Source: Fidelibacterota bacterium (lineage in GTDB: Bacteria; Fidelibacterota; UBA8477; JABMPR01). From it: a stretch of 64,000 nt of DNA. Positions 1 to 64,000 of this stretch are shown here, one piece after another. The number at the start of each line of letters is the position of its first letter. Position 1 is the first letter of the stretch. The notes under the pieces were generated by a model that had not been told where the DNA came from, searched no databases, and saw only the letters and a list, made by a program, of their open reading frames with translations. Position numbers and translations under genes: made by a program. The DNA lies in contig JABIFX010000253.1 in assembly GCA_018650445.1 (NCBI GenBank), positions 65,136-129,135 of the forward strand, in the 5' to 3' direction.

Positions 1-817
1 CAAGAATGTTGGTGGAAAACCAACCTTCAACTCCCAACATTCGGGATTTTAGTCCAGGTGCGAGGATAGTCTTCATCAGGGTTTGACCTGTCTTGAAATC
101 TTTTCCTGCGATAGGCAGACCTTCAGCCATAGCTAATTCCTGAATAGCTGGAACGTCAACTGCGAGATTTGGTGCACCCATGAGAAAGGGCACACCACTC
201 TTCAAGGCAGCATAAGCATAGATCATGCTTGGCGCGATGAGTGGATCATTGTTTAGCATAGCGGCTTCAAATTTTTCCAAACTGCTATGGATATCTGAAG
301 GTTCTATGTACGCCTCTGTGCTGGCGCACCAGATCATGACTTCTCGAGTCGTATTGTTTGTTTTTCTAAATGACTTAATATCATCTATGAGCATTTCGGC
401 CAGGAGCATCTTATTGGAAGCAGACTTTTTGTGAACCCCATCCAGGTTTTTCACATATTCCTTATCAAAAACTGCCTTCATCGGTTTTACTGTCTCGAGT
501 AGAGACCGTGCTTTTTCAAGATCTTGAGGTTCCAAAACCTGTGCCCGTGTGGCCGCTTGATATCCATCATCTTCAAAAATATCCCAGGCTCCAAAAACCA
601 GATCCTGTAGTTCTGCGAGAGGTACGAATTCTTTTATCTTCGGGCTGCGATTCTCAGTCCTTTTACCCAGTCGAATAGTTGCCATCTGAGTCACACTTCC
701 AATGGGGGCTGAGTGCCCGTTAATGATGGCATCCACACCGGCAATGAATGTGGTTGATACTGCCCCTAATCCAGGGATTAAAACTCCCAGTTTCCCCTCT
801 GGTGCTTTTGTATCCAA
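1..817 (-). CDS. ino1: myo-inositol-1-phosphate synthase, N-terminal ~272 aa (gene continues beyond the window start)
   Basis: Absent from the ORF track because it has no stop codon in the window. Hand translation of the minus strand from TTG at 817..815 gives LDTKAPEGKLGVLIPGLGAVSTTFIAGVDAI...EVMIWCASTE...PFLMGAPNLAVDVPAIQELA...GKDFKTGQTLMKTILAPGLKSRMLGVEGWFSTNIL. A GAGAGGAG SD-like motif lies ~9 nt upstream and in-frame TGA/TAG stops lie just before it. The peptide looks like the Rossmann start and conserved core of bacterial/archaeal MIPS. Confidence 0.75.
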   Translation of the reverse strand, partial: MDTKAPEGKLGVLIPGLGAVSTTFIAGVDAIINGHSAPIGSVTQMATIRLGKRTENRSPKIKEFVPLAELQDLVFGAWDIFEDDGYQAATRAQVLEPQDLEKARSLLETVKPMKAVFDKEYVKNLDGVHKKSASNKMLLAEMLIDDIKSFRKTNNTTREVMIWCASTEAYIEPSDIHSSLEKFEAAMLNNDPLIAPSMIYAYAALKSGVPFLMGAPNLAVDVPAIQELAMAEGLPIAGKDFKTGQTLMKTILAPGLKSRMLGVEGWFSTNIL

Positions 818-1031
818 AAAAAACTCCTCTCACTCTATCAATAGAACTCTACATATAATTAAAGGCAAAATTTAATCCCGCCAACACGCAATTCAAGGCC
901 TGCTTCGGTGCATATAATCATGCTGGATTTAGCAAGCAACAACTTATGAAATGAGTGTGGCAAAAAGGAGGAAGACATTATCTGTTCAGAAAGTACATTT
1001 TGGTCTATAAATTATTGCTCCTCGCCTTATT

Positions 1032-2018
1032 TTGATTCCAATGAGAAAGCATACCTTATTTGCAAACACCCTGCTCCAAGCGGTACGTATTGAGGAGCTT
1101 ATCGGTCTGGTGCTGATCGCATTCGCTATCATTTTTGCTGGTTTAGCAAATCTGTATATCATGATGAATCAACTACTTGATTCACACAGCATAGCTGTGA
1201 ATTTATTAAGGATATTTACTTCAGCTCTTCTCACCTTTTTATTTTGCCGCTCTATTCTCTACCATGCTGAAAACAAAGTTTTCCGATTTGCTCGTGATTT
1301 TGCACCCTTTCTATTCGTCCTGGTCATTTATTTTAATCTTCAGGATGCTATATTCATCCTTAATCCCAGTGACATTCACCATACACTGGTAAACCTGGAT
1401 GAAAAACTTTTTGGGCTTCAACCCACTGTTTGGGCCGAACGATTCTACCATCCCCGGGTGACAGATTTGCTTTCTCTTAGCTATTTGAACTACTACTTCA
1501 TGACGCTGACCCTGTTAGGTCTCCTTTATGTGAAAAAGAGACATGAGGATTTTAGAGTGGTCGTGAAGACTATCATGATTAGCTATTTTATAGGTTTTCT
1601 CAGCTATATCATCTTTCCAGCATCATCCCCCTATCTTGTTATTCCAGAACTGTATGAAGTTGATATCTGGAAAGACACATCCTTTTTCTCCTGGCTAACG
1701 TATACTATTGTTGATATGTCTCCCCATCGTGTACGTGATGCTTTCCCATCTATGCACAACGCTACCGTTCTACTGACCCTAATTATGGCCTGGAGATATC
1801 ATCGAACTTACTTCTGGATACAACTTCCATTGGCCATCTCCTTACCCTTCGCGACTGTGTATTTAAGATATCATTATGTCGTTGACATCATTGGAGCCAT
1901 CCCGGTTATAGCTTTGGCACTTTATATAACCCCTCGTCTAGAGCTTAAATGGACACAGTTTCAAAGGCAGAAGACGTCTCTTGAGAAAAGTATGAGTAAG
2001 AGTGGAGTAAATTATTGA
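1032..2018 (+). CDS. polytopic membrane protein of the PAP2 superfamily (AUR1/PAP2_3-like phosphotransferase or phosphatase)
   Basis: ORF track, 328 aa (TTG at 1032; first ATG at 1041). It has multiple hydrophobic segments. The C-terminal third carries 'FPSMHNA' and 'RYHYVVDIIGA', an SxH...HxxxD arrangement typical of PAP2-type active sites. It is divergent from the MIPS gene. Confidence 0.6.
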   Translation: MIPMRKHTLFANTLLQAVRIEELIGLVLIAFAIIFAGLANLYIMMNQLLDSHSIAVNLLRIFTSALLTFLFCRSILYHAENKVFRFARDFAPFLFVLVIYFNLQDAIFILNPSDIHHTLVNLDEKLFGLQPTVWAERFYHPRVTDLLSLSYLNYYFMTLTLLGLLYVKKRHEDFRVVVKTIMISYFIGFLSYIIFPASSPYLVIPELYEVDIWKDTSFFSWLTYTIVDMSPHRVRDAFPSMHNATVLLTLIMAWRYHRTYFWIQLPLAISLPFATVYLRYHYVVDIIGAIPVIALALYITPRLELKWTQFQRQKTSLEKSMSKSGVNY

Positions 2019-2449
2019 GCAACCATAGCCTGATTGAAGTTTCTTTTATTCATTCCAAAAGTGAAGCTCAAGCATCGCGACAGATACGAGAAGAGGTTTT
2101 CGTTGTGGAGCAAGAGGTTCCTCCGGAAATAGAGTACGATGAATACGAGGAGAGTTCGACACACATTCTAGCCTGCTTTGAAGGACTTCCAGTGGGCACA
2201 GCCCGCTGGCGTAAGACAGAGCATGGTCAAAAACTTGAACGTTTTGCTGTACTGAAATCAGCAAGGAGAAAAGGTGTTGGTGCGGCTCTGGTAAAATTTG
2301 TCCTGGATCAGATCGACCATACTGAGCCAGCCTATTTAAACTCACAGGTTTCAGCAATACCGTTTTATGCCCGCCTGGGATTTGAGGAGACGGGGGAAAT
2401 ATTTTATGAAGCCGGCATTCCCCATCGAAAGATGATTCGAAAGCTCTAA
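2015..2449 (+). CDS. GNAT-family N-acetyltransferase
   Basis: 144 aa. The TTG start overlaps the upstream stop (TTGA), with GGAG ~8 nt upstream. It has the acetyl-CoA motif 'RRKGVGAALV' and a C-terminal 'FYARLGFEETGE'. Confidence 0.8.
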   Translation: MSNHSLIEVSFIHSKSEAQASRQIREEVFVVEQEVPPEIEYDEYEESSTHILACFEGLPVGTARWRKTEHGQKLERFAVLKSARRKGVGAALVKFVLDQIDHTEPAYLNSQVSAIPFYARLGFEETGEIFYEAGIPHRKMIRKL

Positions 2450-2451
2450 GC

Positions 2452-2483
2452 AAAAAAAATGACCTGTTCAGGTCATTTTTTTT
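2452..2483. terminator. bidirectional rho-independent terminator between convergent genes
   Basis: The sequence aaaaaaaatgacct-gttc-aggtcattttttttt forms a GC-containing stem flanked by an A-run and a T-run. It lies directly after the GNAT stop (2449) and after the minus-strand fumarase beta stop (2504). Confidence 0.7.
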
Positions 2484-2503
2484 AAACTTATAACTCGATG
2501 CGA

Positions 2504-3085
2504 TCAGCCAAAGATGAGCTTTTTAGCGACCTCGTCCGATTTTGCTTTGATGGATTTGTGAAGTGAATCACCATGACTATCCATAGTGACTACGGCTGGA
2601 AAATCTTCCACTTCAATATGCCAGAATGCCTCAGGCACACCGAGTTCATCCAGCATGTAGACATCATGAACCCTCACAACAGACTTTGCCAGCGAGGCAG
2701 CCATACCACCAATGGCGTGTAAATAAACACCACCTGATTTGGCTAAACCAGCCAGGGTTTTTTCACCCATGCCACCCTTGCCAATCACAGCACGTACTTT
2801 ATAGTGTTCCATCACAGCGGCCTCATAGGGTTCCTCACGAATACTCGTGGTGGGGCCAGCTGCGACAAATGACCAGGAGCCATCTTCATGCTGCTTGACC
2901 ACTGGACCACAATGATAGATCATACTGCCGTCCATGATGGGTTTTAACCAATCCGGCCAGTTCTCATGGATATATTTATGAGCTGCGTCTCTGGCAGTGA
3001 CCATCAAACCTGAGATTGCCACCTCATCGCCCATTTTTAATTCACGGATGGCTGCTTCTGAAATAGGTAATTGCAGCTTAATCAT
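2504..3085 (-). CDS. class I (Fe-S) fumarate hydratase / tartrate dehydratase, beta-type subunit
   Basis: 193 aa. 'AAGPTTSIREEPY' and 'VRAVIGKGGMG' match the C-terminal-domain subunit of Fe-S hydro-lyases. It overlaps the alpha-type gene by 8 nt. Confidence 0.8.
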   Translation of the reverse strand: MIKLQLPISEAAIRELKMGDEVAISGLMVTARDAAHKYIHENWPDWLKPIMDGSMIYHCGPVVKQHEDGSWSFVAAGPTTSIREEPYEAAVMEHYKVRAVIGKGGMGEKTLAGLAKSGGVYLHAIGGMAASLAKSVVRVHDVYMLDELGVPEAFWHIEVEDFPAVVTMDSHGDSLHKSIKAKSDEVAKKLIFG

Positions 3086-3965
3086 AACTCACCTCCCCCT
3101 TGCCATTCAGAATCATGCTGTGTCTCCGATAAGCCCAACACATGTATGATATAGAGACAAAGAAAGAAGCCGGTAACCGGTGCATACTCCCCATTTTCAC
3201 ACCTAGAATGGTCGTTTTACCACCAAAACCCATGGGACCGACACCTAACTCATTTAAATCGGCCAGCAGCTTTGATTCCATTTCTACCAGATCTGCATTA
3301 GGATTGGTATCAGTCATTTTTCTGAATAGTTGAGACTTAGCTGTGAGGTGTGAAGTGGTTCTGTCACCACCAATACCAATACCAAGAATCCCGGGAGCAC
3401 AACCCAGACCCTGAGCTGCATTGACTGCATCCACAATGACCTTATAAACGCCATCAAGGTCACGTCCGGCACCCAAACCCACATCAGGAAGCTTGTATTG
3501 AGTGGACACGTTCTCACATCCCCCACCCTTAAGCATGAGTTTGAACTCGATATAATCGTTGTCCCATTCTTCGAAATGGATAAACGGCTGACCTTCACCA
3601 ATGTTGTTACCCGAATTTTTGCCAGTAATACTATCCACTGCATTTGGCCGGAGATAACTCTTATCAACTGCTTCAGAAGTGGCTTCATGGATTAGGGCAG
3701 TCAACTTGCGCATGCCTACACCTTCGGGAATGTAAACGAGGTAGATATTGGTTCCTGTGTCCTGGCAAATTGGTGTAGCTTCAGCACGAGCCAGCTCGAT
3801 ATTTTTCAGAATCATTCCAAAAACGCTACGGGCTGCTGAGCCCTCATCCTCATTTTGTTGAGCTGCCTGAATGCTCTCCACAACATCTTTGGGTAGATCT
3901 GTGGCAGCCAGGCGAATCAGCTCGAGTAGTTGATCCTTCAGAACTTTTTCATCATATTGAAACAT
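3078..3965 (-). CDS. class I (Fe-S) fumarate hydratase / tartrate dehydratase, alpha-type subunit
   Basis: 295 aa with the 'PICQDTGT' and 'LMLKGGGCEN' motifs of the Fe-S hydro-lyase alpha domain. Confidence 0.8.
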   Translation of the reverse strand: MFQYDEKVLKDQLLELIRLAATDLPKDVVESIQAAQQNEDEGSAARSVFGMILKNIELARAEATPICQDTGTNIYLVYIPEGVGMRKLTALIHEATSEAVDKSYLRPNAVDSITGKNSGNNIGEGQPFIHFEEWDNDYIEFKLMLKGGGCENVSTQYKLPDVGLGAGRDLDGVYKVIVDAVNAAQGLGCAPGILGIGIGGDRTTSHLTAKSQLFRKMTDTNPNADLVEMESKLLADLNELGVGPMGFGGKTTILGVKMGSMHRLPASFFVSISYMCWAYRRHSMILNGKGEVSYD

Positions 3966-3979
3966 ATTTCACCCCTAAA

Positions 3980-5008
3980 CTACTTAACCTCCCAAACATC
4001 ACCACTATAGAACAGATCTTCCAGAGTCCCCTTGCCATTAATCTTTGTAACCTCTTTGATCTGGTCGACCAGCATCCCATCATAAGTGGGCGCATCTACT
4101 GCGCGAAGTACACCAAATGGTGTTGGATTTTTTGGGTCAAATGTCATCTCTAGCAGGAGGTTCGTAATGATTGGATTCGTTTCATCATGCACCAGGAGAT
4201 CTTGCTCTGTCCAGTCCCCACCCAGAGTCACTACCTTGGGATGGTTATCTTTCATGATAATACCTTTATCCTGTTCCTTACCAAAAATCATGGGTTCTCC
4301 ATGAACGACAAACAGGGCATTATCAGGTCGAGTTGCCTTGTTCTCCAAAGCTCCAAATTCACCATCATTGAAAATGATGCAATTCTGGTACACCTCTATA
4401 AATGAGGCACCTTTATGACGTTGCGATCGTTTGATACTTTCCTGCAAGCCTTTTGCATCCACATCCAGAGCCCTTGCAATAAAGGTGGCGTTGGCACCCA
4501 GGGCAATGGCACTGGGATTAAAAGGACGATCGATCGAACCAAAGGGCGATGACTTGGTTTTCATACCTAACTGTGAAGTCGGAGAATACTGACCTTTGGT
4601 TAAGCCATAGATCCGATTATTGAACAGCATGATATTCATGTCGATATTACGTCGTAAGGCATGGATCATGTGATTTCCACCAATAGAAAATCCATCACCA
4701 TCGCCTGTTATGATCCAGACTGCCAGGTCAGGATTAGCCAGCTTCACTCCAGAGGCGATAGCAGGTGCCCGACCATGGATCGAATGGAAGCCATAGGTAT
4801 CCATGTAATAGGGGAAGCGGCTGGAACAACCGATACCTGAAATAAACGCGTAATTCTCTTTTTTGACACCCATTACCGGCAAGGTTTTCTGCATATTTGC
4901 CAGTACGGAATAATCCCCACAGCCTGGACACCAGCGCACCTCATTACCCGGCACGAAATCTTTTCGGGTTAGATTCAAGTCCTGAACATTGATAGTAGTT
5001 TCACTCAT
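3980..5008 (-). CDS. korB: 2-oxoacid (2-oxoglutarate):ferredoxin oxidoreductase, beta (TPP-binding) subunit
   Basis: 342 aa with 'RWCPGCGDY', 'GIGCSS' and 'IITGDGDG' (TPP GDG motif). It lies directly downstream of the alpha subunit gene. Confidence 0.85.
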   Translation of the reverse strand: MSETTINVQDLNLTRKDFVPGNEVRWCPGCGDYSVLANMQKTLPVMGVKKENYAFISGIGCSSRFPYYMDTYGFHSIHGRAPAIASGVKLANPDLAVWIITGDGDGFSIGGNHMIHALRRNIDMNIMLFNNRIYGLTKGQYSPTSQLGMKTKSSPFGSIDRPFNPSAIALGANATFIARALDVDAKGLQESIKRSQRHKGASFIEVYQNCIIFNDGEFGALENKATRPDNALFVVHGEPMIFGKEQDKGIIMKDNHPKVVTLGGDWTEQDLLVHDETNPIITNLLLEMTFDPKNPTPFGVLRAVDAPTYDGMLVDQIKEVTKINGKGTLEDLFYSGDVWEVK

Positions 5009-5042
5009 CTCTCTATACCTTCTTTATTCAAATGCCCGGGGA

Positions 5043-6881
5043 TTAACCGAGAATCTCGTTTATTTTTTCTTCAATCTCAAAAGCACGGAAGGGTTCGCCT
5101 CGTACTTTATTTAACTGGTGAATTGGTCTGATTAATTCAGCTTTGAGGAGCATAGCCAATTGACCTGAATTCACTTCGGGAATGAGAATTTCATCGAAAT
5201 TATCACAGATAGCTTTTAAATCTGATGGGAAGGGGCTCACCCAGCGTAAATGCATCTGACTTACTGATTGACCCTTGTTACGTGCACGATCCACGGCCAC
5301 ATGAATAGCTCCATGGGTGCTTCCCCATCCAAGTACTAGAACCTTTCCTTTAGTGTCTCCGTGAATTTCTGAAGGTGGAATATCCTTGGTAATATTCTCT
5401 ACTTTGCGAGCTCTAATATCAGTCATAAGCTGATGGTTCTCAGGATCTTGACTTACCATACCAGTGATATTCTCTTTTTCCAGACCACCGATACGATGTT
5501 CCAAACCAGGGGTTCCAGGAATAGCCCAGGGACGAGTTTCATTTTCATCACGTGCATAAGGCATAAATCCATCCTCACCGCGTGCGGATGAATCCGGGTG
5601 ATGCACCTCAATTTTAGGGAGTTTTTTAGGGTCGGGAATTTTCCATGGTCCAGAGCCCTGACCGAGATAACCATCTGTCAAGAGAATGACCGGGGTCATA
5701 TATTTCATGGCAACTCTGGCAGCCTCAAAGGCACAATCAAAACAATCAGCTGGATCCTGTGCAGCAATAACAGGTATCTGGGCATCACTATTACGTCCAT
5801 GGACAGCTTGAAGCAGATCTGACTGTTCCATTTTTGTAGGCATACCAGTACTGGGACCACCACGCTGGACATTCACAATAACCAGGGGAAGTTCAGTGAT
5901 AATAGCCAGTCCAATAGCTTCTGTTTTCAGAGCCATACCGGGACCGGAAGTTGTGGTTACTGCTAAATCACCTGCATAGGAGGCGCCGATTGCTGAGGCA
6001 ATACCTGCAATTTCGTCCTCAGCCTGGAATGTTTTGACACCATGATTGCGGAGACCGGACAGGGTGTGTAGAATTTCACTGGCTGGTGTAATTGGGTATG
6101 AGCCCAGAAACAGCTCTTTTCCGGCTTTTTCAGCAGCCGCAACCAACCCATAGGCAACAGCAACATTGCCGGTGATATTTCGATACTTACCCTTTGGGAG
6201 ATCGGCTTTCTCCACGGCATACGAAGTCGTAAATATTTCTGTGGTCTCACCATAATTGAAACCCGTCTTCATTGCTGTGATGTTTGCTTCGGCAATGGAA
6301 GGATTTTTGGCGAATTTTTTTCTTAGCCATTCCTCGGTTGGTTCAATAGGACGATTGTACATCCAAAACAGAACACCCAAAGCAAACATATTCTTGGTAC
6401 GTTCGATGCCTTTTGAGGTCAGGTCTGAATTTTCAAGAGCCTTTCCTACCAACTTGGACATTTCCATACTATAGACGGTGTATCCATCGAGAGATCCATC
6501 CGTAAGTGGGTTGGTTTCCCAGGTGGCCATTTTAAGATTTTTGTCGGTGAAAGCATTGGCATTGGCCAGAATGGTTCCACCCTTTTTTAGATCCTTTAAA
6601 TGTACCTTAAGGGCAGCTGGGTTCATGGCAACCAATGTGTCTGGCAAATCACCCGGGGTGAAGACCCGTTGAGAGCCGAACATCAACTGGAAGGCGCTCA
6701 CACCGGCCAGCGTTCCGAGAGGAGCGCGAATTTCCGAAGGATAATTGGGTATGGTTTTAAGATCATTTCCCACAATGGCCGTTGCTTCTGTGAAGCGCGT
6801 GCCAGTTAATTGCATACCATCGCCTGAGTCTCCTGCAAAACGAATGGTTGCTTCATTGATACTAATTACTTTTTTCGCCAT
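5043..6881 (-). CDS. korA: 2-oxoacid (2-oxoglutarate):ferredoxin oxidoreductase, alpha subunit (gamma-alpha fusion type)
   Basis: 612 aa. The size and the 'GSYPITPASE' and 'RGGPSTGMPTK' motifs are typical of KorA-type subunits. Confidence 0.85.
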   Translation of the reverse strand: MAKKVISINEATIRFAGDSGDGMQLTGTRFTEATAIVGNDLKTIPNYPSEIRAPLGTLAGVSAFQLMFGSQRVFTPGDLPDTLVAMNPAALKVHLKDLKKGGTILANANAFTDKNLKMATWETNPLTDGSLDGYTVYSMEMSKLVGKALENSDLTSKGIERTKNMFALGVLFWMYNRPIEPTEEWLRKKFAKNPSIAEANITAMKTGFNYGETTEIFTTSYAVEKADLPKGKYRNITGNVAVAYGLVAAAEKAGKELFLGSYPITPASEILHTLSGLRNHGVKTFQAEDEIAGIASAIGASYAGDLAVTTTSGPGMALKTEAIGLAIITELPLVIVNVQRGGPSTGMPTKMEQSDLLQAVHGRNSDAQIPVIAAQDPADCFDCAFEAARVAMKYMTPVILLTDGYLGQGSGPWKIPDPKKLPKIEVHHPDSSARGEDGFMPYARDENETRPWAIPGTPGLEHRIGGLEKENITGMVSQDPENHQLMTDIRARKVENITKDIPPSEIHGDTKGKVLVLGWGSTHGAIHVAVDRARNKGQSVSQMHLRWVSPFPSDLKAICDNFDEILIPEVNSGQLAMLLKAELIRPIHQLNKVRGEPFRAFEIEEKINEILG

Positions 6882-7163
6882 GAATACGAACTCCTGATTA
6901 ACGAAACTTTTTATGGATTAAAATTGACTGAAAATTCACTGGTTGAGCCTACTCGCCCCCAAGTTTGAATCGTGAGATTAGCCTGACCTTTTTGAGTTGC
7001 ATTTTGATGCAAATTCAGGCCTGAATATCGCGGCTCATTCATGAGCAAAAACTAATGTCCGCCTTGGCTTAAAACAATGCTGAATGATATGAGACACCAA
7101 TTATTTTTCACAAGTTTTAGACTAAGCAACTATTGAGCCGTATTATCTATTTCTTTGAAATTT

Positions 7164-9554
7164 CTAATCCGTTTTTGTCAGATTTTGACCCTTGGTAAAA
7201 TACTTTTTGAGCTGATTCTGTGCCTCTCCAAAAACGGTGCGTGCTGGGAAATTACCATGTCTGTTCAGTGCCCCTGCCTTCACCCCCGTGAGTATCTCAA
7301 TGCCTTCGGAGATAGTTTCAACTGACCAGATATTGAATTTACCGGCCTTCACTGCAGCCTGAATATCAGGCATAAGCATGAGGTGATCCACATTCGCTGA
7401 TGGAATCATGACTCCCTGCTCTCCAGTTAACCCTCGAAGTTTACAGAGATGGAAGAAGCCTTCGATCTTCTCATTTACACCACCAATGGCTTGAATCTCA
7501 CCCCACTGATTAACAGATCCTGTAACTGCAATCCCCTGCGAAATGGGAATTCCGGATAAGGCGGAAAGAATCACATAGATTTCTGTGGAACTGGCACTAT
7601 CACCATCGATGCCTCCATAGGATTGCTCAAAAGTCAACGTTATCGTCACCGACAAAGGAAAGTTTTGGGCAAAAGTTTGGCCAAGATAGCCATTGATGAT
7701 CAAATTGCCCTTATCATAAGTTTTTCCAGAAAGTTTTGCCTCCCGTTCAACCGAAATAATTCCTGGCTCACCCATGTAAGTCGTGGCTGTTATTCTGGAT
7801 GGTTTCCCAAATGAATTGTCACCCATGGAAAAAACGGCTAAACCGTTAATCTGACCTACTCGCTCTCCTTTCACATCGATCATCAAGGTTTCGCTTTCAA
7901 TATTTTCCCAGACCTTCTCCTCGTAGAGACTTCCACGAAAGCGTTTTTCAGAAATGGCTTTACGGACATCTTCCATCTGGACCTGACGATGTTTCTGTTT
8001 CTTGGCCCAGTAAGCTGATTCGGTAATCAGACCAACCAGAGTTCCGAACTGGAGGGAGAGTTTACTTTTATCGCCAGCCAATCTTGAGCTGTACACAATT
8101 ATCTGGGTGGCTGCCTGGGAGGTAAAGTGAGGTGATTTGCTTTCGCGGCAAACCTTTGCAATAAATTGGCACAGAAGATGTTCATTCTGAGCACTGCGGG
8201 TGACTTCATAATCAAAATCTGCACGAACCTTAAAGGTCTTATTAAATGCATCATCCACTTCCTGGAGGTAACGAAAATGATCTGAACGACCAAGCAGGAT
8301 GACATTCAAATCTAAAGGGATGGGTTCAGGTTGCAGCGAGCTGGTGGCGTTAAGGCCATATTGTTCATTCACATCTTCGATTTGCAGAGATTTGTTCTTG
8401 AGCGTCCGTTTTAAATAGTCCCATACATTGGCACCCTGGAGGACATTCTGGATGTCCAATATGAGGAATCCACCGTTTGCTCGCAACATGGCTCCGGAGC
8501 TAATCATGGTATAATCACTATGCCAGCCCCCCATAACTGCTTCCTTCCCTATTCTACCAAAAAGGTTGTAATACGAAGGATTGGTATCAACAATAACTGG
8601 TGCACCTTTCTGACGACAATTATCCACCAGTAGGTTGACCTTATATCTCAGCTTCAAAGCCTTTTGACTCTGTTGAGGACTTGGTGCCTCATCACTTTCT
8701 GCAACACTATCCATACCGACAAATTCCTGGACATGCTCGGCTATATCATCTCTGACTTCCTCGAGATATTTTATCAGACCTGGATGATCTGAATAATTTT
8801 CAAGCAGTCGGCCGATACGCTGTTCCACTGAATCCAAAGCTATTTTTTCCTGAAGCGTTTCAACAACATCTGCACGTTCTTCTTCAAGCTCCGCCATATC
8901 GCGCAGAGCTTCCCGCAACTGCTCCTGGATCAGATTGATTTTTTTATTAATCGTTGCCAGCTCCTCCTCAGTGAGCGCAGAAATATCAGCTTCATCCATA
9001 GGTGCACCATCTTTAAGCGGAATGGTTTGAAAACCAGCTTGAGTCAGGTTCAATTGGATGTCCCGCTCAGCAGCTTCTGCATTCACGGTGGCAATAATTT
9101 CCTCACGTCCTGTATCGAACTCTGCGGTTATCTCTTTTTTGCGTTTTGAATAATTATCACCCGTAAAAACTTTGGGGAGATCTGTACTTAAACTGGCTAT
9201 CAAGCGCTTCATCTGTTTGGCAAATTTGTTGCCCTGCCCAGCTGGCAATTGAAACACCCTGGGATGGTATTCATCTCGGAAATTGAACACAACCAGCCAG
9301 TCTGGTGGAACCGGTTTATTGGCAGCAAACTTTTCAACAAGACTTTTTACTATGGTACTCTTACCTGTTCCTGGGACACCACCGACAAACACATTATAGC
9401 CAGGTGCCAGAAGCTCCAGACCAAATTGAAGTGCCCGGACTGCCCGCTCCTGTCCGATCACCTTATTCAGACTGGGAAGTTCCGCTGTGGATTTAAATTT
9501 TAAAGCTTCATCATTGGTAGTTCTACAAAGATCTTTTGGTGTCAGCTTCTTCAT
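7164..9554 (-). CDS. Lon-like ATP-dependent protease (COG1067/LonB-LonC-like, with helical insertion)
   Basis: 796 aa. It has Walker A 'GGVPGTGKST', a long charged helical insertion ('EELATINKKINLIQEQLREALRDMAELEEERADVVETLQEK'), and a C-terminal Lon protease domain 'GGIDGDSASSTE...AIGGVNEKIEGFF'. Confidence 0.8.
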   Translation of the reverse strand: MKKLTPKDLCRTTNDEALKFKSTAELPSLNKVIGQERAVRALQFGLELLAPGYNVFVGGVPGTGKSTIVKSLVEKFAANKPVPPDWLVVFNFRDEYHPRVFQLPAGQGNKFAKQMKRLIASLSTDLPKVFTGDNYSKRKKEITAEFDTGREEIIATVNAEAAERDIQLNLTQAGFQTIPLKDGAPMDEADISALTEEELATINKKINLIQEQLREALRDMAELEEERADVVETLQEKIALDSVEQRIGRLLENYSDHPGLIKYLEEVRDDIAEHVQEFVGMDSVAESDEAPSPQQSQKALKLRYKVNLLVDNCRQKGAPVIVDTNPSYYNLFGRIGKEAVMGGWHSDYTMISSGAMLRANGGFLILDIQNVLQGANVWDYLKRTLKNKSLQIEDVNEQYGLNATSSLQPEPIPLDLNVILLGRSDHFRYLQEVDDAFNKTFKVRADFDYEVTRSAQNEHLLCQFIAKVCRESKSPHFTSQAATQIIVYSSRLAGDKSKLSLQFGTLVGLITESAYWAKKQKHRQVQMEDVRKAISEKRFRGSLYEEKVWENIESETLMIDVKGERVGQINGLAVFSMGDNSFGKPSRITATTYMGEPGIISVEREAKLSGKTYDKGNLIINGYLGQTFAQNFPLSVTITLTFEQSYGGIDGDSASSTEIYVILSALSGIPISQGIAVTGSVNQWGEIQAIGGVNEKIEGFFHLCKLRGLTGEQGVMIPSANVDHLMLMPDIQAAVKAGKFNIWSVETISEGIEILTGVKAGALNRHGNFPARTVFGEAQNQLKKYFTKGQNLTKTD

Positions 9555-9858
9555 AATCTTATCCTGATCATATTTTTGAATCCAAATAACTCAATGGACT
9601 AATTGGTATACTTAATTATGCATTTTACTTGAATCTATCGTGCTCAAGATAAGCAATTTCAGCATTGTTACTGCCTTAAAATCTAAACATCATCAGGAAT
9701 ACCTACGCGTCCAAAACATAATTTCTGCGACGAAATTAACGAAGATTACGAAATCTGACAGCCACACTGGTAAACACCGGGTTTTCTGACAAGACGGATA
9801 AAATAAATTGCTCAACGCTTCATTCCGTATACATTTTCTGAGCCATAAAGGGGAATAT

Positions 9859-11406
9859 ATGTCAGTACTGATACACACCGAAGCATTCAATCCAGCCACT
9901 GGTGAGTCCTTGGGTCAGATACCACAAAATACGCTGGAAGATATTCAGCACGCGGTATCGAGAATCCGAAAAGCACAAGTAAAATGGGCAGCTTTTTCCT
10001 TTTCAGAGCGAGGCAAACATCTGAGAAAAATGCAACGGCATTTGATTGAGCACGGTGAGGAATATGCCAGAATTATTTCAGCTGATACTGGTAAAACACT
10101 GGCTGATGCCTATATGACTGATATCTCTTCAGCTATCATAGCGTTCGATTACTATATCAAACATTCCTCTCGCGTATTAAGAGAGCGCAGGGTCAAGGGC
10201 TCTCATGTTTTTTCTCTTTTCACGCGAAACCGTCTGCAGCATGTTCCCAGGGGAGTCATTGGAATTATTTCCCCTTGGAATTACCCCCTGGCAATTCCCA
10301 TACATGAAATCCTCATGGCCCTCATGTCTGGTAATGGTCTGCTTTATAAGGCAGCCTCTGAAACGCAAATGGTCGGACAGGTTATTCAAAAAATTGTGGA
10401 TGCTGGCGAACTACCTCAGGATCTCTTTGTCCAGGTTAATGTAGCAGGACGAATTGCCGGTGATGCTTTTTTGGAGGCGGGAATTGATAAATTATTCTTT
10501 ACCGGTAGTGTTCCCGTCGGTAAGATTCTTATGAAAAAAGCAGCAGAAACCCTCACTCCAGTCTCGCTTGAGCTGGGTGGAAATGATCCCATGATTGTCT
10601 GTGCTGAGGTCAACCTAAAAAAGGCCGTCAACGGAGCAATCTGGGCTGGTTTATCTAATGCCGGTCAGAGTTGTGCCGGAGTTGAACGTATTTATGTACA
10701 CCGTGATGTCTACAAACCTTTCCTGAAACTACTCAAGAAGAAGGTTGAGAAACTACGTGTCGGGTATCCCGATCATAAAAACACCCATATTGGTACGATG
10801 ACAACATCAAGGCAACATGATGCCGTTCGAAACGTGCTGGAGGAAGCCATAGCTCAGGGCGCTAGCGTTGAGGCGATATCGCAGATTGATGAATCAACGG
10901 GTCAAGCGCTTCCTGCAACTATCCTCACTGATGTAAATCAGGAAATGCGAATCATGAAGGAAGAGACCTTTGGACCTGTTATTGGCGTTATGCCCTTCAA
11001 AAACATTGAGGAGGCCATTCAGCTGGCCAATAACTCGGATCTTGGATTAACTGCTTCGATCTGGACTAAAAATCATCGCCTAGGACGAAAAATTGCCACC
11101 CGGCTGGAAGCTGGAGTCGTGACAATAAATAGTCATCTTATTTCTCATGGCATTCCTAATTTGCCTTGGGGTGGTTTTAAGCAAAGTGGAATTGGCCGAA
11201 CTCATGGTGAACTCGGTCTATTGGAAATGACCCAAACACGCGCCATTGTGAATGACTATTTTCCTTTGAATAAACAATTTTACTGGACCCCGGTGCCTGG
11301 GTTTGTATATCGTCGCTGGGTCGGTTTTGTGATGATGTTAGGTGGAGCATGGCCCTGGAAACTTAAAGGTTTGCTCAAGCTTATTTTTGGATTTAAGAGG
11401 CTTTAG
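9859..11406 (+). CDS. NAD(P)-dependent aldehyde dehydrogenase with hydrophobic, Trp-rich C-terminal tail
   Basis: The track ORF starts at TTG 9808. I prefer ATG 9859 (aaagggga upstream; 'MSVLIHTEAFNPATGE'). Motifs are 'ELGGNDP', 'GQSCAGVER' (catalytic Cys) and 'EETFGPV'. The tail is 'VPGFVYRRWVGFVMMLGGAWPWKLKGLLKLIFGF'. Confidence 0.85.
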   Translation: MSVLIHTEAFNPATGESLGQIPQNTLEDIQHAVSRIRKAQVKWAAFSFSERGKHLRKMQRHLIEHGEEYARIISADTGKTLADAYMTDISSAIIAFDYYIKHSSRVLRERRVKGSHVFSLFTRNRLQHVPRGVIGIISPWNYPLAIPIHEILMALMSGNGLLYKAASETQMVGQVIQKIVDAGELPQDLFVQVNVAGRIAGDAFLEAGIDKLFFTGSVPVGKILMKKAAETLTPVSLELGGNDPMIVCAEVNLKKAVNGAIWAGLSNAGQSCAGVERIYVHRDVYKPFLKLLKKKVEKLRVGYPDHKNTHIGTMTTSRQHDAVRNVLEEAIAQGASVEAISQIDESTGQALPATILTDVNQEMRIMKEETFGPVIGVMPFKNIEEAIQLANNSDLGLTASIWTKNHRLGRKIATRLEAGVVTINSHLISHGIPNLPWGGFKQSGIGRTHGELGLLEMTQTRAIVNDYFPLNKQFYWTPVPGFVYRRWVGFVMMLGGAWPWKLKGLLKLIFGFKRL

Positions 11407-11449
11407 AGTACGGGATTTTAGTCCGCAAGCACTAAAATATTTGAGGCGG

Positions 11450-11854
11450 TTACCAGATCGCCAGCACAGCTCCCATAATTAGAAGACCAACTAGATACAT
11501 CCCTGAATTGATAAACCATAAATGGAGTGAACGCAGTTCAAAGGCGTGATTCACACCAAAGGATAGGCCCGTAAATCCCAACCACATGAAGAGCCCCAGG
11601 AGGAGTCCTCCTCCCACAGTTGCCGTGCCCGTCCAGGCAATCACATTAGCCATGAAAAAAGCCATAAAAAAAGAATTGATGATGGCCACAACATAGGGTG
11701 GCATCATGTTAGACCCTTCGACCTTTTCCATATTAATACCCACCGCTTCCATCCAAGATTTTCCAAACAGGGGACCATACCAAAGGGCACCTAGTCCCAT
11801 ATTGGCTATGACCAATACAGCGATTGCTATCCAATTCACATCAAAAGTAAGCAT
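11450..11854 (-). CDS. DUF1761-like small membrane protein
   Basis: I prefer the internal ATG at 11854 (GGGAGA ~7 nt upstream). 'MLTFDVNWIAIAVLVIANMGLGALWYGPLFGKSW' resembles DUF1761 N-termini. About 4 TM segments. Confidence 0.55.
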   Translation of the reverse strand: MLTFDVNWIAIAVLVIANMGLGALWYGPLFGKSWMEAVGINMEKVEGSNMMPPYVVAIINSFFMAFFMANVIAWTGTATVGGGLLLGLFMWLGFTGLSFGVNHAFELRSLHLWFINSGMYLVGLLIMGAVLAIW

Positions 11855-11965
11855 TTTACATCTCCCTGTCGGAGTTTTCACCCCTCGATAATTCAGCGTG
11901 ACTTTATTTGTCACAATTTGCGATATATGGAACAGGAAACCAGTATTTTATGCAGCATACAGGAG

Positions 11966-13750
11966 CTATTGCTTGTGGTACATTGTCTCGATGAGGGCTT
12001 TAAACTTCTCGTTGATCTGCTTGCGTTTGAGTTTCAGGGTGGGTGTAATCTCACCTCCCTCCTGGGTGAAGGGTTTCGCCATCAGACGGAATTTTTTGAT
12101 GGTCTCATAATTGGCCAATTTCTTGGACTGCTCCTCAATTCGCTTCCTGAAGAATTCAATGACATGGGGATGAGAAATCAATTCCTCATTGTCCTGGAAT
12201 TGTATTTTCTTTTTATGAGCCCAGGTTTCCAGACTTTCAAATGCAGGTACAATTAATGCGCTAACAAAGTTGCGTTTATCTCCAATGGCAATAATCTGAT
12301 CAATGAAAAAATCTTTGCCGATCAATTTTTCAATGTTCTGTGGAGCAATGTTTTTCCCCCCAGAGGTGATGATCAAGTCCTTGATACGATCAGTAATTTT
12401 CAAGAAACCATCCTCGTCAAACTCACCTACATCACCTGTTTTGAACCACCCATCCACAATACTTTCAGCCGTGGCTTCAGGATTATTGAAATAGCCCTTC
12501 ATAACCTGAGGACCCTTGACCTGGATTTCTCCATTTTCAGCAATTCTGACTTCGCAATTAGGGACCAGTTTTCCAACCGTACCGAACTTAAAATTTTCAG
12601 GCGTATTGTATGAAATCATGGGAGAAGTCTCAGTCAGACCATATCCCTGACAAATAAGTAAACCACAGGCCAGGAAAAACTCTTCAATACTTTTATCAAG
12701 TGGAGCTCCACCTGCGGAAAAGAAATTTTTATCCCCACCCACAACTGCTCGCACTTTGGAAAGGACTAGTTTATCCAAAACCTTGTATTTCAGGGCCAGA
12801 CTGGAGGGCACGGCCTGGTTTCTAAAGAATAGATTATTGTAGGCAGTCCCAGTCGCAATCGCTTTTGTAAACAGGAATCGTTTTATGGTTGATGCATTTT
12901 CCTGGGAATTCATCACAGCTGCATAGATCTTTTCGTATAGCCTGGGAACTGATACCATGGCAGTAGGCTTGACCTCCTGAAGGGTTTCAATCACTTGTTT
13001 TGGATCTTCCAGGTAGGTCTGAACGGCTCCTTTGAGATAGACATAATAGGACCACATACGTTCATAGACATGGCTCAAGGGCAAAAAGCACAGGGAAACA
13101 TCCTTGTGGCTGACGTTGAAATTCACATCCACACATTCAAACTGATGGAACAAATTTCCATGAGATAACATGACACCTTTAGGGTGTCCGGTTGTTCCAG
13201 AAGTATAAATAACGGTGGAGACATCATCGCTTTTGATTGTTCCCGAACGGAGATTCATTTCCTTGATCAGTTTTTCCTGATCCTGTACATTCAGATAATC
13301 TCGGAAATAAGTGGCGAATTTAGTGTCAATCTCTATAGCTGGATCGTAGGAAACCACCTGGAGTGGGTGGCCATCTTTATGAATGGTGGCGAGATTTGTA
13401 TACTGTTCTAAATTACCAACATAGATCAGCTTGATGCCCGCATCCTGAATGATATATCTAGCTTGGTCGAGGGTATTTGTGGCATAAATAGGGACCGAGA
13501 TGGCTCCCACGAGTATACAGGCAAGATCACTCACTGCCCACTCATAACGGTTGGCGGAATAAATGCCCACAGAATCACCCTTTTTTACACCGGACTGTAT
13601 CATAGCGCAGGCGAGACTCGTAATCTTTTCGCCAAATTCTTTGTAGCTCAACGATGCCCAGCCATCTCCAATCTTATATCTCAGTGCAGTATTATTTCCA
13701 TACTCAGCAATTTTAATGGTGATCATCTGACCGATGTGATCGTAATTCAT
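11966..13750 (-). CDS. long-chain fatty acid--CoA ligase (AMP-forming)
   Basis: 594 aa with the 'YTSGTTGHPKGV' AMP-binding motif, 'GYGLTET' and 'TGDVGEFDEDGFLKITDRIKD'. Confidence 0.85.
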   Translation of the reverse strand: MNYDHIGQMITIKIAEYGNNTALRYKIGDGWASLSYKEFGEKITSLACAMIQSGVKKGDSVGIYSANRYEWAVSDLACILVGAISVPIYATNTLDQARYIIQDAGIKLIYVGNLEQYTNLATIHKDGHPLQVVSYDPAIEIDTKFATYFRDYLNVQDQEKLIKEMNLRSGTIKSDDVSTVIYTSGTTGHPKGVMLSHGNLFHQFECVDVNFNVSHKDVSLCFLPLSHVYERMWSYYVYLKGAVQTYLEDPKQVIETLQEVKPTAMVSVPRLYEKIYAAVMNSQENASTIKRFLFTKAIATGTAYNNLFFRNQAVPSSLALKYKVLDKLVLSKVRAVVGGDKNFFSAGGAPLDKSIEEFFLACGLLICQGYGLTETSPMISYNTPENFKFGTVGKLVPNCEVRIAENGEIQVKGPQVMKGYFNNPEATAESIVDGWFKTGDVGEFDEDGFLKITDRIKDLIITSGGKNIAPQNIEKLIGKDFFIDQIIAIGDKRNFVSALIVPAFESLETWAHKKKIQFQDNEELISHPHVIEFFRKRIEEQSKKLANYETIKKFRLMAKPFTQEGGEITPTLKLKRKQINEKFKALIETMYHKQ

Positions 13751-13866
13751 TGTTACATTCCTATCATAGTTTCATGTGCTGACGATTAATCTGATATTAT
13801 GCTCTCGGTGTTCTTATGAAACAGGTGAAGTTCACTCCTCGCATTCCGGATGGTAAAATTAGATTT

Positions 13867-15018
13867 CTATTCCAATATGGTGTTAATCATTATCTGCAAA
13901 TCAGTAATATCAACTGCCTCATCTAGGTTGAGATCAGCTATTTCAAGTTGGTACTCATTTACCTCTTGAATGCCCAGTATAATGCTCACAAGCTGGATCA
14001 CGTCAGAAATATTCAGCGAGTAATCAAAGTTTATATCGCCCATGGGATCAAAAATGATATCACCCTGTCCAAATGACCAGGTGGTTGATGTGCTGTAAAT
14101 AGAGTTCCCCGCATACCACATTCGATAAAAACCTCGCTCAATGATCACTATACTGGGACCCGAACTTGTTTCTTCATTCCAGCTACCTACTGAACCATGT
14201 GGGATAATCGGATTGCCTGGATACCGATTCCATTGGATGCCATCTGTAGAGTGAGCAATCCCTATCTGTCGATAAAGTCCATCAAAACCCATGTAAGCCA
14301 TCAGAAAACTGCCATCTTCCCGTTCAATCACGGCTGGCAAGGCAGGGTAATATGATTCCCACAAAATATTGGGAGACATCATAAACACCGGATTTTGTTG
14401 ATCCTCCTCCCAGGTGATACCATCTGATGAATAAGCCAACCCCATTCCGATTTCGAAGTTGGAATTCCTTCCGCTGAACCACATATAATAGAGACCATTT
14501 CGCTTGATGACTGATGCATTGTGAGATCTGGATTCGTTCCAACTACCTGCCTCTCCCAATTCTAAAATTGGATTCTGGGCATACTTTGTCCATGTGATTC
14601 CATCTGGACTTGTGGCGAGTCCAAGCCGGGGCATAGCTGATGAATTCGTTGCGGTATAATACATTTTATACTCATTATCGTCATGCAATACACAAATAGC
14701 CTTGAGATCTTGAGAGTCGAACTCTCCATTTGAACCAACCGTGAGGACGGGGTCTGACAATTCATCCCATACGATACCGTCCTGAGAAGTGGCATATCCA
14801 ATCTGAATTTGGAGACCCACATTGCGACCGCCAAACCACATTTTATATGCTCCATCTTCATAGAGAACGGTTGGATTAATGACCGCTAAATCATCCCAGA
14901 TTTGTGATCCGTTAAAAATTGGGTTGTTTAGGTTATCCAGATATTCAAAAGCCTTTAATTGAGGTACTAATATTACAGCGATTATTACGGAGATAAGACT
15001 CATTTTCGTCATTATCAA
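13867..15018 (-). CDS. secreted beta-propeller glycosidase-like protein with C-terminal dockerin-type domain
   Basis: 383 aa with an N-terminal signal-like segment. Repeated blades end in 'YKMWFGGRN', 'YKMYYTA', 'YYMWFSGRN', 'FLMAYMG' and 'YRMWYAGNS', as in GH43/32/130-type propellers. The C-terminus has two Ca-binding-like repeats, 'DINFDYSLNISDVIQLV' and 'DLNLDEAVDITDLQIMI'. Confidence 0.55.
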   Translation of the reverse strand: MIMTKMSLISVIIAVILVPQLKAFEYLDNLNNPIFNGSQIWDDLAVINPTVLYEDGAYKMWFGGRNVGLQIQIGYATSQDGIVWDELSDPVLTVGSNGEFDSQDLKAICVLHDDNEYKMYYTATNSSAMPRLGLATSPDGITWTKYAQNPILELGEAGSWNESRSHNASVIKRNGLYYMWFSGRNSNFEIGMGLAYSSDGITWEEDQQNPVFMMSPNILWESYYPALPAVIEREDGSFLMAYMGFDGLYRQIGIAHSTDGIQWNRYPGNPIIPHGSVGSWNEETSSGPSIVIIERGFYRMWYAGNSIYSTSTTWSFGQGDIIFDPMGDINFDYSLNISDVIQLVSIILGIQEVNEYQLEIADLNLDEAVDITDLQIMINTILE

Positions 15019-15071
15019 CTTAAGCTCCCCATTTTCATATTAGAATATTTACAAATTTACATTGATTAATA

Positions 15072-16694
15072 TTACCAATCTCCACCTGGCCCCCCAAAAG
15101 CTCCAATATCATTTCTGGACCCATCAACGTCAAAAAAGGAAGTTGCTGGATTACCAGCATCCACACAGGGTGAACTCTCTTCCAGATGATAGTTCCTGTA
15201 ATTTTGGTCAATGAACATTGGAATAGTATCAAGTAATCCTCCAACAATACTCAATTCATTCTCGAAATTTGCACCGGTAATAGCTTCCTCGCCACCTTGA
15301 ACATTTGAATATGAGAGCGTTAAATTATTTCTCCACAGATCAAAGAGATCAATACTACCAGTTGTATTGTCCCAGAAGATTGAATTGGAGACATAATTAT
15401 TAGTAGCTTCATATGCTCTAAGACCGTGTTGATTTTCACTTATCACAAGATTCGTTCCTGAGAATGTTCCAAAATATGTATTGCTCACCCCATTGCGCCC
15501 ATTCAAGTAAATCACACTATTCTTAACGGTTCCCCGACCGTCATATCCGACTTGAATCCCATCGAAAGCGTTGTTGTGGATGATACACTGGGATGCCCTT
15601 ATGCGTCCATCTTGGCTCGAAGTGAGACCATGCCCACCGTTGTTGTGAATCTCACTGCTTTCGATGTTCAATAACCCATACATTACTTTCGCACCAGATC
15701 CGCTATTATTATAAATTTTTAAATTTTTTAAGTCAACATTACTGTCAAATCCTACTTCAACACCAATATTTCCTCCTGTCAGACTTAAATCGCTGATCAA
15801 CACATTTCCATACCAAGACTGATCACTCTCAATAATTGTATTTCCTTCTCCATTCAATATGGTTTGCTCAACACCTTGACCTACAATGTGAGTATCATCA
15901 CCGATGTTTATCGGGAAGCTTTCGCCTGTCTTGCTGGGGCTAAACGTTCCAGTATCCAAAACAAGATTGGTTTCCACTCCTTCTAATTCAGCGCTTGTTC
16001 CTAGTGCAAAAGTTATACTCTGATACGCAGACCCCCATGAGCGCCCCGAATTAGTATTGTCCCCATTTGGTGACACATATCGAACCCAATGGTCTGAAAC
16101 AAAGATTGTATGGACCTTTAAATCGATGGCATCATCAATATCTCTAACCTCACATGTAATGGAAAATTCACCATAATTAGGCGGAGTAGTCCAGATGGCC
16201 ACAGAGTCTGAACCGGAGATTTCACCCCCACTACATGACCAGTAATAGCTTAATTCAGATCCATCGGGATCGTGAGCTAAACATATCACCTGGATAGACT
16301 CGTTTTTTATCACCATATCAGCCTCAACCATTAATGAATCAATAACTGGAGCTAGGTTGAGTGCCCTCACTGTAACCTCTATACTGTCTGAGTCAGAATT
16401 CTGATCTGGATCTTGAACAGTACAAACTATGGTGAATGTGCCTACCGTATCCGGGGATACCCATATCACTTCCTCTCCATTACCAATAACGTTCCCATAT
16501 CTCGCTTCCCAGGAAAATGAAAGTGCATCTCCATCTGGATCCTCAGCGTTACAATGCACTAACAGAGAATCATTCAACCTGATAATTGATTGTAATGGGT
16601 CCATGGATATTATTTCTGGCGGATGATTAATTTGCTCGCAATTCCATAGAGCCAAAATTATGAGTAAAATGTATCCTATTCGTTTTAAATACAT
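15072..16694 (-). CDS. secreted/lipoprotein with two Ig-like (PKD-type) repeats and a right-handed parallel beta-helix domain
   Basis: 540 aa with a signal peptide and Cys ('ILALWNCEQ'). Two ~95-aa repeats ('DPDGDALSFSW' / 'DPDGSELSYYW') are followed by degenerate beta-helix repeats ('NNGGHGL','HNNAFDGI','LNGRNGV') and a 'DIGAFGGPG' end. Confidence 0.6.
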   Translation of the reverse strand: MYLKRIGYILLIILALWNCEQINHPPEIISMDPLQSIIRLNDSLLVHCNAEDPDGDALSFSWEARYGNVIGNGEEVIWVSPDTVGTFTIVCTVQDPDQNSDSDSIEVTVRALNLAPVIDSLMVEADMVIKNESIQVICLAHDPDGSELSYYWSCSGGEISGSDSVAIWTTPPNYGEFSITCEVRDIDDAIDLKVHTIFVSDHWVRYVSPNGDNTNSGRSWGSAYQSITFALGTSAELEGVETNLVLDTGTFSPSKTGESFPINIGDDTHIVGQGVEQTILNGEGNTIIESDQSWYGNVLISDLSLTGGNIGVEVGFDSNVDLKNLKIYNNSGSGAKVMYGLLNIESSEIHNNGGHGLTSSQDGRIRASQCIIHNNAFDGIQVGYDGRGTVKNSVIYLNGRNGVSNTYFGTFSGTNLVISENQHGLRAYEATNNYVSNSIFWDNTTGSIDLFDLWRNNLTLSYSNVQGGEEAITGANFENELSIVGGLLDTIPMFIDQNYRNYHLEESSPCVDAGNPATSFFDVDGSRNDIGAFGGPGGDW

Positions 16695-16993
16695 GATTGT
16701 CTCTATTGAAGAATTAATAACCAGATTCTAAAAGATGATTGCTTTAATAAATTGATTATTAATGTGGACTTCTAATTTTTGGATGATGTCTCCATGGTCT
16801 AAGTTCTGGGACTGTAGACTGAACACCAAACTGAAGCAGAAGGAATGTCGTATCAAAAATTTCAAGAGTGCCCCCATATATTGTGATTAATAAGTTAGGA
16901 TGGAAACAGCAATCACACAAGCAGGCACAGCTTATAATTGCCAAGACTTTGAATTCGGACTAGTTTAGGACAACATTCATTCATGAGGTAATA

Positions 16994-18038
16994 ATGAGCA
17001 TTACACGCAGGCAAATTTTACAAATGGTTGGAACTGGACTAGTAGCCACACAGGTTCCCATGGCATCTGCTTCCGGAATATTTTCAAAATCAGCCCTGAA
17101 ACCTCCCCGCCTGAAACCTGGGGATACTGTGGGACTCGTCAATCCTGCAGGCGCAACCTTCCACCCGGAAGATGTTGTCATCGCCGAGGAAACCTTTGAG
17201 GCTCTTGAGCTAAAAATGAAGACCGGGGACCATCTCATGGATCGATATGGATATCTCTGCTGTCACCGATGAAGCCAGAGCGGCTGATATAAACAGTATG
17301 TATTCTGATCCAGACGTAGATGCCATCATCACCCTCAGGGGTGGTTGGGGATGCAATCGTATTCTGGATTTAATTGACTATAAAACCATCGCAAAGCATC
17401 CCAAAATTATCATGGGCTATAGTGATATCACCAGTCTGCTCCTGGCTCTCAATGCCAAGACCTCGCTGGTTACCTTCCATGGCCCTGTGGGCATCTCTAC
17501 CTGGAATGAGTACTCCACCGATTATGTCAAACGGCTCCTTTTTGAGGGCCAATCCTTTACGATGGAAAACCCTACTGACAAGGGTGATAACCTGACTCAG
17601 GTGAAGGACCGTATATTGACCATTCACGGGGGTCAGGCACAGGGTAAGTTGTTAGGTGGTAACCTGTCTGTTCTCACTGCCATGGTAGGCTCAGATTATT
17701 TACCTGATTTTAAGAGCAACATTCTTTTCCTGGAAGAAGTCGGTGAAGATATCTATCGCGTTGACAGGATGCTCACTCAGCTCAAACTGGCAGGTATACT
17801 TGGTGAAATATCTGGATTTATTTTTGGAAAGTGCAGTAGATGCGATTCTGGTGAAAGTTATGGGTCCCTCACTTTAGAAGAAGTTCTGGATGATCATATT
17901 AAGCCCCTTGGTATCCCCGCCTGGTTTGGATCAATGATCGGTCATATCGAGGATAAGTTCACCATTCCCCTCGGTGTCAAGGCTGAGATTGATGCAGACA
18001 AGGGTAGCATAAAACTGCTTGAGGCTGCGGTCAGCTAA
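16994..18038 (+). pseudogene. ldcA: LD-carboxypeptidase (peptidase S66, LdcA-like) with twin-arginine signal, split by a 1-nt frameshift near 17255-17260
   Basis: Two track ORFs (16994..17272 and 17247..18038) together make one S66 protein. ORF1 reads 'MSITRRQILQMVGTGLVATQVPMASA...LKPGDTVGLVNPAG...DRYGYL'. ORF2 reads 'AVTDEARAADINSMYSDPDVDAIITLRGGWGCNRIL...IIMGYSDITSL'. Skipping one nt in 'tatctctgct' restores 'GYLAVTDEARAADIN'. Confidence 0.75.
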
Positions 18039-18454
18039 ACTGTTAAATCTTCACACTACGCAATACTCACTAGAGTACAACTGGACTCAGTTTAACCTGG
18101 TTATTTAAACCTGTTTGACCACTTCTTGTCGCGGCGAGAGAGATTACGCGAAGCCGGACGCGCTTGAGAACAGGCTTAAAAAGTCATCAGAATATCGGTG
18201 TGAATTTTTCCGCAAACGATTGAAGCATGCCTGTTCAATTCATACTCCGATATCATAGATGATACTTACGATCATGATATTGCCTTTCATTTTTTCCTGC
18301 GTAAATTTGCTCCATAATTCCAGGTGCACTTAATTCATTGATAAAATCCTTCTAAAAGGACTTTATCGTGTGTGTTTTGATGAATTACGCGAATTACAAT
18401 CGAAATTGTCGTCATAATGACTTGAAAATTGCATAGTCGAAAGGGAGAACACAG

Positions 18455-18961
18455 ATGCGAACAAAATTAATGGTAATAATCTTTACTGCCGTTTGGGTAA
18501 TAATAGGATGCTCATCTTCACATCAATTCATTGATGTAGATGATGCTCTTTTAATTAAACCCGGTATGTCAAAAGCTGATGTCAGAAGTACTCTAGGAAA
18601 ACCGACCGAAGTGCGTGCAGGTATTGTTCTGACAAACAATGATGTCATTGAGCTTTGGGGATATCAAATGAAGGAACAGCAGATAAGGCAAGTCCTTGAT
18701 ATTAACAAAATATTGCCACCATTTATTGCAGCAAAATCAAAGCCCGACAAAGAGTTTCGTCCAAATGACTGGTCAGGTGAAAATCGATATGGACTCATTT
18801 TCAAAAATGATACGATTGCAAAGTGGGGCTATATGGGTGATGATTGGGCTGATTATTCACAAGAGCAGGGTGATGAATTACCTCCTTCATCCTCAAAACC
18901 CTCTACTGGTGGTCGCAGTGGATTCTTAAGCAAACTACCCCTGATTGGGAGGTTTTTTTAG
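18455..18961 (+). CDS. lipoprotein with SmpA/OmlA (BamE)-like segment
   Basis: 168 aa with AGGGAG upstream, a lipobox 'VIIGCSS', and a 'LIKPGMSKADVRSTLGKPTEV' BamE-like motif. Confidence 0.5.
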   Translation: MRTKLMVIIFTAVWVIIGCSSSHQFIDVDDALLIKPGMSKADVRSTLGKPTEVRAGIVLTNNDVIELWGYQMKEQQIRQVLDINKILPPFIAAKSKPDKEFRPNDWSGENRYGLIFKNDTIAKWGYMGDDWADYSQEQGDELPPSSSKPSTGGRSGFLSKLPLIGRFF

Positions 18962-19056
18962 GTCCCATTCACTCCCAGCGCTGTTTTGGTGATACATTCG
19001 GGACACTGTTGGTTTAGACGTCACACACAGTATTGTAAAGCTTCACTGCAGGGCAT

Positions 19057-19075
19057 AGGGGCAGTTACTGCCCCT
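19057..19075. terminator. hairpin between convergent genes
   Basis: aggggcag-tta-ctgcccct is an 8-bp GC-rich stem, followed by the T-containing 'catgtttcgtctgattt'. Confidence 0.5.
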
Positions 19076-19105
19076 CATGTTTCGTCTGATTTGGTGTAGA
19101 GTACC

Positions 19106-19657
19106 TTAAGCCAAACCACCAGTAGTGGGAGCTATTTCAATACCAAAACTCTGGGTGGCTGAGATCCATTTTTCTGAATCATTGCCGGTAAAAATGAATT
19201 CAAGTGTGACTTCCTGAAACAGCCAATCGCCGTTTTCTATTTCACGCTCAAGTTGACCTTCTCCCCAACCAGCGTAACCTAGCATCATCTTAAAGTGATG
19301 AGGACCCTTTCCCTCCTGGATGGCATCAATCACCGCAGAATTACTGGTCAATGAGAATTCGTCTGTTACCGGTAAAGTATCAGAGTTGACATAGTCACTG
19401 CTGTGAAGGATAAAGCCTTGCTCCAACGATACAGGTCCGCCAAAATACATGGGTGATATGGCTTCATTGATGGCCTCGTCGTTGATTATCAGGGTCGGGA
19501 AGACTTCCTTGACCACTTTATCATCAAAAGACTTATTCATTATTAAACCCATGGCACCATTCTCATCATGTTCGCAGATAAACACCAGGGAACGACTGAA
19601 ATATGGATCAGTCAGATGAGGCATGGATATGAGTATATGTCCTTTCATGGAAGCCAT
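19106..19657 (-). CDS. YqgE/AlgH family protein (UPF0301)
   Basis: The track ORF starts at TTG 19684. ATG at 19657 or 19648 fits the family N-terminus better ('MKGHILISMPHLTDPYFSRSLVFICEHDENGAMGLIMNK'). Confidence 0.8.
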   Translation of the reverse strand: MASMKGHILISMPHLTDPYFSRSLVFICEHDENGAMGLIMNKSFDDKVVKEVFPTLIINDEAINEAISPMYFGGPVSLEQGFILHSSDYVNSDTLPVTDEFSLTSNSAVIDAIQEGKGPHHFKMMLGYAGWGEGQLEREIENGDWLFQEVTLEFIFTGNDSEKWISATQSFGIEIAPTTGGLA

Positions 19658-19737
19658 GATTAAAAGTAGAGCTAATTGACCCAAATCCCATTAGAAGATG
19701 AAAATAATTTGAACTGATGTTGAGATTTGAATGTCAA

Positions 19738-19770
19738 AACCTTGCGAAGGTTTAAAACCTTCGCAAGGTT
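19738..19770 (-). terminator. strong hairpin terminator downstream of the acylase gene
   Basis: aaccttgcgaaggtt-taa-aaccttcgcaaggtt has perfect 15-bp arms. It starts 9 nt after the stop at 19779 and is followed on the minus strand by tttt. Confidence 0.7.
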
Positions 19771-19778
19771 CATTGTGA

Positions 19779-22136
19779 TCACTCAGGTATGAGACGCAGT
19801 TCCTGAACTTCACCCAATTCTGACTTATCGAGATGCATATCCACATATTCACCTGCCAGCCAGATATCCACTAGATCAATATAGTGCTTGTGAAGAGGCA
19901 TGCCCACCTGTCCAGAGGCATTAGCCATACGACTCTGGGTAGCATCTGACAGATCAACCAGCATTCTCATTGATGCTGTCATCTCAGCCATATAGGGTGC
20001 ATCAAAATTATGAGTCCCACGATTGACAGTCTCCCCGTCACCGCCAAAAGGAAAAGGACCATAATTGAAGAACTTCTCTATGAGACCCCCCTTGGCCTCA
20101 AAAGGATGATGAAAAGCTATATTGTGGATAACTCCCCATTCCCAGGTCTTGAAATCATCAGATTCAAACTTCTGTTCCAGGCTGGTCATGGCTGTCATAA
20201 AAGCGTCCAGGAGTAAGACATCACGTGTTTCCATAGTAGCAGTTTCAACAATATCATACCAGGGATTCTCATTGTCTTCCAGCATCTTGACCCAGCGGTT
20301 GAGTGAGATATACCAGGTATCCAAATATTTTTCCGCCAACTCCAGACCCATATCATCGACCCATATCAATCTCAGGAAGGTTTCCATGGTCTCATGATAA
20401 ATTGAACCTTCCACCCCATTTTGATCCAGCTCATGATCCCAGGTTTCCATTAGATTTTTAACATCTTGATGGGATTCTGGGATAACTGGTATGAGATATT
20501 TCAGAAAGACTGGCGCCAGATATGACTTTCTGTCAAATTGAAAAATTGCCATATCATCCAGGCTAAGTTTCTCTTTGGACTCGATGAGATCTTTGATGCG
20601 CCGAGTCCGGTAATCAGGTGCATATACACCTGGCATGGGATAGGGATAACCTGCACTATAAGGCTCTGCATTGGCTGACACAATCATACCACCTTCGGGA
20701 TTATAAATATGGGGCATGTCTTCGAAGGGGATATAACCTTCCCAGTCAAACTCACCTGACCAACCTGGCACCGGAAAGATTCCTGATCCACTTTTCCGGA
20801 TGGGTACTTTTCCCGCACCGTAATAACCAATATTACCCTCAATATCAGCGTAAACGAAATTCTGTGGCGCTGTGGAGAAATGTGAGAGTGCCAGTGAGAA
20901 TTCGCCCCAATCCTGAGCATGATTCAATCGGTAAAAAGCTTCCATCTCACCATCAAATTGATGCCCTGTCCAGGATAGTGCCAGGAGTTCCTCATCCTCT
21001 TTAACAATAGGACCATGGATGGTCTTCCGAATTTCAAATTCTTCAATTCTAAAACCATCTTCCTCCTCGCTGTCTTTGATTCGAATGGTCTGAGGGATAA
21101 TTTCAAAATTTAGCCATTCATCCTGATACATGTATTGGGTGGTATCATCAGGATTGCCTGCTTCTATAAAAAGATCCTGAACATCGGGACCCATATTGGT
21201 GATACCCCAGGCAATGTTGCGGTTGTGTCCAATCAGGGCAGTAGGTAAACCAGGAAAAAAGCTCCCGGCCACATCCAGACCTGGCGCACTAAGATGGGCA
21301 AAATACCAGGGTCCGGGAAGTCTGGATCCATGCAGGTGGGGATCTGAAGCCAACAGTGGTTTCCCTGAGACTGACCGTTCTCCAGAAACGACCCAGTTAT
21401 TACTGCCTCCATTGGTACCTAGCAGCTCCCTGAGTTGGGTAGCCTGGGAGATCAATTCTGAATCTCCAGGGCTGGTTTTTCCAAAAGCATCTAGAAGTTT
21501 CAGATGTTCAGGAGAATAATATGGAAACAATTCAGCGGCTCTTTCCACACCGAGCTTTTCGTTGAGCTGACGATAGATTAACTCCATGTCATAGTTATAG
21601 GAGAGTTGCCAGCTTTGGAGTTTCACAATGGCCATCATATCAGCAATACTCCAGAGCATGGGTGCATGACCCAGTAGCCTGAACTCAATGGGCAAGTCCG
21701 GATCCTCTTTGATAAAGGCATTAATGCCAGATCTGAAAGCGGTTAACATAGTCTGAACTCCAGGAGGAAAGGTCTCAAATAGCTCCTCCGAATTCCTGGG
21801 TCTCAGCATGATACGGCGTAGAAATTTGTCGGATTTCAACATGCTTTCACCAAGAATTTCACTAAGACTTCCATTCCCTGCTGCACGGAGAAATTCCATC
21901 TGGAAGAGTCGGTCCTGTGACATGGCATAGCCCAGGGCAAAGAATGCATCGGCTTCGGTTTCAGCCATGATATGAGGGATACCAGAGGCATCTCTTAGAA
22001 TAGACACTTCCTGGTCCAGTCCTTTAACCATGACTTCACCAGCATGATCCGGTATACCAATTTTTAGATAATGATTCAGATAGGCAGCTCCCAATAAGAG
22101 CATGACAACAACCACTACAATTACTTTCTTTAGCAT
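19779..22136 (-). CDS. penicillin acylase-family Ntn hydrolase (peptidase S45; penicillin/AHL acylase-like)
   Basis: 785 aa with an N-terminal signal/anchor. 'TNGGSNNWVVSG' contains the Ser nucleophile context of the S45 family. Confidence 0.85.
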   Translation of the reverse strand: MLKKVIVVVVVMLLLGAAYLNHYLKIGIPDHAGEVMVKGLDQEVSILRDASGIPHIMAETEADAFFALGYAMSQDRLFQMEFLRAAGNGSLSEILGESMLKSDKFLRRIMLRPRNSEELFETFPPGVQTMLTAFRSGINAFIKEDPDLPIEFRLLGHAPMLWSIADMMAIVKLQSWQLSYNYDMELIYRQLNEKLGVERAAELFPYYSPEHLKLLDAFGKTSPGDSELISQATQLRELLGTNGGSNNWVVSGERSVSGKPLLASDPHLHGSRLPGPWYFAHLSAPGLDVAGSFFPGLPTALIGHNRNIAWGITNMGPDVQDLFIEAGNPDDTTQYMYQDEWLNFEIIPQTIRIKDSEEEDGFRIEEFEIRKTIHGPIVKEDEELLALSWTGHQFDGEMEAFYRLNHAQDWGEFSLALSHFSTAPQNFVYADIEGNIGYYGAGKVPIRKSGSGIFPVPGWSGEFDWEGYIPFEDMPHIYNPEGGMIVSANAEPYSAGYPYPMPGVYAPDYRTRRIKDLIESKEKLSLDDMAIFQFDRKSYLAPVFLKYLIPVIPESHQDVKNLMETWDHELDQNGVEGSIYHETMETFLRLIWVDDMGLELAEKYLDTWYISLNRWVKMLEDNENPWYDIVETATMETRDVLLLDAFMTAMTSLEQKFESDDFKTWEWGVIHNIAFHHPFEAKGGLIEKFFNYGPFPFGGDGETVNRGTHNFDAPYMAEMTASMRMLVDLSDATQSRMANASGQVGMPLHKHYIDLVDIWLAGEYVDMHLDKSELGEVQELRLIPE

Positions 22137-22268
22137 AAAGCCCCCTTCAGCTTGAATTATCGACGGATATCAGTGACATCATAGTTTAGCATTGGCAAAA
22201 GATAACTCAACAATCAGACATTAACGAACAGCTTTGAAACCTCACCTCTCAAAAACTGGTGAAAGTGA

Positions 22269-23672
22269 CTATCTAATAAGCGGCCACCAAACCAGACCCA
22301 CCAGAGCTAGAGAAATGATTGACATAATCGCCATCTTCCAACCGGCGCGCAGAAAGTCAGGCGCCTTGACCAGACCACTGGAATAAATGATGGTACAAGC
22401 CGGAGCCGCGACAGCAGTGAAATAACCAAAGGCTGAAGATATTACTGAAGCCAGACCCAGGAGGATGGGATCACCACCCAGATTAAGAACAACAGGCCCC
22501 ACTACAGCTACGGTTGCTGAACTGCTCAGTAGATTTGATAAAACCCCACTCAATGCTACGGAGACAACGGCACGCAGTGTATCAATATTGGGGATCAAAA
22601 TCTGAAGAAAATTGACACTGCCCTCTGCCAGCCAGGCGGCTCCACCAGTATTTTTCATCTGGACACCAATGGAAATGGTCGCCCCAAACAATAGAATCAC
22701 TCCCCAGTTAACCCCTCTGCTAAGATCCTTCCATGAAACCAGCCCAAAGGTTAAATAGAGGAAAATGCCCATGAGTGCGATACTCCCTAATCCATAAACC
22801 TCGCTTAATGCAATCCAACCATATAGAACTGCTGCAAACAGAACGAGAGAGAAGCTTTCCTTCCAGGACATCTTACCAGCATGAGCCACTTCTACAGAAA
22901 GTCGTCGAACTGCAGTGTCCAATACCTTCAATTCAGGTGGGAAGGTTTTTAATATGATGAAGCTGGTAATAGGAATCTCAATCAGTACCATGGGATAAAC
23001 CATTTTCATCCATTCGATATAACTCAGGCTGCCGGATCCAAATTCAGCCCAATAATTCATCATAATCACATTGCGCCCACCTCCACTGGGTGTTCCAATG
23101 GAGCCAATGGTTGCCCCATAGGCAATGGAAAAGAGTAAAGCAGCAATAAGTCCTGTGTTTGACTGCCCTCTATTAGAAGTATATCGAATCAGGGTCAGGG
23201 CGACAGGCAGCATCATTGCTGTCACCATATGGGGACCAACAAAGCTTGAAAGAATTGCGGAGATGGCGGTAAAACCAGCCACAATACGCCAGGTTTTATT
23301 GCCGGTAAGACGGATGATCCCCAGAGCGAGGCGTTTATCCAGGCCCTGACTCACGATAGCTACAGCCAACATAAGTGATCCCATGATAAAGAAAACCGCA
23401 TCATTCATAAAATAGCCGCCAACCTCATTGGGTGTGCTGCCCCCGATGATGACCTGCCAGAATATCAACTGTAGGGCAATGGCTGGAAGGGGTATGGGTT
23501 CTTTCAGAATGAGTATGAGGGTCATCAAAATGATGATGAGAATGTGATAACCGTCCTTACCAAGAGATTGTGGATGTGGAACAAAAAAATAAAGGATGGC
23601 TCCAATTACCAATGCAATCAGGAGCCAGCGTTTTTGCTGGATCCAAAATAGCATGTCGGCAGAGATATGCAT
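22269..23672 (-). CDS. anion permease of the ion-transporter superfamily (DASS/SLC13-ArsB-like), paralogue 1
   Basis: 467 aa with many TM segments. Conserved blocks are 'FMNDAVFFIMGSLMLAVAIVSQGLDKRLALGII', 'GSIGTPSGGGRNVIMMNYW' and 'LSSSATVAVVGP'. This is a family-level call by eye only. Confidence 0.6.
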   Translation of the reverse strand: MHISADMLFWIQQKRWLLIALVIGAILYFFVPHPQSLGKDGYHILIIILMTLILILKEPIPLPAIALQLIFWQVIIGGSTPNEVGGYFMNDAVFFIMGSLMLAVAIVSQGLDKRLALGIIRLTGNKTWRIVAGFTAISAILSSFVGPHMVTAMMLPVALTLIRYTSNRGQSNTGLIAALLFSIAYGATIGSIGTPSGGGRNVIMMNYWAEFGSGSLSYIEWMKMVYPMVLIEIPITSFIILKTFPPELKVLDTAVRRLSVEVAHAGKMSWKESFSLVLFAAVLYGWIALSEVYGLGSIALMGIFLYLTFGLVSWKDLSRGVNWGVILLFGATISIGVQMKNTGGAAWLAEGSVNFLQILIPNIDTLRAVVSVALSGVLSNLLSSSATVAVVGPVVLNLGGDPILLGLASVISSAFGYFTAVAAPACTIIYSSGLVKAPDFLRAGWKMAIMSIISLALVGLVWWPLIR

Positions 23673-23685
23673 TGGAGAGGTCTGG

Positions 23686-24606
23686 CTATCGGACGATCAG
23701 AATCGGGACATCAGTTTGTTCTAGGGTCTTGATTGGCTTGCTTCCAAACAGAAATTGCTTCACAGGATTCAAGGTTGAGGCACCCATGATGACGAAGTGA
23801 TTGTCTCCGGCGAACTCAACAAAGGTTCTCACGGGGTCTCCAGTGAGAAAAAATTGCTCAACTTCAATACCTCTGGAATCAAAGTATGCTTTTGCCTTAT
23901 CTGCGGCACCCTGATACCCCGCTCCAAACCGCTTGGTTTTGGAAACAGTAAGCGTTCTTACGGGCCATCCCAATTTCCCCGCAATCAAAGCCCCCCATTC
24001 AATGGACTTGCTTGTAGCCGTTGAATCATCCACCAGGAGTAAGAGTTTATATTTCTTGCGAGGATTAAATTTTTGAAGTACAAAAATGGAGGAGGGTAGA
24101 TACTGGAGAATGGAGTGTGCTAAATGGCGTTTGTTCTGACTCCCACCAATAATGGCAAGATCGTAACCCTCCAGTTGTATTTCCTTCCTCAACTGATCAA
24201 CCAACTCACCCTCCCGAAGGACAAGCTCGATACGGCAGCCTTTATCATCAGGTAAAATGACCCGGACACGACCATCTTCTTCATAGACATGATCCGAATT
24301 GAATTGAATTTTTGCCAACTCTTCATTATCGGAGGATAGTTTTTTTAGCTCCTGCAAAGCCCACTCCAGCACTTCCAGACCAGGATGTATGATATTCCAA
24401 TTATCCAGATTCTGACGGGTCAGATTGACAGAACTACCATGAAATTCACTGGCTCTTTCACCGACATAAACCACACCATGACTGGCATCGAAAACAGAGG
24501 CAATGAGTGCGCCCATCTTCAAAGTGGGCTTAGAATATTCAACACTACTTACCGCAGTGAGAAACTTGAGAGATTTTGGGTCGAATGGAGCTTTCTTCTT
24601 TGTCAT
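23686..24606 (-). CDS. tandem universal stress protein (USP) domain protein
   Basis: The track ORF starts at 24621. I prefer ATG 24606, which overlaps the upstream stop as ATGA. It has two USP-like halves, and the C-terminus 'HFVIMGASTLNPVKQFLFGSKPIKTLEQTDVPILIVR' resembles the USP nucleotide-binding end. Confidence 0.65.
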   Translation of the reverse strand: MTKKKAPFDPKSLKFLTAVSSVEYSKPTLKMGALIASVFDASHGVVYVGERASEFHGSSVNLTRQNLDNWNIIHPGLEVLEWALQELKKLSSDNEELAKIQFNSDHVYEEDGRVRVILPDDKGCRIELVLREGELVDQLRKEIQLEGYDLAIIGGSQNKRHLAHSILQYLPSSIFVLQKFNPRKKYKLLLLVDDSTATSKSIEWGALIAGKLGWPVRTLTVSKTKRFGAGYQGAADKAKAYFDSRGIEVEQFFLTGDPVRTFVEFAGDNHFVIMGASTLNPVKQFLFGSKPIKTLEQTDVPILIVR

Positions 24607-26003
24607 AATAGTGGCCACCATAATAAGGATAATCCAAGCAGGCTAACAAGGGATAAAACACCCATTTTCCAACCGGCTCTGAGAAAGTCTTTTGATTTTA
24701 CCAGCCCGCTGGAATAGATAATGGTACAAGCAGGAGCTGCTACCGCTGTGAAATAACCAAATGCAGAGGCTATTGCAGTGGCGAATCCGATGAGAATTTG
24801 ATCCCCCCCCAGGTCCAGTACAATAGGACCCACAACAGCTACAGTCGCAGAGCTACTTAAAATATTTGACATGACACCGGAGAGAAGCACGGAAACACTT
24901 CCCTGGAGAATTGCAGGACTATCGATAACCTTACCTAGATTGGTTATGATTACATGGGCTATCCATTCAGCAGCACCGGTTTGGTTCATCTGAATACCGA
25001 TTGAAATGGCAGCACCAAAAAGGAGAATGACCCCCCAGTTGGTTTTACGGTTGAGTTCTTGCCATTCAACCAATCCAAATGACAGATACAGGAAAACACC
25101 GAGGAGAGCGATAATCCCCAACCCAAAATCCTCACTGAGAAAGACCCAGCCGAGAAACACCAGGATAAAAAGAATAATTGCCAGCCATTCGCGACCCTTG
25201 ATCCTGCCTGCTCGTGCCACATCGACAACCAGTTTACGTACAGCGCTATCCAGATTGCTCTGTTCCGGTTTAAAGGTCCAGAGTAGAATGAAAACTGTAA
25301 AGGGTATTTGAAACAAGACCATGGGGTAGACATATTTGATCCATTCCAGGTAAGTCACAGATCCAGATCCAAATTCAGCCCAGTAATTCATCATGATAAC
25401 ATTGCGACCACCTCCAGAGGGAGTACCAATGGATCCAATAGTTGCGCCATAAGCAATTGAAAAGAGTAGGGCAGCAGTCAGCCCTGCCACTTTTCTGGGA
25501 TCCTTATGGGCATATCTGACAAGTGTTAGCCCCACCGGCATCATCATAGCGGCGACCGTATGCTCGCCAATAAACGAGGCCAGGATAGCTGAGATCGCAG
25601 TGAATCCTGCAACAATCCGCCAGGTTTTATGCCCTGTTAACGTGATAATCCCCAGGGCCAATCGTTTATCCAGCCCCTGACTCACAATGGCTACTGCCAA
25701 CATGAGCGATCCCATGATAAAGAATACGGCATCATTCATAAACGATGAGGCCACATTATTGGCTGTATCTATCCCCAGGACCACCTGCATAAACAGCATA
25801 AACATAGCTATTGCAGGAAGCGGCAAGGGTTCAGTAACAATGAGGATCAACGCCATTGAGATGATTATAAGAGCATCAAAAGCGGCTGGATTTAGATCAG
25901 GCGGGGGCGTCACGCTATGATGCATGAGCAAGCCGTACACCAGAGCAATCAGCAGCCATTTTTTCTGGCGTATCCAAAACAGGATATCAATATATGAATT
26001 CAC
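24603..26003 (-). CDS. anion permease of the ion-transporter superfamily (DASS/SLC13-ArsB-like), paralogue 2
   Basis: 466 aa, colinear with 22269..23672, with long identical blocks (e.g. 'FMNDAVFFIMGSLMLAVAIVSQGLDKRLALGII', 'LLFSIAYGATIGSIGTPSGGGRNVIMMNYWAEFGSGS', 'AFGYFTAVAAPACTIIYSSGLVK'). Confidence 0.6.
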   Translation of the reverse strand: MNSYIDILFWIRQKKWLLIALVYGLLMHHSVTPPPDLNPAAFDALIIISMALILIVTEPLPLPAIAMFMLFMQVVLGIDTANNVASSFMNDAVFFIMGSLMLAVAIVSQGLDKRLALGIITLTGHKTWRIVAGFTAISAILASFIGEHTVAAMMMPVGLTLVRYAHKDPRKVAGLTAALLFSIAYGATIGSIGTPSGGGRNVIMMNYWAEFGSGSVTYLEWIKYVYPMVLFQIPFTVFILLWTFKPEQSNLDSAVRKLVVDVARAGRIKGREWLAIILFILVFLGWVFLSEDFGLGIIALLGVFLYLSFGLVEWQELNRKTNWGVILLFGAAISIGIQMNQTGAAEWIAHVIITNLGKVIDSPAILQGSVSVLLSGVMSNILSSSATVAVVGPIVLDLGGDQILIGFATAIASAFGYFTAVAAPACTIIYSSGLVKSKDFLRAGWKMGVLSLVSLLGLSLLWWPLL

Positions 26004-26099
26004 TAAAATCCCCTGATGTCTCGGATTATTCCGAGATTATGCAATATGGCATAATACAAACTGGATTGAAACAACTCATCGATGTTTCGCCAGCTATGC

Positions 26100-28958
26100 T
26101 CAACCCTTTTTCTTTTCGAGATAAAAGAGCTCTTTGCTGGGGGCCAGTGGACGCGCCATCCACAATGGTCTTCTTAAACCATCCGGATGTGTTTCACGTT
26201 CTTTCGCCCATCCGTTCCATTTTTTGAAGTGAGCAAATGACTTCTCAGTATCTACAAAGACATCCCCATATTTCTCACCCTCTTTTGGTTTGGAAATAGC
26301 CACCTTCTGGAGCCAACAATGGGCACCGGATACTGGGTCAGGTTGTACAGCATGAGTGATGTTCTGATGAACACCTCCATCCCGCCACCATACCCTCTGA
26401 GTATCAGGATCGCTGGTTTTCCACGGTTCCACACCTCTAGTGGTTTCCATGCGCCACTTGCCTTCACCTTCATTGCTGATGTTTACCGTATTGGTCATAA
26501 ACTTATTGCCTTGATCCTGTTTACGGCGCCAGCGTCCAATGTGGTGTGAACACGCCACAACACTGGGCTTGATAGCCTCAGTGACCCAGACCTTATCCAC
26601 AAACCAGCCAATCTCTGTTTCGATTTTCAGAAGCTCGCCTGTTTTCACACCCAGCTTGTCAGCATCCAGCGTGTTGATCCAGATGGGATTCCTGTGGGCG
26701 ATTTCTGTCAACCATTTTGCATTGGCGGAACGAGAATGGATATGGGTTGGTAATCTGAAATTTGGTAAAAGCACACATTCGTGACGGCTTTCATCCATAT
26801 GATCCCGATGGACATGGGATTTGATATAACCAGGAATAGCTTGATCAGGATAACCAAAATCAGCTGTAGTTTGAGAATAGAATTCCTGCTTCTTTGAAGG
26901 TGTGGGGAACCCACTGTATTTGACGCCCTTCTCTTCTACTCCAACGATCTCGCCATCCTTGAAAACACTACCATTATCATTGACGGTCGTATTCGCACTG
27001 GCTGCGGCTGACATTTCAGTCTTATTTTTCTCATATAAACTGGGCACCACGTTAAAGGCACCATACTTGCGCATATAATCGAGTGCTGTGAGACCTTCCT
27101 TGGCGGCAGTTTCCTTAAGACCATCAGTGTGCTCAAAGATGTATTGGTAGTATTCATCGATAGTTATTTTTTCACCATCACGATAGGGACTTATGAAGTG
27201 TTTGCGAATCCCCAGGTCATCATCCTTATCAATCCGCCAGGATAATTCAATCCAGAATTCATCTTCTTCCCAAACTTCACCGGGATTCACTTCATAGGTA
27301 AATTTGACTTCCTTGCCATCACGGCGTGCTTTTTCTCTAAGCACGGGTTGACGGAAGGCGATCCACATTCCTGAATGGGTTTCATATGAATTGATATCAT
27401 GACGCTCAGGTCCATGACCCATGGGAAGGACATAATCGGCAAAGAAGGCCGTTTCATTCCAGGTGGGTGTAAGCGCAATGTGGCAGCCTACAGAGTCATG
27501 GTTGCTCAGCATCTCAATCCATGAAAAACCATCGGGATAGGTCCATACCGGATTAAAAACCCGGGTGAAGTAGACATCCATTGATCCACGACCATCTTTG
27601 ATCAGATGGGGTAAAATCTGACTCATTTCAAAATGATTCAGGGTGTATTCCTTTGGAAAATGGAGTTCGTTCCAAACCGGAGGTCCTGGGGGTACATCAA
27701 AGAATTCGGGGTGAAATTTATTCCACGCACTGGGTGAGGTTCCACCTGGGGTCCCCACCGAACCGGTCAAGACATTCAAGAAATGCAGTGTTCGAGCGAC
27801 TTGCCAGCCACCGAGATTACCAATTGAAGCACCTCGCCAAACATGGGTTGAAAGCTGGGACCCGGCATCAGCTATAACATGAGCTACTTCGATAATCTGC
27901 TCTGCTTCAATACCTGCTTCCTGTGCGGCATATTCCGGTGTGAATTCAGCATAAGCTTCAATAGTTTTTTCGATAAAGTTTTCAAAGGTCACTTCAGAAT
28001 CGGGATGTTCAGCTTTGAGATATTCATCCCAATTGACCCAGGTTTCAATATACTCTCTGTCGTAAAGACCTTCTTCAAGAATGATCTTTGCTATTGCTAG
28101 AAATACTGCGGCTTCAGAACCGGGATAGGTTGGCATCCAATAGTCAGCGTGGGAGGCGGTATTTGAGAGACGGGGGTCCATAACAATAAGTTTGGCACCC
28201 TTCATCTTGCCTTCCATAATGCGCTGAGCATGGGGATTAAAATAATGACCGGTTTCCAGATGAGAGCTGGCCAGGAGAATCACCTTGGCATTGGTATGAT
28301 CTGGTGAAGGTCGATCATATTTATGCCACATGGCATATCCGGCGCGGGCTCCAGCTGAACAAATATTGGTATGGGAGTTGTGGCCATCCACACCCCAGGC
28401 TTTTAGCACACGTTCCATGTAGCCCTCATGACCAGGACGACCGACGTGATAGACCACTTTGTCACGGCGATTAGCTCTCAATGATTTTTGGATTTTTGCC
28501 CCAATTTCATCCAGAGCCTGATCCCAGGTAATCTGTTCCCAGTCTCCAGCACCACGCTCTCCCACTCGCTTGAGGGGATATAGAATCCGCTCGGTGTCTT
28601 TGACCTGATTAATGGTGGCTGGACCTTTGGCGCAATTTCTTCCACGTGAGCCTGGATGATGAGGATTTCCTTCAAATTTGCGGATTTTATCATCGTCTTT
28701 GTCAATATACGCCAGTAAGCCACAAGCGGATTCACAGTTAAAGCAGGTTGTGGGTACGATGCTATAGCGACGTTCCTTTTTCACCGGCCAGGCTTGGGGG
28801 TCCAGCTCCACAAAATTATCCCACTCTTCTGGCTTAGGATATTTATAGAGGGGACGCGGTCCCTCCAGGGCATACGCTTCAGAAGCATCTTCATGATGCG
28901 AAATTTTCGGGATGACACCAATACCTTCAGCAAGCTTTTCTATAAATGATCGTTTCAT
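26100..28958 (-). CDS. Mo/W-bis-PGD (DMSO reductase family) catalytic subunit without canonical Tat signal; SoeA-like candidate sulfite dehydrogenase
   Basis: 952 aa. The N-terminal FeS motif 'CFNCESACGLL...GRNCAKG' is preceded by a ~70-aa extension. The N-terminus 'MKRSFIEKLAEGIGVIP' has KR rather than RR and no hydrophobic h-region. The family call is firm. The SoeA assignment rests on context and remembered similarity. Confidence 0.75.
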   Translation of the reverse strand: MKRSFIEKLAEGIGVIPKISHHEDASEAYALEGPRPLYKYPKPEEWDNFVELDPQAWPVKKERRYSIVPTTCFNCESACGLLAYIDKDDDKIRKFEGNPHHPGSRGRNCAKGPATINQVKDTERILYPLKRVGERGAGDWEQITWDQALDEIGAKIQKSLRANRRDKVVYHVGRPGHEGYMERVLKAWGVDGHNSHTNICSAGARAGYAMWHKYDRPSPDHTNAKVILLASSHLETGHYFNPHAQRIMEGKMKGAKLIVMDPRLSNTASHADYWMPTYPGSEAAVFLAIAKIILEEGLYDREYIETWVNWDEYLKAEHPDSEVTFENFIEKTIEAYAEFTPEYAAQEAGIEAEQIIEVAHVIADAGSQLSTHVWRGASIGNLGGWQVARTLHFLNVLTGSVGTPGGTSPSAWNKFHPEFFDVPPGPPVWNELHFPKEYTLNHFEMSQILPHLIKDGRGSMDVYFTRVFNPVWTYPDGFSWIEMLSNHDSVGCHIALTPTWNETAFFADYVLPMGHGPERHDINSYETHSGMWIAFRQPVLREKARRDGKEVKFTYEVNPGEVWEEDEFWIELSWRIDKDDDLGIRKHFISPYRDGEKITIDEYYQYIFEHTDGLKETAAKEGLTALDYMRKYGAFNVVPSLYEKNKTEMSAAASANTTVNDNGSVFKDGEIVGVEEKGVKYSGFPTPSKKQEFYSQTTADFGYPDQAIPGYIKSHVHRDHMDESRHECVLLPNFRLPTHIHSRSANAKWLTEIAHRNPIWINTLDADKLGVKTGELLKIETEIGWFVDKVWVTEAIKPSVVACSHHIGRWRRKQDQGNKFMTNTVNISNEGEGKWRMETTRGVEPWKTSDPDTQRVWWRDGGVHQNITHAVQPDPVSGAHCWLQKVAISKPKEGEKYGDVFVDTEKSFAHFKKWNGWAKERETHPDGLRRPLWMARPLAPSKELFYLEKKKG

Positions 28959-28968
28959 ATTTCTATCC

Positions 28969-30579
28969 CTAACTCAGTGGAATCATTTGTGGAACTCTAA
29001 TCCGGACAAACTCGGTAAGGTAAATGCCCAGCGCTGCAAGACCGGCGGCAACAAGAAGCATGAGGTGGCTATCCAGGGTATATAGCATCAGAAGCGGTAC
29101 CAGATTCCCCAAAATGATACCGAGGTAAAAATAGCGGGAATAGTATCCTGATATCATCAGAGTGTGGGCGCGTTTTGTATCGGAGGTCGCATGGGGAGTC
29201 ATAAACTCAAAAGCAATTAAAGCCAGGTTCAACACAACGGCACCTTTAAGAATGGTACTGATAAATGCTATGCCAGATGTATCCAGAACCATCCACGCTG
29301 CAGAGCCTGCTATGATAGCATGAACTAACATGTGTATGGGAGCAAGGTGACTTCCCCAGAGATCTCGACCCTTAGCCTGAGCCAATAAAAAGGCAGTGTA
29401 AATAGCACCTAATACTGCGACTGGCACTGTGATATTGATTAATACCTGTCTGAACCCCAGTTGGAAGTAATTATCTGCCAGGAGGGCTGATATTACACCA
29501 CCGAGGATGGTGATGATATAACCACCGCGGACCAGCCATGATGACCAATTTGGTCGTAGCAATACATATAGGAAACGATCTGGCCGATCCAGGTCTTTTA
29601 CCAGGAGTCCACCCGTCAAACCCATAAAAACAAGGGCGGTTATGAAGGCATTAAATTCTGCCGCCACATTAACACCGACTCCAAACCAGGATAAAAGTGC
29701 CAGAACCAGCATCAAACCAGTTGCTACTGATTTGGTCCAGATATAGGCAGGCACTTCCCAACCCCAGAGTACACCCTTGGAGGGAGAATCATATACGCGT
29801 CTGGTAGTATCTTCCTTTTGGGTTTTCAATTCTTCAAGAACATTGTCAATCGCCCGTTGATCAGGTTGGGTTCCACCTTTTGCGTGGGTCTCCAGGGCCA
29901 TTTGGACCAACAGTTTGGCCTGGTCTGTTTCCTGCGTCGCATCGGCAGCTGCAGGTGCGTGATGCCCCACCCCAGCGGCTTGCTCACTCCACAGATAATC
30001 ATCCCGACGATCCGCCTGGGTGGGGATCAACATATCAGAATCACCTTCGATATAGTATAGATTGGGAGTGGTTCCTTTTTCAGGTTTTCTGGTGACCACA
30101 TGCTCCATAGCCACAAAGGAAGCAATTTTTGAATGGGCATCATCCAGATCACCTGAAATGATAGCCTCAGTGGGACAAATCACCACACAGGCAGGTTCGT
30201 AACCGGTGTCAATCCGGTGTGCACAATAATTACATTTGGCTGCTGTGTTGGTGTCAGGATCAATATAGAGCGCATCATATGGACAAGCCTGCATACACGA
30301 TTTACAGCCAATACAACGATCATTATCAAAATCGACAATACCATCCATGCGGGTATGCAAGGCTGAGGTAGGACAAATTGTAGTACAAGGTGCATCTTCA
30401 CAATGATTGCAACGGTGTACGGAAAAGGAGCGGCTTGCATCGGGGAAGACACCCTTTTCAATGTACTTTACATGGGTCCGGTTGACACCGATAGCCACAT
30501 CGTGTTCAGACTTACATGCAACGGTACAAGCGTGACAGCCGATACATTTTCGATTATCTATGACAAATCCGTAATTCAT
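28969..30579 (-). CDS. fusion of 4x[4Fe-4S] ferredoxin subunit (DmsB/PsrB/SoeB-type) and 8-TM NrfD/PsrC/SoeC-type quinone-interacting membrane subunit
   Basis: 536 aa as one uninterrupted ORF. Cys clusters are 'CIGCHACTVAC', 'CNHCEDAPCTTIC', 'CIGCKSCMQAC' and 'CNYCAHRIDTGYEPACVVIC'. A polar linker ('HAPAAADATQETDQAKLL...') is followed by 8 hydrophobic helices. No signal peptide. Confidence 0.8.
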   Translation of the reverse strand: MNYGFVIDNRKCIGCHACTVACKSEHDVAIGVNRTHVKYIEKGVFPDASRSFSVHRCNHCEDAPCTTICPTSALHTRMDGIVDFDNDRCIGCKSCMQACPYDALYIDPDTNTAAKCNYCAHRIDTGYEPACVVICPTEAIISGDLDDAHSKIASFVAMEHVVTRKPEKGTTPNLYYIEGDSDMLIPTQADRRDDYLWSEQAAGVGHHAPAAADATQETDQAKLLVQMALETHAKGGTQPDQRAIDNVLEELKTQKEDTTRRVYDSPSKGVLWGWEVPAYIWTKSVATGLMLVLALLSWFGVGVNVAAEFNAFITALVFMGLTGGLLVKDLDRPDRFLYVLLRPNWSSWLVRGGYIITILGGVISALLADNYFQLGFRQVLINITVPVAVLGAIYTAFLLAQAKGRDLWGSHLAPIHMLVHAIIAGSAAWMVLDTSGIAFISTILKGAVVLNLALIAFEFMTPHATSDTKRAHTLMISGYYSRYFYLGIILGNLVPLLMLYTLDSHLMLLVAAGLAALGIYLTEFVRIRVPQMIPLS

Positions 30580-30610
30580 AGTGACCTTTGACTGAGGTTA
30601 ATCATGTTAA

Positions 30611-31723
30611 TTATACAAGAATCATTTCTTCATTGATCAGAGTGAAAGCAGAAACACCGACACGATTGTGGATTTCTGTTAAATGCAAAACCCCATTTTC
30701 ATAATCCACGAGACGATTAATCAGGTAAAATAGATACATACTCGTGAGCCAGTTAGTGAACTCCTGTTTTGAGCCGAGATGCTTCTTCATATTGACCATA
30801 ACCCAGGAAAAGTGCTGCCAGACATCCAGACAAGAATCACATGAACGATCAATCCCCGTACAACACCGACGGGTTGTTTTCAAGTCCGCATTATAGGCAC
30901 GAAAGTGGGGGCTATATGGGTTTCCATTGGTTAGTCGAGCTGCATTGACAGGATTGTTTTCACTGATGGTGGTACAGACATTATAGCCCCATTCCTGATC
31001 ATACAAGCGTCCTGTGGAAATGACCTCGCTGAGGTAGGTGGAGAGATAGATTGAGTCGGGGTATTTGATGATAACTTTACTGATTTCAGCCCTGACTTCT
31101 TTAAAGCCTTTTCGGTGGTCTACGGATCCACCCAGATTGGTCAAATCACTATAAAAATTAAACAAAACTCGATTTCCATTCGCCACACATTGAGCCACAA
31201 CATCACTAATTTCATGGGCATTACCCGGCGTAACTGTGTAATACCAGAAGGCTCGAGAATCATTCGCATAGTTTTTTAAAGCGATCGCAAAAATGTCTCT
31301 TTTCCCAGCCGTCCTCATCTCTGCATCCGTGCCATGGTTCCCCCAAACCGAAACACCTATGGGCATTCGCTCAAGACCTTCCACAGGTATCGGAATAATA
31401 CCATTTGTAGAGACATTCATTTTGAAGTTATCGTAAATCTTTTTCAGTCGAGATAAGCTTAAACTTGGCTCACCACCCACAATGGTCACAAAATTAGTTC
31501 CCCTAACCAATTCCTGCTCAATAAAAGCATCAAATTCGGCTTCATTTGTGGGGGACTGGGTAACATCCATTCCTTCAGAAAAATAATAGCAGCCGTTGCA
31601 GCGGAGATTGCATTCGTGGGTCAAATCAATTGAAATTGATTTCATGGACCCTGCATCTCGTATCTCTTGATACAGGTGCTTCAAGAAGGGATCGGCGAGG
31701 TATGTTTTTAGCGCTTTGGACAT
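30611..31723 (-). CDS. radical SAM protein of unknown specificity with C-terminal Cys-rich region
   Basis: 370 aa with 'THECNLRCNGCYY' (CxxxCxxC), 'VTIVGGEPSLS', and a C-terminal 'TTRRCCTGIDRSCDSCLD'. Confidence 0.7.
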   Translation of the reverse strand: MSKALKTYLADPFLKHLYQEIRDAGSMKSISIDLTHECNLRCNGCYYFSEGMDVTQSPTNEAEFDAFIEQELVRGTNFVTIVGGEPSLSLSRLKKIYDNFKMNVSTNGIIPIPVEGLERMPIGVSVWGNHGTDAEMRTAGKRDIFAIALKNYANDSRAFWYYTVTPGNAHEISDVVAQCVANGNRVLFNFYSDLTNLGGSVDHRKGFKEVRAEISKVIIKYPDSIYLSTYLSEVISTGRLYDQEWGYNVCTTISENNPVNAARLTNGNPYSPHFRAYNADLKTTRRCCTGIDRSCDSCLDVWQHFSWVMVNMKKHLGSKQEFTNWLTSMYLFYLINRLVDYENGVLHLTEIHNRVGVSAFTLINEEMILV

Positions 31724-31788
31724 AACTAACTCTTACTTCATCATTATCCGTAGACTGAAAGCTCCATTGCTCTTGTCATGTGGGTTCA

Positions 31789-32835
31789 TCAAACCATCCC
31801 GATCAGTTTGAGTTTCCAGTCTTCAAAGCTCTCACCGACCAGATTGGCTTCGTACTTCTGATGGGGTTTCTCGAGTTTTACTGAATGAATTTTGCCAGAT
31901 TCAACCCTGAAGCTGCCTGCTATCTGTTCTCCCTTAATTTCCATTTCATCATAATGGATAAACACATCCCGGGAAATCTTTAATGGTTTACGTGGACCCG
32001 TGTCCTCAATATGATTCAAAAATGAATCTGATCTTAACATGGCTCCGATTTGTCCTGCACGCTCAATTTCAGCCATGGACAAACCACTGGGATTCAAATT
32101 TCGCTGAAAATGCTTTTCAAATTCCTGAATAAGTTGATCAGCAACTTTATCCATGGATATATCGCAACCTAAATTGTCGAGGGTGATCATGTGATCCTGC
32201 ATGGCTTGTTTGCCTAACTCACGGTATGCTTCGTTCGGTGCTGACCACATAGCTGCAGCGGAATCAAAATCGAAATCAAAGAGGATATTTCCGACAACGA
32301 TGCTGGCCTCCCCAATCTGGCCACCGCCAATACCAGCAATTCGTTTTCCATTTATCTCTATCTCATGACTCCCGACCAGTTTTGCCTCAATATCTGGATA
32401 GTGTGAGAGGGTGTTGACTACAGGGGTCAACATTTGCTCATAAACTTTGGTAGAATTGGCAGCCACACGATTCGAATGGAAAATGCATTGATAAAACAGT
32501 TGATCTTTATTAAGAAAAGTTCCCCCGCCTCCAATTTTCCTGCGAATAATAGGAATCTCCAATTTGTCACTAGCTTCGCTGTCAAAGACATGCTCCAGTT
32601 TTTGGTGGTATCCCAAACAAACATACGGGTCAGCCGGCTGAGAAATGATAATGGTATCAGGTGTCTCTGCCGTCATTAGCTCTGCAACCGTATGGTAGGC
32701 TGCCTGGGTCTGCCAACCAGGGATCTGACCCAAATAGAGCAATCGGATTGAGCTTGATTCAGATTCAATATCCTCAGCGTGTTTGAGGGGTTGGTTTATC
32801 GGAATATTGAATCGTGTGACAACAGCTTGAGTCAT
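31789..32835 (-). CDS. lipoate-protein ligase-like protein (BPL_LplA_LipB family), copy 2
   Basis: 348 aa. 'RRKIGGGGTFLNKDQLFY' and 'INGKRIAGIGGGQ' correspond to the RRxxGGGxV and GxKxxG (catalytic Lys) motifs of LplA-type enzymes. Confidence 0.7.
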   Translation of the reverse strand: MTQAVVTRFNIPINQPLKHAEDIESESSSIRLLYLGQIPGWQTQAAYHTVAELMTAETPDTIIISQPADPYVCLGYHQKLEHVFDSEASDKLEIPIIRRKIGGGGTFLNKDQLFYQCIFHSNRVAANSTKVYEQMLTPVVNTLSHYPDIEAKLVGSHEIEINGKRIAGIGGGQIGEASIVVGNILFDFDFDSAAAMWSAPNEAYRELGKQAMQDHMITLDNLGCDISMDKVADQLIQEFEKHFQRNLNPSGLSMAEIERAGQIGAMLRSDSFLNHIEDTGPRKPLKISRDVFIHYDEMEIKGEQIAGSFRVESGKIHSVKLEKPHQKYEANLVGESFEDWKLKLIGMV

Positions 32836-32857
32836 GGTTTTTTCTTTTACCCTCTTA

Positions 32858-33952
32858 TCATTTCGTTGCGCTGGAGAGCTGCATCTGATCTTGAATTACA
32901 TTCAGCTCCATCCCGGTTGGTTTGAAGGGATAGTCACGATATTCTTCCCCTGGCCGATAGGAACCATAAGGACGGTTACAAGCCATTGCCCCATCCCGAT
33001 CAGGACAACCATTGGTCATAAATGGCAATCCCGTATCAATAGATTCCTGCACCATGGCATCTTCTGATTCAATGGCTGAAATATGATCCTGCTCATCAAA
33101 TAGAATGGCCTCGCGTTCCAGGTCTTTTTCCTCTATGAGGTATTTGGCCAGTTGAATTCTGCGGTGCCTTTGGATGGGTTGACGCTCCTGGTGCTGGAGG
33201 GCAGTTCCTTCTTCTGGATTGAATGAGAAGAGATATCCAGCTATTTCCTCACCCTTCAGCTTATAGAACATATCAATCAGATCTCGATCTGTTTCTCCTA
33301 AGCCAACAATCAGGTGGCAATTGACATTCATGGGTCCATAAATCTCCCGGGCCGCTCTCACCATTTCCCAGTGATAATCCCAGTCGTGGGGTCCCCGGGC
33401 TTCTTTGCCGCGGGTTTTAATAAACAATTCTTCAGTAACTGCATCCAGACCATACCCAATGATGTCGATGCCCTCTGCCTTGAGCTGTTTTAAAAAGGGC
33501 ACATCCATGGTGGTGGCATTTACCAATCCGGATAAGGGAACTCCAGGTGCTGCGCTGTGAATCCGCCGGGTAATCTCCAGCATATCATCATTGGCACGAT
33601 GGTCCTGTACTTGTGAAATACAGACACGTCCAACCGTGCTTTCAGCTTCCTTCTCAGCAATTTTTTCAGCGATTAATTCCGTGGAGAAAAGAGGCCAATC
33701 CACCCGAATAAAGCTATTCTCTTCAGCCAGTCCAGGACGCTCTCTCGCCAATCCACAGTAACTACAGTTGGCAAAGCAGCCCTCAGGATAATTTTGAAGT
33801 AGGTTGATGCAACCACAGCCACAGCCATGGATGCGACCCGGCTTTAACCCCAGTTCAATAGCTGCTGCCATACTTATGCGGACATAATCAGGACTGATAT
33901 TCAACAGTTCGGCCTGTTCTTGTGATGATAATTTTAATGCTTCAGCGTTCAT
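32858..33952 (-). CDS. radical SAM protein, candidate LipS-type lipoyl synthase component
   Basis: 364 aa with 'CFANCSYCGLA' (CxxxCxxC) preceded by an extra 'HGCGCGCINL' Cys cluster. It sits between two ligase-like genes. Confidence 0.65.
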   Translation of the reverse strand: MNAEALKLSSQEQAELLNISPDYVRISMAAAIELGLKPGRIHGCGCGCINLLQNYPEGCFANCSYCGLARERPGLAEENSFIRVDWPLFSTELIAEKIAEKEAESTVGRVCISQVQDHRANDDMLEITRRIHSAAPGVPLSGLVNATTMDVPFLKQLKAEGIDIIGYGLDAVTEELFIKTRGKEARGPHDWDYHWEMVRAAREIYGPMNVNCHLIVGLGETDRDLIDMFYKLKGEEIAGYLFSFNPEEGTALQHQERQPIQRHRRIQLAKYLIEEKDLEREAILFDEQDHISAIESEDAMVQESIDTGLPFMTNGCPDRDGAMACNRPYGSYRPGEEYRDYPFKPTGMELNVIQDQMQLSSATK

Positions 33953-34106
33953 AAATATTCTCGACTAATAATTGCTTAAATCTGTATTTTGATCGTTGCG
34001 GTACATGTTGTATTCACGACTCCCACTTTATTAAATATCCTGGTCCCTTCGATACGATTGCATTGCAATCACTCAGGGTCCGGATAATTCCTAACGCCCA
34101 AACTCT

Positions 34107-35096
34107 TCACCACGTCACTCCGCAACACGCGTTAATAAATTTGGACTCCAGACCTTTCTCCTTGGCATAGCTGATTATTCCTTCTGAGGGAAAGGCTATC
34201 CCATTTAAACCGGCGTTAATGGCAAGCTGGTCAATGTCTATTTTTAAGGCTCCTAATGGACGGGCACATCCCAGTAAAATTGGAGACTGAGGAAGAGCCC
34301 GGCGGGCTGTTTCAAAAAAGTCCCCGATTTCATTGATTGATGGAGGCTTAACACCCTCCATTCCTGTTCCGGTTAAGGGGAGTAGAATCACCAGAACCAA
34401 TATTTTTGGTGAGTATTTTTTAATCATCTCCAGAGCAGCCCATTCACCATTCATTTTGCCAAAATAGTGACCTATGACAATATGAGGAATGGCTGGAATC
34501 CCATAACGATCCAGACGTTCTAGAACTTTATCATAATCTGCTGGTGTTGCATTGAGATGATAGACTTCTGAGATGGTTTCCTGGTCCCCAATTATATCCA
34601 GCATAACTCCATCGATATCCACTTCACTCAAAGCTTGACAGGTTGCTTCATCAGGCAAGCCTGGATGCACTCGAATAAGCAGATCAAGTTCACTTCTGAT
34701 GCGTTTCATATCAGCAATATGAGGTAGCAAAGGAACCTGGTTCATAGCATTACTGCCACCAGATATGAGCAAACCTTTGGCACCCTTCTCTTTTAAACTG
34801 ACAGCCATATCAAAAAGAGAACCATCAAAACTGGGTAAATCCAGCATCTTGTCCAGCATTTTGGTGTTACAATGCTCACAATTCAGAGCACAATTACTGC
34901 CAGTCACGCTGATTGATACAAACTCCCTTAACGATCCTGAAAACTCTGAGGTTTTATGTGGTTTTAAACCTGGACCATAAAAAGTTATTTCATTGGGGAA
35001 ATGTTCCTGACGGATATCAAAACATTCAGGGTTGACTAAATTTTTTGAAGTATCTATCACGGGTTGGGGTGGGCTGATAATGGTGAGCTCAGACAT
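34107..35096 (-). CDS. radical SAM protein, candidate LipS-type lipoyl synthase component
   Basis: The track ORF starts at GTG 35102. ATG 35096 ('MSELTIISPP') overlaps the upstream stop by 8 nt. 'SNCALNCEHCN' is the CxxxCxxC motif. Confidence 0.65.
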   Translation of the reverse strand: MSELTIISPPQPVIDTSKNLVNPECFDIRQEHFPNEITFYGPGLKPHKTSEFSGSLREFVSISVTGSNCALNCEHCNTKMLDKMLDLPSFDGSLFDMAVSLKEKGAKGLLISGGSNAMNQVPLLPHIADMKRIRSELDLLIRVHPGLPDEATCQALSEVDIDGVMLDIIGDQETISEVYHLNATPADYDKVLERLDRYGIPAIPHIVIGHYFGKMNGEWAALEMIKKYSPKILVLVILLPLTGTGMEGVKPPSINEIGDFFETARRALPQSPILLGCARPLGALKIDIDQLAINAGLNGIAFPSEGIISYAKEKGLESKFINACCGVTW

Positions 35097-36216
35097 GCAC
35101 ACTTCCCGGGCTTACAAAACATCCATATGGATCAACAGCTACTTTCTTCGCTGATACTTCAGCTCGCTTCAGTGCCATCTCCAGGGCTCGAATTAAGGCT
35201 TCCTGGGGCAGGGTCGCTAAATCATCTGACCAGCGTTTATAAACTTTGTTAATTGTTCCCAGGATAAGTTTGCTCTGGCTGGAGTGCCAGCGTAGTGATT
35301 GCTCAAGATCAGCAATGGCATTCTCAGAAGTAAAGAAGTCGCCTCCGATGAAGGTTGATTTGATCATCTTCCCAGCCAGGACCATCCTGACATCCAATAA
35401 TCCGCCAGCCGTCTTGACCTTGGCCTTACCAGTTGAATCTGGTACATCTGTTGTCTGATAGATCCAGTTTTTATCTAAATATTTTGAATTTTCAAGGTTT
35501 TGGGCTTCAACCAGCTCAGCATCAGAATAGTTTCCCTTTTGAATATCCACCTGAAAAGCTTCCTGATATCCTTCAAGAATTTTTTCCCGAACCTCATCGA
35601 CTGAAAGATTTTCCCCAACTTCTCTTCTCACGGTTGTGGTTCTTTCAGCAACCGTGGAAATTTCCTTGTCTGACAATTTCTCAAAAGGTGTATTAAGTAC
35701 ATTCAACATAAGGGGCACATCCAGATCAACCAACAGGGAAGCATGAAATAGCAAGCCACCAGAAGGGGTTCGGTGCAGTCCCAAACCGGCTATTTTTTTA
35801 CCGGCAATTTCCAGGTCATTTTTACGTCGAAATTCAATAGAACATCCCAGCGAAGATAAACCAGCTACTATTCCCCGGGAAAAGCGGGCCATTTGTTCAC
35901 GCACGCCAGCATATGAATCGTCGGATTTACCAGGAATAGCCAGGGCTACTCCGAGCTGTTCTGATCCCATAATGATAGCTCCACCACCAGTGGGACGTCG
36001 ATTTACTGAGATGCCGTGCTCTAAGCAATAATCCAGGTTAAGTTCACTTTCAATATTTTGGAAGCGACCTACCAGGGCACAGTGTGATTTATAAGTATAA
36101 AGCCTTAAAGTCTGGGGAGATTGCCCGGTACCTACCCGGCTAGCCAACATTTCATCAATAGCCAGTCCTGAAGTTGCTGAGACTTGATTGTCTTCGATAT
36201 AGCGTGAGATGTTCAA
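35089..36216 (-). CDS. lipoate-protein ligase-like protein (BPL_LplA_LipB family), copy 1
   Basis: 375 aa. The TTG start overlaps the LbpA stop (TTGA). Motifs are 'NRRPTGGGAIIMGSEQL' and 'IAGKKIAGLGLH'. Confidence 0.7.
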   Translation of the reverse strand: MNISRYIEDNQVSATSGLAIDEMLASRVGTGQSPQTLRLYTYKSHCALVGRFQNIESELNLDYCLEHGISVNRRPTGGGAIIMGSEQLGVALAIPGKSDDSYAGVREQMARFSRGIVAGLSSLGCSIEFRRKNDLEIAGKKIAGLGLHRTPSGGLLFHASLLVDLDVPLMLNVLNTPFEKLSDKEISTVAERTTTVRREVGENLSVDEVREKILEGYQEAFQVDIQKGNYSDAELVEAQNLENSKYLDKNWIYQTTDVPDSTGKAKVKTAGGLLDVRMVLAGKMIKSTFIGGDFFTSENAIADLEQSLRWHSSQSKLILGTINKVYKRWSDDLATLPQEALIRALEMALKRAEVSAKKVAVDPYGCFVSPGSVHV

Positions 36217-36647
36217 TCAAGCATACCCTGTGTCTCAAAGCGTTCAATTTCCTCATTCCACCAAGCTGTCACTTGGTCACCAGAGATCATGGTGTTGGCT
36301 TCTACAGCCCATTGTGTCGGTTCAATTCTTACTAACCAACCCTCATCATAGGGTTTTTCATTTACCAGCAATGGATTTCTCAATGCGGCTTCGTTTCTCT
36401 CCATAACGATGCCTGAGAGGGGGGCAATAAGTTCGCTGGTCATCTTGGCGGCTTCGATAGACCCCATGGCTTTACCTAATTCAACAGGTGAACCTACAGT
36501 TGGCAACATCAAATAGGCCAATTCTCCCATGGAATCCAAACCCAGTTCATCCATACCAACCAGGAGTTGACCTGAATCATCCTCCTTTATCCAAAGGTGA
36601 TTTGAGTTATAGTAAAACCCCGGCTTAAACTTGAATTGCTGCTTCAT
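36213..36647 (-). CDS. lbpA: GcvH-like lipoate-binding protein (LbpA-type), copy 1
   Basis: The track ORF is 173 aa. I prefer ATG 36647 ('MKQQFKFKPGFYYNSNHLWIKEDD'), because the longer form overlaps the upstream gene by 110 nt. The lipoyl-lysine context is 'GSIEAAKMTSELIAPLSGIV', followed by 'PYDEGWLVRI'. Confidence 0.8.
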   Translation of the reverse strand: MKQQFKFKPGFYYNSNHLWIKEDDSGQLLVGMDELGLDSMGELAYLMLPTVGSPVELGKAMGSIEAAKMTSELIAPLSGIVMERNEAALRNPLLVNEKPYDEGWLVRIEPTQWAVEANTMISGDQVTAWWNEEIERFETQGMLD

Positions 36648-38676
36648 CTGCCCCTGCTTCCACGGTTGGTTCTGGTAAATCCATGGCATCCATGACATAA
36701 TCAATGATATCCATGACTGCCATATCTGCTTCATGTCCCGATGTTTTTACTGCATCAGCATACATGGTCATGTCCTTGGGACAGGCCACGGTGAAATTAT
36801 TCACACCCACCGAAACGGCTTCTTCGATCCGATTTTCACTGGGTCGCTGATTCATATCCTCATGATCAGGCATCCATACCCGACCACCACCGGCACCACA
36901 GCAAAAACTGTTTTCCTTGTTACGGGGCATTTCAACAGTTTCGACACCACATAACTTCATGACTTCTCTGGGGGCATCATAAACACCATTGTAGCGACCG
37001 AGGTAACAGGGATCGTGATAGGTGGCCTTCATTCCCAAATTCTTCTTTAGTTTGATCTCGTCCTGTTGAATTAAGTCCAATAGCAAAGATGAATAATGTT
37101 TGACTTCAAACTCTCCACCAAGCTTTGGATATTCATTCTTAAGAGTATTAAATGTATGGGGATCTGTGGTAAAGATTTCTTCAAAATCACACTTTTGGAT
37201 GGATTCAATATTCTGTTCTGCCAGCACCTCAAAGAGTCCTTCTTCACCGACTCTGCGAACATCATTTCCTGCTGATTTCTCTCCTTTACCCATGATACCA
37301 AAATCAATTCCGGCTGCATTCAACACCTGGGCGACTTTGCGGGTGGTATCTTGACAATTCTGATTAAAACTGGCAAAATCTCCTACATACCACAGGTATT
37401 TTACTGGTTCCTTTGTCGCATCTTTGATTTTGAAATCCAATTCCTTGGACCATTTGGAGCGTTTACGGGCAGACTCATTAAATGAATTCCCCTGTTCATC
37501 CAGACTGCGCAAGACATCAGCCAGTTCATCAGGCATTTTTGCATCAAATACTTGTTTCCGACGAAGCTCCACGATATCCATCAAAGGTTCATTACCTACG
37601 GGACAGACTTGTACACAAGCATAACAAGTGGTACAGGACCAGAGTGCATCATCAGAAATGGCGTAATCCAGCATGGGTAGGTCTGCACTTCCATTGATAA
37701 CATCCGTGGCTTTATCCCGCACAAAATAGCGCTTGTTGATTTCAAGTGCGGACGGGCTGAGCGGCGTACCACTCTCATGGGCCGGGCAAACTTCATGACA
37801 ACGGGTACACATGATACAAGCCCATGTATCCAGGACTTGCGGCCAGGGTAAATCTGTGAGCGTTGTAGCTCCAGGAGATGTCGGATCCGAGATGGCATCC
37901 ATGGCTCCTCGGGGTGTCTGGCGACCTAAGGCCAGGTTCACCGGGGCAATCATCATATGAATGTGCTTAGAACTGGGGAAATAAGGAAGAAAGACCACAA
38001 TAAGACCCATGGCCAGCCACCAGGTTACATGGATACCTGTTTCCAGGGCACCTGGGGACCAGCTAGTGAATAATCCTGAAAGGATACTTGCTGTGGGTAA
38101 CCAGGCATCTGTATGACCATTTTCTGCTAAATGAAGGGCGGTTCCCATCCAACGAGATCCCACGTGGATCAAAATAAAAATGCCTACGATAAGTGAGTCT
38201 TTTTTGACACCACCAGCCGCCACATTGGGGTGGAGTTTTACATTGGCATTAAATTCCAAAACCTTGGGTTTTTTAATAAAGCGACGGTAGAGGAAAAAAA
38301 GCATCCCTGTTATTACCAGAACACTGAACAGGTCTGCAAAAAGATTAAATACTCCTGCAATGGAACCAGCACCGATGGTGGTCCAACCAGCCACATAGGC
38401 TTCCAGAATATCGTTCACATTCACCAGCAGATAAAAACTAAAACCAAAGAATATGAAGCTATGCATAAAACTTACAAATGGTCTGGCTTTAGAGATTGTT
38501 TTTTGGAGTCCGATTTCGATTAGAGTAGTGACAAAGCGACTGATAAGTTTATCAAACCTATCCATCTTGCCACCACGCGAAACGATTTGATAGATTTGTC
38601 TAAATCTACCAAAGGCCAGACTCAGGCAAACAATGACTAATACAATAAATCCAATTTGTTCATAGGTTGATAGCAT
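36625..38676 (-). CDS. membrane-anchored HdrD-like Fe-S oxidoreductase (N-terminal multi-TM His-rich domain + 2x[4Fe-4S] + 2 CCG domains; Etf:quinone oxidoreductase EtfD/EMO-like or DsrMK-like)
   Basis: 683 aa. The N-terminal ~250 aa has about 5-6 TM helices with conserved-looking His ('FMHSFIFFG', 'LIHVGSRW', 'GIHVTWWL', 'KHIHMM'). The rest has 'CIMCTRCHEVCP', 'CTTCYACVQVCP', 'YHDPCYLGRYNG' and 'FCCGAGGG'. Confidence 0.75.
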   Translation of the reverse strand: MLSTYEQIGFIVLVIVCLSLAFGRFRQIYQIVSRGGKMDRFDKLISRFVTTLIEIGLQKTISKARPFVSFMHSFIFFGFSFYLLVNVNDILEAYVAGWTTIGAGSIAGVFNLFADLFSVLVITGMLFFLYRRFIKKPKVLEFNANVKLHPNVAAGGVKKDSLIVGIFILIHVGSRWMGTALHLAENGHTDAWLPTASILSGLFTSWSPGALETGIHVTWWLAMGLIVVFLPYFPSSKHIHMMIAPVNLALGRQTPRGAMDAISDPTSPGATTLTDLPWPQVLDTWACIMCTRCHEVCPAHESGTPLSPSALEINKRYFVRDKATDVINGSADLPMLDYAISDDALWSCTTCYACVQVCPVGNEPLMDIVELRRKQVFDAKMPDELADVLRSLDEQGNSFNESARKRSKWSKELDFKIKDATKEPVKYLWYVGDFASFNQNCQDTTRKVAQVLNAAGIDFGIMGKGEKSAGNDVRRVGEEGLFEVLAEQNIESIQKCDFEEIFTTDPHTFNTLKNEYPKLGGEFEVKHYSSLLLDLIQQDEIKLKKNLGMKATYHDPCYLGRYNGVYDAPREVMKLCGVETVEMPRNKENSFCCGAGGGRVWMPDHEDMNQRPSENRIEEAVSVGVNNFTVACPKDMTMYADAVKTSGHEADMAVMDIIDYVMDAMDLPEPTVEAGADEAAIQV

Positions 38677-38798
38677 TAGGACTGACTCCTGTGTTAATAA
38701 CTTTGTTTAAGATTAATCACTACGAGGTTGAGAGTTGCTGATAGCTCTCTTCCCCACTTTACCCTTCGTGTTGATAAAACTGGGAAATATCTAAAGAC

Positions 38799-39020
38799 TT
38801 AAGTCTGTGAGGAGGACTCTTCTTTCTTGGCGGTACTAAGTTTGAGGGGCCAGTACAGTGGGCAAAAGCTCATGAAGCTGGTAAGCAGAAAAATAACTGC
38901 TACAGCGCCTAAAACGATAGCTGCCGTTCCACTGATTTGATCCATGAAATATAACACTCCAATTAATACTGCCAGAGTTGCCCGAATCGCTCGATCGATT
39001 GAACCCATATTTGTTGGCAT
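38799..39020 (-). CDS. DUF2892-family small membrane protein (YgaP C-terminal-domain-like)
   Basis: 73 aa. 'MGSIDRAIRATLAVLIGVLYF' and '...FCPLYWPL' are typical of DUF2892. Two TM helices. Confidence 0.65.
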   Translation of the reverse strand: MPTNMGSIDRAIRATLAVLIGVLYFMDQISGTAAIVLGAVAVIFLLTSFMSFCPLYWPLKLSTAKKEESSSQT

Positions 39021-39176
39021 AATTTTCTTCCTTCTTTTTATTGCGTATACCGGACTATTAAAAATTCTCTATGAGCCAGACGACTGAAAAAATCAACCCA
39101 AGACAAACCACGCATACGGCGAGCAGTTTTAGGGCTTTTTTACCTGCTGAATCGTCACTTGGATGTCCCTGATCTG

Positions 39177-40121
39177 TCAATCCAATTCCTCTAATAGTTC
39201 TTCCACTACATCAAACAAATCTTCCGTCATTCCATAATGAGCGACGTCAAAAATAGGTGCGTTCTTATCTGTGTTGATGGCAATGATCGTAGATGTCGCT
39301 TTCATACCTTCGATATGCTCTGGAGCACCAGAAATACCCAGCGCGATATACACCTTCGGTTTTACCTTCATGCCGGATTTTCCAACCTGGTGAGATTTTG
39401 ACATCCAACCTGCATCAACGATAGGACGGGAGCAGGCAATATCTGCTTCCAGAGCTTCTGCCAGCTCTTCAGCAACTTCGATATCATCTTTACTGCCAAT
39501 ACCCCGGCCAACAGCCACCAGAATATCACTCTGAGTGATATCAACATCAGCTGCCTCTGGCTCAATCAATTGTTTAAAGCGAACCTTTCCGGCTCCGGCC
39601 TCAACTGCTGATGCTTCCACGGCTGGTGACCCGGAAACTCTCCCGGTATCCGCATTGAATGATCCTGCCAGAACCATAGAAATGAGGGCTCCATCCACAC
39701 TGCTAACAACATTCATTTTGCCACCATACATTTGACTTGTACAGGTAAATCCACCTCCTGCAGCCACGATATCTGCACAAAAACTTACAGTAGGAATATC
39801 GAGTGCTGTAGAAACAGGATTTGCTATATCAATCCCCATCGATGTAGAACCAATCATGATCAGATCTGGAGAATTTGCTGAAACGACAGATTTTACTGCT
39901 GCAGCGTATGCTTCAGGATTATAGTCATCACCAACTTCAGCCGTAATGACTGTATCCGCTGCTCCCATTTGATCGGTTTGACCACTCATACTGCCAAAGA
40001 CCATAGCTGAACATGACCCACCAGTAGATTGTGCAATTTCTTTGGCCTTCCCCAACATTTCAAATGTGATATCCTGGAATTCACCCTTCAGGTGTTCGGT
40101 TACAACGAGAATGTTAGCCAT
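39177..40121 (-). CDS. etfA: electron transfer flavoprotein, alpha subunit
   Basis: 314 aa. The C-terminal FAD domain reads 'VAVGRGIG...CSRPIVDAGW...QVGKSGMKVKPKVYIALGISGAPEHIEGM'. The start overlaps the etfB stop (TGATG). Confidence 0.9.
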   Translation of the reverse strand: MANILVVTEHLKGEFQDITFEMLGKAKEIAQSTGGSCSAMVFGSMSGQTDQMGAADTVITAEVGDDYNPEAYAAAVKSVVSANSPDLIMIGSTSMGIDIANPVSTALDIPTVSFCADIVAAGGGFTCTSQMYGGKMNVVSSVDGALISMVLAGSFNADTGRVSGSPAVEASAVEAGAGKVRFKQLIEPEAADVDITQSDILVAVGRGIGSKDDIEVAEELAEALEADIACSRPIVDAGWMSKSHQVGKSGMKVKPKVYIALGISGAPEHIEGMKATSTIIAINTDKNAPIFDVAHYGMTEDLFDVVEELLEELD

Positions 40122-40867
40122 CAGGCCACCCCCTTATCTTTCAATACGGCCATTAAGGCTTCAACATCATCCAGCATTTTAGCTCCCAAACCCTTTTCAG
40201 GTGCGGCCATACTGCTAATGGCACTTCCAGCTCCAGCCCCTAAATCACCGGCATCCATTTCCTGGATGGTTTCAGTTTGTTGGATTTGTCTCACTTTACT
40301 CACTGGAGCATAGCGAGGTGCTTGAGCCGCAGCTTGAATCCCCAACACTGCAGGAAGATCTACTTCAAACTCGCCCAACATACCGCCAGAGTATTCCTTC
40401 TGTACTGTAGCCTGTCCACCAGAGACGCTAACACCAGCCACGACACTGATGCAGGGGACTGATAGATATTCAGCCATAATGGGTCCCAAATGACCATCGC
40501 GACCATCAGCAGATTGCACTCCTGCCATAACCAGATCAAAACCCTCTGTGGCAACAGCATTGGCAAATGCTTTGGCTAATTGATGTATATCTGTGGGGCT
40601 GCTACCGTTTAATTTGATCGCCTTGTTTGCACCTTTGGCAATGGCAGTAAATAACATTTTGTCGACATCTTCCCCGTCAAAAGCCATTGCAACCACCTCG
40701 TCAGCCGCACCACTCTCTTTTAAGAGCAGCGCTTCCTCGAGTGCTTGATCGTCAAATTCATTTAATTTTAACTTGACCTCTTCAGCATCCAGAGCTTTTC
40801 CAGTGGCATCCACCTCCAGGTCTTCTACCAGGTCTGGTACTTGTTTTAAAGGCACGACGATCTTCAT
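40121..40867 (-). CDS. etfB: electron transfer flavoprotein, beta subunit
   Basis: 248 aa. 'MKIVVPLKQVPDLVEDLEVD' and 'DLVMAGVQSADGRDGHLGPIMAEYL' are typical of EtfB. GGAG SD upstream. Confidence 0.9.
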   Translation of the reverse strand: MKIVVPLKQVPDLVEDLEVDATGKALDAEEVKLKLNEFDDQALEEALLLKESGAADEVVAMAFDGEDVDKMLFTAIAKGANKAIKLNGSSPTDIHQLAKAFANAVATEGFDLVMAGVQSADGRDGHLGPIMAEYLSVPCISVVAGVSVSGGQATVQKEYSGGMLGEFEVDLPAVLGIQAAAQAPRYAPVSKVRQIQQTETIQEMDAGDLGAGAGSAISSMAAPEKGLGAKMLDDVEALMAVLKDKGVA

Positions 40868-40881
40868 ATTTCTCTCCTCAT

Positions 40882-41112
40882 TTACTTCATACGCTGGATA
40901 AAAAAGTTTCTCGTATCACCAGCTTCTTCTATATCTAATAATTTCTGTCCGGACGACCTGCACCAGGCGTTGATATCAGGGACTGATCAGGGGTGAGCAC
41001 TACTCAACTGAAGAACGCCCCCGATAGGGAGATTCCTCAAAGCCTGCCAGGATCGAATCACTGGCATACCCATTCCACAAGGTCCCGTATCAATGTGCAA
41101 ATCTACTTTCAT
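40882..41112 (-). CDS. TusA/SirA-fold small protein (76 codons) interrupted by one in-frame TGA at codon 42 (plus-strand 40987..40989): candidate selenoprotein or recent pseudogene
   Basis: Found by hand; it is below the ORF-track size cutoff. The ATG at 41112 overlaps the upstream stop (TGATG). Translation is MKVDLHIDTGPCGMGMPVIRSWQALRNLPIGGVLQLSSAHP-TGA-SVPDINAWCRSSGQKLLDIEEAGDTRNFFIQRMK-TAA. This aligns without gaps to the TusA at 47408..47644 (ELDCKGMNCPLPILKTKKQIDTMGSGEVLKMIATDPGSINDMTSWTKRTGNELL...YVFFIKKT). The natural stop lies 14 nt before the etfB ATG. Confidence 0.55.
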
Positions 41113-42410
41113 CAGGCAGTGTCTTCGCCTTCACTCATGCAATAATCAAGAATTTCAATGATATCCATGACCAGTAGCTTACCATCATTATTTGTAGATT
41201 TAACAGCATCTTCAAAACGTGAGACTTCATAGGGGCAGCAGACAGCTAATATCTCAGCACCTACTTCCACAGCTTCCTTGACCCGGTTTTCCGATAGACG
41301 TTCAGCAGAGTTATCCGCCATGAGTCCATCCAACCACATGCCTCCACCACCTCCACCGCAGCAATAGGCTTGTTCTTTGTTTCGATACATTTCCATATAT
41401 TCGATCTCAGGGACGGCATTCAAAAGAGTGCGCGGGGCATTGTATTCGCCATTATGACGACCTAAATAGCAGGGATCATGAAAAGTAACCTTCTTGGGGA
41501 AGGGCCGTTTCATCAGCTTGGCTAAATCATCAACCCGTTCTTCCAGGAGTTGGGTATAGTGCTGTAAATTGTATTCTTTTCCGGTAACAGCAGGGTAGAA
41601 ATTCTTAAAAGCATTGTAAGCATGGGGATCACTGACGACCAATTTGTTATGTTCATATTTATCAAACTGGATTCCATTATGTTCTGCCAATTCTTCAAAT
41701 AAACCGGATTCACCCACCAGACGCTGAGAATCACCATCACATTTTTCTTCTTTTCCCAGGATGCCAAAATCAATCCCCAAACGATTAAACACTCGTACAG
41801 TTGCTTTGGCGGCATCATTTCCACGATTGTGGTAGGAGAAGTAATCACTGACGTACCATAAAACATCTACTGGCTCTGGGTCCGTTTCTTTTGACAAATC
41901 GCGAACGGGTTCTTCAAATTTGCGTAGCCATCCCACTCGTTTACGGGCTGATTCGCCCATAGGATTGCCATATTCAGCAACATTCTGCAACATGTCCTGT
42001 ATTTCACCAGGAACATTGCCATTCAATACTGCCTGTTCTCTGGCTGCAGGGATAATCTGAATCATATCGACTTCTTTTGGACAAACACGAAGACAATTTG
42101 AACAAGTCGTGCACAGCCATAAATCATCATGATCGAAAAAATCCATACCGGTCTGAAGCTTTCGAAAAATTTTGCGTGGTCCATAGCTACCTACATTATC
42201 GACAGGACAAACCCCAATGCATTGGGCACATTGATAGCAGGCATTGATGGATTTAGCACCGGGTAACTCACGTAATTTTTCGAGACCGTCAATATCATAG
42301 GTCAGGATCTCACGGGGTTCATACATCTTGTTCCACTCACCGGATAGATCAACCCCATCTACTACGACATTGTCTTTCTGGACAAATTTTTCATATTTAT
42401 GTTCAGACAT
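41112..42410 (-). CDS. soluble HdrD-like Fe-S protein (2x[4Fe-4S] + 2 CCG domains; HdrC/HdrB fusion type, 'sHdrB3'-like)
   Basis: 432 aa with 'CYQCAQCIGVCP', 'CTTCSNCLRVCP', 'FHDPCYLGRHNG' and 'YCCGGGGG'. It is clearly paralogous to the C-terminal two thirds of 36625..38676. Confidence 0.8.
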   Translation of the reverse strand: MSEHKYEKFVQKDNVVVDGVDLSGEWNKMYEPREILTYDIDGLEKLRELPGAKSINACYQCAQCIGVCPVDNVGSYGPRKIFRKLQTGMDFFDHDDLWLCTTCSNCLRVCPKEVDMIQIIPAAREQAVLNGNVPGEIQDMLQNVAEYGNPMGESARKRVGWLRKFEEPVRDLSKETDPEPVDVLWYVSDYFSYHNRGNDAAKATVRVFNRLGIDFGILGKEEKCDGDSQRLVGESGLFEELAEHNGIQFDKYEHNKLVVSDPHAYNAFKNFYPAVTGKEYNLQHYTQLLEERVDDLAKLMKRPFPKKVTFHDPCYLGRHNGEYNAPRTLLNAVPEIEYMEMYRNKEQAYCCGGGGGGMWLDGLMADNSAERLSENRVKEAVEVGAEILAVCCPYEVSRFEDAVKSTNNDGKLLVMDIIEILDYCMSEGEDTA

Positions 42411-42412
42411 TA

Positions 42413-43168
42413 TTAATTCATCTCCATACTTTTTACCCCAAGAATCTGCTGGGTCAACTCAGTCAGCTCAGGTAATATCCGATTAAATTCTTGGGAAAGT
42501 TTCACGCGAAAAACTGTATACATGTAGACAGCATACACACAGGCAAAAAAGATATCTGTTCCGAATAATCCTGCTCCAGCACTGGAAAAACCAACTCGGT
42601 GCCCTACAGCATTCACCAGCGCGGTGGTTTGTCCTATCTTGACATACAGCTCCCCTGGAGTCTTGGCTTCAAGATCAATATCGTCTTGTAGAACCAGAGA
42701 TAATGCTCCGGTATGTTTCTTGAAATCCCAGATCCAGTTTGTCCAAAGCCAATATTTTTGCGGATTAGAGAAGTGCAATAATTCGCAAATTAGATTGAAG
42801 CGCATCGTATCGTTCATCATTTCCAGTGCCTGACTGGCTTGATTAAATCTGACATCCAGGGCTTCATCGCCGTAGAGTAAAGTTGCCAATGTTTCTCTCA
42901 GGGATTCAATTTCTATCGCCTTCAAGATTTTATTCGCTTTCCGCTTAATGGAAAAAATAGAAGCAATGAGCTGCTTGAATTCATCCGCAGTCAGTTCTGC
43001 AATGTGCTCTTCAGACAACAGCTCTGAAAACAATCTGGCTTTATTCTCCAGGCGTTGCCCGATATCTTCCAGATCAGTGGAAGTTGCCAATTTGGTCGCT
43101 TCTTTCATAAACTCCAAAGCGGCTTCAGAGTCTACAACATCTGCAATATTTACTTTATCGTAGAGCAT
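42413..43168 (-). CDS. hypothetical protein at the 'hyp' position of shdr clusters
   Basis: 251 aa with no motif I recognise. It sits between the HdrA-like and HdrD-like genes (gaps of 0 and 2 nt). Confidence 0.5.
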   Translation of the reverse strand: MLYDKVNIADVVDSEAALEFMKEATKLATSTDLEDIGQRLENKARLFSELLSEEHIAELTADEFKQLIASIFSIKRKANKILKAIEIESLRETLATLLYGDEALDVRFNQASQALEMMNDTMRFNLICELLHFSNPQKYWLWTNWIWDFKKHTGALSLVLQDDIDLEAKTPGELYVKIGQTTALVNAVGHRVGFSSAGAGLFGTDIFFACVYAVYMYTVFRVKLSQEFNRILPELTELTQQILGVKSMEMN

Positions 43169-44236
43169 TTAGGCTGGTTGTAACTCAGATTTTCTTATAA
43201 AACTACAGGCCTTCATCACGGCTGAGCCACCCATGGAAACAGAATCTTCCAAATCAGCTGGACCGGCGGCCGCACCAACAACAAAAACACCAGGGACCGT
43301 GGTTTCAACTGTATTCAAAGCTCCACCAGTAGTTTCTATATAGCCATGTGGTTCGAGGGGTAGCTCGAAGGTATCAGCCATTTCTACGGTTCCATCACTG
43401 GGCTCCATGCCTACTGATAGAATAACTACATCCATGGCAACTTCCATGGGACGACCCATGGTGGTATCTTCACCCTTTACAACCAGCGTGTCACCTCGTT
43501 TTGTTACTTCGGTAACAATACCACGGATAAAATTCACATTATAGTCTTCCTGGGCTTTCCAATAAATTTCATCTTCCCAGAAGCCGTAGGTACGCATATC
43601 GATATAAAAGACAAAAACGCGTGCATCTGGAGCGGCTTCTTTGACTTCAATGGCTTGCTTACAAGCAATGCCGCAGCAGACCTTGGAACACCACTGATTT
43701 CCTATCTGACGATCTCTACTTCCAACACATTGGATAAAACAGACGGTTTTGGGGGCTTCTCCAGTTGACGGTCGGGCAAACTCATCTGCCTTGAGCATTT
43801 TCTCAGCATCCACCAGAGTGATCACATCTTCAAACTCATAGTAACCATACATCTGGGTTTCTTTGCCTGGATCAAAATGTTTGAAGCCTGTGGCAACGAT
43901 GACGCTACCCACTTCTAGAATTTCTTCACCTCCGGCATTTTTCACAGTCACTTCCATATTGGGCGCATCACCCTTGGAACCGACAACCGTGGTACTCAAA
44001 CGAATATCTATAGATGGATTGTCCGTAATAGCAACAATCATCTCACCCATGGCCTCTTCCGGACTGCGCATATCCGGGGTCAAAGCAGCATAGTCGGCTG
44101 AAATAGGCATTCCGCCCAGAAAATCGGCCTTTTCAATCAAAATAGCCTGATACCCGAGATCAGCGATCCCACGCACAGCCTCTAAACCGGCAGGTCCACC
44201 ACCGATAACTAATATTGGTTTACTTGACATCTGCAT
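43169..44236 (-). CDS. hdrA: short HdrA-like FAD/[4Fe-4S] flavoprotein (sHdrA-type)
   Basis: 355 aa with 'ILVIGGGPAGLEA' and 'CFIQCVGSRDRQIGNQWCSKVCCGIAC' (four-Cys cluster motif). It lacks the ferredoxin and MvhD-binding domains of methanogen HdrA. Confidence 0.85.
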   Translation of the reverse strand: MQMSSKPILVIGGGPAGLEAVRGIADLGYQAILIEKADFLGGMPISADYAALTPDMRSPEEAMGEMIVAITDNPSIDIRLSTTVVGSKGDAPNMEVTVKNAGGEEILEVGSVIVATGFKHFDPGKETQMYGYYEFEDVITLVDAEKMLKADEFARPSTGEAPKTVCFIQCVGSRDRQIGNQWCSKVCCGIACKQAIEVKEAAPDARVFVFYIDMRTYGFWEDEIYWKAQEDYNVNFIRGIVTEVTKRGDTLVVKGEDTTMGRPMEVAMDVVILSVGMEPSDGTVEMADTFELPLEPHGYIETTGGALNTVETTVPGVFVVGAAAGPADLEDSVSMGGSAVMKACSFIRKSELQPA

Positions 44237-45428
44237 CCTCCCATGTCATAAAATCCAGTTCTCCACTTTCAATTCTTCCAGCGATGGCTTCAAATTCTCC
44301 CCATGCTTTTTTGTAGTCGATTCCCATCTTTTCCAGCAACGGCTTATTATCAACTCCATGCCAGTGAAGCTGACAAACGTTATACGGATGAGCACCCATG
44401 GCTAAGGCAGCGTACTGTGCATCGGATAGCACAGGAATGCCCACATTTCTACCATGTGCCTTTGCAGCAAATTGGCTTTTATCCAGAGTGGTAACACAAC
44501 CCGTGTCATGGGTCAGGGTCACATCAGGATCCACTTCTTCCTTCATTCGTTCAATTTTTCTAATGGTGGCAAAAGAGCGCGAAAAATCCCTGCTCACCAG
44601 AATATGCCTGAAGCCGAATCCACAGCAATCATGCCAGGTGGAATAATCAGCTGCAGTAGATCCCAGAGCTTCAACCAAGCTGGTTACCACAGCAGTACGT
44701 TGTCCATCATATAATTCGCGGTCATAGATAGCATCCTCTACAACCAGTTTGTGGTAATGACAGGCGGGATGAACTGTGACAGTTAGATCGCTAAAATCCA
44801 GAACCTGTCTTTCTGCAATTCGGTGCCGCATGACATGGATCCATTCAGAGTAATGCACGATCTCTTCTGGGAAGACAAAGGGCATTTTCAATTTGTCCAT
44901 TATGCGACGCACCTGGTCTCTTAGTTCAGGGTGATGTATGATTTCTTCCCGAGTTTCCTTATAATGACCAAAACTGGTTCCACAATGGATCAGGGGGAAA
45001 TATCCATCCTGTTTGGCTTGAGCAAAGTTACGTACAGCTACAGAAGCCTGGGCGGCGGAGTTTGATGTAGAAGAAGCATAGTAATTCCAGGCCGTACAGG
45101 ATGATTGATCCTTGGGATCATAGTAATCCAGACCAAACTGTCTGTGTAGCCAGAAAATGGCTGTTGAATACCCTGGAATATGTCCACACTGTCCGCAGGA
45201 TTTATGATGCCAAGTATGTTCGATGGGTATCTTTTTTTTCCTGCCATATTTGGTCTCTACTTCTTCAAATGGTTCGGGGACTCGGTGTACTTCCAACTCA
45301 CCTTTAGCTTCTAATTCAAAGAGCTTCTCCCGGTAATCTTCCGTAGGTGGTTTGCCCTTACGAACATACTCTCGCATTGGCGACTTTTTCTCGGTATGTA
45401 CTGCCGGTGCTTGGGTTGTCTCTGCCAT
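44220..45428 (-). CDS. hdrB: HdrB-like CCG-domain protein (sHdrB1-type)
   Basis: 402 aa with 'WHDCCGFGFRH', 'HPACHYHK' and 'HDTGCVTT'. It overlaps the hdrA-like start by 17 nt. Confidence 0.8.
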   Translation of the reverse strand: MAETTQAPAVHTEKKSPMREYVRKGKPPTEDYREKLFELEAKGELEVHRVPEPFEEVETKYGRKKKIPIEHTWHHKSCGQCGHIPGYSTAIFWLHRQFGLDYYDPKDQSSCTAWNYYASSTSNSAAQASVAVRNFAQAKQDGYFPLIHCGTSFGHYKETREEIIHHPELRDQVRRIMDKLKMPFVFPEEIVHYSEWIHVMRHRIAERQVLDFSDLTVTVHPACHYHKLVVEDAIYDRELYDGQRTAVVTSLVEALGSTAADYSTWHDCCGFGFRHILVSRDFSRSFATIRKIERMKEEVDPDVTLTHDTGCVTTLDKSQFAAKAHGRNVGIPVLSDAQYAALAMGAHPYNVCQLHWHGVDNKPLLEKMGIDYKKAWGEFEAIAGRIESGELDFMTWEDADVK

Positions 45429-45461
45429 TATATTATTTCCTTGTTGCTAAGCTCTGTTTTA

Positions 45462-46181
45462 TCAATCATCCAGGATATTCTCGAAGTCATCTATATCATA
45501 TCCATTGTCTTCCAGAAGCTCTTCCATCACTTCTTCCAGAATCATATAAATTCCCTCATCAATCCCTTCGATGAGCTCCAGGTTACCGGTCAATTTCCAG
45601 ATCATATAAAGTTCGAGTCTGGTTTTTTCAGAAACATCCCAGGCCAGTTCAGTGGTATGCAGCGTCTCCGGGGGAATGGCTCTACGCCAGACATCCAGAT
45701 TTTCAGCAACTGCTTTTACATCATTACCCCAGTCTGGGAAAAAGTCGGGTTGAAGCATATCAGGGGCTACCTGAGTTCCGGTGGCCATGACTTTGTAGAT
45801 AATGCGACTGTAAGCTTGTAAAGCATCTTTAGCAGATTGCAAACCGCGGCGGACAGCTGCATCGCGCATCATGAGAATAATTCCACCGGGATTATTCTGA
45901 CGGGGGCAACGGGTACACGAGTAACATTGAGAGCAATCCCAGACGCTATCATTTAACAGCTCATAGAAGGTGTCCACATCTTCACGAGCCATGGTCTGGG
46001 CAAAAACGCGGGGACTGAAATCATAAAATCTGGCGGAGGGACATGCGGCAACACAAATTCCGCATTCATAGCAACCGTACAAATTATTTCCATATCGCAT
46101 GTCAGCCTTGACTTCATTGAAGAGTTCTAATTTCTCTTCATAGGGGACATCCATATATTTTGCATCTTTATAAATCGACAT
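45462..46181 (-). CDS. hdrC: HdrC-like 2x[4Fe-4S] ferredoxin subunit (sHdrC1-type)
   Basis: 239 aa with 'CYECGICVAACP' and 'CSQCYSCTRCP'. Confidence 0.8.
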   Translation of the reverse strand: MSIYKDAKYMDVPYEEKLELFNEVKADMRYGNNLYGCYECGICVAACPSARFYDFSPRVFAQTMAREDVDTFYELLNDSVWDCSQCYSCTRCPRQNNPGGIILMMRDAAVRRGLQSAKDALQAYSRIIYKVMATGTQVAPDMLQPDFFPDWGNDVKAVAENLDVWRRAIPPETLHTTELAWDVSEKTRLELYMIWKLTGNLELIEGIDEGIYMILEEVMEELLEDNGYDIDDFENILDD

Positions 46182-46189
46182 ATATAGTC

Positions 46190-46465
46190 CTACTTATTTA
46201 GTGCTTTCAATTCTTCGTAAACTTCCTGCAGGAATTCCGCTTTCGGTAAACCAACAATTCTTTTTTGTTCTACATCATCACGGTAAAAAATCAAACTTGG
46301 GATTGTTTTAATTCCAACCTTTTGAGCATGAGCCAATCCTGCCTTATTTTCCAACTTCACTGTCTCCAGTAATAGGTCATCCACCGACTCAGACAGTTTC
46401 CAGCCTAATTCAACAGCTGGGCCACATCCAGAACAGGCGGGATGAGTGAATATGCGCAGGGTCAT
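46190..46465 (-). CDS. small thioredoxin/glutaredoxin-fold protein with CxxC
   Basis: Only the last 91 codons of track ORF 46190..46750 are taken, because the 5' part overlaps lbpA2 in another frame. The sequence 'MTLRIFTHPACSGCGPAVE...GIKTIPSLIF' has the CxxC plus cis-Pro pattern of the Trx fold. Confidence 0.6.
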   Translation of the reverse strand: MTLRIFTHPACSGCGPAVELGWKLSESVDDLLLETVKLENKAGLAHAQKVGIKTIPSLIFYRDDVEQKRIVGLPKAEFLQEVYEELKALNK

Positions 46466-46493
46466 TTTTTCCAAAACTCCAGAGTGCTCTTTT

Positions 46494-46955
46494 TTAGCCT
46501 TCAAAGCCTTCGCAATGAATGCACTCGCCCATATCCTTTTCAGCCATATAAGCATCAAATCCAACAATGGCATCTGCTCCGTTGACCAAGGCACTTGCCT
46601 CTTCATCGAAATTGCTGGGGTTGATTTTGACAATCCAGCCAGCTTTATAAGGACTCTTATTAAGGAGTGTACCATCACCTGCAACAGCTTCATTGGCCTC
46701 CATAATCTCACCGGCAAAGGGAGTTTTAACGGGGCCAACCCATTTACCACTTTCTACAGTGGCTACACTTTTTCCCAGCTTGACTGAGCGACCCACTTTT
46801 TTAGGACGACAATGGATAATACTTCCAGCCATGCTTTGGGCGATATCAGTCATCCCCAAATCGACGGTTCCATCATCATTCTTGCGTACCCATACGTTAT
46901 ACTCAACGTGGTACAGAAGATCATCAGGTAACATGCAGTTTTTTAATTCAGCCAT
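46494..46955 (-). CDS. lbpA: GcvH-like lipoate-binding protein (LbpA-type), copy 2, with C-terminal CxxC extension
   Basis: 153 aa. The lipoyl-lysine context is 'VATVESGKWVGPVKTPFAGEI', followed by 'PYKAGWIVKI'. There is an extra C-terminal tail 'DMGECIHCEGFEG'. Confidence 0.8.
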   Translation of the reverse strand: MAELKNCMLPDDLLYHVEYNVWVRKNDDGTVDLGMTDIAQSMAGSIIHCRPKKVGRSVKLGKSVATVESGKWVGPVKTPFAGEIMEANEAVAGDGTLLNKSPYKAGWIVKINPSNFDEEASALVNGADAIVGFDAYMAEKDMGECIHCEGFEG

Positions 46956-46970
46956 ACTCTTCCCCTTCTA

Positions 46971-47345
46971 TTAGTACGTTAAAACCATATCACTTTCGAG
47001 GCCAACATCCGTCATATAGGCAGCTCCAACAACGCCATCACAGGCTTCAGTCAGGTCATCCTCTGTCATATCGTGTAGCTGAAGTGCGGCAGAACAGACA
47101 TACATTTCAACATCAGCATCTTTCGCATCCTGGATGAAATCGGCCACAGATTTACCACCCTCTTTTGCAAACAGCCCTTCAGAAACACCGTGTTTCAGCA
47201 ACAGAATTCCGTCAATCTGGAATATCATTTCTACCTCATTATCCATGGCAGCAGCAACACTGGCCATATAAAATGGAGTTGCACATCGCTGTGGAGTTGC
47301 CGGACCAGAGGTCACGAATATGGTTACTTTTCCTTCGTCAGACAT
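46971..47345 (-). CDS. DsrE/DsrF-family sulfur-relay protein (DsrE3-like)
   Basis: 124 aa with 'VTIFVTSGPATPQRCATPFYMASVAAAMD' and 'MYVCSAAL'. Confidence 0.7.
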   Translation of the reverse strand: MSDEGKVTIFVTSGPATPQRCATPFYMASVAAAMDNEVEMIFQIDGILLLKHGVSEGLFAKEGGKSVADFIQDAKDADVEMYVCSAALQLHDMTEDDLTEACDGVVGAAYMTDVGLESDMVLTY

Positions 47346-47407
47346 TTAGGTATTCCTTTATTTATTATTCTGATAACAAATGGACCAAGAGGTTCTCAAG
47401 GTATCAA

Positions 47408-47644
47408 TTACGTTTTCTTTATAAAAAAAACGTAATCGCCACCATCCTGAGAGTGTGATAGTAGTTCATTACCGGTACGTTTTGTCCATGAAGTCATGTC
47501 ATTAATAGATCCCGGGTCAGTGGCTATCATTTTTAAAACCTCTCCAGAACCCATTGTATCAATCTGTTTCTTGGTTTTCAGGATAGGCAAAGGACAATTC
47601 ATACCTTTGCAGTCAAGTTCTTGGTCATATGCTTGATCGTTCAT
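47408..47644 (-). CDS. tusA: TusA-family sulfur carrier
   Basis: 78 aa. 'LDCKGMNCPLPILKTKK' is the canonical CPxP active site, and '...ATDPGSINDM' follows. Confidence 0.9.
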   Translation of the reverse strand: MNDQAYDQELDCKGMNCPLPILKTKKQIDTMGSGEVLKMIATDPGSINDMTSWTKRTGNELLSHSQDGGDYVFFIKKT

Positions 47645-47668
47645 TTGATTTCCTTTTTTACAAGTGGT

Positions 47669-48184
47669 TTAAACAAACAGAGATATATCAGAGTCAGCTG
47701 CGAACTCTAGAAAAGTTGCCGCTCCACCCAGATCAACACCATCGATGAATTGATCTTTAGTAAACCCAAATACATCCATGGTCATCTGACAACCAATCAG
47801 TTTTACTCCCATTTCTACACAGATATCACGTAATTCCTCTATGCTGGCGACGCCTTTGTTTGCAAAAGTCTTCTTCATAAGCGATGTAGCCATGGTTTCA
47901 AACCCAGGTACGTTTCCAGCGATAACATTTGGAATCGGCCAACTAATATTTTGGAAGCCCTGGGGTCCAAAAGGCATTTTCATAGGCATCGCTGGATTTG
48001 TTTGCGGAGCAACCTTGGCAGAAAGATCTTTTTGAAGTAGTGTCAATCCGTAAAACGTAAAGAAGATTCCTACCTCCATATCCATTGCGGCAGCAGTGGA
48101 GGCCAGGATAAAGGGTGGATATGCCCAATCCAGGGTTCCCTGTGATGCTATAAGAGCTAATCGTTTGGGTTTGGTTTCACTCAT
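47669..48184 (-). CDS. DsrE-related protein (DrsE_2-like, ~170 aa type)
   Basis: 171 aa with 'RLALIASQGTLDWAYPPFILASTAAAMDMEVGIFFTFYGL' and 'LIGCQMTMDVFG'. Confidence 0.65.
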   Translation of the reverse strand: MSETKPKRLALIASQGTLDWAYPPFILASTAAAMDMEVGIFFTFYGLTLLQKDLSAKVAPQTNPAMPMKMPFGPQGFQNISWPIPNVIAGNVPGFETMATSLMKKTFANKGVASIEELRDICVEMGVKLIGCQMTMDVFGFTKDQFIDGVDLGGAATFLEFAADSDISLFV

Positions 48185-48533
48185 GTTTACTCCTTTTTGA
48201 CTCTGGAAATATATCTTTCATCTGCATTTCACCTGTCTCCAGGTCCAGTCTGCAGGAATTCATACATTCCAGAAGTTTGCGGATCATGTCACTGGCTAAT
48301 GAATAATATGTGCTGGTCCCCTCTTTACGTGATGCGAGAATATTGTTGTTTTGCATAAAGCGTAAATGTTGCGAGGTAACGGGCTGGGACAGACCTATTC
48401 CCTGTTGGATTCTACCAACTGTCTGCTCACCAGTCTGGAGCAGTTCAATTATTTTCAGCCGTTCTGGGTGCCCCAAAGCTTTGAGAACTTTTGAGGCCGC
48501 CTCGAAAAACACTATGTTATTTACAGCATTCAT
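48177..48533 (-). CDS. ArsR/SmtB-family transcriptional regulator (sHdrR/SoxR-like position)
   Basis: 118 aa. The winged helix reads 'HPERLKIIELLQTGEQTVGRIQQGIGLSQPVTSQHLRFMQNNNILASRKEGTSTYYSL', and Cys residues occur in 'LLECMNSC'. It is the first gene of the minus-strand cluster. Confidence 0.8.
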   Translation of the reverse strand: MNAVNNIVFFEAASKVLKALGHPERLKIIELLQTGEQTVGRIQQGIGLSQPVTSQHLRFMQNNNILASRKEGTSTYYSLASDMIRKLLECMNSCRLDLETGEMQMKDIFPESKRSKHE

Positions 48534-48553
48534 GATAAAAATTTGGTAACGCT

Positions 48554-48577
48554 TTGGTGATAATATTGGTCACCAAT
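48554..48577. promoter_or_regulatory. candidate operator: nested inverted repeats TTGGTGA-N9-TCACCAA and ATTGGT-C-ACCAAT
   Basis: The site lies 21-44 nt upstream of the ArsR-type gene start, in the 228-nt divergent region shared with acnA. 'ttggt' occurs three times within 48542..48570. Confidence 0.4.
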
Positions 48578-48761
48578 ATAGCAATTCTCATATATATGTC
48601 AAGTTGAATATTTGCACTTGTAAATCATTTTGATTGACACATGGTATGGCGATTGATTTTGGCAGGCAAAAGCTTAGTTTGTAAGGTGTTTCGCTTGATA
48701 GAATATACCAACCTCCTACCTAACATATCTTTGAACAACCCTATAAATTTCAGGAGTTCCC

Positions 48762-51440
48762 ATGGCCAATAAAACCAAATCTCTGAATAGTTTTCAGACC
48801 CGGTCAAATCTCAACCTTAATGGCAAAAACCACGAATACTTTGCCCTCACAAAACTGAACGCCGATAAAAAACTTAAGCAATTACCCATCGCTCATAAAG
48901 TCCTCTTGGAAAACATGCTGCGCTTTGAGGATGATGTCACAGTTAGCAAAGAAGATGTTAATGCAATTCTTAACTGGGATGCTCAAGCGAAACCAGCACA
49001 TGAAATTCAGCTCCGACCCAGTCGTGTTTTACTCCAGGATTTCACAGGTGTACCTGCAGTAGTAGATTTGGCTGTGATGCGCGATACCATGGCTGATCTG
49101 GGTGGCAACCCTGAAAAAATCAATCCCCTCCAACCAGCAGATCTGGTCATTGATCACTCGGTTCAAGTTGATAAATTCGGCTCGAATTCTGCCTTTGCCG
49201 AAAATGCTTCAATTGAAATGGAACGCAACCGCGAGCGTTATGGTTTTTTACGCTGGGGGCAGGGTGCTTTTAAGAATTTTAATGTGGTTCCACCTGATAC
49301 AGGCATCATTCATCAAATCAACCTGGAATACCTGGCACAGGTTGTCTTTAAAAATGAAACTGATGAGGGCACTCAGATTTATCCTGATTCCCTTGTGGGG
49401 ACCGACTCGCATACCACCATGATCAACGGGCTTGGTGTCATGGGCTGGGGTGTCGGTGGTATTGAAGCTGAAGCCGCCATGCTGGGACAGCCGATCTCCA
49501 TGCTGATCCCCCAGGTTGTAGGTTTTAAACTTAGTGGCAAAATGGCAGAAGGCACCACTGCCACAGATCTCGTCTTGACGGTTGTTGAAATGCTCAGAGC
49601 AGAAGGTGTGGTTGGAAAATTTGTAGAGTTCTATGGTGACGGTATTGCCCACCTCAGTCTGGAAGACCAGGCTACTATCGCCAACATGGCACCTGAATAT
49701 GGCGCAACGATGGGGTACTTCCCTGTGAACGCCGCCACACTTAAGTATCTGCGTTTTAGTGGTAGAGATGATGAACAGGTCGAGTTGGTTGAAGCTTATA
49801 CCAAAGCTCAGGGTATGTATTATGAAGCCGGAGTTGAAGATGCCGTTTATTCTGCCAATCTTGCCCTGGATATGAGCACTGTCCTGCCCTCCATCTCTGG
49901 ACCTAAACGACCCCAGGATCGCATTGAGTTACGACAATCAAAGACAATCTGGGAGCGAGATCTGGAAGTTCTTCGAGGCGAGAGCAAGGGATCTGTTGCT
50001 GTAACAGGTGAAGATTTCGCAATGAAGGACGGTGCTGTCGTGATTGCAGCCATCACTTCATGTACCAACACTTCTAACCCCAGCGTTTTGATCGGTGCGG
50101 GACTGCTTGCCAAAAAAGCCGTTGAACTTGGTCTGAATATCAAACCCTGGGTTAAACCCAGCCTGGGTCCTGGCTCCAAAGTTGTTACTGAATATCTGGA
50201 TGCTGCTGGTCTATCCCCCTATTTGGACAAACTGAAATTCAATCTGGTTGGCTATGGCTGTACTACTTGTATTGGGAATAGTGGCCCATTACCTCCAGCT
50301 ATTGCTACTGCCATCGAGGATGGAGAACTGGTAGCGACCTCTGTCCTTTCTGGTAACCGCAACTTTGAAGGACGTATCAGTCCCCACGTCAAAGCCAATT
50401 ATCTCGCATCACCCCCGCTGGTCGTAGCCTATGCTCTTGCTGGAACCATGGATTTTGACATGTATAATGATGCCCTGGGGCAGGATAAAAATGGGAATGA
50501 TGTTTTCTTGAAAGATATCTGGCCCAGTTCCCGGGAAATTGCAGATGCTGTGGCCCAGGCTGTGAAGCCTGAACAGTTCAAAGCAAAGTATGCTGATGTG
50601 TTCAGTGGCGATGCCACCTGGCAAAACCTGGATGCCCCCAAGGGTAATACTTTTGACTGGGAAGCCAATTCAACTTATATCCGTAAACCTTCATTTTTTG
50701 ATGGCATGAGCCGTGAATTCGGGGAGTTGAGTGATATCCAGGATGCCCGTGTACTGGCCCTTCTGGGTGATTCAGTCACCACGGACCATATTTCGCCAGC
50801 TGGTTCATTTACAGCAGATACTCCGGCAGGAAAATATCTGATCGACAATGGAACTGATGTGAAGGATTTCAACTCCTATGGCAGTCGCCGAGGAAATCAT
50901 GAAGTTATGATGCGCGGGACATTTGCAAATATTCGCCTTCGTAACCTTCTTGCTCCAGATACTGAAGGTGGCTTTACCAAAAAATTACCTGAAGGAAATG
51001 TGACCACGATTTTTGATGGTGCTATGGCCTACAAAGCTGAAGGCACAGCTCTAGTTGTTATTTCTGGGAAGGAATATGGAACAGGCTCCAGTCGTGACTG
51101 GGCAGCAAAGGGTACTTATCTACTGGGTGTCAAAGCCGTTATTGCTGAAAGCTTTGAACGAATTCATAGAAGTAATTTGATTGGTATGGGTGTATTACCA
51201 TTGCAGTTCAAAGATGGAGAGGGCCGGGTGAGCCTTGGATTAACAGGTGAAGAGATTTTTTCTATTGCTGGAATCTCTGAAGGTCTCAAACCAGGTAAAG
51301 AACTGGAAGTCAAGTGTACCAGAACAGATGGGAGCCATTTTTCATTTATGGCAACTACTCGGATTGACACTCCCAACGAGCTGGAATATTATCGTCATGG
51401 TGGTATCCTTCAGTATGTAATGAGGTCGCTGCTGGATTAA
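48762..51440 (+). CDS. acnA: aconitate hydratase A
   Basis: 892 aa with '[16 protein letters not shown]', '[26 protein letters not shown]', '[10 protein letters not shown]', '[12 protein letters not shown]' and '[16 protein letters not shown]'. Confidence 0.95.
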
Positions 51441-51515
51441 GGCACATATACTGTCAATACGTGAACATGTGCGGTTTCATGCGAAGTATGATAAACAGAT
51501 TTCTATCTTAAAACA

Positions 51516-51544
51516 AAGAAGCCACCTGGCAGAGGTGGCTTCTT
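51516..51544. terminator. bidirectional hairpin terminator
   Basis: aagaagccacct-ggcag-aggtggcttctt is a 12-bp stem between the acnA stop and the convergent hydrolase stop. Confidence 0.7.
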
Positions 51545-51578
51545 GTATTCATTCAGATTAGAATGAATCCCGAAAATT

Positions 51579-52685
51579 CTATAACTGCATCCACCTTACA
51601 GCATCGTTAAATACGTCGGCCTTGATACCATGACGTCCCTCGAACTCTGTATATGTCAGATCAAAGCCCTCTGATTCAAACATTTTCTTCAGCTCCCGCG
51701 CAGTCTCTACTTTGATAGCAGCATCATCAATTCCATGGGCAATATATAGTCGTACATCATTGCCAGCTTCAATATCCTGTTGAGTAAGAATTGACTTATC
51801 CTCCTCTGTATTCATGAGATACCCGCTGAATCCAATTACACCCTTGATCATATCTGGATTCTGAAGACCAATGGTGTAGGCATACACTGCCCCTTGTGAA
51901 AAGCCCATGAGATAAACATCAGAAATTTTATATTCTCCCGACACCTTTTTTATGGTTTTCAAAATATAGTCACTGACCATTTTATCGCTGGATTTCCAGG
52001 CCTTTTTCCCAGCTTCAGTGATAGACCAGGTTCGCCGATGCCACTGTGGACCCATATGCATGGACAGTGGATATTGTCCCTCTGGCGTCACATATATCAC
52101 CTGTGGATTTTCCAGTTTATCATATTGGCTGATGAAGCCCTCAGAATTACCTCCCATACCATGCATCCCAATTAATAAAGGGTAACTTTTGCTGGCATCA
52201 TAGTCACTGGGGAAGCGAATTCGATAAGGCTGTAGAGAAGACGCCTCTACATATTCCATGGTCCCAATAGATTTAAAACGCTCCTCTATATCCTGAACAG
52301 CTTTCTGAAATTCGGGATCCTTTCTCACGGGGTCAAAGTCTTTGTCTTTAAAAAAGAGGTCAAGTCCTCGGAACCCATTTTGGAAAGCATGTGTTACGAA
52401 TAAACTGGCTTTGCTTGCATCTCCCTGAAGGGCATAGCAACAGGCCAGGTTATAGGACACAATGGGATCGTCCTGGTTGTGAATGAGTACTTTCTTATAA
52501 TTTTTTCCGGCTTCAGTGAAATCTCCAGCGCGATAGGCTGTCGCCGCATCTGCAAGTAATTGACCGCGATTCACCTGTTTAAAAATTAGGTCCTTCCCCT
52601 GCTGAATACTATTACACCCCATGAACACAAATGCTACCAGGATAATGATAAAAAATTGAGCAAAATTTCGTTTATTTCTCTTCAT
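51579..52685 (-). CDS. lipoprotein with TPR-like N-terminal region and alpha/beta-hydrolase (carboxylesterase/phospholipase-type) domain
   Basis: 368 aa with a lipobox 'FMGCNS', a nucleophile elbow 'GFSQGA', and a C-terminal 'AHGIDD' / 'GRHG' region consistent with an Asp/His triad. Confidence 0.65.
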   Translation of the reverse strand: MKRNKRNFAQFFIIILVAFVFMGCNSIQQGKDLIFKQVNRGQLLADAATAYRAGDFTEAGKNYKKVLIHNQDDPIVSYNLACCYALQGDASKASLFVTHAFQNGFRGLDLFFKDKDFDPVRKDPEFQKAVQDIEERFKSIGTMEYVEASSLQPYRIRFPSDYDASKSYPLLIGMHGMGGNSEGFISQYDKLENPQVIYVTPEGQYPLSMHMGPQWHRRTWSITEAGKKAWKSSDKMVSDYILKTIKKVSGEYKISDVYLMGFSQGAVYAYTIGLQNPDMIKGVIGFSGYLMNTEEDKSILTQQDIEAGNDVRLYIAHGIDDAAIKVETARELKKMFESEGFDLTYTEFEGRHGIKADVFNDAVRWMQL

Positions 52686-52935
52686 GGATGCTTCCCTCCC
52701 TTGAGTATTGTGTCGCTATTTTAATTAAGGGAAAAGGATTCCATCAAATTTATCTACGGATGGCTCCCGGATTCGTTGAGCGGTCAACCATTGGCGTCGA
52801 GCAATCACTTGTTCAGCAGGTCTCCCTACCTTCTTTGATGAGACTAATAGCTACAATAAACCAGATCAATAGACCCCGGTTCAGGAATACAGTGCCCTGT
52901 TCTGAGTTTTTAATCTGGACTTGGAAAGCGGGGTT

Positions 52936-53649
52936 TTAAATAGGTAACCATCGTGAGAGAATAGCCGGTACTGCTGTTTCTACGCGCAGAATTCTCTCAC
53001 CAAAACTGAATGGAGTAAAGCCACAAGCTGCAAACTTGTCGACCTCGTAGGGGATAAAGCCTCCTTCTGGTCCAATGGCAAGGGTGGTTGGTTGGCTAGG
53101 TTCCAGTAATACGTTCTTTGCGCTAGTCGGATGGGCGACCAAAGCCTTGGTCCCCTCGCATAATTCCGGTAATTCATCCTCTACAAAGGGTTTAAAGCGC
53201 TGGCGTATATGAACTTCCGGTAGAACTGTATCTCGAGCCTGCTCCAGACCGAGCAGGAGCTGTTCATGCAGGTTATCCGGCTGCAGGAGGGGGCTGCTCC
53301 AGAAACTCTTTTCCACTCGGTAACTGTTGATCAGGTAGATCTGTTTGACACCGAGGGAGGTGACACTTTGTATCACTCGCTTTAGCATTTTAGGTCGGGG
53401 AAGAGCCAAAAGCAGGGTAACCGGGAGTTTTTCTGGTGGTGGTTGCGTTAACACAACAGTCAGTTCTATAAAATTGGGATCAATCTGCGTGATCAATCCG
53501 TGGCCTGTCTTGCCATTGAGCAACCCAACTCGTAGTTGAGTGTCAGGTTCTGCTCGATGGACCGTGTTGATGTGTTCCAGCCTGCGACCGCTCAGGCGGA
53601 CCCGGTCTTCAGCGATAAAATCATCACGATTGAGCAGGATCAGGTTCAT
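52936..53649 (-). CDS. rsmE: 16S rRNA (uracil1498-N3)-methyltransferase
   Basis: 237 aa with an N-terminal PUA-like region ('RLSGRRLEHINTVHR') and a C-terminal 'AIGPEGGF' SPOUT motif. Confidence 0.8.
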   Translation of the reverse strand: MNLILLNRDDFIAEDRVRLSGRRLEHINTVHRAEPDTQLRVGLLNGKTGHGLITQIDPNFIELTVVLTQPPPEKLPVTLLLALPRPKMLKRVIQSVTSLGVKQIYLINSYRVEKSFWSSPLLQPDNLHEQLLLGLEQARDTVLPEVHIRQRFKPFVEDELPELCEGTKALVAHPTSAKNVLLEPSQPTTLAIGPEGGFIPYEVDKFAACGFTPFSFGERILRVETAVPAILSRWLPI

Positions 53650-53774
53650 GCTAGGCAGTCTAGTCAGATTGAGTTAACAGTGGAAGCGGAAAATGACGAA
53701 CTTTGGAGGGTAATGAACCCGGATGCCATCTTGCAGTTCAAATTCAGATTACTATTTTGGGTCCGAGCCTAAGC

Positions 53775-55043
53775 ATGAACCAAATACTTGAATCCCCCAA
53801 ACTTCTCTTTCTCCTTCTAGTTGTGGTATCCCTGATCACCATCAACCCTCGAATCAATGGTTGGAACGAAGCCAGCAGGATGGCATTGACACAATCTCTG
53901 GTAGAGCATCACAGTTTTATCATTGATGAGAGCATATTTGTGAACGGTGGAGACAAAGTTTTCATCAATGGTCATTTCTATTCAGATAAACCTGCTCTTC
54001 CTTCCCTGTTGGCCGCCATTATTTACGCGCCGCTCCACGCATTTGGACTGAGTCTGGATTATGGCTGGAACCTGAGCTATTACTTCATCATCCTCTTTAC
54101 TATAAAAATATTCTGGATAGCCAGTATTTTGGCATTTCGTTGTGCCCTCACCTTCGCACCAGTCAAAGAAGCCAAAATTCCCCTCGCCGTCTTTATCTAT
54201 GCCTTTGCTTCCCTTGCATTTGCCTGGACTTCCAGCTTCAACAATCACAGCCTGGCTGCTTCAAGTCTTATGATTGCATTCTATTTCTACTTGAAAGGGA
54301 AGCACAAGGATGTGAAATCGGCGCTCCTTTGGTCAGGGTTGTTTTTCGGGCTGGCAGCCAGTATGGATATGCCCACGGCTATTTTTCCACTTGGTTTTAG
54401 TCTACTAGTCGCACACAAATGGCGCACTGCAACTCCGACACGGTTGTTCTTATTTGGAGTATTCATTCCTCTCACCATACATTTTGGAGTGAATTACGCT
54501 ATCGGGGGAACCATTTTACCACTCCAAATTAATCCTGAATTTTTTATATTCGAAGGCTCTGTCTGGACAGATTCGCAGGCCCTCTCAGGAGTGAGCATAA
54601 ATAGCCCATTATTCACTATTCACTATGCGATTATAAGCCTATTCGGGTCTAAGGGATTCGTCTGGTACAATCCCATGTTGTTTCTTTTGGTACCCCTGGC
54701 TATCAGAAATGCTCAAAGAGAAAAAGTCTTTCAGGCTGAAACCCTCATCATTCTATTGGGCTCAATTATTCTGATGTCCTACTACTGGCTATTCAGTTCT
54801 AATTACGGGGGGTGGAGTTACAGTATGCGTTGGTTTGTACCCACGCTGCCCCTCCTTTTCTTTTACCTCTTCGATCTCGACTACTTGAAAGATTGGCATT
54901 GGGGAAAACCAGTTTTATGGACTCTGGCTGTCTGCTCGATCATTATTGCAGGAATTGGCCTTATCAATCCCTGGAGCAACCAGAATCTGCATGCCATCCC
55001 CATCATTTCCAACTTGAAACAGCTCTGGGGAATTCTTTCCTAA
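53775..55043 (+). CDS. GT-C fold membrane glycosyltransferase (ArnT/PMT, GT39/83-like)
   Basis: The track ORF starts at TTG 53703; I prefer ATG 53775. It has at least 10 TM segments. The first-loop motif 'WNEASRMALTQSLVEH...INGHFYSDKPALPSLL' resembles the ArnT-family 'DE...M...G..Y.eKPPL' region. Confidence 0.6.
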   Translation: MNQILESPKLLFLLLVVVSLITINPRINGWNEASRMALTQSLVEHHSFIIDESIFVNGGDKVFINGHFYSDKPALPSLLAAIIYAPLHAFGLSLDYGWNLSYYFIILFTIKIFWIASILAFRCALTFAPVKEAKIPLAVFIYAFASLAFAWTSSFNNHSLAASSLMIAFYFYLKGKHKDVKSALLWSGLFFGLAASMDMPTAIFPLGFSLLVAHKWRTATPTRLFLFGVFIPLTIHFGVNYAIGGTILPLQINPEFFIFEGSVWTDSQALSGVSINSPLFTIHYAIISLFGSKGFVWYNPMLFLLVPLAIRNAQREKVFQAETLIILLGSIILMSYYWLFSSNYGGWSYSMRWFVPTLPLLFFYLFDLDYLKDWHWGKPVLWTLAVCSIIIAGIGLINPWSNQNLHAIPIISNLKQLWGILS

Positions 55044-55180
55044 CCGCTCGCCGTACTTATTAGCCGTTGGGCTAAATCAGAATATTCTGGTAGCCTTCTC
55101 ATCTATATTGGGCTCAAACTGATGAAACAACTTTTTCTACATAATATTTTCAATCCAATCCACGAAAGTTATCTTTGCTT

Positions 55181-56278
55181 ATGACATCCACTTCCGATCC
55201 GAGTAAAATTTCACTCTTTTGGGTACTCCAAATTTCAGGATGGTTCCTGTACGGTGTAATCTACTATCTAATTTATTACTCCTACAAAGACCTTGATTTA
55301 GCCAATACCTTTGGATTTGCCGTAACCTACGTGGTGGCTTTTGTAATGACCATCATTATGCGCAAAATCTATCAAAAGCTGGATTACCAACACAGATCCC
55401 TCCTGAATGTCTCTGCTATTGTTATCCTGACATCCATCACCTTCGCTGTGATCTGGATTTATGTGGATCGACTTGTATCCTATCCCATTTATGGTATTGA
55501 AAAATTTCAGCAGGCGTTGGATAAAATCACCATGCGCAAGAATATTGGTCAGATCTATTGGAATTCATTTATCCTGTTTACCTGGTCGACACTATACTTT
55601 CTGATCAATTTCTGGAGACAATGGAATGAGCAACTTGCCCGCACTGAGAAGGCTGAACTTCTTGCCCACAGTGCCCAGCTTCAGATGTTGAGATATCAAC
55701 TGAATCCTCACTTTCTCTTTAACTCTCTAAATTCTATTCGTGCCCTTATTCTGGAAGACCAGGCCAAAGCCCGGGATATGGTGACTGAGCTGGCCGAACT
55801 TCTACGTTACTCCCTTGTGAGTAAAAACAATGGTGATGTACCTTTTAGTGAAGAGATCACAGCTATTAAACATTACTTCGCTATAGAAGAGAAACGCTAT
55901 GAGGAAAATCTACAAGTTAGCTTCGAGATTGACCCTCTGGCTGAAGAATATCCCATCCCCAGCTTCCTCGTCCATCCCCTGGTAGAAAATGCGGTGAAGT
56001 ACGGGATGAAAACTTCAAGCATGCCGTTGAAGATTAATATTCAAGCAAAGATCAAAGATAATAAATTATCCATCTTTGTTAGAAATAGCGGAACCTGGTT
56101 GTCTGATGATGCGGAGGGACGTGGTCGTCCAGCAGGTACAGGGACAGGCCTGAAAAATGTCAAGGAACGTCTTGAAAATAGATTCCCCGGGAAATACGCC
56201 TTGAGCACATCAGAAGAAGAAGGTTGTGTGGTCATTAAGATCTCAATTTCACGCGATGTCGAGGGAAATCATGTCTAA
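55181..56278 (+). CDS. LytS/YehU-type sensor histidine kinase
   Basis: It has several N-terminal TM helices, the 'LRYQLNPHFLFNSLNSI' His_kinase (PF06580-type) motif, and the HATPase 'NAVKYG...GTGTGLKNVKERL'. Confidence 0.85.
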   Translation: MTSTSDPSKISLFWVLQISGWFLYGVIYYLIYYSYKDLDLANTFGFAVTYVVAFVMTIIMRKIYQKLDYQHRSLLNVSAIVILTSITFAVIWIYVDRLVSYPIYGIEKFQQALDKITMRKNIGQIYWNSFILFTWSTLYFLINFWRQWNEQLARTEKAELLAHSAQLQMLRYQLNPHFLFNSLNSIRALILEDQAKARDMVTELAELLRYSLVSKNNGDVPFSEEITAIKHYFAIEEKRYEENLQVSFEIDPLAEEYPIPSFLVHPLVENAVKYGMKTSSMPLKINIQAKIKDNKLSIFVRNSGTWLSDDAEGRGRPAGTGTGLKNVKERLENRFPGKYALSTSEEEGCVVIKISISRDVEGNHV

Positions 56279-56996
56279 GCTTTATCGTGCCATTGTAGTT
56301 GATGATGAACGTCTTGCTCGTAATGACTTACGTTTACTTCTCAACAATCACAAAAATATTGAAGTCCTGGGTGAAGCTTCTAATGGTCAGGATGCTCTAG
56401 ATATGATCAAAGAGTTGGAGCCGGACCTGGTTTTTCTGGATATTCAGATGCCAGGCATGAATGGCTTTGATGTCCTGGAACATATCAGTTCAGATATACG
56501 GGTCATTTTTGTCACCGCTTATGACGAATTCGCCTTACGCGCTTTCGAAGTCAACGCATTGGACTACCTGTTAAAACCAGTCAGTGTTGACCGCCTCCAA
56601 CAATCCATCGAACGACTTGAGTTGATTCCCGATGAAGTTGAAGATGACTTAAGGGAGCTGGAATATCATGATCGGCTACTCCTCAAACTGGATACCAGTC
56701 TGGGTTTCCTGAAAATCTCCACCATTGTCTGTATCACATCAGCTGGAGATTATTCTGAGGTCTTGTGCACAAATATGAAGAAGGTACTGGTTCATAAATC
56801 TATGGCAGAATGGGAAACTCGGTTACCCCTCGCGTTCTTTAACCGGATTCACCGCACGACCATCGTAAACATGGAATTTGTAGATCGACTGGAAGAGTGG
56901 TTTAACAATTCATACCGCGTCTACATGAAGGGCATTGAAGAGCCCTATGTCATGAGCCGTCGCTATGTCACCAAACTCAAACAAAAACTCAGCTGA
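56271..56996 (+). CDS. LytTR-family response regulator
   Basis: ATG 56271 overlaps the kinase stop. The receiver domain reads 'AIVVDDE...DLVFLDIQMPGMNG', and the C-terminal LytTR domain reads 'FFNRIHRTTIVNMEFV'. Confidence 0.85.
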   Translation: MSKLYRAIVVDDERLARNDLRLLLNNHKNIEVLGEASNGQDALDMIKELEPDLVFLDIQMPGMNGFDVLEHISSDIRVIFVTAYDEFALRAFEVNALDYLLKPVSVDRLQQSIERLELIPDEVEDDLRELEYHDRLLLKLDTSLGFLKISTIVCITSAGDYSEVLCTNMKKVLVHKSMAEWETRLPLAFFNRIHRTTIVNMEFVDRLEEWFNNSYRVYMKGIEEPYVMSRRYVTKLKQKLS

Positions 56997-57129
56997 AAAA
57001 AACACCAATATATTTTTTGATTCCAAAATCTAATATTACAAGTTCAAGCACCAAAAATTGAGGACGCCGGGATTGTGCTAAGGCCTACCTGGCAAGCGCA
57101 GTGTCCCAATCTTCCAAACTCAATATCAT

Positions 57130-57585
57130 CTATTCCATGTAGTCGTCATATATCTCAAGATATTGTTTGACCTGTTTTGCGGATTCCATATCACCATTTT
57201 GTGAGAGCGTCTTAACAGCAGGCATGTAACCTGCCAGATACACGTGGAGTTGATCGTGAGCTTCACCAGTCATCGTACAACCCTTGACTAAGACATTCAG
57301 CTCTGTTTGAAGCTCACCTCCCACACTTTTTAACTCGGTGGTTTCCATTGATGCATGATCAGTATTTAAAAATGAATCTGCCATTTTTACAAAACTAATG
57401 CGCGTGTGTTCATCCATTTTCCACTTTTTACCATCATTTAATACCAGCCCCGAAGGTCTATCATCCTGACCAGCCATTTTGTGGTGAGTATCATGACTCT
57501 CAGCTTTTTTTACATGATCATCACTACAGTTCACCAGCATGGTTAAGGTGGTGAGAGCAATTATAATTATTGTTAATTTTTTCAT
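57130..57585 (-). CDS. hypothetical lipoprotein, His-rich N-terminal region
   Basis: 151 aa with a lipobox 'LVNCSD' and 'ESHDTHHKMAG'. No family recognised. Confidence 0.4.
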   Translation of the reverse strand: MKKLTIIIIALTTLTMLVNCSDDHVKKAESHDTHHKMAGQDDRPSGLVLNDGKKWKMDEHTRISFVKMADSFLNTDHASMETTELKSVGGELQTELNVLVKGCTMTGEAHDQLHVYLAGYMPAVKTLSQNGDMESAKQVKQYLEIYDDYME

Positions 57586-57641
57586 ATATCCTCTTACTCG
57601 TTTTTTAAATGAGTATTATTGTGTGTAATTATGACCATGGA

Positions 57642-58352
57642 TTAGAAGTTCGGTACCATCTCCTTGCGGAATTTCGCAAAAAAGCCTGTTATGGAATCCA
57701 TGACTTCCTCGGCTGTATCAACAACCCGAAACAATTCAAGATCATCGGCACCAATATACCCTTGGGCCAGCGCCTTCTCCCGGAGCCAGTCCACCAGACC
57801 GGACCAATAATCACGACCGACTAGAATAATTGGGAATTTGGGGGTTTTACCTGTTTGTGAGAGGGTCAGGGATTCAAATAGTTCATCCAGAGTACCTAAT
57901 CCGCCAGGAAAGGCTACAAAAGCCTGAGAATATTTGAGAAACATGAGCTTACGCACAAAGAAGTAGCGGAAGGTAATGTTCTTGTCAGAGTCAATATAGG
58001 CGTTATTTGAGGCTTCAAAGGGCAACTCGATACCAACACCTGCCGAAGCACCGCCAACCTCCTTAGCGCCTTTATTGGTGGCTTCCATGATACCAGGACC
58101 ACCACCTGTGATGACACTTAGGCCTTCCTGGGCCAAAAAGGTGCCGAGTTGATGTGCAATTTCATAATATGGGTCGTCGGGCTTGGTGCGTGCCGAGCCA
58201 AAAACGGTTACAGAAGGACCCACCTGTGTCAAAGCATCAAAGCCCTCAACAAATTCAGCCATTATGCGGAAAACCTGCCAGGAATTTTTGGATTTTACTT
58301 CACTCCAGGTCTTCTTCTCAAATTTACGGATAACACGTTTATCTACATTCAT
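57642..58352 (-). CDS. LOG-family (TIGR00730) nucleotide 5'-monophosphate nucleosidase
   Basis: 236 aa with 'VITGGGPGIMEA' and 'VAFPGGLGTLDELFE' (PGGxGTxxE). Confidence 0.85.
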   Translation of the reverse strand: MNVDKRVIRKFEKKTWSEVKSKNSWQVFRIMAEFVEGFDALTQVGPSVTVFGSARTKPDDPYYEIAHQLGTFLAQEGLSVITGGGPGIMEATNKGAKEVGGASAGVGIELPFEASNNAYIDSDKNITFRYFFVRKLMFLKYSQAFVAFPGGLGTLDELFESLTLSQTGKTPKFPIILVGRDYWSGLVDWLREKALAQGYIGADDLELFRVVDTAEEVMDSITGFFAKFRKEMVPNF

Positions 58353-59230
58353 ATCGCTCCTTCCAGGGCAATTTCAATCGCCTTCATCAAACATTTACTG
58401 GTGGTCGTGGCCCCTGTGATTCCATCAACATCAGGACTTTGTTTTTCGATTACCCGAGGAATAATTCCTTCAGCAAATCGAGCATAGTCACTATCTCGAT
58501 TCTGAATTACCCCCACGCCTACGATCATCGCTTCATTCATTTTCACAGCAACAGCATATTCAAATCCCGAATAGCTCACCGAGCCACGATGAATACCATC
58601 AGGTACTTGGGTTAAATCAGGATTTCCGATTTCCATATTACGATAGGATTCTAAATCGTAATAACCGATGAGCCCCAGGCCTACACCTAAAACAACTCCA
58701 ATACCGGTCAGGGATAGCACCAGACCCCTGCGCATCTCGTATTTTTGAGATCGTTGACCCCAGGGTCTAAAAATAGTGATTGATATCAAGGTGAACATGA
58801 TCAGTAGTGCAACAGCAATCACCGGTGTCAGAGTGTTGTGATACTCCGTATAATCATGGGGTACTGCTGATTCTTGCATTCCAATATCTGAGAGAGCCAC
58901 CATCCCATTGATGGCCGGTCCCAGCCAGATCCATACGAGAATAAAGAGCGCGACCGTTCCAGTCCATTTTCCGATAATCCACCAGTGTTTGGTGAGACCC
59001 CAGTGGGTAAAAACAGAATATATCAGACCTGTGGTCACCACCCCGTAAAATGACCAGGTCACCACCATATTAAAAAGTGAGTAGATAGAGTAATTAGCGA
59101 TAAATAGTTGACGCGTATCTAAACCAGGGAGAACATGAATAGCAAGAATAGATGCCAGTCCTCCCATAAGAGAAGCAATAAAGACAATATGGATGACTCG
59201 CAGCCAGCGTCTGCCCGTTTTTTCCAGCAT
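58349..59230 (-). CDS. membrane protein with C-terminal FMN-binding (FMN_bind) domain
   Basis: 293 aa with about 6 TM segments, then 'VDGITGATTTSKCLMKAIE', a typical FMN attachment-site region. Confidence 0.6.
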   Translation of the reverse strand: MLEKTGRRWLRVIHIVFIASLMGGLASILAIHVLPGLDTRQLFIANYSIYSLFNMVVTWSFYGVVTTGLIYSVFTHWGLTKHWWIIGKWTGTVALFILVWIWLGPAINGMVALSDIGMQESAVPHDYTEYHNTLTPVIAVALLIMFTLISITIFRPWGQRSQKYEMRRGLVLSLTGIGVVLGVGLGLIGYYDLESYRNMEIGNPDLTQVPDGIHRGSVSYSGFEYAVAVKMNEAMIVGVGVIQNRDSDYARFAEGIIPRVIEKQSPDVDGITGATTTSKCLMKAIEIALEGAI

Positions 59231-59392
59231 GGAAGCTCCTTTGTTGAAACGATTCTTATTCTAAGCAATTTTATCAATTAATCCTGCTCTTTTTTTGTTA
59301 ATCGATGCACAGCTCTCGCGTACTTTCTCAGCATGCCGTTTTCCAAATGATTGGGCGACGGAGACAAATCATAGTTCAGGAGAACAGGCAAG

Positions 59393-59878
59393 ATGCAAAT
59401 ACAGATATTCATCACAGGGGGCACCTTTGATAAGGAATACAACGAGCTCAATGGAGACTTATACTTTCGAGACACTCACCTGAAGCAAATGCTGGAGCAG
59501 GGTCGTTCGCAACTCAATGTGAATATTCGTAGTCTGATGATGATCGATAGTCTGGAAATGACCGAGCAGGACCGGGAGATCATTCTGACCCACTGCCGCA
59601 AGAGTACCATGGATCGCATTGTAATTACACACGGTACCGACACGATGGTTGAATCGGCTCGGTATCTGGCGGAGCATATCAAGGACAAAACAATTATCCT
59701 CACCGGCGCCATGATTCCCATTGTATTTGGAAGTTCTGATGGATTGTTCAATATGGGTGCTGCCATGGCCTATGTTCAGACCCTGGAACATGGAATTTAT
59801 ATTGCCATGAATGGTCAATATTTTAACTATGACAATGTCCGTAAAAATAAAGCCAAAGGGCTTTTCGAGACCTTATAG
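59393..59878 (+). CDS. short asparaginase-family protein (N-terminal domain only)
   Basis: 161 aa with 'IFITGGTFDKEY' and 'VITHGTDTMVESA', the two Thr-containing asparaginase motifs. Confidence 0.7.
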   Translation: MQIQIFITGGTFDKEYNELNGDLYFRDTHLKQMLEQGRSQLNVNIRSLMMIDSLEMTEQDREIILTHCRKSTMDRIVITHGTDTMVESARYLAEHIKDKTIILTGAMIPIVFGSSDGLFNMGAAMAYVQTLEHGIYIAMNGQYFNYDNVRKNKAKGLFETL

Positions 59879-59891
59879 CAAGGAGATAATC

Positions 59892-60185
59892 ATGAAACTT
59901 CAAAAATTCACTTTCCTCACCATCACCACCATGCTGGTTATTATAGCTTTAACATCCTGTATGCCCAACCCAGAACACGATATGGGGCAAGCACCCTCTG
60001 GTTTTTTCAGCGGGGTCTGGCACGGTTGGGTCGCTCCTTTTTCATTGATTGTGGGCTTTTTTAATGACCACACTCGTGTCTATGACCCCAACAATACGGG
60101 CTGGTGGTATGATTTCGGGTTTTACATGGCTGTAATTAGCGGTTTCGGTGGTCTCTCTCTGGCCAGGAAAAAAGCAGAATCCTGA
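59892..60185 (+). CDS. small lipoprotein / membrane protein
   Basis: ATG 59892 is preceded by AAGGAG. It has a lipobox 'ALTSCMP' and two hydrophobic segments. Confidence 0.45.
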   Translation: MKLQKFTFLTITTMLVIIALTSCMPNPEHDMGQAPSGFFSGVWHGWVAPFSLIVGFFNDHTRVYDPNNTGWWYDFGFYMAVISGFGGLSLARKKAES

Positions 60186-60226
60186 TTCTTGTTTGATTTG
60201 ATTCAATCCAAGACATATTGATAAGT

Positions 60227-61147
60227 ATGAAAATAACTGTTAAAGAACTGACAACTGTCGGTCCCACCATACACTCAAGCTTTGCTACCCTGCCCTATCA
60301 ACAGGACAAATCAACCCATGGGAGACTGTCCAGACCCATTCTGGCTTATCAATCGCCCTCCTGCATAAAAATTGTCGGCGATATTCATCGCTTTGAGGCT
60401 CATCAGGAAGCAGGCAAGCCTACCGTCTCTGTCTATCTGATACAAGAAACTGAGAGTACCCTCGAATTGATTCAACTGGTCATAGAGTACTACAGCCCCA
60501 TGAACCTCATGGACAAAGCGCTGCTTACCCGCGCAGCCATTGATTTGGGTGTCCCCCGCCCCATACTGGCAGAGCAGATTTTACCCGCTCTGGAGCTGGC
60601 ACCCCGGGAGAAACTCATCGATCAGGTATTATTTCTCCTGAAATTGCCTCCTACTCTGCAGGCATTCATTGTAGATAAGGATCTAAGTCTCAAGCGAGCT
60701 CTAATATTTCAAAGGGCGGCAGATCATCTCGAATGGGTTGAACGTTTTATTACCAATCTGAGAATTGGTATCAATATGACGGCTGAGATTATTCAGAATG
60801 TCTGGGAGATGAGTAAAAATGACGAGGTCGATTTCAAAACCAAAGCCCAGGAAATGGGTCTATGGGAAATGGCAGACACTGCCTATGAGGATAATCGTCT
60901 GGCGATCATGGAAATTAGAGAAAAAATCAACCAGGCGCGTTTCCCTTCTCTGAATCAGGCCGGTGTTGATCTTAGCAAAACGCTGGAGGCTGCCAAGCTG
61001 CCTGATTCCATTAAGATCAAGTGGGATCCCTATTTTGAGCAGCAAGGTGTTCAGATCGCTTTTCATGCCAAAGACGAAGGTGATCTGGAGGATTCTCTGG
61101 AAAAGCTGAAATCAACTGCATTTAAAAACATCTTCAAGCATATATAA
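60227..61147 (+). CDS. hypothetical protein with possible ParB/sulfiredoxin-like N-terminal domain
   Basis: 'ILAYQSPSCIKIVGDIHRFEAHQEAGKPTVSVYLI' resembles the ParB-fold 'idGhHRleAa...G...v.v' motif. The rest is helical. This is a weak call. Confidence 0.35.
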   Translation: MKITVKELTTVGPTIHSSFATLPYQQDKSTHGRLSRPILAYQSPSCIKIVGDIHRFEAHQEAGKPTVSVYLIQETESTLELIQLVIEYYSPMNLMDKALLTRAAIDLGVPRPILAEQILPALELAPREKLIDQVLFLLKLPPTLQAFIVDKDLSLKRALIFQRAADHLEWVERFITNLRIGINMTAEIIQNVWEMSKNDEVDFKTKAQEMGLWEMADTAYEDNRLAIMEIREKINQARFPSLNQAGVDLSKTLEAAKLPDSIKIKWDPYFEQQGVQIAFHAKDEGDLEDSLEKLKSTAFKNIFKHI

Positions 61148-61153
61148 GGGCTT

Positions 61154-62344
61154 ATGAAAGAACCGAAAATTACTAGGATCATTGTTGATCAGAAAGTTGC
61201 TGATCAAGAATTAGTCCAACGATATATAAAGAACAATCCACAGGCCAAGGTTATCCAACAGGATATTACCGAAGCCGATAAAGACCACATGTTCAAACAG
61301 GAATCCACGCCAGCCAAAAGGGATATCCTGCTTACCGAGAAACAGGGCCATACCGTTAAGCAGTGTCCTGGAACGGATCGGACCTACCGTTGCTGTAACT
61401 ATCATGTCATGAATCAGACCAGTAATTGTCCCATTGACTGCACTTATTGCATTCTTCAATTTTACTTGAATAATCCTGTTACCACGGTTTATGCCAATAC
61501 AGATAAACTTTTAACTGAGGTGAAGGACAAGATAGCCACTCAGCCCAAACGCTTCTTCCGAATTGGAACCGGTGAACTGTCAGACAGCCTGGCTTTTGAT
61601 TCATCCTCAGAATACTCCAAGGATGTGGTTGAATATTTTGCTGAATTGCCTAATGTACTATTAGAGCTAAAAACCAAATCTAATCGCATAGAAAACTTAC
61701 TAGACCTGGATCATAAAGGTCATACGGTAATCTCCTGGTCTGTAAATCCCCAGGTCATCATTGATGCCGAAGAGCACAAGGCAGCTTCTCTAAACGAACG
61801 TCTTGAAGCCATGCGTTTGGTCCAGGAGAAGGGTTATAAGATTGGGTTCCATTTTGATCCCCTGCTATTCCATCAGGAATGGAAGCAGAGCTATCCTGAT
61901 TTGATTCGACAACTATTTGAAGTTGTTGATCCCAAAAATGTGGCCTGGATTTCCATTGGGTCTCTGCGTTTCCCACCAGAGATGAAGGATAAGGTTCTGG
62001 AAAAATTCCCAAAATCCAAGATCATGTTTGCTGAGTTAATTCGTGGTATGGATGGCAAGATGCGTTATCCCAAACCACTGCGTCTAGAGATGTATCGAAC
62101 CGTGTATAATTCATTGCGTTACTATGGTGGTGATGATCTGTTTATTTATTTCTGTATGGAATCAGCTGAAATCTGGGATCGGGTTATGGGCTGGAGCCCT
62201 GAGAGTAATGAGCATCTCGATCATCTCTTTGCCATGAGTCTGTATAAGCAATTCCCAGGATTAATGAAATCTGAGCCCCAGAGAATTGATTATGACAATG
62301 GGATTCCCCTCCATCATGAGAAGGCTGACATTCCAGGGTTTTAG
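61154..62344 (+). CDS. spore-photoproduct-lyase-family radical SAM protein
   Basis: 396 aa with 'SNCPIDCTYCILQ' (CxxxCxxC) and 'FRIGTGELSDSL', and an overall SPL-like length. It lies 6 nt after the preceding gene. Confidence 0.65.
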   Translation: MKEPKITRIIVDQKVADQELVQRYIKNNPQAKVIQQDITEADKDHMFKQESTPAKRDILLTEKQGHTVKQCPGTDRTYRCCNYHVMNQTSNCPIDCTYCILQFYLNNPVTTVYANTDKLLTEVKDKIATQPKRFFRIGTGELSDSLAFDSSSEYSKDVVEYFAELPNVLLELKTKSNRIENLLDLDHKGHTVISWSVNPQVIIDAEEHKAASLNERLEAMRLVQEKGYKIGFHFDPLLFHQEWKQSYPDLIRQLFEVVDPKNVAWISIGSLRFPPEMKDKVLEKFPKSKIMFAELIRGMDGKMRYPKPLRLEMYRTVYNSLRYYGGDDLFIYFCMESAEIWDRVMGWSPESNEHLDHLFAMSLYKQFPGLMKSEPQRIDYDNGIPLHHEKADIPGF

Positions 62345-62453
62345 AGCTGATTTAAACTATTTAACTTTGTTCAGCTTTTGCTTTCAAAGCTTCATTCATT
62401 GATTTCAGAGAATCAGGTACAAAATTTTCCAGTTTACTCCAGAAGAGGGAAAC

Positions 62454-62483
62454 AAAAAGACCGGATAAAAATCCGGTCTTTTT
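62454..62483. terminator. bidirectional rho-independent terminator
   Basis: aaaaagaccgga-taaaaa-tccggtcttttt lies between convergent genes. Confidence 0.7.
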
Positions 62484-62503
62484 GTAATATTAGGATATAG
62501 GTT

Positions 62504-63151
62504 TTAGCCGTTTTTGAGACGGAAAACTACAGGTACGGATATTCTAACCGTGACTGGTTTATCACGTTGATAGGCTGGTTTCCACTTGATGGTTTTGATA
62601 GCATCCATGGCAGCTTCATCCAGACCTGTTTTGGGAATACCTTTAAGAATAATGGTTTCTTTTACACGACCATCTTTCCCAATGGTAGCCTGTACAATGA
62701 CAGTTCCTTCGATGCCTGCTTCACGAGCAATCTCAGGATAGACTACAGCCTTCTGAATAGCACCATACCCACCCATGGGCTCTGGTGGTTCATCATAAGC
62801 GATGAAGATCACATTGCTTTCAGGCGGTGGTGGTGGCTCGTCCAGAATTTCAAAGTCTTCCAGGTCAGTTTCTTCAATGGTGAAATCTTCATCGATTTCG
62901 TCATCTTCAGATTCAATGGGGATGGAAGGACGCGCAGGTGGTGGTGGCTTGTCAAACTGTTGAGTTTCCGGAGGAATCTCAATGTTCTCAATTGGAGCCA
63001 CATAGGCCTGCTCTTGAAGCTTTTCAGTTTCAAATTTTGGAACCGCAAACAGAACCATTGTAAACAACAGCAGCACGATGATAGCACCAATTTCAAGATA
63101 CTTTCTGTGTTGCAGTTTGACCGAGATATGCGGATGTTGTTGTTCTAGCAT
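62504..63151 (-). CDS. tonB: TonB-family energy transducer
   Basis: 215 aa with an N-terminal anchor, a Pro-rich spacer ('KPPPPARPSIPIE', 'EPPPPPE'), and a C-terminal TonB domain 'YPEIAREAGIEGTVIVQATIGKDGRV'. Confidence 0.8.
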   Translation of the reverse strand: MLEQQHPHISVKLQHRKYLEIGAIIVLLLFTMVLFAVPKFETEKLQEQAYVAPIENIEIPPETQQFDKPPPPARPSIPIESEDDEIDEDFTIEETDLEDFEILDEPPPPPESNVIFIAYDEPPEPMGGYGAIQKAVVYPEIAREAGIEGTVIVQATIGKDGRVKETIILKGIPKTGLDEAAMDAIKTIKWKPAYQRDKPVTVRISVPVVFRLKNG

Positions 63152-63155
63152 AATC

Positions 63156-63563
63156 CTACTCCCTCGGTTTGGCTGAATAGTTAAGTTTTAGCGCATTCGC
63201 TTCTCTGAGCTCTTGGTGAATATCGGTAATGATTGCCATCTCGGTCTGTCTATCAGCTTTCAAAGAAGCCGTCATCTGAGGATCAGCGAGAATCTTATCA
63301 TACATGATGGTGCGGATTTTTCCAATAGTAACAATCTGATCGTCAATGGAAATGGTACCTTCAGATGTAGCCCAGATATGGGAAACGTGTTTGTTTCCTT
63401 CCAGTTTGGCTATTTTTTTGGCTTCTGGGAGTATCAATTTTAGACCTTGAAACTCACGTAGAACCGTAACCACCATGAAGAAAATCAGCAACATGAAGAT
63501 GATATCAGGAAGCGAAGATGTTGGAATCCCAGCCTCAGTTTTCATTTTTCTTTTTAAACGCAT
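63156..63563 (-). CDS. exbD: ExbD/TolR-family biopolymer transport protein
   Basis: 135 aa with 'SSLPDIIFMLLIFFMV', a single TM helix and a periplasmic domain. Confidence 0.85.
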   Translation of the reverse strand: MRLKRKMKTEAGIPTSSLPDIIFMLLIFFMVVTVLREFQGLKLILPEAKKIAKLEGNKHVSHIWATSEGTISIDDQIVTIGKIRTIMYDKILADPQMTASLKADRQTEMAIITDIHQELREANALKLNYSAKPRE

Positions 63564-63566
63564 GAT

Positions 63567-63983
63567 CTAACTCTCCGGGTCAGCAATAGAAATACGTTTG
63601 GCACTGGCCTGCTTAAGCTGGTCAATCACCTCAATGTAATCCTTGTACTTGCTGGTTGCGGCCGTTTTGACAGAAAAAATCATCTTGTCATTGGTTGCTA
63701 GCGATCTCTTAGCGAAATGTTTCAACTCACGAACATCGATAACTTCGATGTCTCCCTCGTGACTCACTGCGATCTTACCAGAGGCATTCACAAGAATATT
63801 TGTAATATTCTTGGGGTTCACTTCTGTTGTATTGCCCTTTTCTGGAAGCACCATACCCAGACCTTTATCCATGTCAATGGTTGTGGTCACCAGGAAAAAA
63901 AGCAGCAACATAAACACAATATCCGGGAGGGATGCTGTGGGAATTTCACCACCACTTTTATTTCTTTTTTTCTTTACTAGCAT
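63567..63983 (-). CDS. exbD: ExbD/TolR-family biopolymer transport protein
   Basis: 138 aa with 'ASLPDIVFMLLLFFLV'. It is a tandem paralogue of the preceding gene. Confidence 0.85.
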   Translation of the reverse strand: MLVKKKRNKSGGEIPTASLPDIVFMLLLFFLVTTTIDMDKGLGMVLPEKGNTTEVNPKNITNILVNASGKIAVSHEGDIEVIDVRELKHFAKRSLATNDKMIFSVKTAATSKYKDYIEVIDQLKQASAKRISIADPES

Positions 63984-64000
63984 AGTATCAGCTAACCCCG

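Follow-up and report, generated by a model that had tools for sequence, protein, structure and literature searches.

A probable three-module cytoplasmic sulfur-oxidation locus in SAR406 (Marinisomatota), with type II sHdr, LbpA maturation and a putative sulfite-oxidising Mo enzyme

What could 27 genes running in one direction in the genome of an uncultured marine SAR406 (Marinisomatota) bacterium do together? We consider it likely that they form a cytoplasmic sulfur-oxidation locus of three modules, namely sHdr, the maturation of LbpA, and a sulfite-oxidising Mo enzyme with carriers. The window (the whole 64,000-nucleotide stretch of DNA analysed here) has 26 long ORFs on the minus strand from 48533 down to 22269 according to the ORF listing and the gene table, and the small TusA-like gene between HdrB3 and EtfB brings the total to 27. 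This bears out the minus-strand supercluster described in a preceding sequence-only reading, whose family assignments were all recovered by profile searches. Our analysis adds the recurrence of the junction between sHdr and the Mo enzyme, a PDO-like alternative front end and a probable unannotated selenoprotein. The sHdr neighbourhood also suggests the real role of the long-debated SAR406 'polysulfide reductase'.

The sHdr module (48533-36625) consists of the following genes:

48177..48533, minus: ArsR/SmtB-family regulator, 118 aa (HTH_5 1.5e-9; NF033788 81 bits, cutoff 55)
47669..48184, minus: DsrE2 sulfur carrier (NF047629 215.8 bits, cutoff 210; DrsE_2 5.6e-50)
47408..47644, minus: TusA with the canonical Cys-Pro motif, MNCPLP (PF01206 5e-25)
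46971..47345, minus: DsrE3-type sulfurtransferase, 124 aa (DsrE 1.5e-16)
46494..46955, minus: LbpA1, GcvH-like lipoate-binding protein (GCV_H 1e-35)
46190..46465, minus: small thioredoxin-like CxxC protein (weak match, 3.5e-4)
45462..46181, minus: sHdrC1 (Fer4 dicluster; HdrC 8e-21)
44220..45428, minus: sHdrB1 (CCG domain; HdrB model 1-304 of 304, 7e-35)
43169..44236, minus: sHdrA, 355 aa (6TJR, E 9e-88, residues 6-348 against 2-341)
42413..43168, minus: sHdrH, the 'hyp' protein of shdr clusters, 251 aa (positional conservation)
41112..42410, minus: sHdrB3, in which an HdrC-like dicluster ferredoxin and an HdrB-like CCG domain are fused (Fer4 55-114 plus CCG)
40882-41112, minus: TusA-like gene, 76 codons, in-frame TGA at 40987-40989, candidate selenoprotein
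40121..40867, minus: EtfB (ETF 1.4e-21)
39177..40121, minus: EtfA (ETF_alpha 6e-33)
38799..39020, minus: YgaP-like two-helix membrane protein (profile and helix prediction)
36625..38676, minus: EMO-like membrane Fe-S/CCG oxidoreductase, Etf:quinone (profile search; role per PMC11094781)

Judged by its sequences, the core of this cluster is textbook type II sHdr and as such not new. The class was defined in 2024, lists Marinisomatota among its hosts, is less characterised than type I, and is recognised by shdrC1B1AHB3 and etfAB in a single syntenic cluster (PMC11094781). A variant with fused HdrB3, etfAB and an Etf:quinone-oxidoreductase-like gene, which the earlier reading mentioned as having been noted, does exist and is more than that, being formally defined under this name. 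In the window shdrC1, B1, A, H and B3 form a contiguous minus-strand run with etfAB (46181 to 39177), and emo follows etfAB with only the small ygaP-like gene in between. The latter is lineage-specific (related clusters lack it at this position) and has two of the longest gaps on its flanks. The HdrA-like protein is a short (~350 aa) flavo-Fe/S sHdrA, as against ~650 aa for methanogen HdrA; its best solved match is the H. denitrificans sHdrA (6TJR) over the full length, whereas methanogen HdrA aligns only in part (residues 104-353, ~1e-58), so the protein is sHdr-type. The sHdrB3 protein joins a ferredoxin to an HdrB-like part (C2/B2) and retains just one complete site for a non-cubane cluster: the C-terminal CCG half has the full Cys set (DPC...CCGGG...CCP), the first CCG half only one Cys (EKCDGD). 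The EMO-like protein is predicted to have five transmembrane helices, with Fer4 and CCG domains after them. Profile searches with sHdrH gave no family match, and the gene holds the same position in all related clusters. The thioredoxin-like CxxC gene is kept in related clusters as well. LbpA1 scores under the true GcvH cutoffs and keeps the lipoyl-Lys (the VESgK lysine in the alignment).

In this module DsrE2, TusA, the DsrE3-type protein and the UGA-containing TusA-like protein would hand sulfane sulfur, bound to protein, on to lipoylated LbpA and sHdrC1B1A-H-B3, and the latter would oxidise it to sulfite. Electrons would pass from sHdr to EtfAB, on to the membrane EMO-like protein and finally to quinone, and an ArsR-type repressor may stand behind a promoter and a palindrome at the head of the cluster.

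The second module (36647-30611) lies beside emo:

36213..36647, minus: LbpA2 (GCV_H 5.6e-29)
35089..36216, minus: sLpl(AB)-type lipoate-protein ligase (LplA-B_cat 2e-41)
34107..35102, minus: LipS1 lipoyl synthase (NF053742 240 bits, cutoff 230)
32858..33952, minus: LipS2 lipoyl synthase (NF053743 the best match, 197 bits, under the cutoff of 270)
31789..32835, minus: second LplA/LipB-like ligase or transferase (LplA-B_cat 1.3e-28)
30611..31723, minus: third radical-SAM protein, C-terminus Cys-rich (profile search)

Both LbpA proteins retain the lipoyl-Lys. LbpA maturation would be carried out by sLpl, LipS1 and LipS2, next to which the module holds the second LbpA, the second ligase-like gene and the third radical-SAM gene, the last with 60-77% identity across many related clusters. 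An EMO-like gene beside etfAB and an LbpA with the sLpl/LipS1/LipS2 set are further type II features. Gene set and order match the type II sHdr-LbpA clusters of Sulfobacillus, Chloroflexota, Thermoplasmatota and others (PMC11094781), down to the TusA and DsrE3-type transferase and an LbpA with dedicated ligase and LipS1/LipS2. Unlike these, the window has DsrE2 at the cluster head, the UGA-containing TusA-like gene between shdrB3 and etfB, a second ligase-like and a third radical-SAM gene instead of LipT, which is absent, and a PSRLC3/Soe-like Mo enzyme with DASS carriers directly downstream.

The third module (30579-22269) comprises:

28969..30579, minus: fused four-cluster ferredoxin and NrfD anchor, 'PsrBC'/SoeBC-like (Fer4_11 3.5e-23; NrfD 6.9e-15)
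26100..28958, minus: Mo-bisPGD catalytic subunit, 952 aa (profile searches; Cys Mo ligand, aligned with those of ArrA and PsrA)
24603..26003, minus: DASS anion carrier 1 (TIGR00785 225 bits, cutoff 199)
23686..24621, minus: Usp-domain protein (profile search)
22269..23672, minus: DASS anion carrier 2 (67% identical to carrier 1)

Members of the DASS family frequently act as importers or exchangers; here the two carriers and the Usp protein may move anionic substrate and/or product. From its sequence the Mo enzyme faces the cytoplasm, as previously claimed, because the catalytic subunit has no Tat or Sec signal (nor any hydrophobic stretch or N-terminal RR motif) and the Fe-S domain is N-terminal to the NrfD anchor: in the 536 aa fusion it begins at residue 11, and the first hydrophobic segment does not come before residue 278.

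The enzyme almost certainly belongs to the SAR406 psrBC-psrA/PSRLC3 family. SAR406 psrBC-psrA was published in 2013 with a fused psrBC, the order BC-A and no TAT signal, and groups with PSRLC3-bearing green-sulfur-bacterial species (PMC3906813). The window agrees in phylum, fusion, order (psrBC before psrA) and missing TAT signal; the nearest relatives are from SAR406 and MGII archaea, and the Mo subunit is 96% identical to its counterpart in the Neomarinimicrobiota MAG SI036_bin79. Homologues bear generic labels only in IMG and NCBI. The published fosmids have pentose-phosphate and Moco genes in its vicinity, and the enzyme was interpreted there as a polysulfide reductase (PMC3906813), whereas in the window its surroundings are a probable locus for sulfane-sulfur oxidation. 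Its description as SoeABC-like holds for architecture and cytoplasmic side, but the enzyme itself was already in the literature. Like SoeABC of Allochromatium vinosum and Aquifex aeolicus it combines Mo-bisPGD, four-cluster Fe-S and NrfD-type modules (the last two fused), with a catalytic subunit of ~950 aa on the cytoplasmic side and no Tat signal, and its position downstream of a sulfite-forming system fits; unlike SoeABC it has B and C fused and the order BC-A. This comparison is one of architecture and literature; NCBIfam holds no SoeA model, no solved SoeA structure was among the matches, and plasmid records yielded no SoeA reference.

Is the joint arrangement peculiar to this genome? It is real and recurrent. 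The FeS-NrfD/Mo genes lie downstream of emo in 22 of the 80 Emo-seeded metagenome contigs, and several of them (L091, L095) repeat the entire order, ArsR through MoA. The emo gene overlaps the FeS-NrfD start in L028, a Poseidoniales-like archaeal MAG, and the junction is also present in a KSB1 MAG (L074) and a distant SAR406 (L029); in relatives the genes overlap there or are 10-31 nt apart. No description of the joint sHdr and Mo-enzyme arrangement was found in the searchable literature, which agrees with the earlier reading, to which no description of it as a unit was known. The three closest relatives (L001-L003) have the aconitase and amidase flanks in common with the window and carry, in place of the sHdr/lipoate block, a rhodanese-MBL (persulfide-dioxygenase-like) gene. 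This PDO-like gene is the commonest neighbour of the Mo enzyme across phyla: it lies just upstream in 29 of the 80 Mo-seeded loci, among them Rhodococcus jostii pRHL3 and Flavilitoribacter, and in 0 of 80 sHdr loci; 32 loci of the Mo-seeded set have neither partner. In the SAR406/MGII protein HxQxDY replaces the expected HxHxDH, which makes its dioxygenase activity uncertain. These loci (L001-L003, Rhodococcus, Bacteroidota) resemble the CstB/Blh type, with the rhodanese-MBL gene at the site of the sHdr block; the window, in contrast, has no PDO-like gene, and its sHdr route would be O2-independent and conserve electrons. PDO and sHdr are both sulfite producers (PMC12345210).

Because either neighbour, sHdr or PDO-like, would yield sulfite, the Mo enzyme probably oxidises sulfite; we infer that it would form sulfate on the cytoplasmic side and reduce quinone. 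An unlikely alternative makes it a polysulfide, thiosulfate or sulfur oxidoreductase that acts on sulfane sulfur or thiosulfate, perhaps TusA/DsrE2-bound, with the cluster feeding or draining sHdr otherwise, e.g. by splitting imported thiosulfate. In its favour, PDO-rhodanese fusions can give thiosulfate rather than free sulfite (CstB), and in relatives DsrE2 and TusA lie immediately before the Mo enzyme. A Psr has been proposed for SAR406 in the literature, the nearest solved relatives are ArrA (E 6e-37) and PsrA (1.4e-33), and the top curated models are PhsA (1.4e-56) and, for the Fe-S part, TtrB. The scores, however, stay far under the NCBIfam cutoffs (PhsA 192 bits against 694, TtrA 100 against 1750, TtrB 175 against 416). 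In Psr, Ttr and Sre the catalytic subunits are assigned to the outer (P) face of the membrane, and Phs is taken to be alike, in contrast to the cytoplasmic subunit found here. The claim that the enzyme is not a periplasmic Psr/Ttr/Phs thus agrees with the missing Tat export and the curated cutoffs, if not with the solved structures. Two different sulfite-producing systems recur as neighbours, and the related PSRLC3 (Frigaard & Bryant 2008, cited in PMC9324843) is an inferred sulfite oxidase. Reviewers state that function is not readable from sequence in this Mo-enzyme group (PMC8359478).

Less probable still is that the genes are three independent head-to-tail units, a sulfur 'island' instead of a coupled pathway or single transcript. 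The modules do occur apart: most Mo loci are without sHdr, 10 Emo-seeded contigs with at least 9 kb of downstream sequence have no FeS-NrfD/Mo, and L116, L120 and L124 carry the lipoate block inverted or in another gene order; gaps of 96-156 nt could also harbour internal promoters. This scenario has to contend with a tight junction common to SAR406, the Poseidoniales-like archaeal MAG and KSB1, with the lack of any terminator-like site between the modules, and with a single strong promoter-like site, at the cluster head. Hardly credible at all is the scenario in which the Hdr-like, Etf and EMO proteins serve Flx/Hdr-type or acyl-CoA-linked electron transfer unrelated to sulfur oxidation. The best-known roles of EtfAB and EMO lie in fatty-acid and syntrophic metabolism, and the top NCBIfam names are those of methanogen Hdr subunits; yet the HdrA-like protein is sHdrA-type (6TJR), the obligatory partners LbpA, LipS1/S2, TusA and DsrE are all there, and the published definition of type II fits the cluster (PMC11094781); this scenario is already disfavoured.

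How far does the block extend, and could it be one transcription unit? The widest gaps are 156 nt (etfA to ygaP-like), 154 nt (lipS1 to lipS2), 122 nt and 96 nt, the apparent 244-nt gap is occupied by the TusA-like gene, and all others in the gene table are at most 65 nt or overlaps. The longest gaps given previously are thus the same, as are the overlaps at 48177-48184, 44220-44236, 41112, 40121 and 36213-36216; those at 35089-35102 and 24603-24621 hinge on the start codon chosen, and the start of LbpA2 is corrected to 36647. Terminator-like hairpins were not in excess over shuffled sequence, with none in minus-strand intergenic positions, in line with the earlier impression that internal ones are absent. 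The block is co-directional as claimed, but the same-strand run extends beyond 22269 through two unrelated genes:

19779-22136, same strand: penicillin amidase
19106-19684, same strand: AlgH-like gene

Co-directionality by itself is weak evidence; what lifts the block above chance is that many independent contigs have almost this gene order. Two features lie at its head:

48575..48602, minus: promoter-like site with TTGACA, a 16 nt spacer, TATATT and TG before the -10 hexamer
48563..48579, no strand assigned: perfect 8-1-8 palindrome ATATTGGTcACCAATAT, overlapping the -10 hexamer

The promoter-like site, 42 nt 5' of the ArsR ATG, has 11 of 12 matches, the best in the region, and is the only strong one found. 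The palindrome has no second exact copy in the window and is a candidate operator of the ArsR-type regulator.

The small TusA-like gene, found by hand in the earlier reading, is present, albeit interrupted by its in-frame TGA, and probably encodes a selenoprotein missed by annotation. The ATG of this gene overlaps the stop codon of sHdrB3. The product shares the fold signature of TusA/YedF carriers (PF01206 1.5e-10; the top NCBIfam match is YedF, far under cutoff, and no curated NCBIfam model matched above cutoff), but the CPxP active-site Cys is replaced (GMGMPV), and after 'SHP' a conserved UGA stands in the place of the Gly found in ordinary TusA. No tRNA gene was found in the window, and TGA is the ordinary stop in 13 of 29 genes in the gene table. 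In the search for a SECIS downstream of the UGA, Rfam gave no match; some 20 nt past the UGA begins a CCUG-GUG-CAGG hairpin of invariant sequence, with 79% of cells paired against 20-38% in slid controls; it shows one compensatory change only, and its MFE z-scores are not significant. SAR406 single-cell genomes are listed in the literature with an 'orphan' SelD. The TGA is kept in at least 15 orthologues, which have one common terminal stop, and conservation is of the coding type on both sides (substitutions by codon position 503/274/1024 before the TGA and 400/233/683 after it). A homologue (P0125, in L166) has TGC (Cys) at the UGA site, in the context HTH-TusA-DsrE2-TusA-like.

New in this cluster are the recurrent physical coupling of sHdr and the Mo enzyme, the alternative of a PDO-like gene or sHdr at one and the same locus, which bears on an open question about SAR406, and a hidden UGA gene. 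The type II sHdr core and the SAR406 psrBC-psrA Mo enzyme were already known from published work; the sequence-only reading was largely right on function but overstated the novelty of both. The source is a SAR406/Marinisomatota bacterium; between its Mo subunit and the one in a Neomarinimicrobiota MAG from Saanich Inlet, identity is 96%.

The unbroken minus-strand run from 48533 down to 22269 described in that reading was borne out by the ORF list and gene table. It consists of 26 long ORFs and the 76-codon TusA-like gene, which occupies the 244 nt separating etfB from the fused HdrB/C gene. Of the true gaps, the four longest measure 156, 154, 122 and 96 nt, the remainder being at most 65 nt or overlapping. 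Pfam and NCBIfam scans recovered every family that had been named from the sequence.

Genes of the cluster in order, with families from Pfam/NCBIfam; the TusA-like UGA gene is given last
1, minus strand: ArsR-type regulator, DsrE2, TusA, DsrE3-type protein, GcvH-like LbpA, small thioredoxin-like protein
2, minus strand: HdrC-, HdrB- and HdrA-like proteins, family-less 251-aa protein, Fer4+CCG fusion
3, minus strand: EtfB, EtfA, YgaP-like two-helix protein, membrane Fer4+CCG protein
4, minus strand: second LbpA, LplA-type ligase, LipS1, LipS2
5, minus strand: second ligase-like protein, third radical-SAM protein
6, minus strand: ferredoxin-NrfD fusion, 952-aa Mo-bisPGD subunit, DASS-Usp-DASS
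40882-41112, minus strand: TusA-like gene, in-frame TGA at 40987-40989, ATG overlapping the sHdrB3 stop

Against the NCBIfam models, DsrE2 scores over the equivalog cutoff and LipS1 over its own cutoff, and LipS2 is the best match to its gene but under cutoff; no LipT-like flavoprotein occurs among the lipoate genes of the cluster. The HdrA-like protein is, as had been proposed, clearly of the type found in sulfur oxidisers. Among solved structures it matches H. denitrificans sHdrA best (6TJR, E 9e-88, full length), and methanogen HdrA (650 aa) aligns to just its C-terminal 250 residues. The type II sHdr system has been defined as the shdrC1B1AH-B3-etfAB-emo arrangement, in which sHdrB3, a fusion of C2 and B2, has a single non-cubane site and EtfAB/EMO are proposed as electron carriers to menaquinone; Marinisomatota are among the phyla listed with type I or type II sHdr (PMC11094781). 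Every feature of this definition is found in the window.

For the Mo enzyme, Wright et al. reported a fosmid from SAR406 on which fused psrBC precedes psrA and no TAT signal is present, and the closest relatives of this pair were found in MGII archaea and in green sulfur bacteria with the fused form (PMC3906813). A further paper cites the fused green-sulfur-bacterial version (PSRLC3) as a system inferred to oxidise sulfite (PMC9324843). Views of what SAR406 does in the 'cryptic' sulfur cycle have been built on this Psr-like enzyme; its function is left explicitly open in a review of 2020 (PMC8359478). We looked for a hydrophobic segment and an N-terminal twin-arginine motif in the Mo subunit (MoA), and neither is present in the sequence. 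In its FeS-NrfD partner the first Cys cluster starts at residue 11, the sequence ahead of residue 278 lacks any hydrophobic stretch, and a hydrophobic NrfD-type membrane domain follows at residues 278-525. Because they are fused in one protein, the FeS domain and the NrfD N-terminus must lie on one side of the membrane, and given the lack of an export signal this side is the cytoplasm; the same inverted orientation has been proposed for SoeC. The Mo-ligand Cys of MoA aligns with that of ArrA and PsrA, and matches of MoA/FeS to the curated Phs, Ttr and Dms models of NCBIfam are far under the cutoffs. A SoeA reference was found neither as a model in NCBIfam nor as a structure in the PDB. A tblastn search of plasmids for SoeA gave only PSRLC3-like homologues (Natrinema, Thermomicrobium, Rhodococcus; 52-55% identity), besides unrelated Mo enzymes of Azoarcus, Caballeronia and Ruegeria.

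Gene context was analyzed in 80 metagenome contigs, for which an EMO alignment served as seed and every window protein was used for scoring, and in 80 genome loci seeded with the Mo subunit. Among the EMO-seeded contigs the full gene order of the window, ArsR through Mo subunit, is repeated at 63-94% identity (e.g. L091, L095); in a short form emo runs straight into FeS-NrfD-Mo(-DASS-Usp) (L105, L113, L128, L132), and in a distant form, with EMO ~50% identical, the order is emo-LbpA-LbpA-ligase-FeS/NrfD-Mo (L145, L148, L150, L155, L156). The Mo enzyme lies downstream in 22 of the 80 contigs and is absent in 10 whose downstream part is 9 kb or longer. The lipoate-to-Mo junction is common to KSB1 (L074) and distant SAR406 (L029). 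An archaeal MAG labelled Methanobacteriota (L028, 1-12727) carries shdrC1B1AHB3-etfBA-emo-FeS/NrfD-Mo as a tight operon in which emo overlaps the FeS-NrfD start, and its Mo subunit is placed among Poseidoniales MAG sequences. Identity of its Hdr proteins to the bacterial (SAR406) ones amounts to 70-80%, which suggests a recent transfer between domains.

Across the Mo-seeded loci SAR406, Poseidoniales-type archaea, KSB1, Bacteroidota (Saprospiraceae and others) and further groups retain the FeS-NrfD/Mo pair at 63-96% identity. L001-L003, the three nearest relatives, share the flanks of the window, aconitase on one side and amidase on the other, and between them ArsR, TusA, DsrE2, the TusA-like UGA gene, a 385-aa rhodanese+MBL gene, FeS-NrfD, Mo and DASS-Usp-DASS. 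This persulfide-dioxygenase-like (PDO-like) gene stands where the window holds ~17 kb of sHdr and lipoate genes. In 29 of the 80 Mo-seeded loci, spread over many phyla, the Mo enzyme is closely preceded by a homologous PDO-like gene, and none of the EMO-seeded contigs (0/80) carries one; coordinates are 7120-8277 in L001, 7128-8249 in L002, 7406-8530 in L020, 6878-8299 in L079 and 5292-6437 in L083. In Flavilitoribacter nigricans an MBL and two rhodanese domains lie immediately 5' of the FeS-NrfD/Mo pair, and on pRHL3 of Rhodococcus jostii DsrE-TusA-FeS/NrfD-Mo adjoins three MBL-fold genes, ArsR regulators and a thioredoxin. The putative dioxygenase activity of the SAR406 and MGII copies is unproven, because HxQxDY replaces the metal motif HxHxDH.

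PDO and sHdr both turn sulfane sulfur into sulfite. With the Mo enzyme directly behind either of these two sulfite-generating systems, sulfite oxidation is the economical reading: as the enzyme recurs behind PDO-like genes or sHdr, faces the cytoplasm and has a quinone-binding anchor, it would most simply be a sulfite:quinone oxidoreductase. On this basis the locus can be read as a route from sulfane sulfur via sulfite to sulfate, in which sHdr would carry out the first step and the Mo enzyme the second, on the cytoplasmic side, with Etf/EMO and the Mo enzyme as two quinone-reducing exits. More broadly, we tentatively propose, at somewhat less than even odds, that abundant 'heterotrophic' pelagic lineages (SAR406, MGII archaea, KSB1 and marine Bacteroidota) use one shared back end, a conserved sulfite:quinone oxidoreductase of the cytoplasm, onto which swappable front ends (an O2-dependent PDO-like or an O2-independent, energy-conserving type II sHdr/LbpA system) are fitted at one locus; the sulfur relay would also take in a TusA-fold selenoprotein that earlier annotation missed. 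If true, the 'polysulfide reductase' behind the proposed sulfur-reducing role of SAR406 would instead finish sulfur oxidation to sulfate, and SAR406 together with the cassette-bearing MGII archaea would no longer count as putative sulfur reducers but as complete oxidisers of sulfane sulfur. In oxygen-poor ocean water, SAR406 belongs to the most abundant groups of uncultured bacteria. The locus and its relatives offer a concrete, testable answer on its Psr-like enzyme, and the contrast of an sHdr and a PDO-like variant at one locus provides a marker that can be tested along oxygen gradients in existing metagenomes.

The TusA-like UGA gene is probably an unannotated selenoprotein gene, selenocysteine being the most likely reading of its sequence. 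The in-frame TGA follows an invariant SHP in 15 or more orthologues, the most distant at 48% identity (e.g. L001 6873-7100, L088 8060-8287, L109 8017-8226); third-codon-position substitutions prevail on both sides of it, and the final stop is common to all copies. A genome-wide reassignment of TGA was rejected, since TGA is the normal stop of 13 of the 29 genes here. One homologue has TGG (Trp) at the site, and in another the TGA is rendered as Trp by a code-4 gene call. A word-indexed search with a Cys-substituted query returned just a 41-aa truncated fragment; only an exhaustive search brought up a full-length Cys homologue, P0125 (L166 3469-3762), with TGC at the UGA site and an HTH-TusA-DsrE2 context. 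Exhaustive search with the N-terminal 41 residues matched mostly ORFs that end exactly at the TGA codon. At the canonical active-site position of TusA this protein has another residue in place of Cys, and SAR406 single-cell genomes have been reported with an 'orphan' SelD. A small invariant hairpin lies 3' of the UGA at a spacing that fits bacterial SECIS elements, with weak covariation; RNAalifold on 11 sequences gave no solid SECIS consensus, folding energies were no better than those of shuffled sequence, and Rfam gave no match. No NCBIfam model covers the family. Public gene calls truncate the gene at 41 aa or read UGA as Trp, and one component of these clusters is thus systematically shortened by gene callers.

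The 27 genes may plausibly form one transcription unit, though in other genomes the modules are separable. The proposed absence of internal terminators held: there is no terminator-like hairpin on the coding strand between genes, and the frequency of such hairpins is not above that of shuffled sequence. The top promoter-like site of the region (TTGACA-16-TATATT with extended TG) lies 42 nt 5' of the first gene and is overlapped by a perfect 8-1-8 palindrome that is unique in the window; a second copy was sought inside the cluster and not found. The minus-strand run extends past the cluster through a penicillin amidase and an AlgH-like gene, both unrelated, to 19106.

A recombination breakpoint between the window and L001 was expected at first because protein identity falls from 96-97% (MoA, DASS) to 65-70% (TusA, ArsR), but it was rejected: blastn gives 76-88% identity throughout without a sharp boundary, and the two are simply different species. 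The 385-aa ORF of L001 had also been considered a divergent version of the third radical-SAM gene; it is the rhodanese-MBL protein. The head order is DsrE2-TusA in the window (47408-48184) versus TusA-DsrE2 in L001 (6082-6851), L002, L003 and most sHdr-bearing contigs, a local rearrangement at the cluster head. Between DASS2 and the amidase, L001 has an extra DAO-family FAD oxidoreductase (16878-17996) where the window has 132 nt. The DASS-(tandem-Usp)-DASS triad (window 22269-26003, minus strand; L001 12955-16689), whose carriers are 67% identical paralogues, is kept downstream of the Mo enzyme in SAR406 with or without sHdr; the pair probably moves the anionic substrate or product, whether inward, outward or in exchange.

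In persulfide-sensing ArsR-type relatives one of the two Cys lies in the N-terminal half. The window regulator (48177-48533, minus strand) has only two, close to each other near the C-terminus (ECMNSC), and its N-terminal half is free of Cys, so that it may sense by a different chemistry. Adjoining the lipoate genes, the second LplA/LipB-like protein (31789-32835, minus strand) is found at 27-70% identity across many related clusters, and the third radical-SAM protein (30611-31723, minus strand), with a Cys-rich C-terminus, at 60-77%. The YgaP-like (DUF2892) two-helix membrane gene (38799-39020, minus strand) sits between etfA and emo solely in the window, where it accounts for two of the longest gaps between genes; in relatives only ~58 nt separate etfA from emo, and YgaP-like genes also occur near the Mo enzyme in the comparison loci L004 and L069.

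Follow-up and report, generated by a model that had tools for sequence, protein, structure and literature searches.

LipS1 and LipS2 provide a second route to the lipoyl cofactor, established recently, whose accessory factors are at issue: LipT, the electron supply and the regeneration of the auxiliary cluster. The locus described here raises the question of why such a module encodes two ligase-like proteins, and what the second of them does. The window, i.e. the whole stretch of 64,000 nucleotides that was analyzed, belongs to a Marinimicrobia MAG that is 86.75% complete, and contains the following features:

36213..36647, minus strand: lbpA_b, the first gene of the module (GCV_H, 100.3 bits, E=9e-29)
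35089..36216, minus strand: sLpl(AB)-type lipoate/octanoate:protein ligase, 375 aa (LplA-B_cat, 142.5 bits)
34107..35102, minus strand: LipS1 radical SAM lipoyl synthase subunit with the motif CALNCEHC (NCBIfam NF053742)
32858..33952, minus strand: putative LipS2 radical SAM lipoyl synthase subunit with the motif CFANCSYC (best match NCBIfam NF053743)
31789..32835, minus strand: E/R-type LplA-fold protein (Lig2), 348 aa (LplA-B_cat PF21948, 100.7 bits)
32341..32364, minus strand: hairpin with the altered catalytic pair E158/R165 (codons read)
30611..31723, minus strand: third radical SAM protein (weak Radical_SAM and Fer4_12 matches)
46494..46955, minus strand: lbpA_a, classical LbpA, upstream of shdrC1 (GCV_H, 122.7 bits, E=1e-35)

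The five module genes were found in the order and at the coordinates claimed in an earlier note on this DNA: lbpA, sLpl(AB), LipS1, LipS2 and the 348-aa gene, all on the minus strand. The known sLpl(AB)-LipS1/LipS2 pathway of lipoate assembly is encoded here, inside a type II sHdr cluster of the published type, and lbpA_b-slpl(AB)-lipS1-lipS2-X, where X is the 348-aa gene, is a distinct variant of the module without LipT. The 375-aa protein, encoded together with an LbpA gene, is an Lpl(AB)-type ligase with N-D at residues 133-134, the catalytic Lys141 within G-K-K-I-A-G and a full C-terminal domain including the GDF motif. Its lysine is kept in 35/35 orthologues, and it is the best match in the reference set for the ligases of lipS1-slpl(AB)-lipT-lipS2 clusters; with TIGR00545 it scores 162 bits, under the cut-off of 280. 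Of the two radical SAM proteins, 34107..35102 was assigned as LipS1 (NF053742, 240 bits, cut-off 230), and 32858..33952 is probably LipS2, by far its best NCBIfam match (NF053743, 196.9 bits, under the cut-off of 270), with the full model length covered and the next family at 42.9 bits. This protein type consistently holds the LipS2-type partner position in 45 related loci. As to the extra 'GCGCGC' cluster reported earlier for LipS2, a C-x-C upstream of the radical SAM motif is conserved (C46 in 96% and C48 in 98% of homologues), but C44 is present in only 51%. The third radical SAM protein has a CX3CX2C motif and a C-terminal Cys cluster, and its closest solved relative is SkfB (E=2.9e-6). 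Conservation of its gene beside the E/R gene is limited to Marinimicrobia, Calditrichota, Bacteroidota and KSB1, and membership of the module is uncertain for this protein.

The 348-aa protein has the LplA/LipB catalytic-domain fold, as seen from the PF21948 match and from Foldseek searches with its AF2 model (pLDDT 91.4), where all top matches were LplA structures and bovine LIPT1 was among the fold matches. The N-terminal domain of the model superimposes on LplA from T. acidophilum with a TM of 0.88 and an rmsd of 2.9 Å. The C-terminal domain of ~100 aa is folded in the model and shortened, lacking the GDF motif and the terminal helices, and gave no match to Lip_prot_lig_C or LplB among the Pfam and NCBIfam models. 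With the curated equivalog TIGR00545 the protein scores 59.6 bits (cut-off 280). No extra Pfam domains (Rosetta-stone fusions) were found in longer members of the family.

The two ligase-like proteins are 23% identical, as highly diverged as previously stated, and both contain RRxxGGG. The catalytic lysine had also been ascribed to both, but in the 348-aa protein the motif reads G-K-R-I-A-G, and phmmer, profile and MAFFT alignments place R165 at K133 of E. coli LplA and K145 of T. acidophilum LplA. K164, the residue misread as catalytic, varies in the family (K/R/Q/L/V). The codon of R165 is CGA (32341..32343), from which a Lys codon is two base changes away, so R165 does not stem from a single-base error. 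The positions of Asn121-Asp122 in E. coli LplA are occupied by H157-E158, with GAG (32362..32364) encoding E158. N121, D122 and K133 are the residues that were mutated to make a catalytically dead LplA (PMC12674116). Glu is found at 158 in 100% of the clade to which the 348-aa protein belongs (the E/R clade) and Arg at 165 in 98%, while Asp occupies the former position in 100% of both Lys-type clades. Compared with the two Lys-type clades, the E/R clade differs specifically at exactly four positions, T106, E158, R165 and G171, where the Lys-type proteins have V, D, K and (A,Y), and among 150 representative clusters 36 combine Glu with Arg, 104 Asp with Lys, and only 6 are mixed. The only conserved cysteines of the family are C73 and C117 (C/F), which lie in core strands at a large distance from the LipB/LipM Cys positions, the alignment with LipB being poor. 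The invariant C73 is common to the E/R clade and its Lys-type sister clade, and no conserved Cys was found in the loops flanking R165 in the E/R clade, which thus lacks the Cys/Lys dyad of LipB, LipM and LipL.

A single monophyletic clade (SH-aLRT 99), spanning about 10 phyla, comprises the E/R sequences, with Arg in 61 and a reversion to Lys in one. Its sister group consists of Lys-type Lpl(AB)-like ligases that retain the LplB domain and mostly adjoin lbpA_a-type genes. The E/R gene is almost without exception located directly 3' of lipS2, in 43 loci with a median gap of 12 nt and an overlap in 16/43. LipS1 accompanies the E/R gene in every genome tested: the two are confined to the same 4 of 151 genomes in the phylum, and LipS1 is present in 11/11 Arenicellales genomes whose E/R gene lies apart from the cluster. 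Lys-type sLpl(AB) genes are almost always found as well, either within the locus or at another site of the genome. Judged from its sequence, the 348-aa protein belongs to a conserved and apparently undescribed family of LplA-fold ligase look-alikes derived from Lpl(AB)-type ligases; a literature search on lipoate assembly and sHdr gave no mention of such a look-alike. The doubling of ligase genes noticed earlier is real and conserved across phyla, but the 348-aa gene, with its Arg/Glu and truncated accessory domain, is not a second canonical ligase. A degenerate accessory domain, the alternative raised in the earlier note, fits by half, in that key residues are changed whereas the protein itself is strongly conserved and not decayed. 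In one relative (locus L048) a truly degenerate ligase-like copy was observed, in which RR is changed to AR and GGG to SGP.

Two LbpA copies are present, as had been noted, both with GCV_H matches and 30% identical to each other. LbpA_a carries the lipoyl-Lys and the two hallmark cysteines, C7 and C148, described for LbpA (bioRxiv 10.64898/2026.10.01.755906); in this type the N-terminal Cys is kept in 88% and the C-terminal Cys in 78%. LbpA_b is a GcvH-like lipoyl carrier that keeps the lipoyl-Lys, has zero cysteines and is acidic (pI 4.41). Its orthologues are Cys-free in 27/39 cases, with a median pI of 4.56 versus 5.32 for the LbpA_a type. All ten genomes tested (10/10) encode exactly two LbpA-like genes, one of each class, and one GcvH. 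A Cys-less LbpA also heads LipT-type modules without an E/R gene, which rules out a hub carrier specific to the LipT-less E/R module.

On balance, we lean toward the 348-aa protein being not a redundant ligase but a non-canonical accessory that acts after sLpl(AB), either as a relay transferase or as an adaptor to LipS2/LipS1, and an additional step or helper is probable in this version of the pathway. The ATP-dependent attachment of the octanoyl or lipoyl group would be carried out by sLpl(AB), and we infer that the 348-aa protein has lost canonical adenylation while it may retain the acyl-binding pocket and the docking of the carrier protein. By analogy to LipL and LIPT1, our preferred mechanism is a lipoyl (octanoyl) relay, in which the cofactor would be made on the operon-encoded, GcvH-like LbpA_b and passed on to the Cys-bearing LbpA_a used by sHdr. 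Alternatively, the protein might present the octanoyl or 8-mercapto-octanoyl carrier to LipS2/LipS1. The split catalytic/accessory pair suggested in the earlier note lies nearer to the evidence than two parallel ligases. A point against an accessory role is that the protein keeps RRxxGGG, as well as a C-terminal domain that is conserved and well folded.

The other suggestion made earlier, one ligase per LbpA, would make the 348-aa protein a genuine ATP-dependent ligase for LbpA_a, with Arg/Glu in place of Lys/Asp, and leave LbpA_b to sLpl(AB). A working ligase is conceivable, since transition states at phosphoryl and carbonyl groups can be stabilized by Arg, and the gene counts agree, each of the ten genomes having two genes for ligase-like proteins and as many LbpA classes. 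Furthermore, the Lys-type sister clade adjoins lbpA_a-type genes, RRxxGGG, Q112 and the N157-type positions are strictly conserved, and the LbpA classes differ in cysteines and in charge, reported to determine the specificity of ligases (bioRxiv 10.64898/2026.10.01.755906). However, the canonical Lys/Asp are missing from the 348-aa protein, the accessory domain on which adenylation depends in LplA/LplB systems is truncated here and unrecognized by Pfam and NCBIfam, and published systems have one sLpl(AB) that modifies several LbpAs. To our knowledge, the lysine is invariant across all characterized LplA/LipB/LipM/LipL/BirA-type enzymes, in line with our alignments, and we regard a second ligase with Arg at this position as unlikely, if still the strongest competitor.

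No LipT-like gene was found in the window, as previously claimed, and the single gene in the genome of the geranylgeranyl-reductase (GG-reductase) family, to which the FAD protein LipT is related, is a housekeeping gene (C42:8660-9871). It was rejected as LipT since it lies in an unrelated context, scores higher against archaeal lipid reductases than context-defined LipT does, and has orthologues of 68-94% identity in 22/22 congeners, none of which has LipS1. Absence of LipT is a general property of the E/R-type module: no GG-reductase-like gene occurs in the 10 kb on either side of the roughly 62 E/R genes, 17/23 E/R genomes have no LipT-like match, and all 54 ligase-like genes in 80 LipT-centered loci are Asp/Lys. 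This strict mutual exclusion at the locus level would fit an E/R protein that is the functional counterpart of LipT, e.g. in the handling of substrate or intermediates rather than in electron supply. We consider this improbable, as electrons cannot be supplied by an LplA fold that lacks a redox cofactor and one locus (L083) has neither gene; moreover, the anti-correlation may go back to an old separation of module lineages, a single phylogenetic event rather than function, because sLpl, LipS1 and LipS2 are deeply diverged between the two module types. EtfAB, put forward earlier as a replacement electron donor for LipS1/LipS2, is not supported in that role. EtfAB-EMO is a defining part of type II sHdr (PMC11094781), and Arenicellales combine the LipT-less module, E/R protein included, with type I sHdr clusters showing no Etf/EMO. 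Because the window holds the type II set, the presence of EtfAB is explained without invoking lipoate synthesis.

The amidotransferases and octanoyltransferases of the superfamily (LipL, LipM, LipB and LIPT1) keep the Lys and mostly have a Cys nucleophile; that the E/R clade has neither this Lys nor a conserved Cys near R165 also speaks against our accessory reading. An octanoyl-ACP-dependent octanoyltransferase of the LipM/LipB kind, which would make the pathway independent of free octanoate, is very improbable given that the 348-aa protein has Arg for this Lys, no conserved Cys in the flanking loops and a complete ligase almost always along with it in the genome; the reduced accessory domain does recall the LipM-type enzymes that repeatedly evolved from LplAB ligases through loss of LplB and co-occur with LipS1/S2 (PMC10332631). 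A decaying, functionless duplicate, as might be suspected from the changed key residues and from the degenerate copy in L048, is scarcely credible for a strongly conserved protein with 29 invariant columns among 22 sequences (each 33-77% identical to it), the altered residues themselves invariant, a confident structure model, and a monophyletic clade that keeps its operon position across phyla.

We also put forward, tentatively and with more doubt than the accessory role itself, that the E/R proteins form a new functional class, the first BPL/LplA/LipB members to use Arg/Glu for the universal Lys/Asp, serving as a relay between LbpA classes or as an obligatory LipS2/LipS1 partner that frees the pathway from LipT. 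If so, the pathway would have a second architecture, defined by a conserved fifth protein whose occurrence follows that of LipS1/LipS2 in about 10 phyla and excludes that of LipT, and marine and groundwater lineages that are abundant (Marinimicrobia, SAR324, Arenicellales and Chloroflexota) would require an unrecognized protein for sHdr lipoate assembly. The E/R protein is a directly testable candidate for a missing step, be it carrier hand-off or presentation to the radical SAM enzymes, and its family amounts to a natural experiment in which the 'invariant' Lys of the biotin/lipoate ligase superfamily is replaced. Annotation pipelines currently label E/R genes 'lipoate--protein ligase family protein', which would mislead metabolic reconstructions of marine sulfur oxidizers; LIPT1 was itself long misannotated as a ligase (PMC13692748).

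The module resembles the published sLpl(AB)-LipS1/LipS2(-LipT) pathway (Cao et al. 2018; Tanabe et al. 2023, PMC10332631) in its LbpA acceptor, Lys-type Lpl(AB) ligase, radical SAM pair of LipS1 and probable LipS2, and location in an shdr cluster. The published order is lipS1-slpl(AB)-lipT-lipS2, whereas here it is lbpA-slpl(AB)-lipS1-lipS2-X; LipT, frequent but not obligatory in the published pathway, was not found in the MAG, and the E/R-type look-alike is an extra fifth gene. Type II sHdr clusters consist of shdrC1B1AHB3-etfAB-emo, with Marinisomatota listed as carriers (Tanabe et al. 2024, PMC11094781), and the window has exactly this set, with no essential difference. LipL from Bacillus subtilis, human LIPT1 and the two-ligase system LipL1/LipL2 from Plasmodium belong to the LplA superfamily without activating lipoate themselves; they move a lipoyl or octanoyl group from a GcvH-type hub, or a partner-made adenylate, to other acceptors. 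They keep the conserved Lys, and LipL has a Cys nucleophile, whereas the E/R clade, known from sequence, has Arg/Glu and lacks a conserved Cys that would be its equivalent. The bipartite LplA/LplB ligase from T. acidophilum is the best structural match to the catalytic domain of the 348-aa protein and a precedent for dividing adenylation and transfer between proteins; there, LplA keeps K145 and LplB is required for adenylation, whereas the 348-aa protein has Arg and a fused, truncated B-like domain.

The lipoate-attachment genes belong to a single sulfur-oxidation island at ~22.3 to 48.5 kb of the window, in which every gene lies on the minus strand. The order and positions of the genes and their assignment to families, as proposed in the earlier note, were borne out, and in transcription order the island reads:

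Island start, minus strand: arsR, two dsrE-type genes and lbpA_a (46494..46955)
~46190-46440, minus strand: small thioredoxin-like ORF, after lbpA_a and before shdrC1
Next, minus strand: sHdr genes in the order shdrC1, shdrB1, shdrA, shdrH, shdrB3, etfB, etfA, emo
36213..36647, minus strand: lbpA_b, 3' of emo
35089..36216, minus strand: sLpl(AB), the 375-aa ligase
34107..35102, minus strand: LipS1, radical SAM protein
32858..33952, minus strand: LipS2, radical SAM protein
31789..32835, minus strand: Lig2, the 348-aa ligase-like protein
30611-31723, minus strand: third radical SAM gene, directly after Lig2
26100-30579, minus strand: FeS-NrfD (FeS subunit fused to an NrfD-type membrane subunit) and a 952-aa molybdoenzyme
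22269-26003, minus strand: island end, with a DASS-family anion permease, a universal stress protein (USP) gene and a second DASS permease

The set shdrC1B1AHB3-etfAB-emo has been published as the type II sHdr cluster, with Marinisomatota among its listed carriers (PMC11094781). The nearest homologues of the window's proteins carry the name Marinimicrobia. In the source assembly, a MAG of 273 contigs and 86.75% completeness, housekeeping LipB and LipA as well as a 2-oxoacid dehydrogenase E1/E2/E3 set are encoded on a different contig. The island is flanked by ordinary genes, encoding penicillin amidase (19779-22136) and aconitase (48762-51440). Since LipS1 and Lig2 are both absent from 22 of 22 other species of the genus, the island (window ~22269-48533) was probably acquired horizontally. 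The thioredoxin-like ORF contains a C-S-G-C motif and gives a weak Pfam Thioredoxin match (E=1e-3); its listed 186-aa version is over-extended and runs into lbpA_a. The molybdoenzyme and FeS-NrfD fusion, followed by two DASS-type (Na/sulfate symporter family) permeases, were observed downstream of the lipoate module in Marinimicrobia and Chloroflexota loci alike, and the set fits a putative cytoplasm-facing SoeABC-like sulfite dehydrogenase with sulfate export. On a related Marinimicrobia contig (L007:1928-2344, plus strand), a gene for a 4HBT-fold thioesterase, which could be a putative supplier of free octanoate for sLpl(AB), lies between shdrB3 and etfB.

The two ligase-like proteins are strongly diverged, as noted earlier, sharing 23% identity. 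Both had been thought to keep the catalytic Lys of the GKxIAG motif; this holds for the 375-aa protein (second Lys of G-K-K-I-A-G), but in Lig2 the position is occupied by R165 (G-K-R-I-A-G). The same register was obtained with phmmer against solved structures, where K-R of Lig2 stands opposite K-K of 1vqz and 6jom, with a 22-sequence profile (Arg opposite K145 of Thermoplasma acidophilum LplA) and with a MAFFT alignment including Escherichia coli LplA (R165 opposite K133). The preceding K164 is variable across the family, R165 is invariant in the family alignment (A2), and its codon, CGA, is two base changes from Lys. Just four positions combine at least 90% conservation within the Arg clade with a difference from the conserved residues of both Lys-type clades, namely T106, E158, R165 and G171 (V77, D122, K133 and Y139 in E. 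coli). Among the best 150 representative clusters, 36 have the Glu/Arg combination and 104 have Asp/Lys, with only 6 mixed. The catalytic centre has thus been remodelled in a coordinated way that is conserved, and has not decayed. A catalytically dead E. coli LplA has been made by joint mutation of N121, D122 and K133 (PMC12674116); the window's protein additionally carries H157 at the N121 position and N109 at the D80 position. The AF2 model of Lig2 is confident (pLDDT 91.4) and resembles LplA structures, with a TM of 0.88 between the N-terminal domain and T. acidophilum LplA. The C-terminal domain is predicted to be folded but shortened, with neither the GDF motif nor the final helices, and was recognised by none of the profile models of the LplA C-terminal domain and LplB. 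Lig2 is an LplA-fold protein under strong constraint, whose catalytic pair is altered and whose accessory domain is truncated.

When 1.84 billion representative proteins were searched with Lig2, 70 clusters were obtained at E<1e-30; scanning a single genome for each prokaryote species gave 72 loci, from Marinimicrobia, Chloroflexota, Calditrichota, Bacteroidota, KSB1, SAR324, Myxococcota/'Deltaproteobacteria', Arenicellales, Rokubacteria/Methylomirabilota, Nitrospirota and others. When 113 ligase-like proteins of these loci were placed in a maximum-likelihood tree, the Arg-type proteins formed a single clade (SH-aLRT 99; 61 members with Arg and one nested revertant to Lys). Its sister group consists of Lys-type Lpl(AB)-like ligases with a recognisable LplB domain; the sLpl(AB) clade, where Lys is universal, stands apart from it. 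The nested member, from Chloroflexia (L042:9980-11029, plus strand), has Glu and Lys (G-R-K-I-A-G), an apparent Arg-to-Lys reversion; its genome additionally retains a Lys-type sister ligase. A third, strongly degenerate ligase-like ORF (RR to AR, GGG to SGP) adjoins dsrE genes in a Neomarinimicrobiota locus (L048:3793-4869, minus strand), whose genome also has sLpl(AB) and an Arg-type gene.

The ORFs of the related loci come from a simple ORF finder and were classed by best phmmer match to the window's own proteins. The order lbpA_b-slpl(AB)-lipS1-lipS2-lig2 is repeated across phyla, including the L007 contig, and the Arg-type gene lies directly 3' of lipS2 in 43 loci, with a median gap of 12 nt and overlapping frames in 16. 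In a sample of 151 genomes from the window's phylum, LipS1 is confined to four, and the Arg-type gene to the same four, on the same contigs. In Arenicellales the Arg-type gene is mostly detached, LipS1 still being present in 11/11 genomes within an lbpA_b-slpl(AB)-lipS1-lipS2 cluster; in Rokubacteria the cluster is lbpA-lipS1-lipS2-lig2 and a Lys-type sLpl(AB) is encoded elsewhere in the genome. Lig2 is thus linked to both LipS1/LipS2 and a complete sLpl(AB), as the companion of a complete ligase and not its substitute. LipS1 of the window scores above the curated cut-off (240 vs 230 bits); LipS2 scores 196.9 bits, below its cut-off of 270, with no rival family. Of the 'GCGCGC' cluster reported for LipS2 (residues 44-48), only the C46-x-C48 pair is conserved; it is kept in 96-98% of LipS2 proteins from modules with an Arg-type gene, and is missing or halved in the two from clusters without one (L083, L084). 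The third radical SAM protein has a C-terminal Cys cluster and, among proteins of solved structure, is most similar to the thioether-forming SkfB (E=2.9e-6). Its pairing with the Arg-type gene is kept in Marinimicrobia, Calditrichota, Bacteroidota and KSB1 loci, and is absent from Chloroflexota, SAR324, Arenicellales and Rokubacteria.

No gene for a geranylgeranyl (GG)-reductase-like protein, the family of the FAD protein LipT, was found within 10 kb of Arg-type genes in the 72 loci. Only two such genes occur in these loci, and the extra ligase of their clusters is Lys-type. One of the two proteins, defined by genomic context and not from a characterised sequence, served as the LipT query: of 23 Arg-type genomes, 17 gave no match at E<=1e-15, among them each of the 11 tested from Arenicellales, and the other six gave 65-145-bit paralogues located elsewhere, compared with 225 bits between two true LipT proteins of different phyla. 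In the reverse direction, 54 ligase-like genes were counted in 80 LipT-centred metagenome loci, all with Asp and Lys. The exclusion between LipT and the Arg-type protein is therefore complete in the sampled loci, although the pattern may rest on one ancient split, since every component has diverged deeply between the two types of module. The sole GG-reductase-family member of the window's genome was rejected as LipT, being a housekeeping gene. EtfAB, put forward earlier as a candidate electron donor, is not a general replacement for LipT: in Arenicellales the module without LipT occurs alongside a type I sHdr lacking Etf/EMO.

Each of ten Arg-type genomes encodes one canonical GcvH and two LbpA-like proteins, and the two window LbpAs are 30% identical. 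The lbpA_a type, encoded among shdr genes, has two cysteines (C7 and C148 in the window copy), the defining LbpA feature (bioRxiv 10.64898/2026.10.01.755906). The lbpA_b type, first gene of the assembly operon, retains the lipoyl-Lys without conserved Cys, the window copy lacking both hallmark cysteines, and is more acidic (median pI 4.56 vs 5.32). This split is consistent over ~40 loci per class. LipT-type modules are likewise headed by Cys-less LbpAs, so such a carrier is not unique to the Arg-type module. Elsewhere in the window's genome (contig C47:8759-12000), two weak GCV_H-domain matches (70.8 and 44 bits) are embedded in longer ORFs of 247 and 285 aa.

We infer that canonical adenylation has been lost in Lig2 and that the protein acts downstream of sLpl(AB). 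As the favoured reading, reached by analogy, Lig2 would be a relay between the two carriers. Our second choice, suggested by the tight lipS2-lig2 coupling, is that Lig2 would serve as an adaptor for LipS2/LipS1. A serious rival is a true Arg-dependent ligase specific for LbpA_a, the carrier type whose genes those of the Lys-type sister clade mostly adjoin. Less likely are a LipT substitute, an ACP-dependent transferase and a dead relic. The lipoate assembly pathway and the sHdr type are already known; neither the Arg/Glu clade nor the five-gene module without LipT was found described in the searchable literature. In the favoured relay, the cofactor would be built on LbpA_b and then moved by Lig2 to LbpA_a, a scheme modelled on the GcvH hubs that operate with LipL or LIPT1 (PMC13692748).

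Follow-up and report, generated by a model that had tools for sequence, protein, structure and literature searches.

A type II sHdr cluster and its probable electron output in a marine Marinimicrobia genome

The location of etfB, etfA and a gene for a membrane-anchored HdrD-like protein within an shdr cluster raises the question of how electrons leave sHdr (the sulfur-oxidising heterodisulfide-reductase-like system), and whether these gene products carry them to the quinone pool. The region, examined within a window of 64,000 nucleotides (the whole stretch of DNA that was analysed), probably encodes the electron output of a type II sHdr system in a marine Marinimicrobia genome; the window proteins are identical to Marinimicrobia MAG proteins, among which the exact sequence of the membrane protein, EMO, is annotated. 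Type II sHdr is defined by the arrangement shdrC1B1AHB3-etfAB-emo, and the Marinimicrobia phylum is already on the list of carriers (PMC11094781). The cluster described here is a textbook copy of this published arrangement.

Gene content and order of the locus

On the minus strand, the gene order is shdrC1-B1-A-H, sHdrB3, etfB, etfA, a YgaP-like gene, the 683-aa EMO gene, lbpA and the lipoate-maturation genes, the last named after PMC11094781 Fig. 1. The features are as follows:

46494..48533, minus: upstream accessory genes (Pfam; counterparts called in locus L085)
48177-48533, minus: ArsR-type regulator, upstream accessory
47669-48184, minus: DsrE2-like, upstream accessory
47408-47644, minus: TusA, upstream accessory (ORF)
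46971-47345, minus: DsrE-like, upstream accessory
46494-46955, minus: second LbpA, upstream accessory
45462..46181, minus: sHdrC1, two-cubane ferredoxin-like subunit (Pfam Fer4_8/Fer4_9)
44220..45428, minus: sHdrB1, CCG-domain subunit (Pfam CCG; NCBIfam HdrB-like, below cutoff)
43169..44236, minus: sHdrA, FAD/FeS flavoprotein, short HdrA-like (Pfam Pyr_redox_2)
42413..43168, minus: sHdrH, conserved hypothetical protein of shdr clusters (same position in related loci)
41112..42410, minus: sHdrB3, soluble Fer4 (two-cubane) and CCG/non-cubane fusion, 432 aa (Pfam Fer4 and one CCG match)
40881..41112, minus: TusA-like reading frame, 76 codons, in-frame TGA (sequence)
40121..40867, minus: EtfB, small subunit (PF01012)
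39177..40121, minus: EtfA, large subunit with FAD domain (PF01012 and PF00766)
39058..39180, minus: TTG ORF, 40 aa, one hydrophobic segment (mechanical ORF listing)
38799..39020, minus: YgaP-like (DUF2892 type) two-helix membrane protein, 73 aa, accessory (PF11127, E 7e-20)
36625..38676, minus: EMO/EtfD-type membrane FeS-haem oxidoreductase, 683 aa (Fer4 dicluster and CCG)
37927..38676, minus: EMO residues 1-250, five-helix cytochrome b-like domain (hydropathy, positive-inside count)
37582..37839, minus: EMO residues ~280-365, two cubane [4Fe-4S] sites (Pfam Fer4_8/9/10)
36682..37419, minus: EMO residues ~420-665, CCG/non-cubane-cluster domain (ligand table against 9OJN numbering)
36213..36647, minus: LbpA, GcvH-like lipoate-binding protein (PF01597)
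30611..36216, minus: lipoate maturation genes (Pfam LplA-B_cat, Radical_SAM)
35089-36216, minus: sLpl ligase, lipoate maturation group
34107-35102 and 32858-33952, minus: radical-SAM genes, lipoate maturation group
31789-32835, minus: LplA-like, lipoate maturation group
30611-31723, minus: radical-SAM-like, lipoate maturation group

Synteny of sHdrC1, whose NCBIfam HdrC-like match falls below cutoff, is kept in 30+ loci, and sHdrB1 is the proposed catalytic subunit (PMC11094781). The NCBIfam HdrA models cover only the core of sHdrA, the exact sequence of which carries the name 'heterodisulfide reductase subunit A2' in one source; Pfam and NCBIfam searches with sHdrH returned no match. The start of lbpA overlaps the end of emo, and the L085 orthologue, called as 143 aa, overlaps emo too.

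A sequence-only reading of this DNA had given the coordinates and order of etfB, etfA and the 683-aa gene correctly, but etfB does not lie directly downstream of the soluble HdrD-like gene as it had claimed, a 244-bp spacer with the TusA-like frame intervening. The TGA of this frame is codon 42 (window 40987-40989); it is also found in loci L085/L086, L001 and L044 and partly in L009/L010, and the frame downstream of it is conserved, with seven synonymous changes to one non-synonymous change between the window and L085. The TGA is a selenocysteine candidate and the frame a candidate selenoprotein. The two small membrane proteins reported between etfA and emo reduce to the YgaP-like one, which has two hydrophobic segments, is present in few related loci only (L004, L019) and persists as a mere remnant in a 90%-identical relative. 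The 40-aa ORF is missing from that relative, has no counterpart in the L085 spacer and is probably not a gene.

Iron-sulfur and haem ligands of sHdrB3 and EMO

The C-terminal part of EMO was proposed to be a paralogue of the soluble 432-aa protein, and BLASTP bears this out (38% identity, E 5e-85, residues 269-662 versus 42-425). In a neighbour-joining tree, based on plain distances and containing few outgroups, sHdrB3 and the EMO linked to sHdr fall into two distinct clades whose branching orders mirror each other. Both peptides quoted for the paralogy are present in the sequences, as is the EKCDGD/EKSAGN difference; this one-Cys difference in the first CCG-like region is real but of less weight than had been implied, because both paralogues lack the whole distal non-cubane site. 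sHdrB3 retains 8/8 cubane Cys, with D, C, D and A at the distal-cluster ligand positions and a proximal cluster of four Cys and a His, where Glu replaces the fifth Cys. EMO likewise conserves all eight Cys matching the EtfD D3/D4 ligands, and the proximal site is the only intact one in its CCG domain (C557, C592, C593, C632 and H507, with D635 replacing the fifth Cys). All 45 sHdr-linked EMO and all 35 sHdrB3 have lost the distal-site ligands, which 31/31 other EMO retain. At the position of the fifth proximal Cys, all 44 sHdr-linked EMO with a residue there (1 of 45 is gapped) have Asp and 35/35 sHdrB3 have Glu; the proximal-cluster His is present in all EMO and sHdrB3 compared. Homologues without the distal cluster have been argued to receive ETF electrons directly at the proximal cluster (EtfD paper, PMC13083937), and a cryo-EM preprint of the Syntrophus aciditrophicus EMO (SaEMO) with ETF positions the ETF flavin at the non-cubane clusters. 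The features common to sHdrB3 and EMO, namely the lost distal cluster, the His at the proximal cluster and the acidic residue for the fifth Cys, suggest that the two may be matched docking stations for one shuttle flavoprotein.

EMO matches Mycobacterium smegmatis EtfD over both its transmembrane and soluble parts (9ojn_A, phmmer E 1.5e-82), and 9ojn is also its top Foldseek match (E 2.7e-26). The N-terminal ~250 aa do form the predicted His-containing multi-helix domain, with five helices by hydropathy (7-25, 67-85, 112-130, 152-170 and 215-233), and the FeS domains lie on the cytoplasmic side by predicted topology. E6, H72, H171, H216, H238 and H240 of this domain are conserved in 45/45 members of one clade and 31/31 of the other, so that haem-ligand His are kept across homologues. 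H72 and H240 align with H78 and H241, the proximal haem ligands of EtfD; the haem-propionate Arg137 and Arg306 have their counterparts in R132 and R292, and the menaquinone-stacking Phe230 in F229. H171 and H216, conserved in both EMO clades, sit where TM4 and TM5 reach the periplasmic side; they suggest a distal haem like that of Syntrophus EMO, and with it transmembrane electron transfer. Since the Syntrophus system is driven by proton motive force (pmf), the energetics here may be more involved than those of a plain downhill wire, a point against the path favoured below.

These His also bear on an opposite direction of flow, in which pmf would drive electrons from quinol through an EMO with two haems and on to Etf and sHdrB3; this is unlikely, as is the supply of reducing power to sHdr/LbpA that it would entail, e.g., for re-reducing a disulfide or lipoamide. 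Electron direction is not given by sequence, and Syntrophus EMO has such haems in a pmf-coupled redox loop; however, the pmf-driven direction there is still from ETF to quinone. Quinone is the natural acceptor for electrons from a low-potential donor such as the oxidation of sulfane sulfur or dihydrolipoyl groups, which on thermodynamic grounds counts against reversal. The organisms carrying type II clusters are, moreover, known sulfur oxidisers (PMC11094781).

Character and distribution of EtfAB and EMO

Etf had also been suggested to take part in electron bifurcation or confurcation, which would tie the chemistry of sHdr to both NAD(H) and another acceptor. The best PDB matches of EtfB and EtfA are the beta subunit of Methylophilus W3A1 ETF (1o94_C) and 1o94_D, respectively, and the closest EtfB structures are canonical AMP-binding ETFs; EtfA, however, scores nearly as well against bifurcating EtfA (5ol2_A, 6fah_A) as against W3A1 ETF. 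Three of four bifurcation signatures are missing from the window Etf. The RxGV motif is absent from the EtfB small subunit in every family member compared, and the window likewise lacks the C-terminal GxxSPTxV motif, which, by inspection of their C-terminal tails, the relatives apparently lack as well. EtfA has 'TSQMYGGK' where bifurcating Etfs have 'TRPxFGGN', and the Arg, equivalent to the Thermotoga large-subunit R140 described in the literature as essential to bifurcation, is replaced by Ser or Ala in each of the 38 EtfA linked to sHdr. The fourth signature, Gly122 of EtfB at a position invariantly Gly in bifurcating Etfs, is present and counts against the favoured reading given below; it is unique to the window, 37/37 relatives having Asp there, as in human ETF. 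The motifs thus make bifurcation or confurcation quite improbable, and EtfAB is apparently dedicated and non-bifurcating.

A further explanation, that EtfAB and EMO are the cell's general fatty-acid or amino-acid oxidation module and stand beside shdr by chance, draws on the EMO/EtfD family being best known for beta-oxidation in Syntrophus and mycobacteria, and on an AMP-binding (acyl-CoA-synthetase-like) gene 22 kb off. The 64-kb window, however, holds no acyl-CoA dehydrogenase gene. Eighty genome loci around EMO homologues were surveyed, those with enough flank being informative. All EMO homologues that share 47% identity or more and have sufficient flank lie inside shdrC1-B1-A-H-B3-etfB-etfA-emo, whereas those at ~40% identity have neither shdr nor etf neighbours; the Etf-EMO module is therefore dedicated rather than housekeeping. 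Some 30 complete loci, from archaeal as well as bacterial phyla, repeat the eight-gene order, and the cluster occurs in Marinimicrobia, Calditrichota, SAR324, Acidobacteriota, Poseidoniia archaea and Chloroflexota. Rather than forming a housekeeping module, Etf and EMO are syntenic with shdr in all informative loci of several phyla; the signatures of the sHdr-linked clades are missing from other EMOs and from the Etf beside a non-sHdr EMO (L064), and both proteins belong to clades confined to such clusters. A chance neighbourhood is very hard to credit.

Electron path and comparison with known systems

The probable reading is that this is the electron output of type II sHdr, running from sHdr through sHdrB3, EtfAB and EMO to (mena)quinone. 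sHdr(A,B1,C1) with LbpA would oxidise protein-bound sulfane sulfur, the electrons exiting via sHdrB3 through its two cubane clusters and then its one non-cubane cluster. The single redox-active FAD of EtfAB would accept them one by one and hand them on to EMO at its own, homologous non-cubane cluster, from which two cubane clusters and the b-haem(s) would lead to (mena)quinone in the membrane. The evidence supports the route from sHdr through Etf and the membrane HdrD-like protein to quinone put forward in the sequence-only reading; as a reading it is right but not new, the same route having already been hypothesised for type II systems (PMC11094781; PMC4378227; PMC6067878). The arrangement and the electron-route idea are already in Justice 2014, Cao 2018 and Tanabe 2024, and, as cited by Tanabe 2024, in Kümpel 2024.

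Like M. smegmatis EtfD/MsEMO (9OJN), the window EMO has a five-helix haem b domain with the proximal His pair, propionate Arg and quinone-stacking Phe, two cubane clusters, and a proximal non-cubane cluster with a His ligand. It differs, at ~27% identity in structural alignment, in lacking all four linear [3Fe-4S] cluster ligands and the long disordered C-terminus, in having Asp at the Cys712 position and in two extra periplasmic-side His missing in EtfD. SaEMO (ETF:methylmenaquinone oxidoreductase; cryo-EM preprint 2026), compared by description, shares the single-chain combination of TM, HdrC-like and HdrB-like parts (706 versus 683 aa), a proximal non-cubane cluster whose substrate site is blocked by His, candidate distal haem His and a conserved N-terminal Glu; it has a distal [4Fe-5S] cluster, whereas the window EMO lacks the distal site. 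In EtfD homologues of the FadF/DgcB type the distal-cluster cysteines are missing, and these proteins are believed to accept ETF electrons at the proximal cluster (PMC13083937). By description, they resemble the window EMO in the lost distal cluster but serve fatty-acid or dimethylglycine catabolism, not shdr. DsrMK and HdrDE, according to the literature, also join a NarI-like haem b membrane part to an HdrD-like FeS part, whereas the window EMO is one polypeptide without the catalytic non-cubane cluster pair and scores 46.7 bits against the NCBIfam DsrK model (cutoff 400).

Canonical group 1 ETF (Methylophilus methylotrophus W3A1, 1O94), the closest structure for both subunits, has no beta-FAD motifs, like the window Etf. 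In the sHdr-linked clade, however, 'QVGKSG' and 'GISGAPEH' replace 'QVGQTG' and 'GISGAIQH' at the FAD site, and the presumed partners are FeS proteins rather than acyl-CoA or amine dehydrogenases. There is no essential difference from the known type II clusters: those of Sulfobacillus, Actinobacteriota, Chloroflexota, Marinisomatota and others have genes and order identical to the window's, lbpA, lipoate-maturation and TusA/DsrE genes are shared, and type II sHdrB3, the window's included, has room for only one non-cubane cluster. What the window adds is the YgaP-like gene between etfA and emo and the TGA-containing TusA-like frame between shdrB3 and etfB.

The type II sHdr gene array

One long minus-strand gene array spans about 30.6-48.5 kb of the window. 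Upstream of sHdrC1 it runs through an ArsR-type regulator, DsrE2-like, TusA, DsrE-like and GcvH-like genes, and at its downstream end emo, encoding the 683-aa membrane FeS-haem protein of EtfD type (EMO), is followed by a second GcvH-like gene, whose start overlaps the end of emo, two LplA-type ligases and three radical-SAM proteins. The genes discussed here are as follows.

Features of the array and of the genes downstream of it (window coordinates)
45462-46181, minus strand: sHdrC1
44220-45428, minus strand: sHdrB1
43169-44236, minus strand: sHdrA
42413-43168, minus strand: sHdrH, 251 aa, no family match
41112-42410, minus strand: sHdrB3, 432-aa Fer4 and CCG protein
40881-41112, minus strand: TusA-like frame of 76 codons, inside the 244-bp 'spacer' between shdrB3 and etfB
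40121-40867, minus strand: EtfB
39177-40121, minus strand: EtfA
38799-39020, minus strand: YgaP-like two-helix membrane protein, 73 aa, PF11127
36625-38676, minus strand: EMO, 683 aa, with Fer4 and CCG domains
28969-30579, minus strand: fused NrfC (4Fe-4S) and NrfD membrane protein
26100-28958, minus strand: 952-aa molybdopterin oxidoreductase

The locus is a type II sHdr cluster of the kind already published, and its architecture adds nothing new. The genes shdrC1, shdrB1, shdrA, shdrH and shdrB3 form a single syntenic cluster, which is the criterion for type II systems given by Tanabe et al. (PMC11094781). The cluster also contains etfAB, with emo adjacent, and is linked to lbpA, to genes for lipoate ligase/synthase and to TusA/DsrE sulfur transferases. 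In that work sHdrB3 is a C2-B2 fusion with the capacity for only one non-cubane cluster, and the window sHdrB3 is a C2-B2-like fusion with one such site, having Fer4 and a single CCG match. The same authors place Marinisomatota among the phyla with type I or II sHdr systems and regard dissimilatory sulfur oxidation by type II sHdr as unproven. Justice et al. 2014 (PMC4378227) drew an 'hdr cluster II' that contains etfAB together with a long 'hdrC' of TM and CCG parts, and the EtfBA linkage was remarked by Cao et al. 2018 (PMC6067878). Since both the cluster and the EtfAB/EMO hypothesis were in the literature beforehand, the sequence-only reading, in which electrons pass from sHdr through Etf and a membrane HdrD paralogue to quinone, rediscovers a published hypothesis. 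For both EMO and aconitase, the window sequence is identical to a deposited 'Candidatus Marinimicrobia / Neomarinimicrobiota' MAG protein; the Marinimicrobia MAGs that carry the window proteins include those with MBT4036136.1.

An NCBIfam search with ten proteins returned sub-threshold matches only, so no curated family names them. A DsrMK(JOP) identity for EMO was rejected, with the DsrK model scoring 46.7 bits where its cutoff is 400 and EMO being a single fused polypeptide with no separate DsrM. Promoter and terminator matches across 35.5-48.8 kb occur in chance-level numbers and give no basis for a sub-operon structure; the sole strong sigma-70-like match (48575-48602, minus strand, 11/12, extended -10 TG) immediately precedes the gene for the ArsR-type regulator at the head of the cluster.

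Directly downstream of the shdr/lipoate genes (22269-30579, minus strand) lies the NrfC-NrfD fusion, and the molybdopterin oxidoreductase is followed by two transporters of the Na+/sulfate-symporter type and a Usp protein. NrfCD homologues adjoin many other type II clusters too, and these downstream genes may encode a Soe-like cytoplasmic sulfite:quinone oxidoreductase with sulfate export.

Three details of the gene arrangement described from the sequence alone needed amendment. Between etfA and emo, two small membrane proteins had been read; the YgaP-like gene stands, but the second, a 40-aa ORF with a TTG start, is not conserved. The YgaP-like gene is accessory, missing from most related loci, present in few (L004 and L019, L numbers denoting the related loci) and decayed to a recognisable remnant (VIVIIFLLTSMLNFC) at 9724-10000 of the 90%-identical relative L085. 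Some type II loci have extra genes inside the module: L024 carries about 4.4 kb of them between etfA and emo (~4900-9350), and in L004 some 1.5 kb separates shdrB3 from etfB (~3550-5080). In the window etfB does lie downstream of the soluble gene shdrB3, but not directly, as 244 bp separate the two.

This spacer holds the TusA-like frame, whose codon 42 is TGA (40987-40989) at the position of the Gly of 'DPGS' in canonical TusA, and which gene callers shorten to 41 aa (P0121). The same TGA and the frame downstream of it are kept in L085/L086, L001 and L044 and, to some extent, in L009/L010 from SAR324. Over the downstream 34 codons the comparison with L085 gives 7 synonymous changes and 1 non-synonymous, and a common stop is present in 4/4 full-length copies compared by codon (window, L085, L001, L044). 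The conserved TGA, the 7:1 synonymous bias and the common stop together suggest UGA recoding and point to a candidate sulfur carrier, most simply with selenocysteine at this codon. Rfam holds no SECIS family matching the frame, RNAalifold gave only a 5-bp hairpin with no covariation, no tRNA gene lies in the window, and no Cys orthologue was found by protein search.

The Etf pair

Both Etf subunits have the AMP-containing Methylophilus W3A1 ETF as best match, and the ETF and ETF_alpha FAD-binding domains are present, placing the pair closest to AMP-containing, canonical ETFs; an Etf of this kind would bind AMP, not FAD, in its small subunit. Whether Etf might instead bifurcate electrons by means of a second FAD, an option raised from the sequence alone and the second of the rival explanations by weight, was addressed by aligning the published bifurcation discriminators with reference sequences taken from PDB searches. 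In bifurcating (group 2) Etf an invariant Gly in EtfB gives the beta-FAD room (Gly123 in A. fermentans), and the Arg of TRPxFGG in the large subunit adjoins N5 of the beta-FAD. The window EtfB does have Gly at the diagnostic position (G122, 40502-40504); this position is Asp, the same residue as in human ETF, in 37/37 relatives, including the closest (L001), and the window Gly appears to be an isolated substitution. The RxGV motif of the small subunit is absent from the window, which reads A-E-E-V, and from all relatives. GxxSPTxV is absent from the C-terminal arm of the window EtfB, which reads GAGSAISSMAAPEKG, the only SPT tripeptide of the protein lying outside this arm at residues ~90-92, and none was apparent on viewing the relatives' C-terminal tails, for which no formal motif scan was made. 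The Arg of TRPxFGG is replaced by Ser or Ala in all 38 sHdr-linked EtfA, the window reading 'TSQMYGGK'. With these motifs absent and Asp in every relative, the sHdr-linked Etf family looks like a one-FAD electron shuttle.

The FAD site of sHdr-linked EtfA (window residues ~245-275, nt ~39297-39389) also carries a signature of its own, reading 'QVGKSG' and 'GISGAPEH(I/L)EGM' whereas canonical and bifurcating Etfs have 'QVGQTG' and 'GISGAIQH.AGM'. This signature could tune the flavin potential or the choice of partner.

The membrane protein and its soluble paralogue

The paralogy noticed between the C-terminal part of EMO and the soluble sHdrB3 is borne out at 38% identity over 405 columns (E 5e-85), and the peptides quoted for it are found in both. 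The multi-TM N-terminus likewise stands, with five hydrophobic helices in the first 250 residues; positive charges are concentrated in loops 26-66 and 131-151, placing the N-terminus outside and the FeS domains in the cytoplasm. EMO aligns with M. smegmatis EtfD (PDB 9OJN) at E 1.5e-82 in a match covering both the TM and soluble parts, and 9OJN is also the top Foldseek match of the predicted EMO model, a mediocre AlphaFold2 model built from 15 sequences (pLDDT 72, pTM 0.56) and used for fold search only.

Residues were mapped using the ligands listed in the EtfD structure paper (PMC13083937) and in the Syntrophus EMO preprint. That the TM domain would lack conserved haem ligands had been named as a possible refutation of the reading; H72 and H240 are in fact invariant and align to the proximal haem ligands H78/H241 of M. 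smegmatis EtfD (Ms), a pair numbered H87/H251 in Syntrophus aciditrophicus EMO (Sa). R132 and R292 match the propionate-binding arginines of EtfD, and F229 its quinone-stacking Phe. The isolated TM domain matched no NarI or cytochrome b family in Pfam at E up to 10, so the haem assignment draws on the 9OJN alignment and the literature. The five helices and the mapped residues fit the cytochrome b domain of the EMO/EtfD family, including its proximal haem His pair. H72, H240, H171, H216 and E6, of which the last three lie on the periplasmic side, are kept in 45/45 sHdr-linked and 31/31 other EMOs. M. smegmatis EtfD lacks H171 and H216, whereas both are kept in the window EMO and its relatives; in the alignment the distal haem His, Ms H223 (Sa H233), stands opposite A222, and H216 comes six residues before it. 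The conservation of H171 and H216 argues for a possible second, distal haem site in EMO.

The cluster ligands of the soluble parts were tabulated in EtfD numbering for sHdr-linked EMO (n=45), sHdrB3 (n=35) and other EMO (n=31). The eight cubane Cys of two [4Fe-4S] clusters are conserved in every group.

Non-cubane cluster ligands by group
Distal C503, C538, C581, C584: sHdr-linked EMO, D, N/S, D, T/S in all; sHdrB3, non-ligands or at most one Cys; other EMO, all Cys kept
Proximal first four Cys and His583: kept in all three groups
Proximal fifth Cys C712: sHdr-linked EMO, Asp 44/44 (one of 45 gapped); sHdrB3, Glu 35/35; other EMO, Cys 30/30 (one of 31 gapped)

At the distal positions the window EMO reads D, S, D, T and the window sHdrB3 D/C/D/A, the proximal site being retained in the latter. 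The Cys difference singled out from the sequence alone (EKCDGD in the soluble, EKSAGN in the membrane form) thus exists, but is one column of this wider loss of distal ligands. According to the EtfD paper (PMC13083937) the His renders the proximal cluster non-catalytic, and homologues without the distal cluster are proposed to take ETF electrons at the proximal one. On that account sHdrB3 looks like an electron-transfer module rather than a disulfide reductase, and would share its presumed Etf-facing site with EMO.

A dedicated module, the proposed electron path and known systems

The GTDB species genomes were scanned with an EMO alignment, giving 80 loci against which the window proteins were run by tblastn. 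All EMO homologues of at least 47% identity with enough flank lie in the order shdrC1-B1-A-H-B3-etfB-etfA-emo, in Marinimicrobia, Calditrichota, SAR324, Acidobacteriota, Poseidoniia/'Methanobacteriota' archaea, Anaerolineae, Thermomicrobium and Oscillochloris. By contrast, tblastn shows no shdr or etf neighbours for the homologues of 39-42% identity in this set. A neighbour-joining tree was built from the soluble parts, with E. coli GlcF and GlpC as its root. There sHdrB3 is a single clade sister to all EMOs, and the sHdr-linked EMOs form their own clade within the EMOs, apart from M. smegmatis EtfD and the others; branching inside the sHdrB3 clade mirrors that inside the sHdr-EMO clade. As a separate clade, the sHdr-linked EMO would be usable as a genomic marker. 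Chance adjacency to a housekeeping fatty-acid-oxidation module, which would make the neighbourhood of Etf and EMO incidental, carries the least weight of the three rivals, given the shdr synteny at 47% identity and above and no acyl-CoA dehydrogenase encoded within the 64-kb window. As far as synteny and this window reach, the housekeeping outcome that had been named as a possible refutation of the reading therefore did not appear. The Poseidoniia and SAR324 EMO homologues (63-90% identical) were also considered as beta-oxidation enzymes and rejected, their synteny showing sHdr linkage.

Cytoplasmic sulfur oxidation by way of sHdr-LbpA is widespread, and the question addressed here is how the electrons of this pathway reach the respiratory chain, above all in type II. 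The best-supported path leads from sHdr/LbpA through sHdrB3 and Etf to EMO and quinone. Electrons from sulfur oxidation by sHdr/LbpA would enter sHdrB3, with its two cubane clusters and one non-cubane cluster, pass to the alpha-FAD of Etf, and from there reach the non-cubane cluster of EMO, its two cubane clusters, haem b and quinone. The data show which components are present, that they are inherited together as a dedicated set, and what ligand patterns and topology they have. The weightiest rival, reverse pmf-driven flow, would carry electrons the opposite way. As a member of the EMO/EtfD family, the window EMO would take electrons from ETF and reduce (methyl)menaquinone. For the preferred path we infer the contacts between partners, the quinone type and which way the electrons flow.

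The comparative results sharpen the published hypothesis into testable statements, predicting an Etf that has one FAD and is non-bifurcating, and that docks on sHdrB3 and EMO alike, in each case at a single non-cubane cluster. A fuller proposal, which we put forward tentatively and at rather less than even confidence, is that one dedicated single-FAD Etf has a pair of matching docking stations, sHdrB3 and the sHdr-linked EMO, each with a solitary non-cubane [4Fe-4S] cluster in an unusual Cys4-His-Asp/Glu environment. Etf would then shuttle electrons between two enzymes, one soluble and one in the membrane, that share the same building module, and the Marinimicrobia/SAR324 relay would add a selenocysteine-containing TusA-like protein. 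Since dark and oxygen-poor ocean waters are rich in Marinimicrobia, SAR324 and Poseidoniia, a quinone-linked sulfur-oxidation module of this kind would be relevant to marine sulfur cycling.

Set against what has been published, the observation is real and its interpretation, which equals the type II sHdr hypothesis, is sound; both were in the literature before, and the finding as stated is ordinary. The refinements, namely the dedicated EMO clade, the shared single-cluster signature, the non-bifurcating Etf and the Sec-candidate TusA-like gene, may be new and modestly useful. Among characterized relatives, the distal non-cubane cluster is a [3Fe-4S] cluster in M. smegmatis EtfD and a [4Fe-5S] cluster in the Syntrophus EMO, whereas the window EMO lacks the distal ligands. 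The same loss is reported for FadF/DgcB (PMC13083937), and it is therefore a subfamily trait rather than grounds for exclusion from the EMO/EtfD family.
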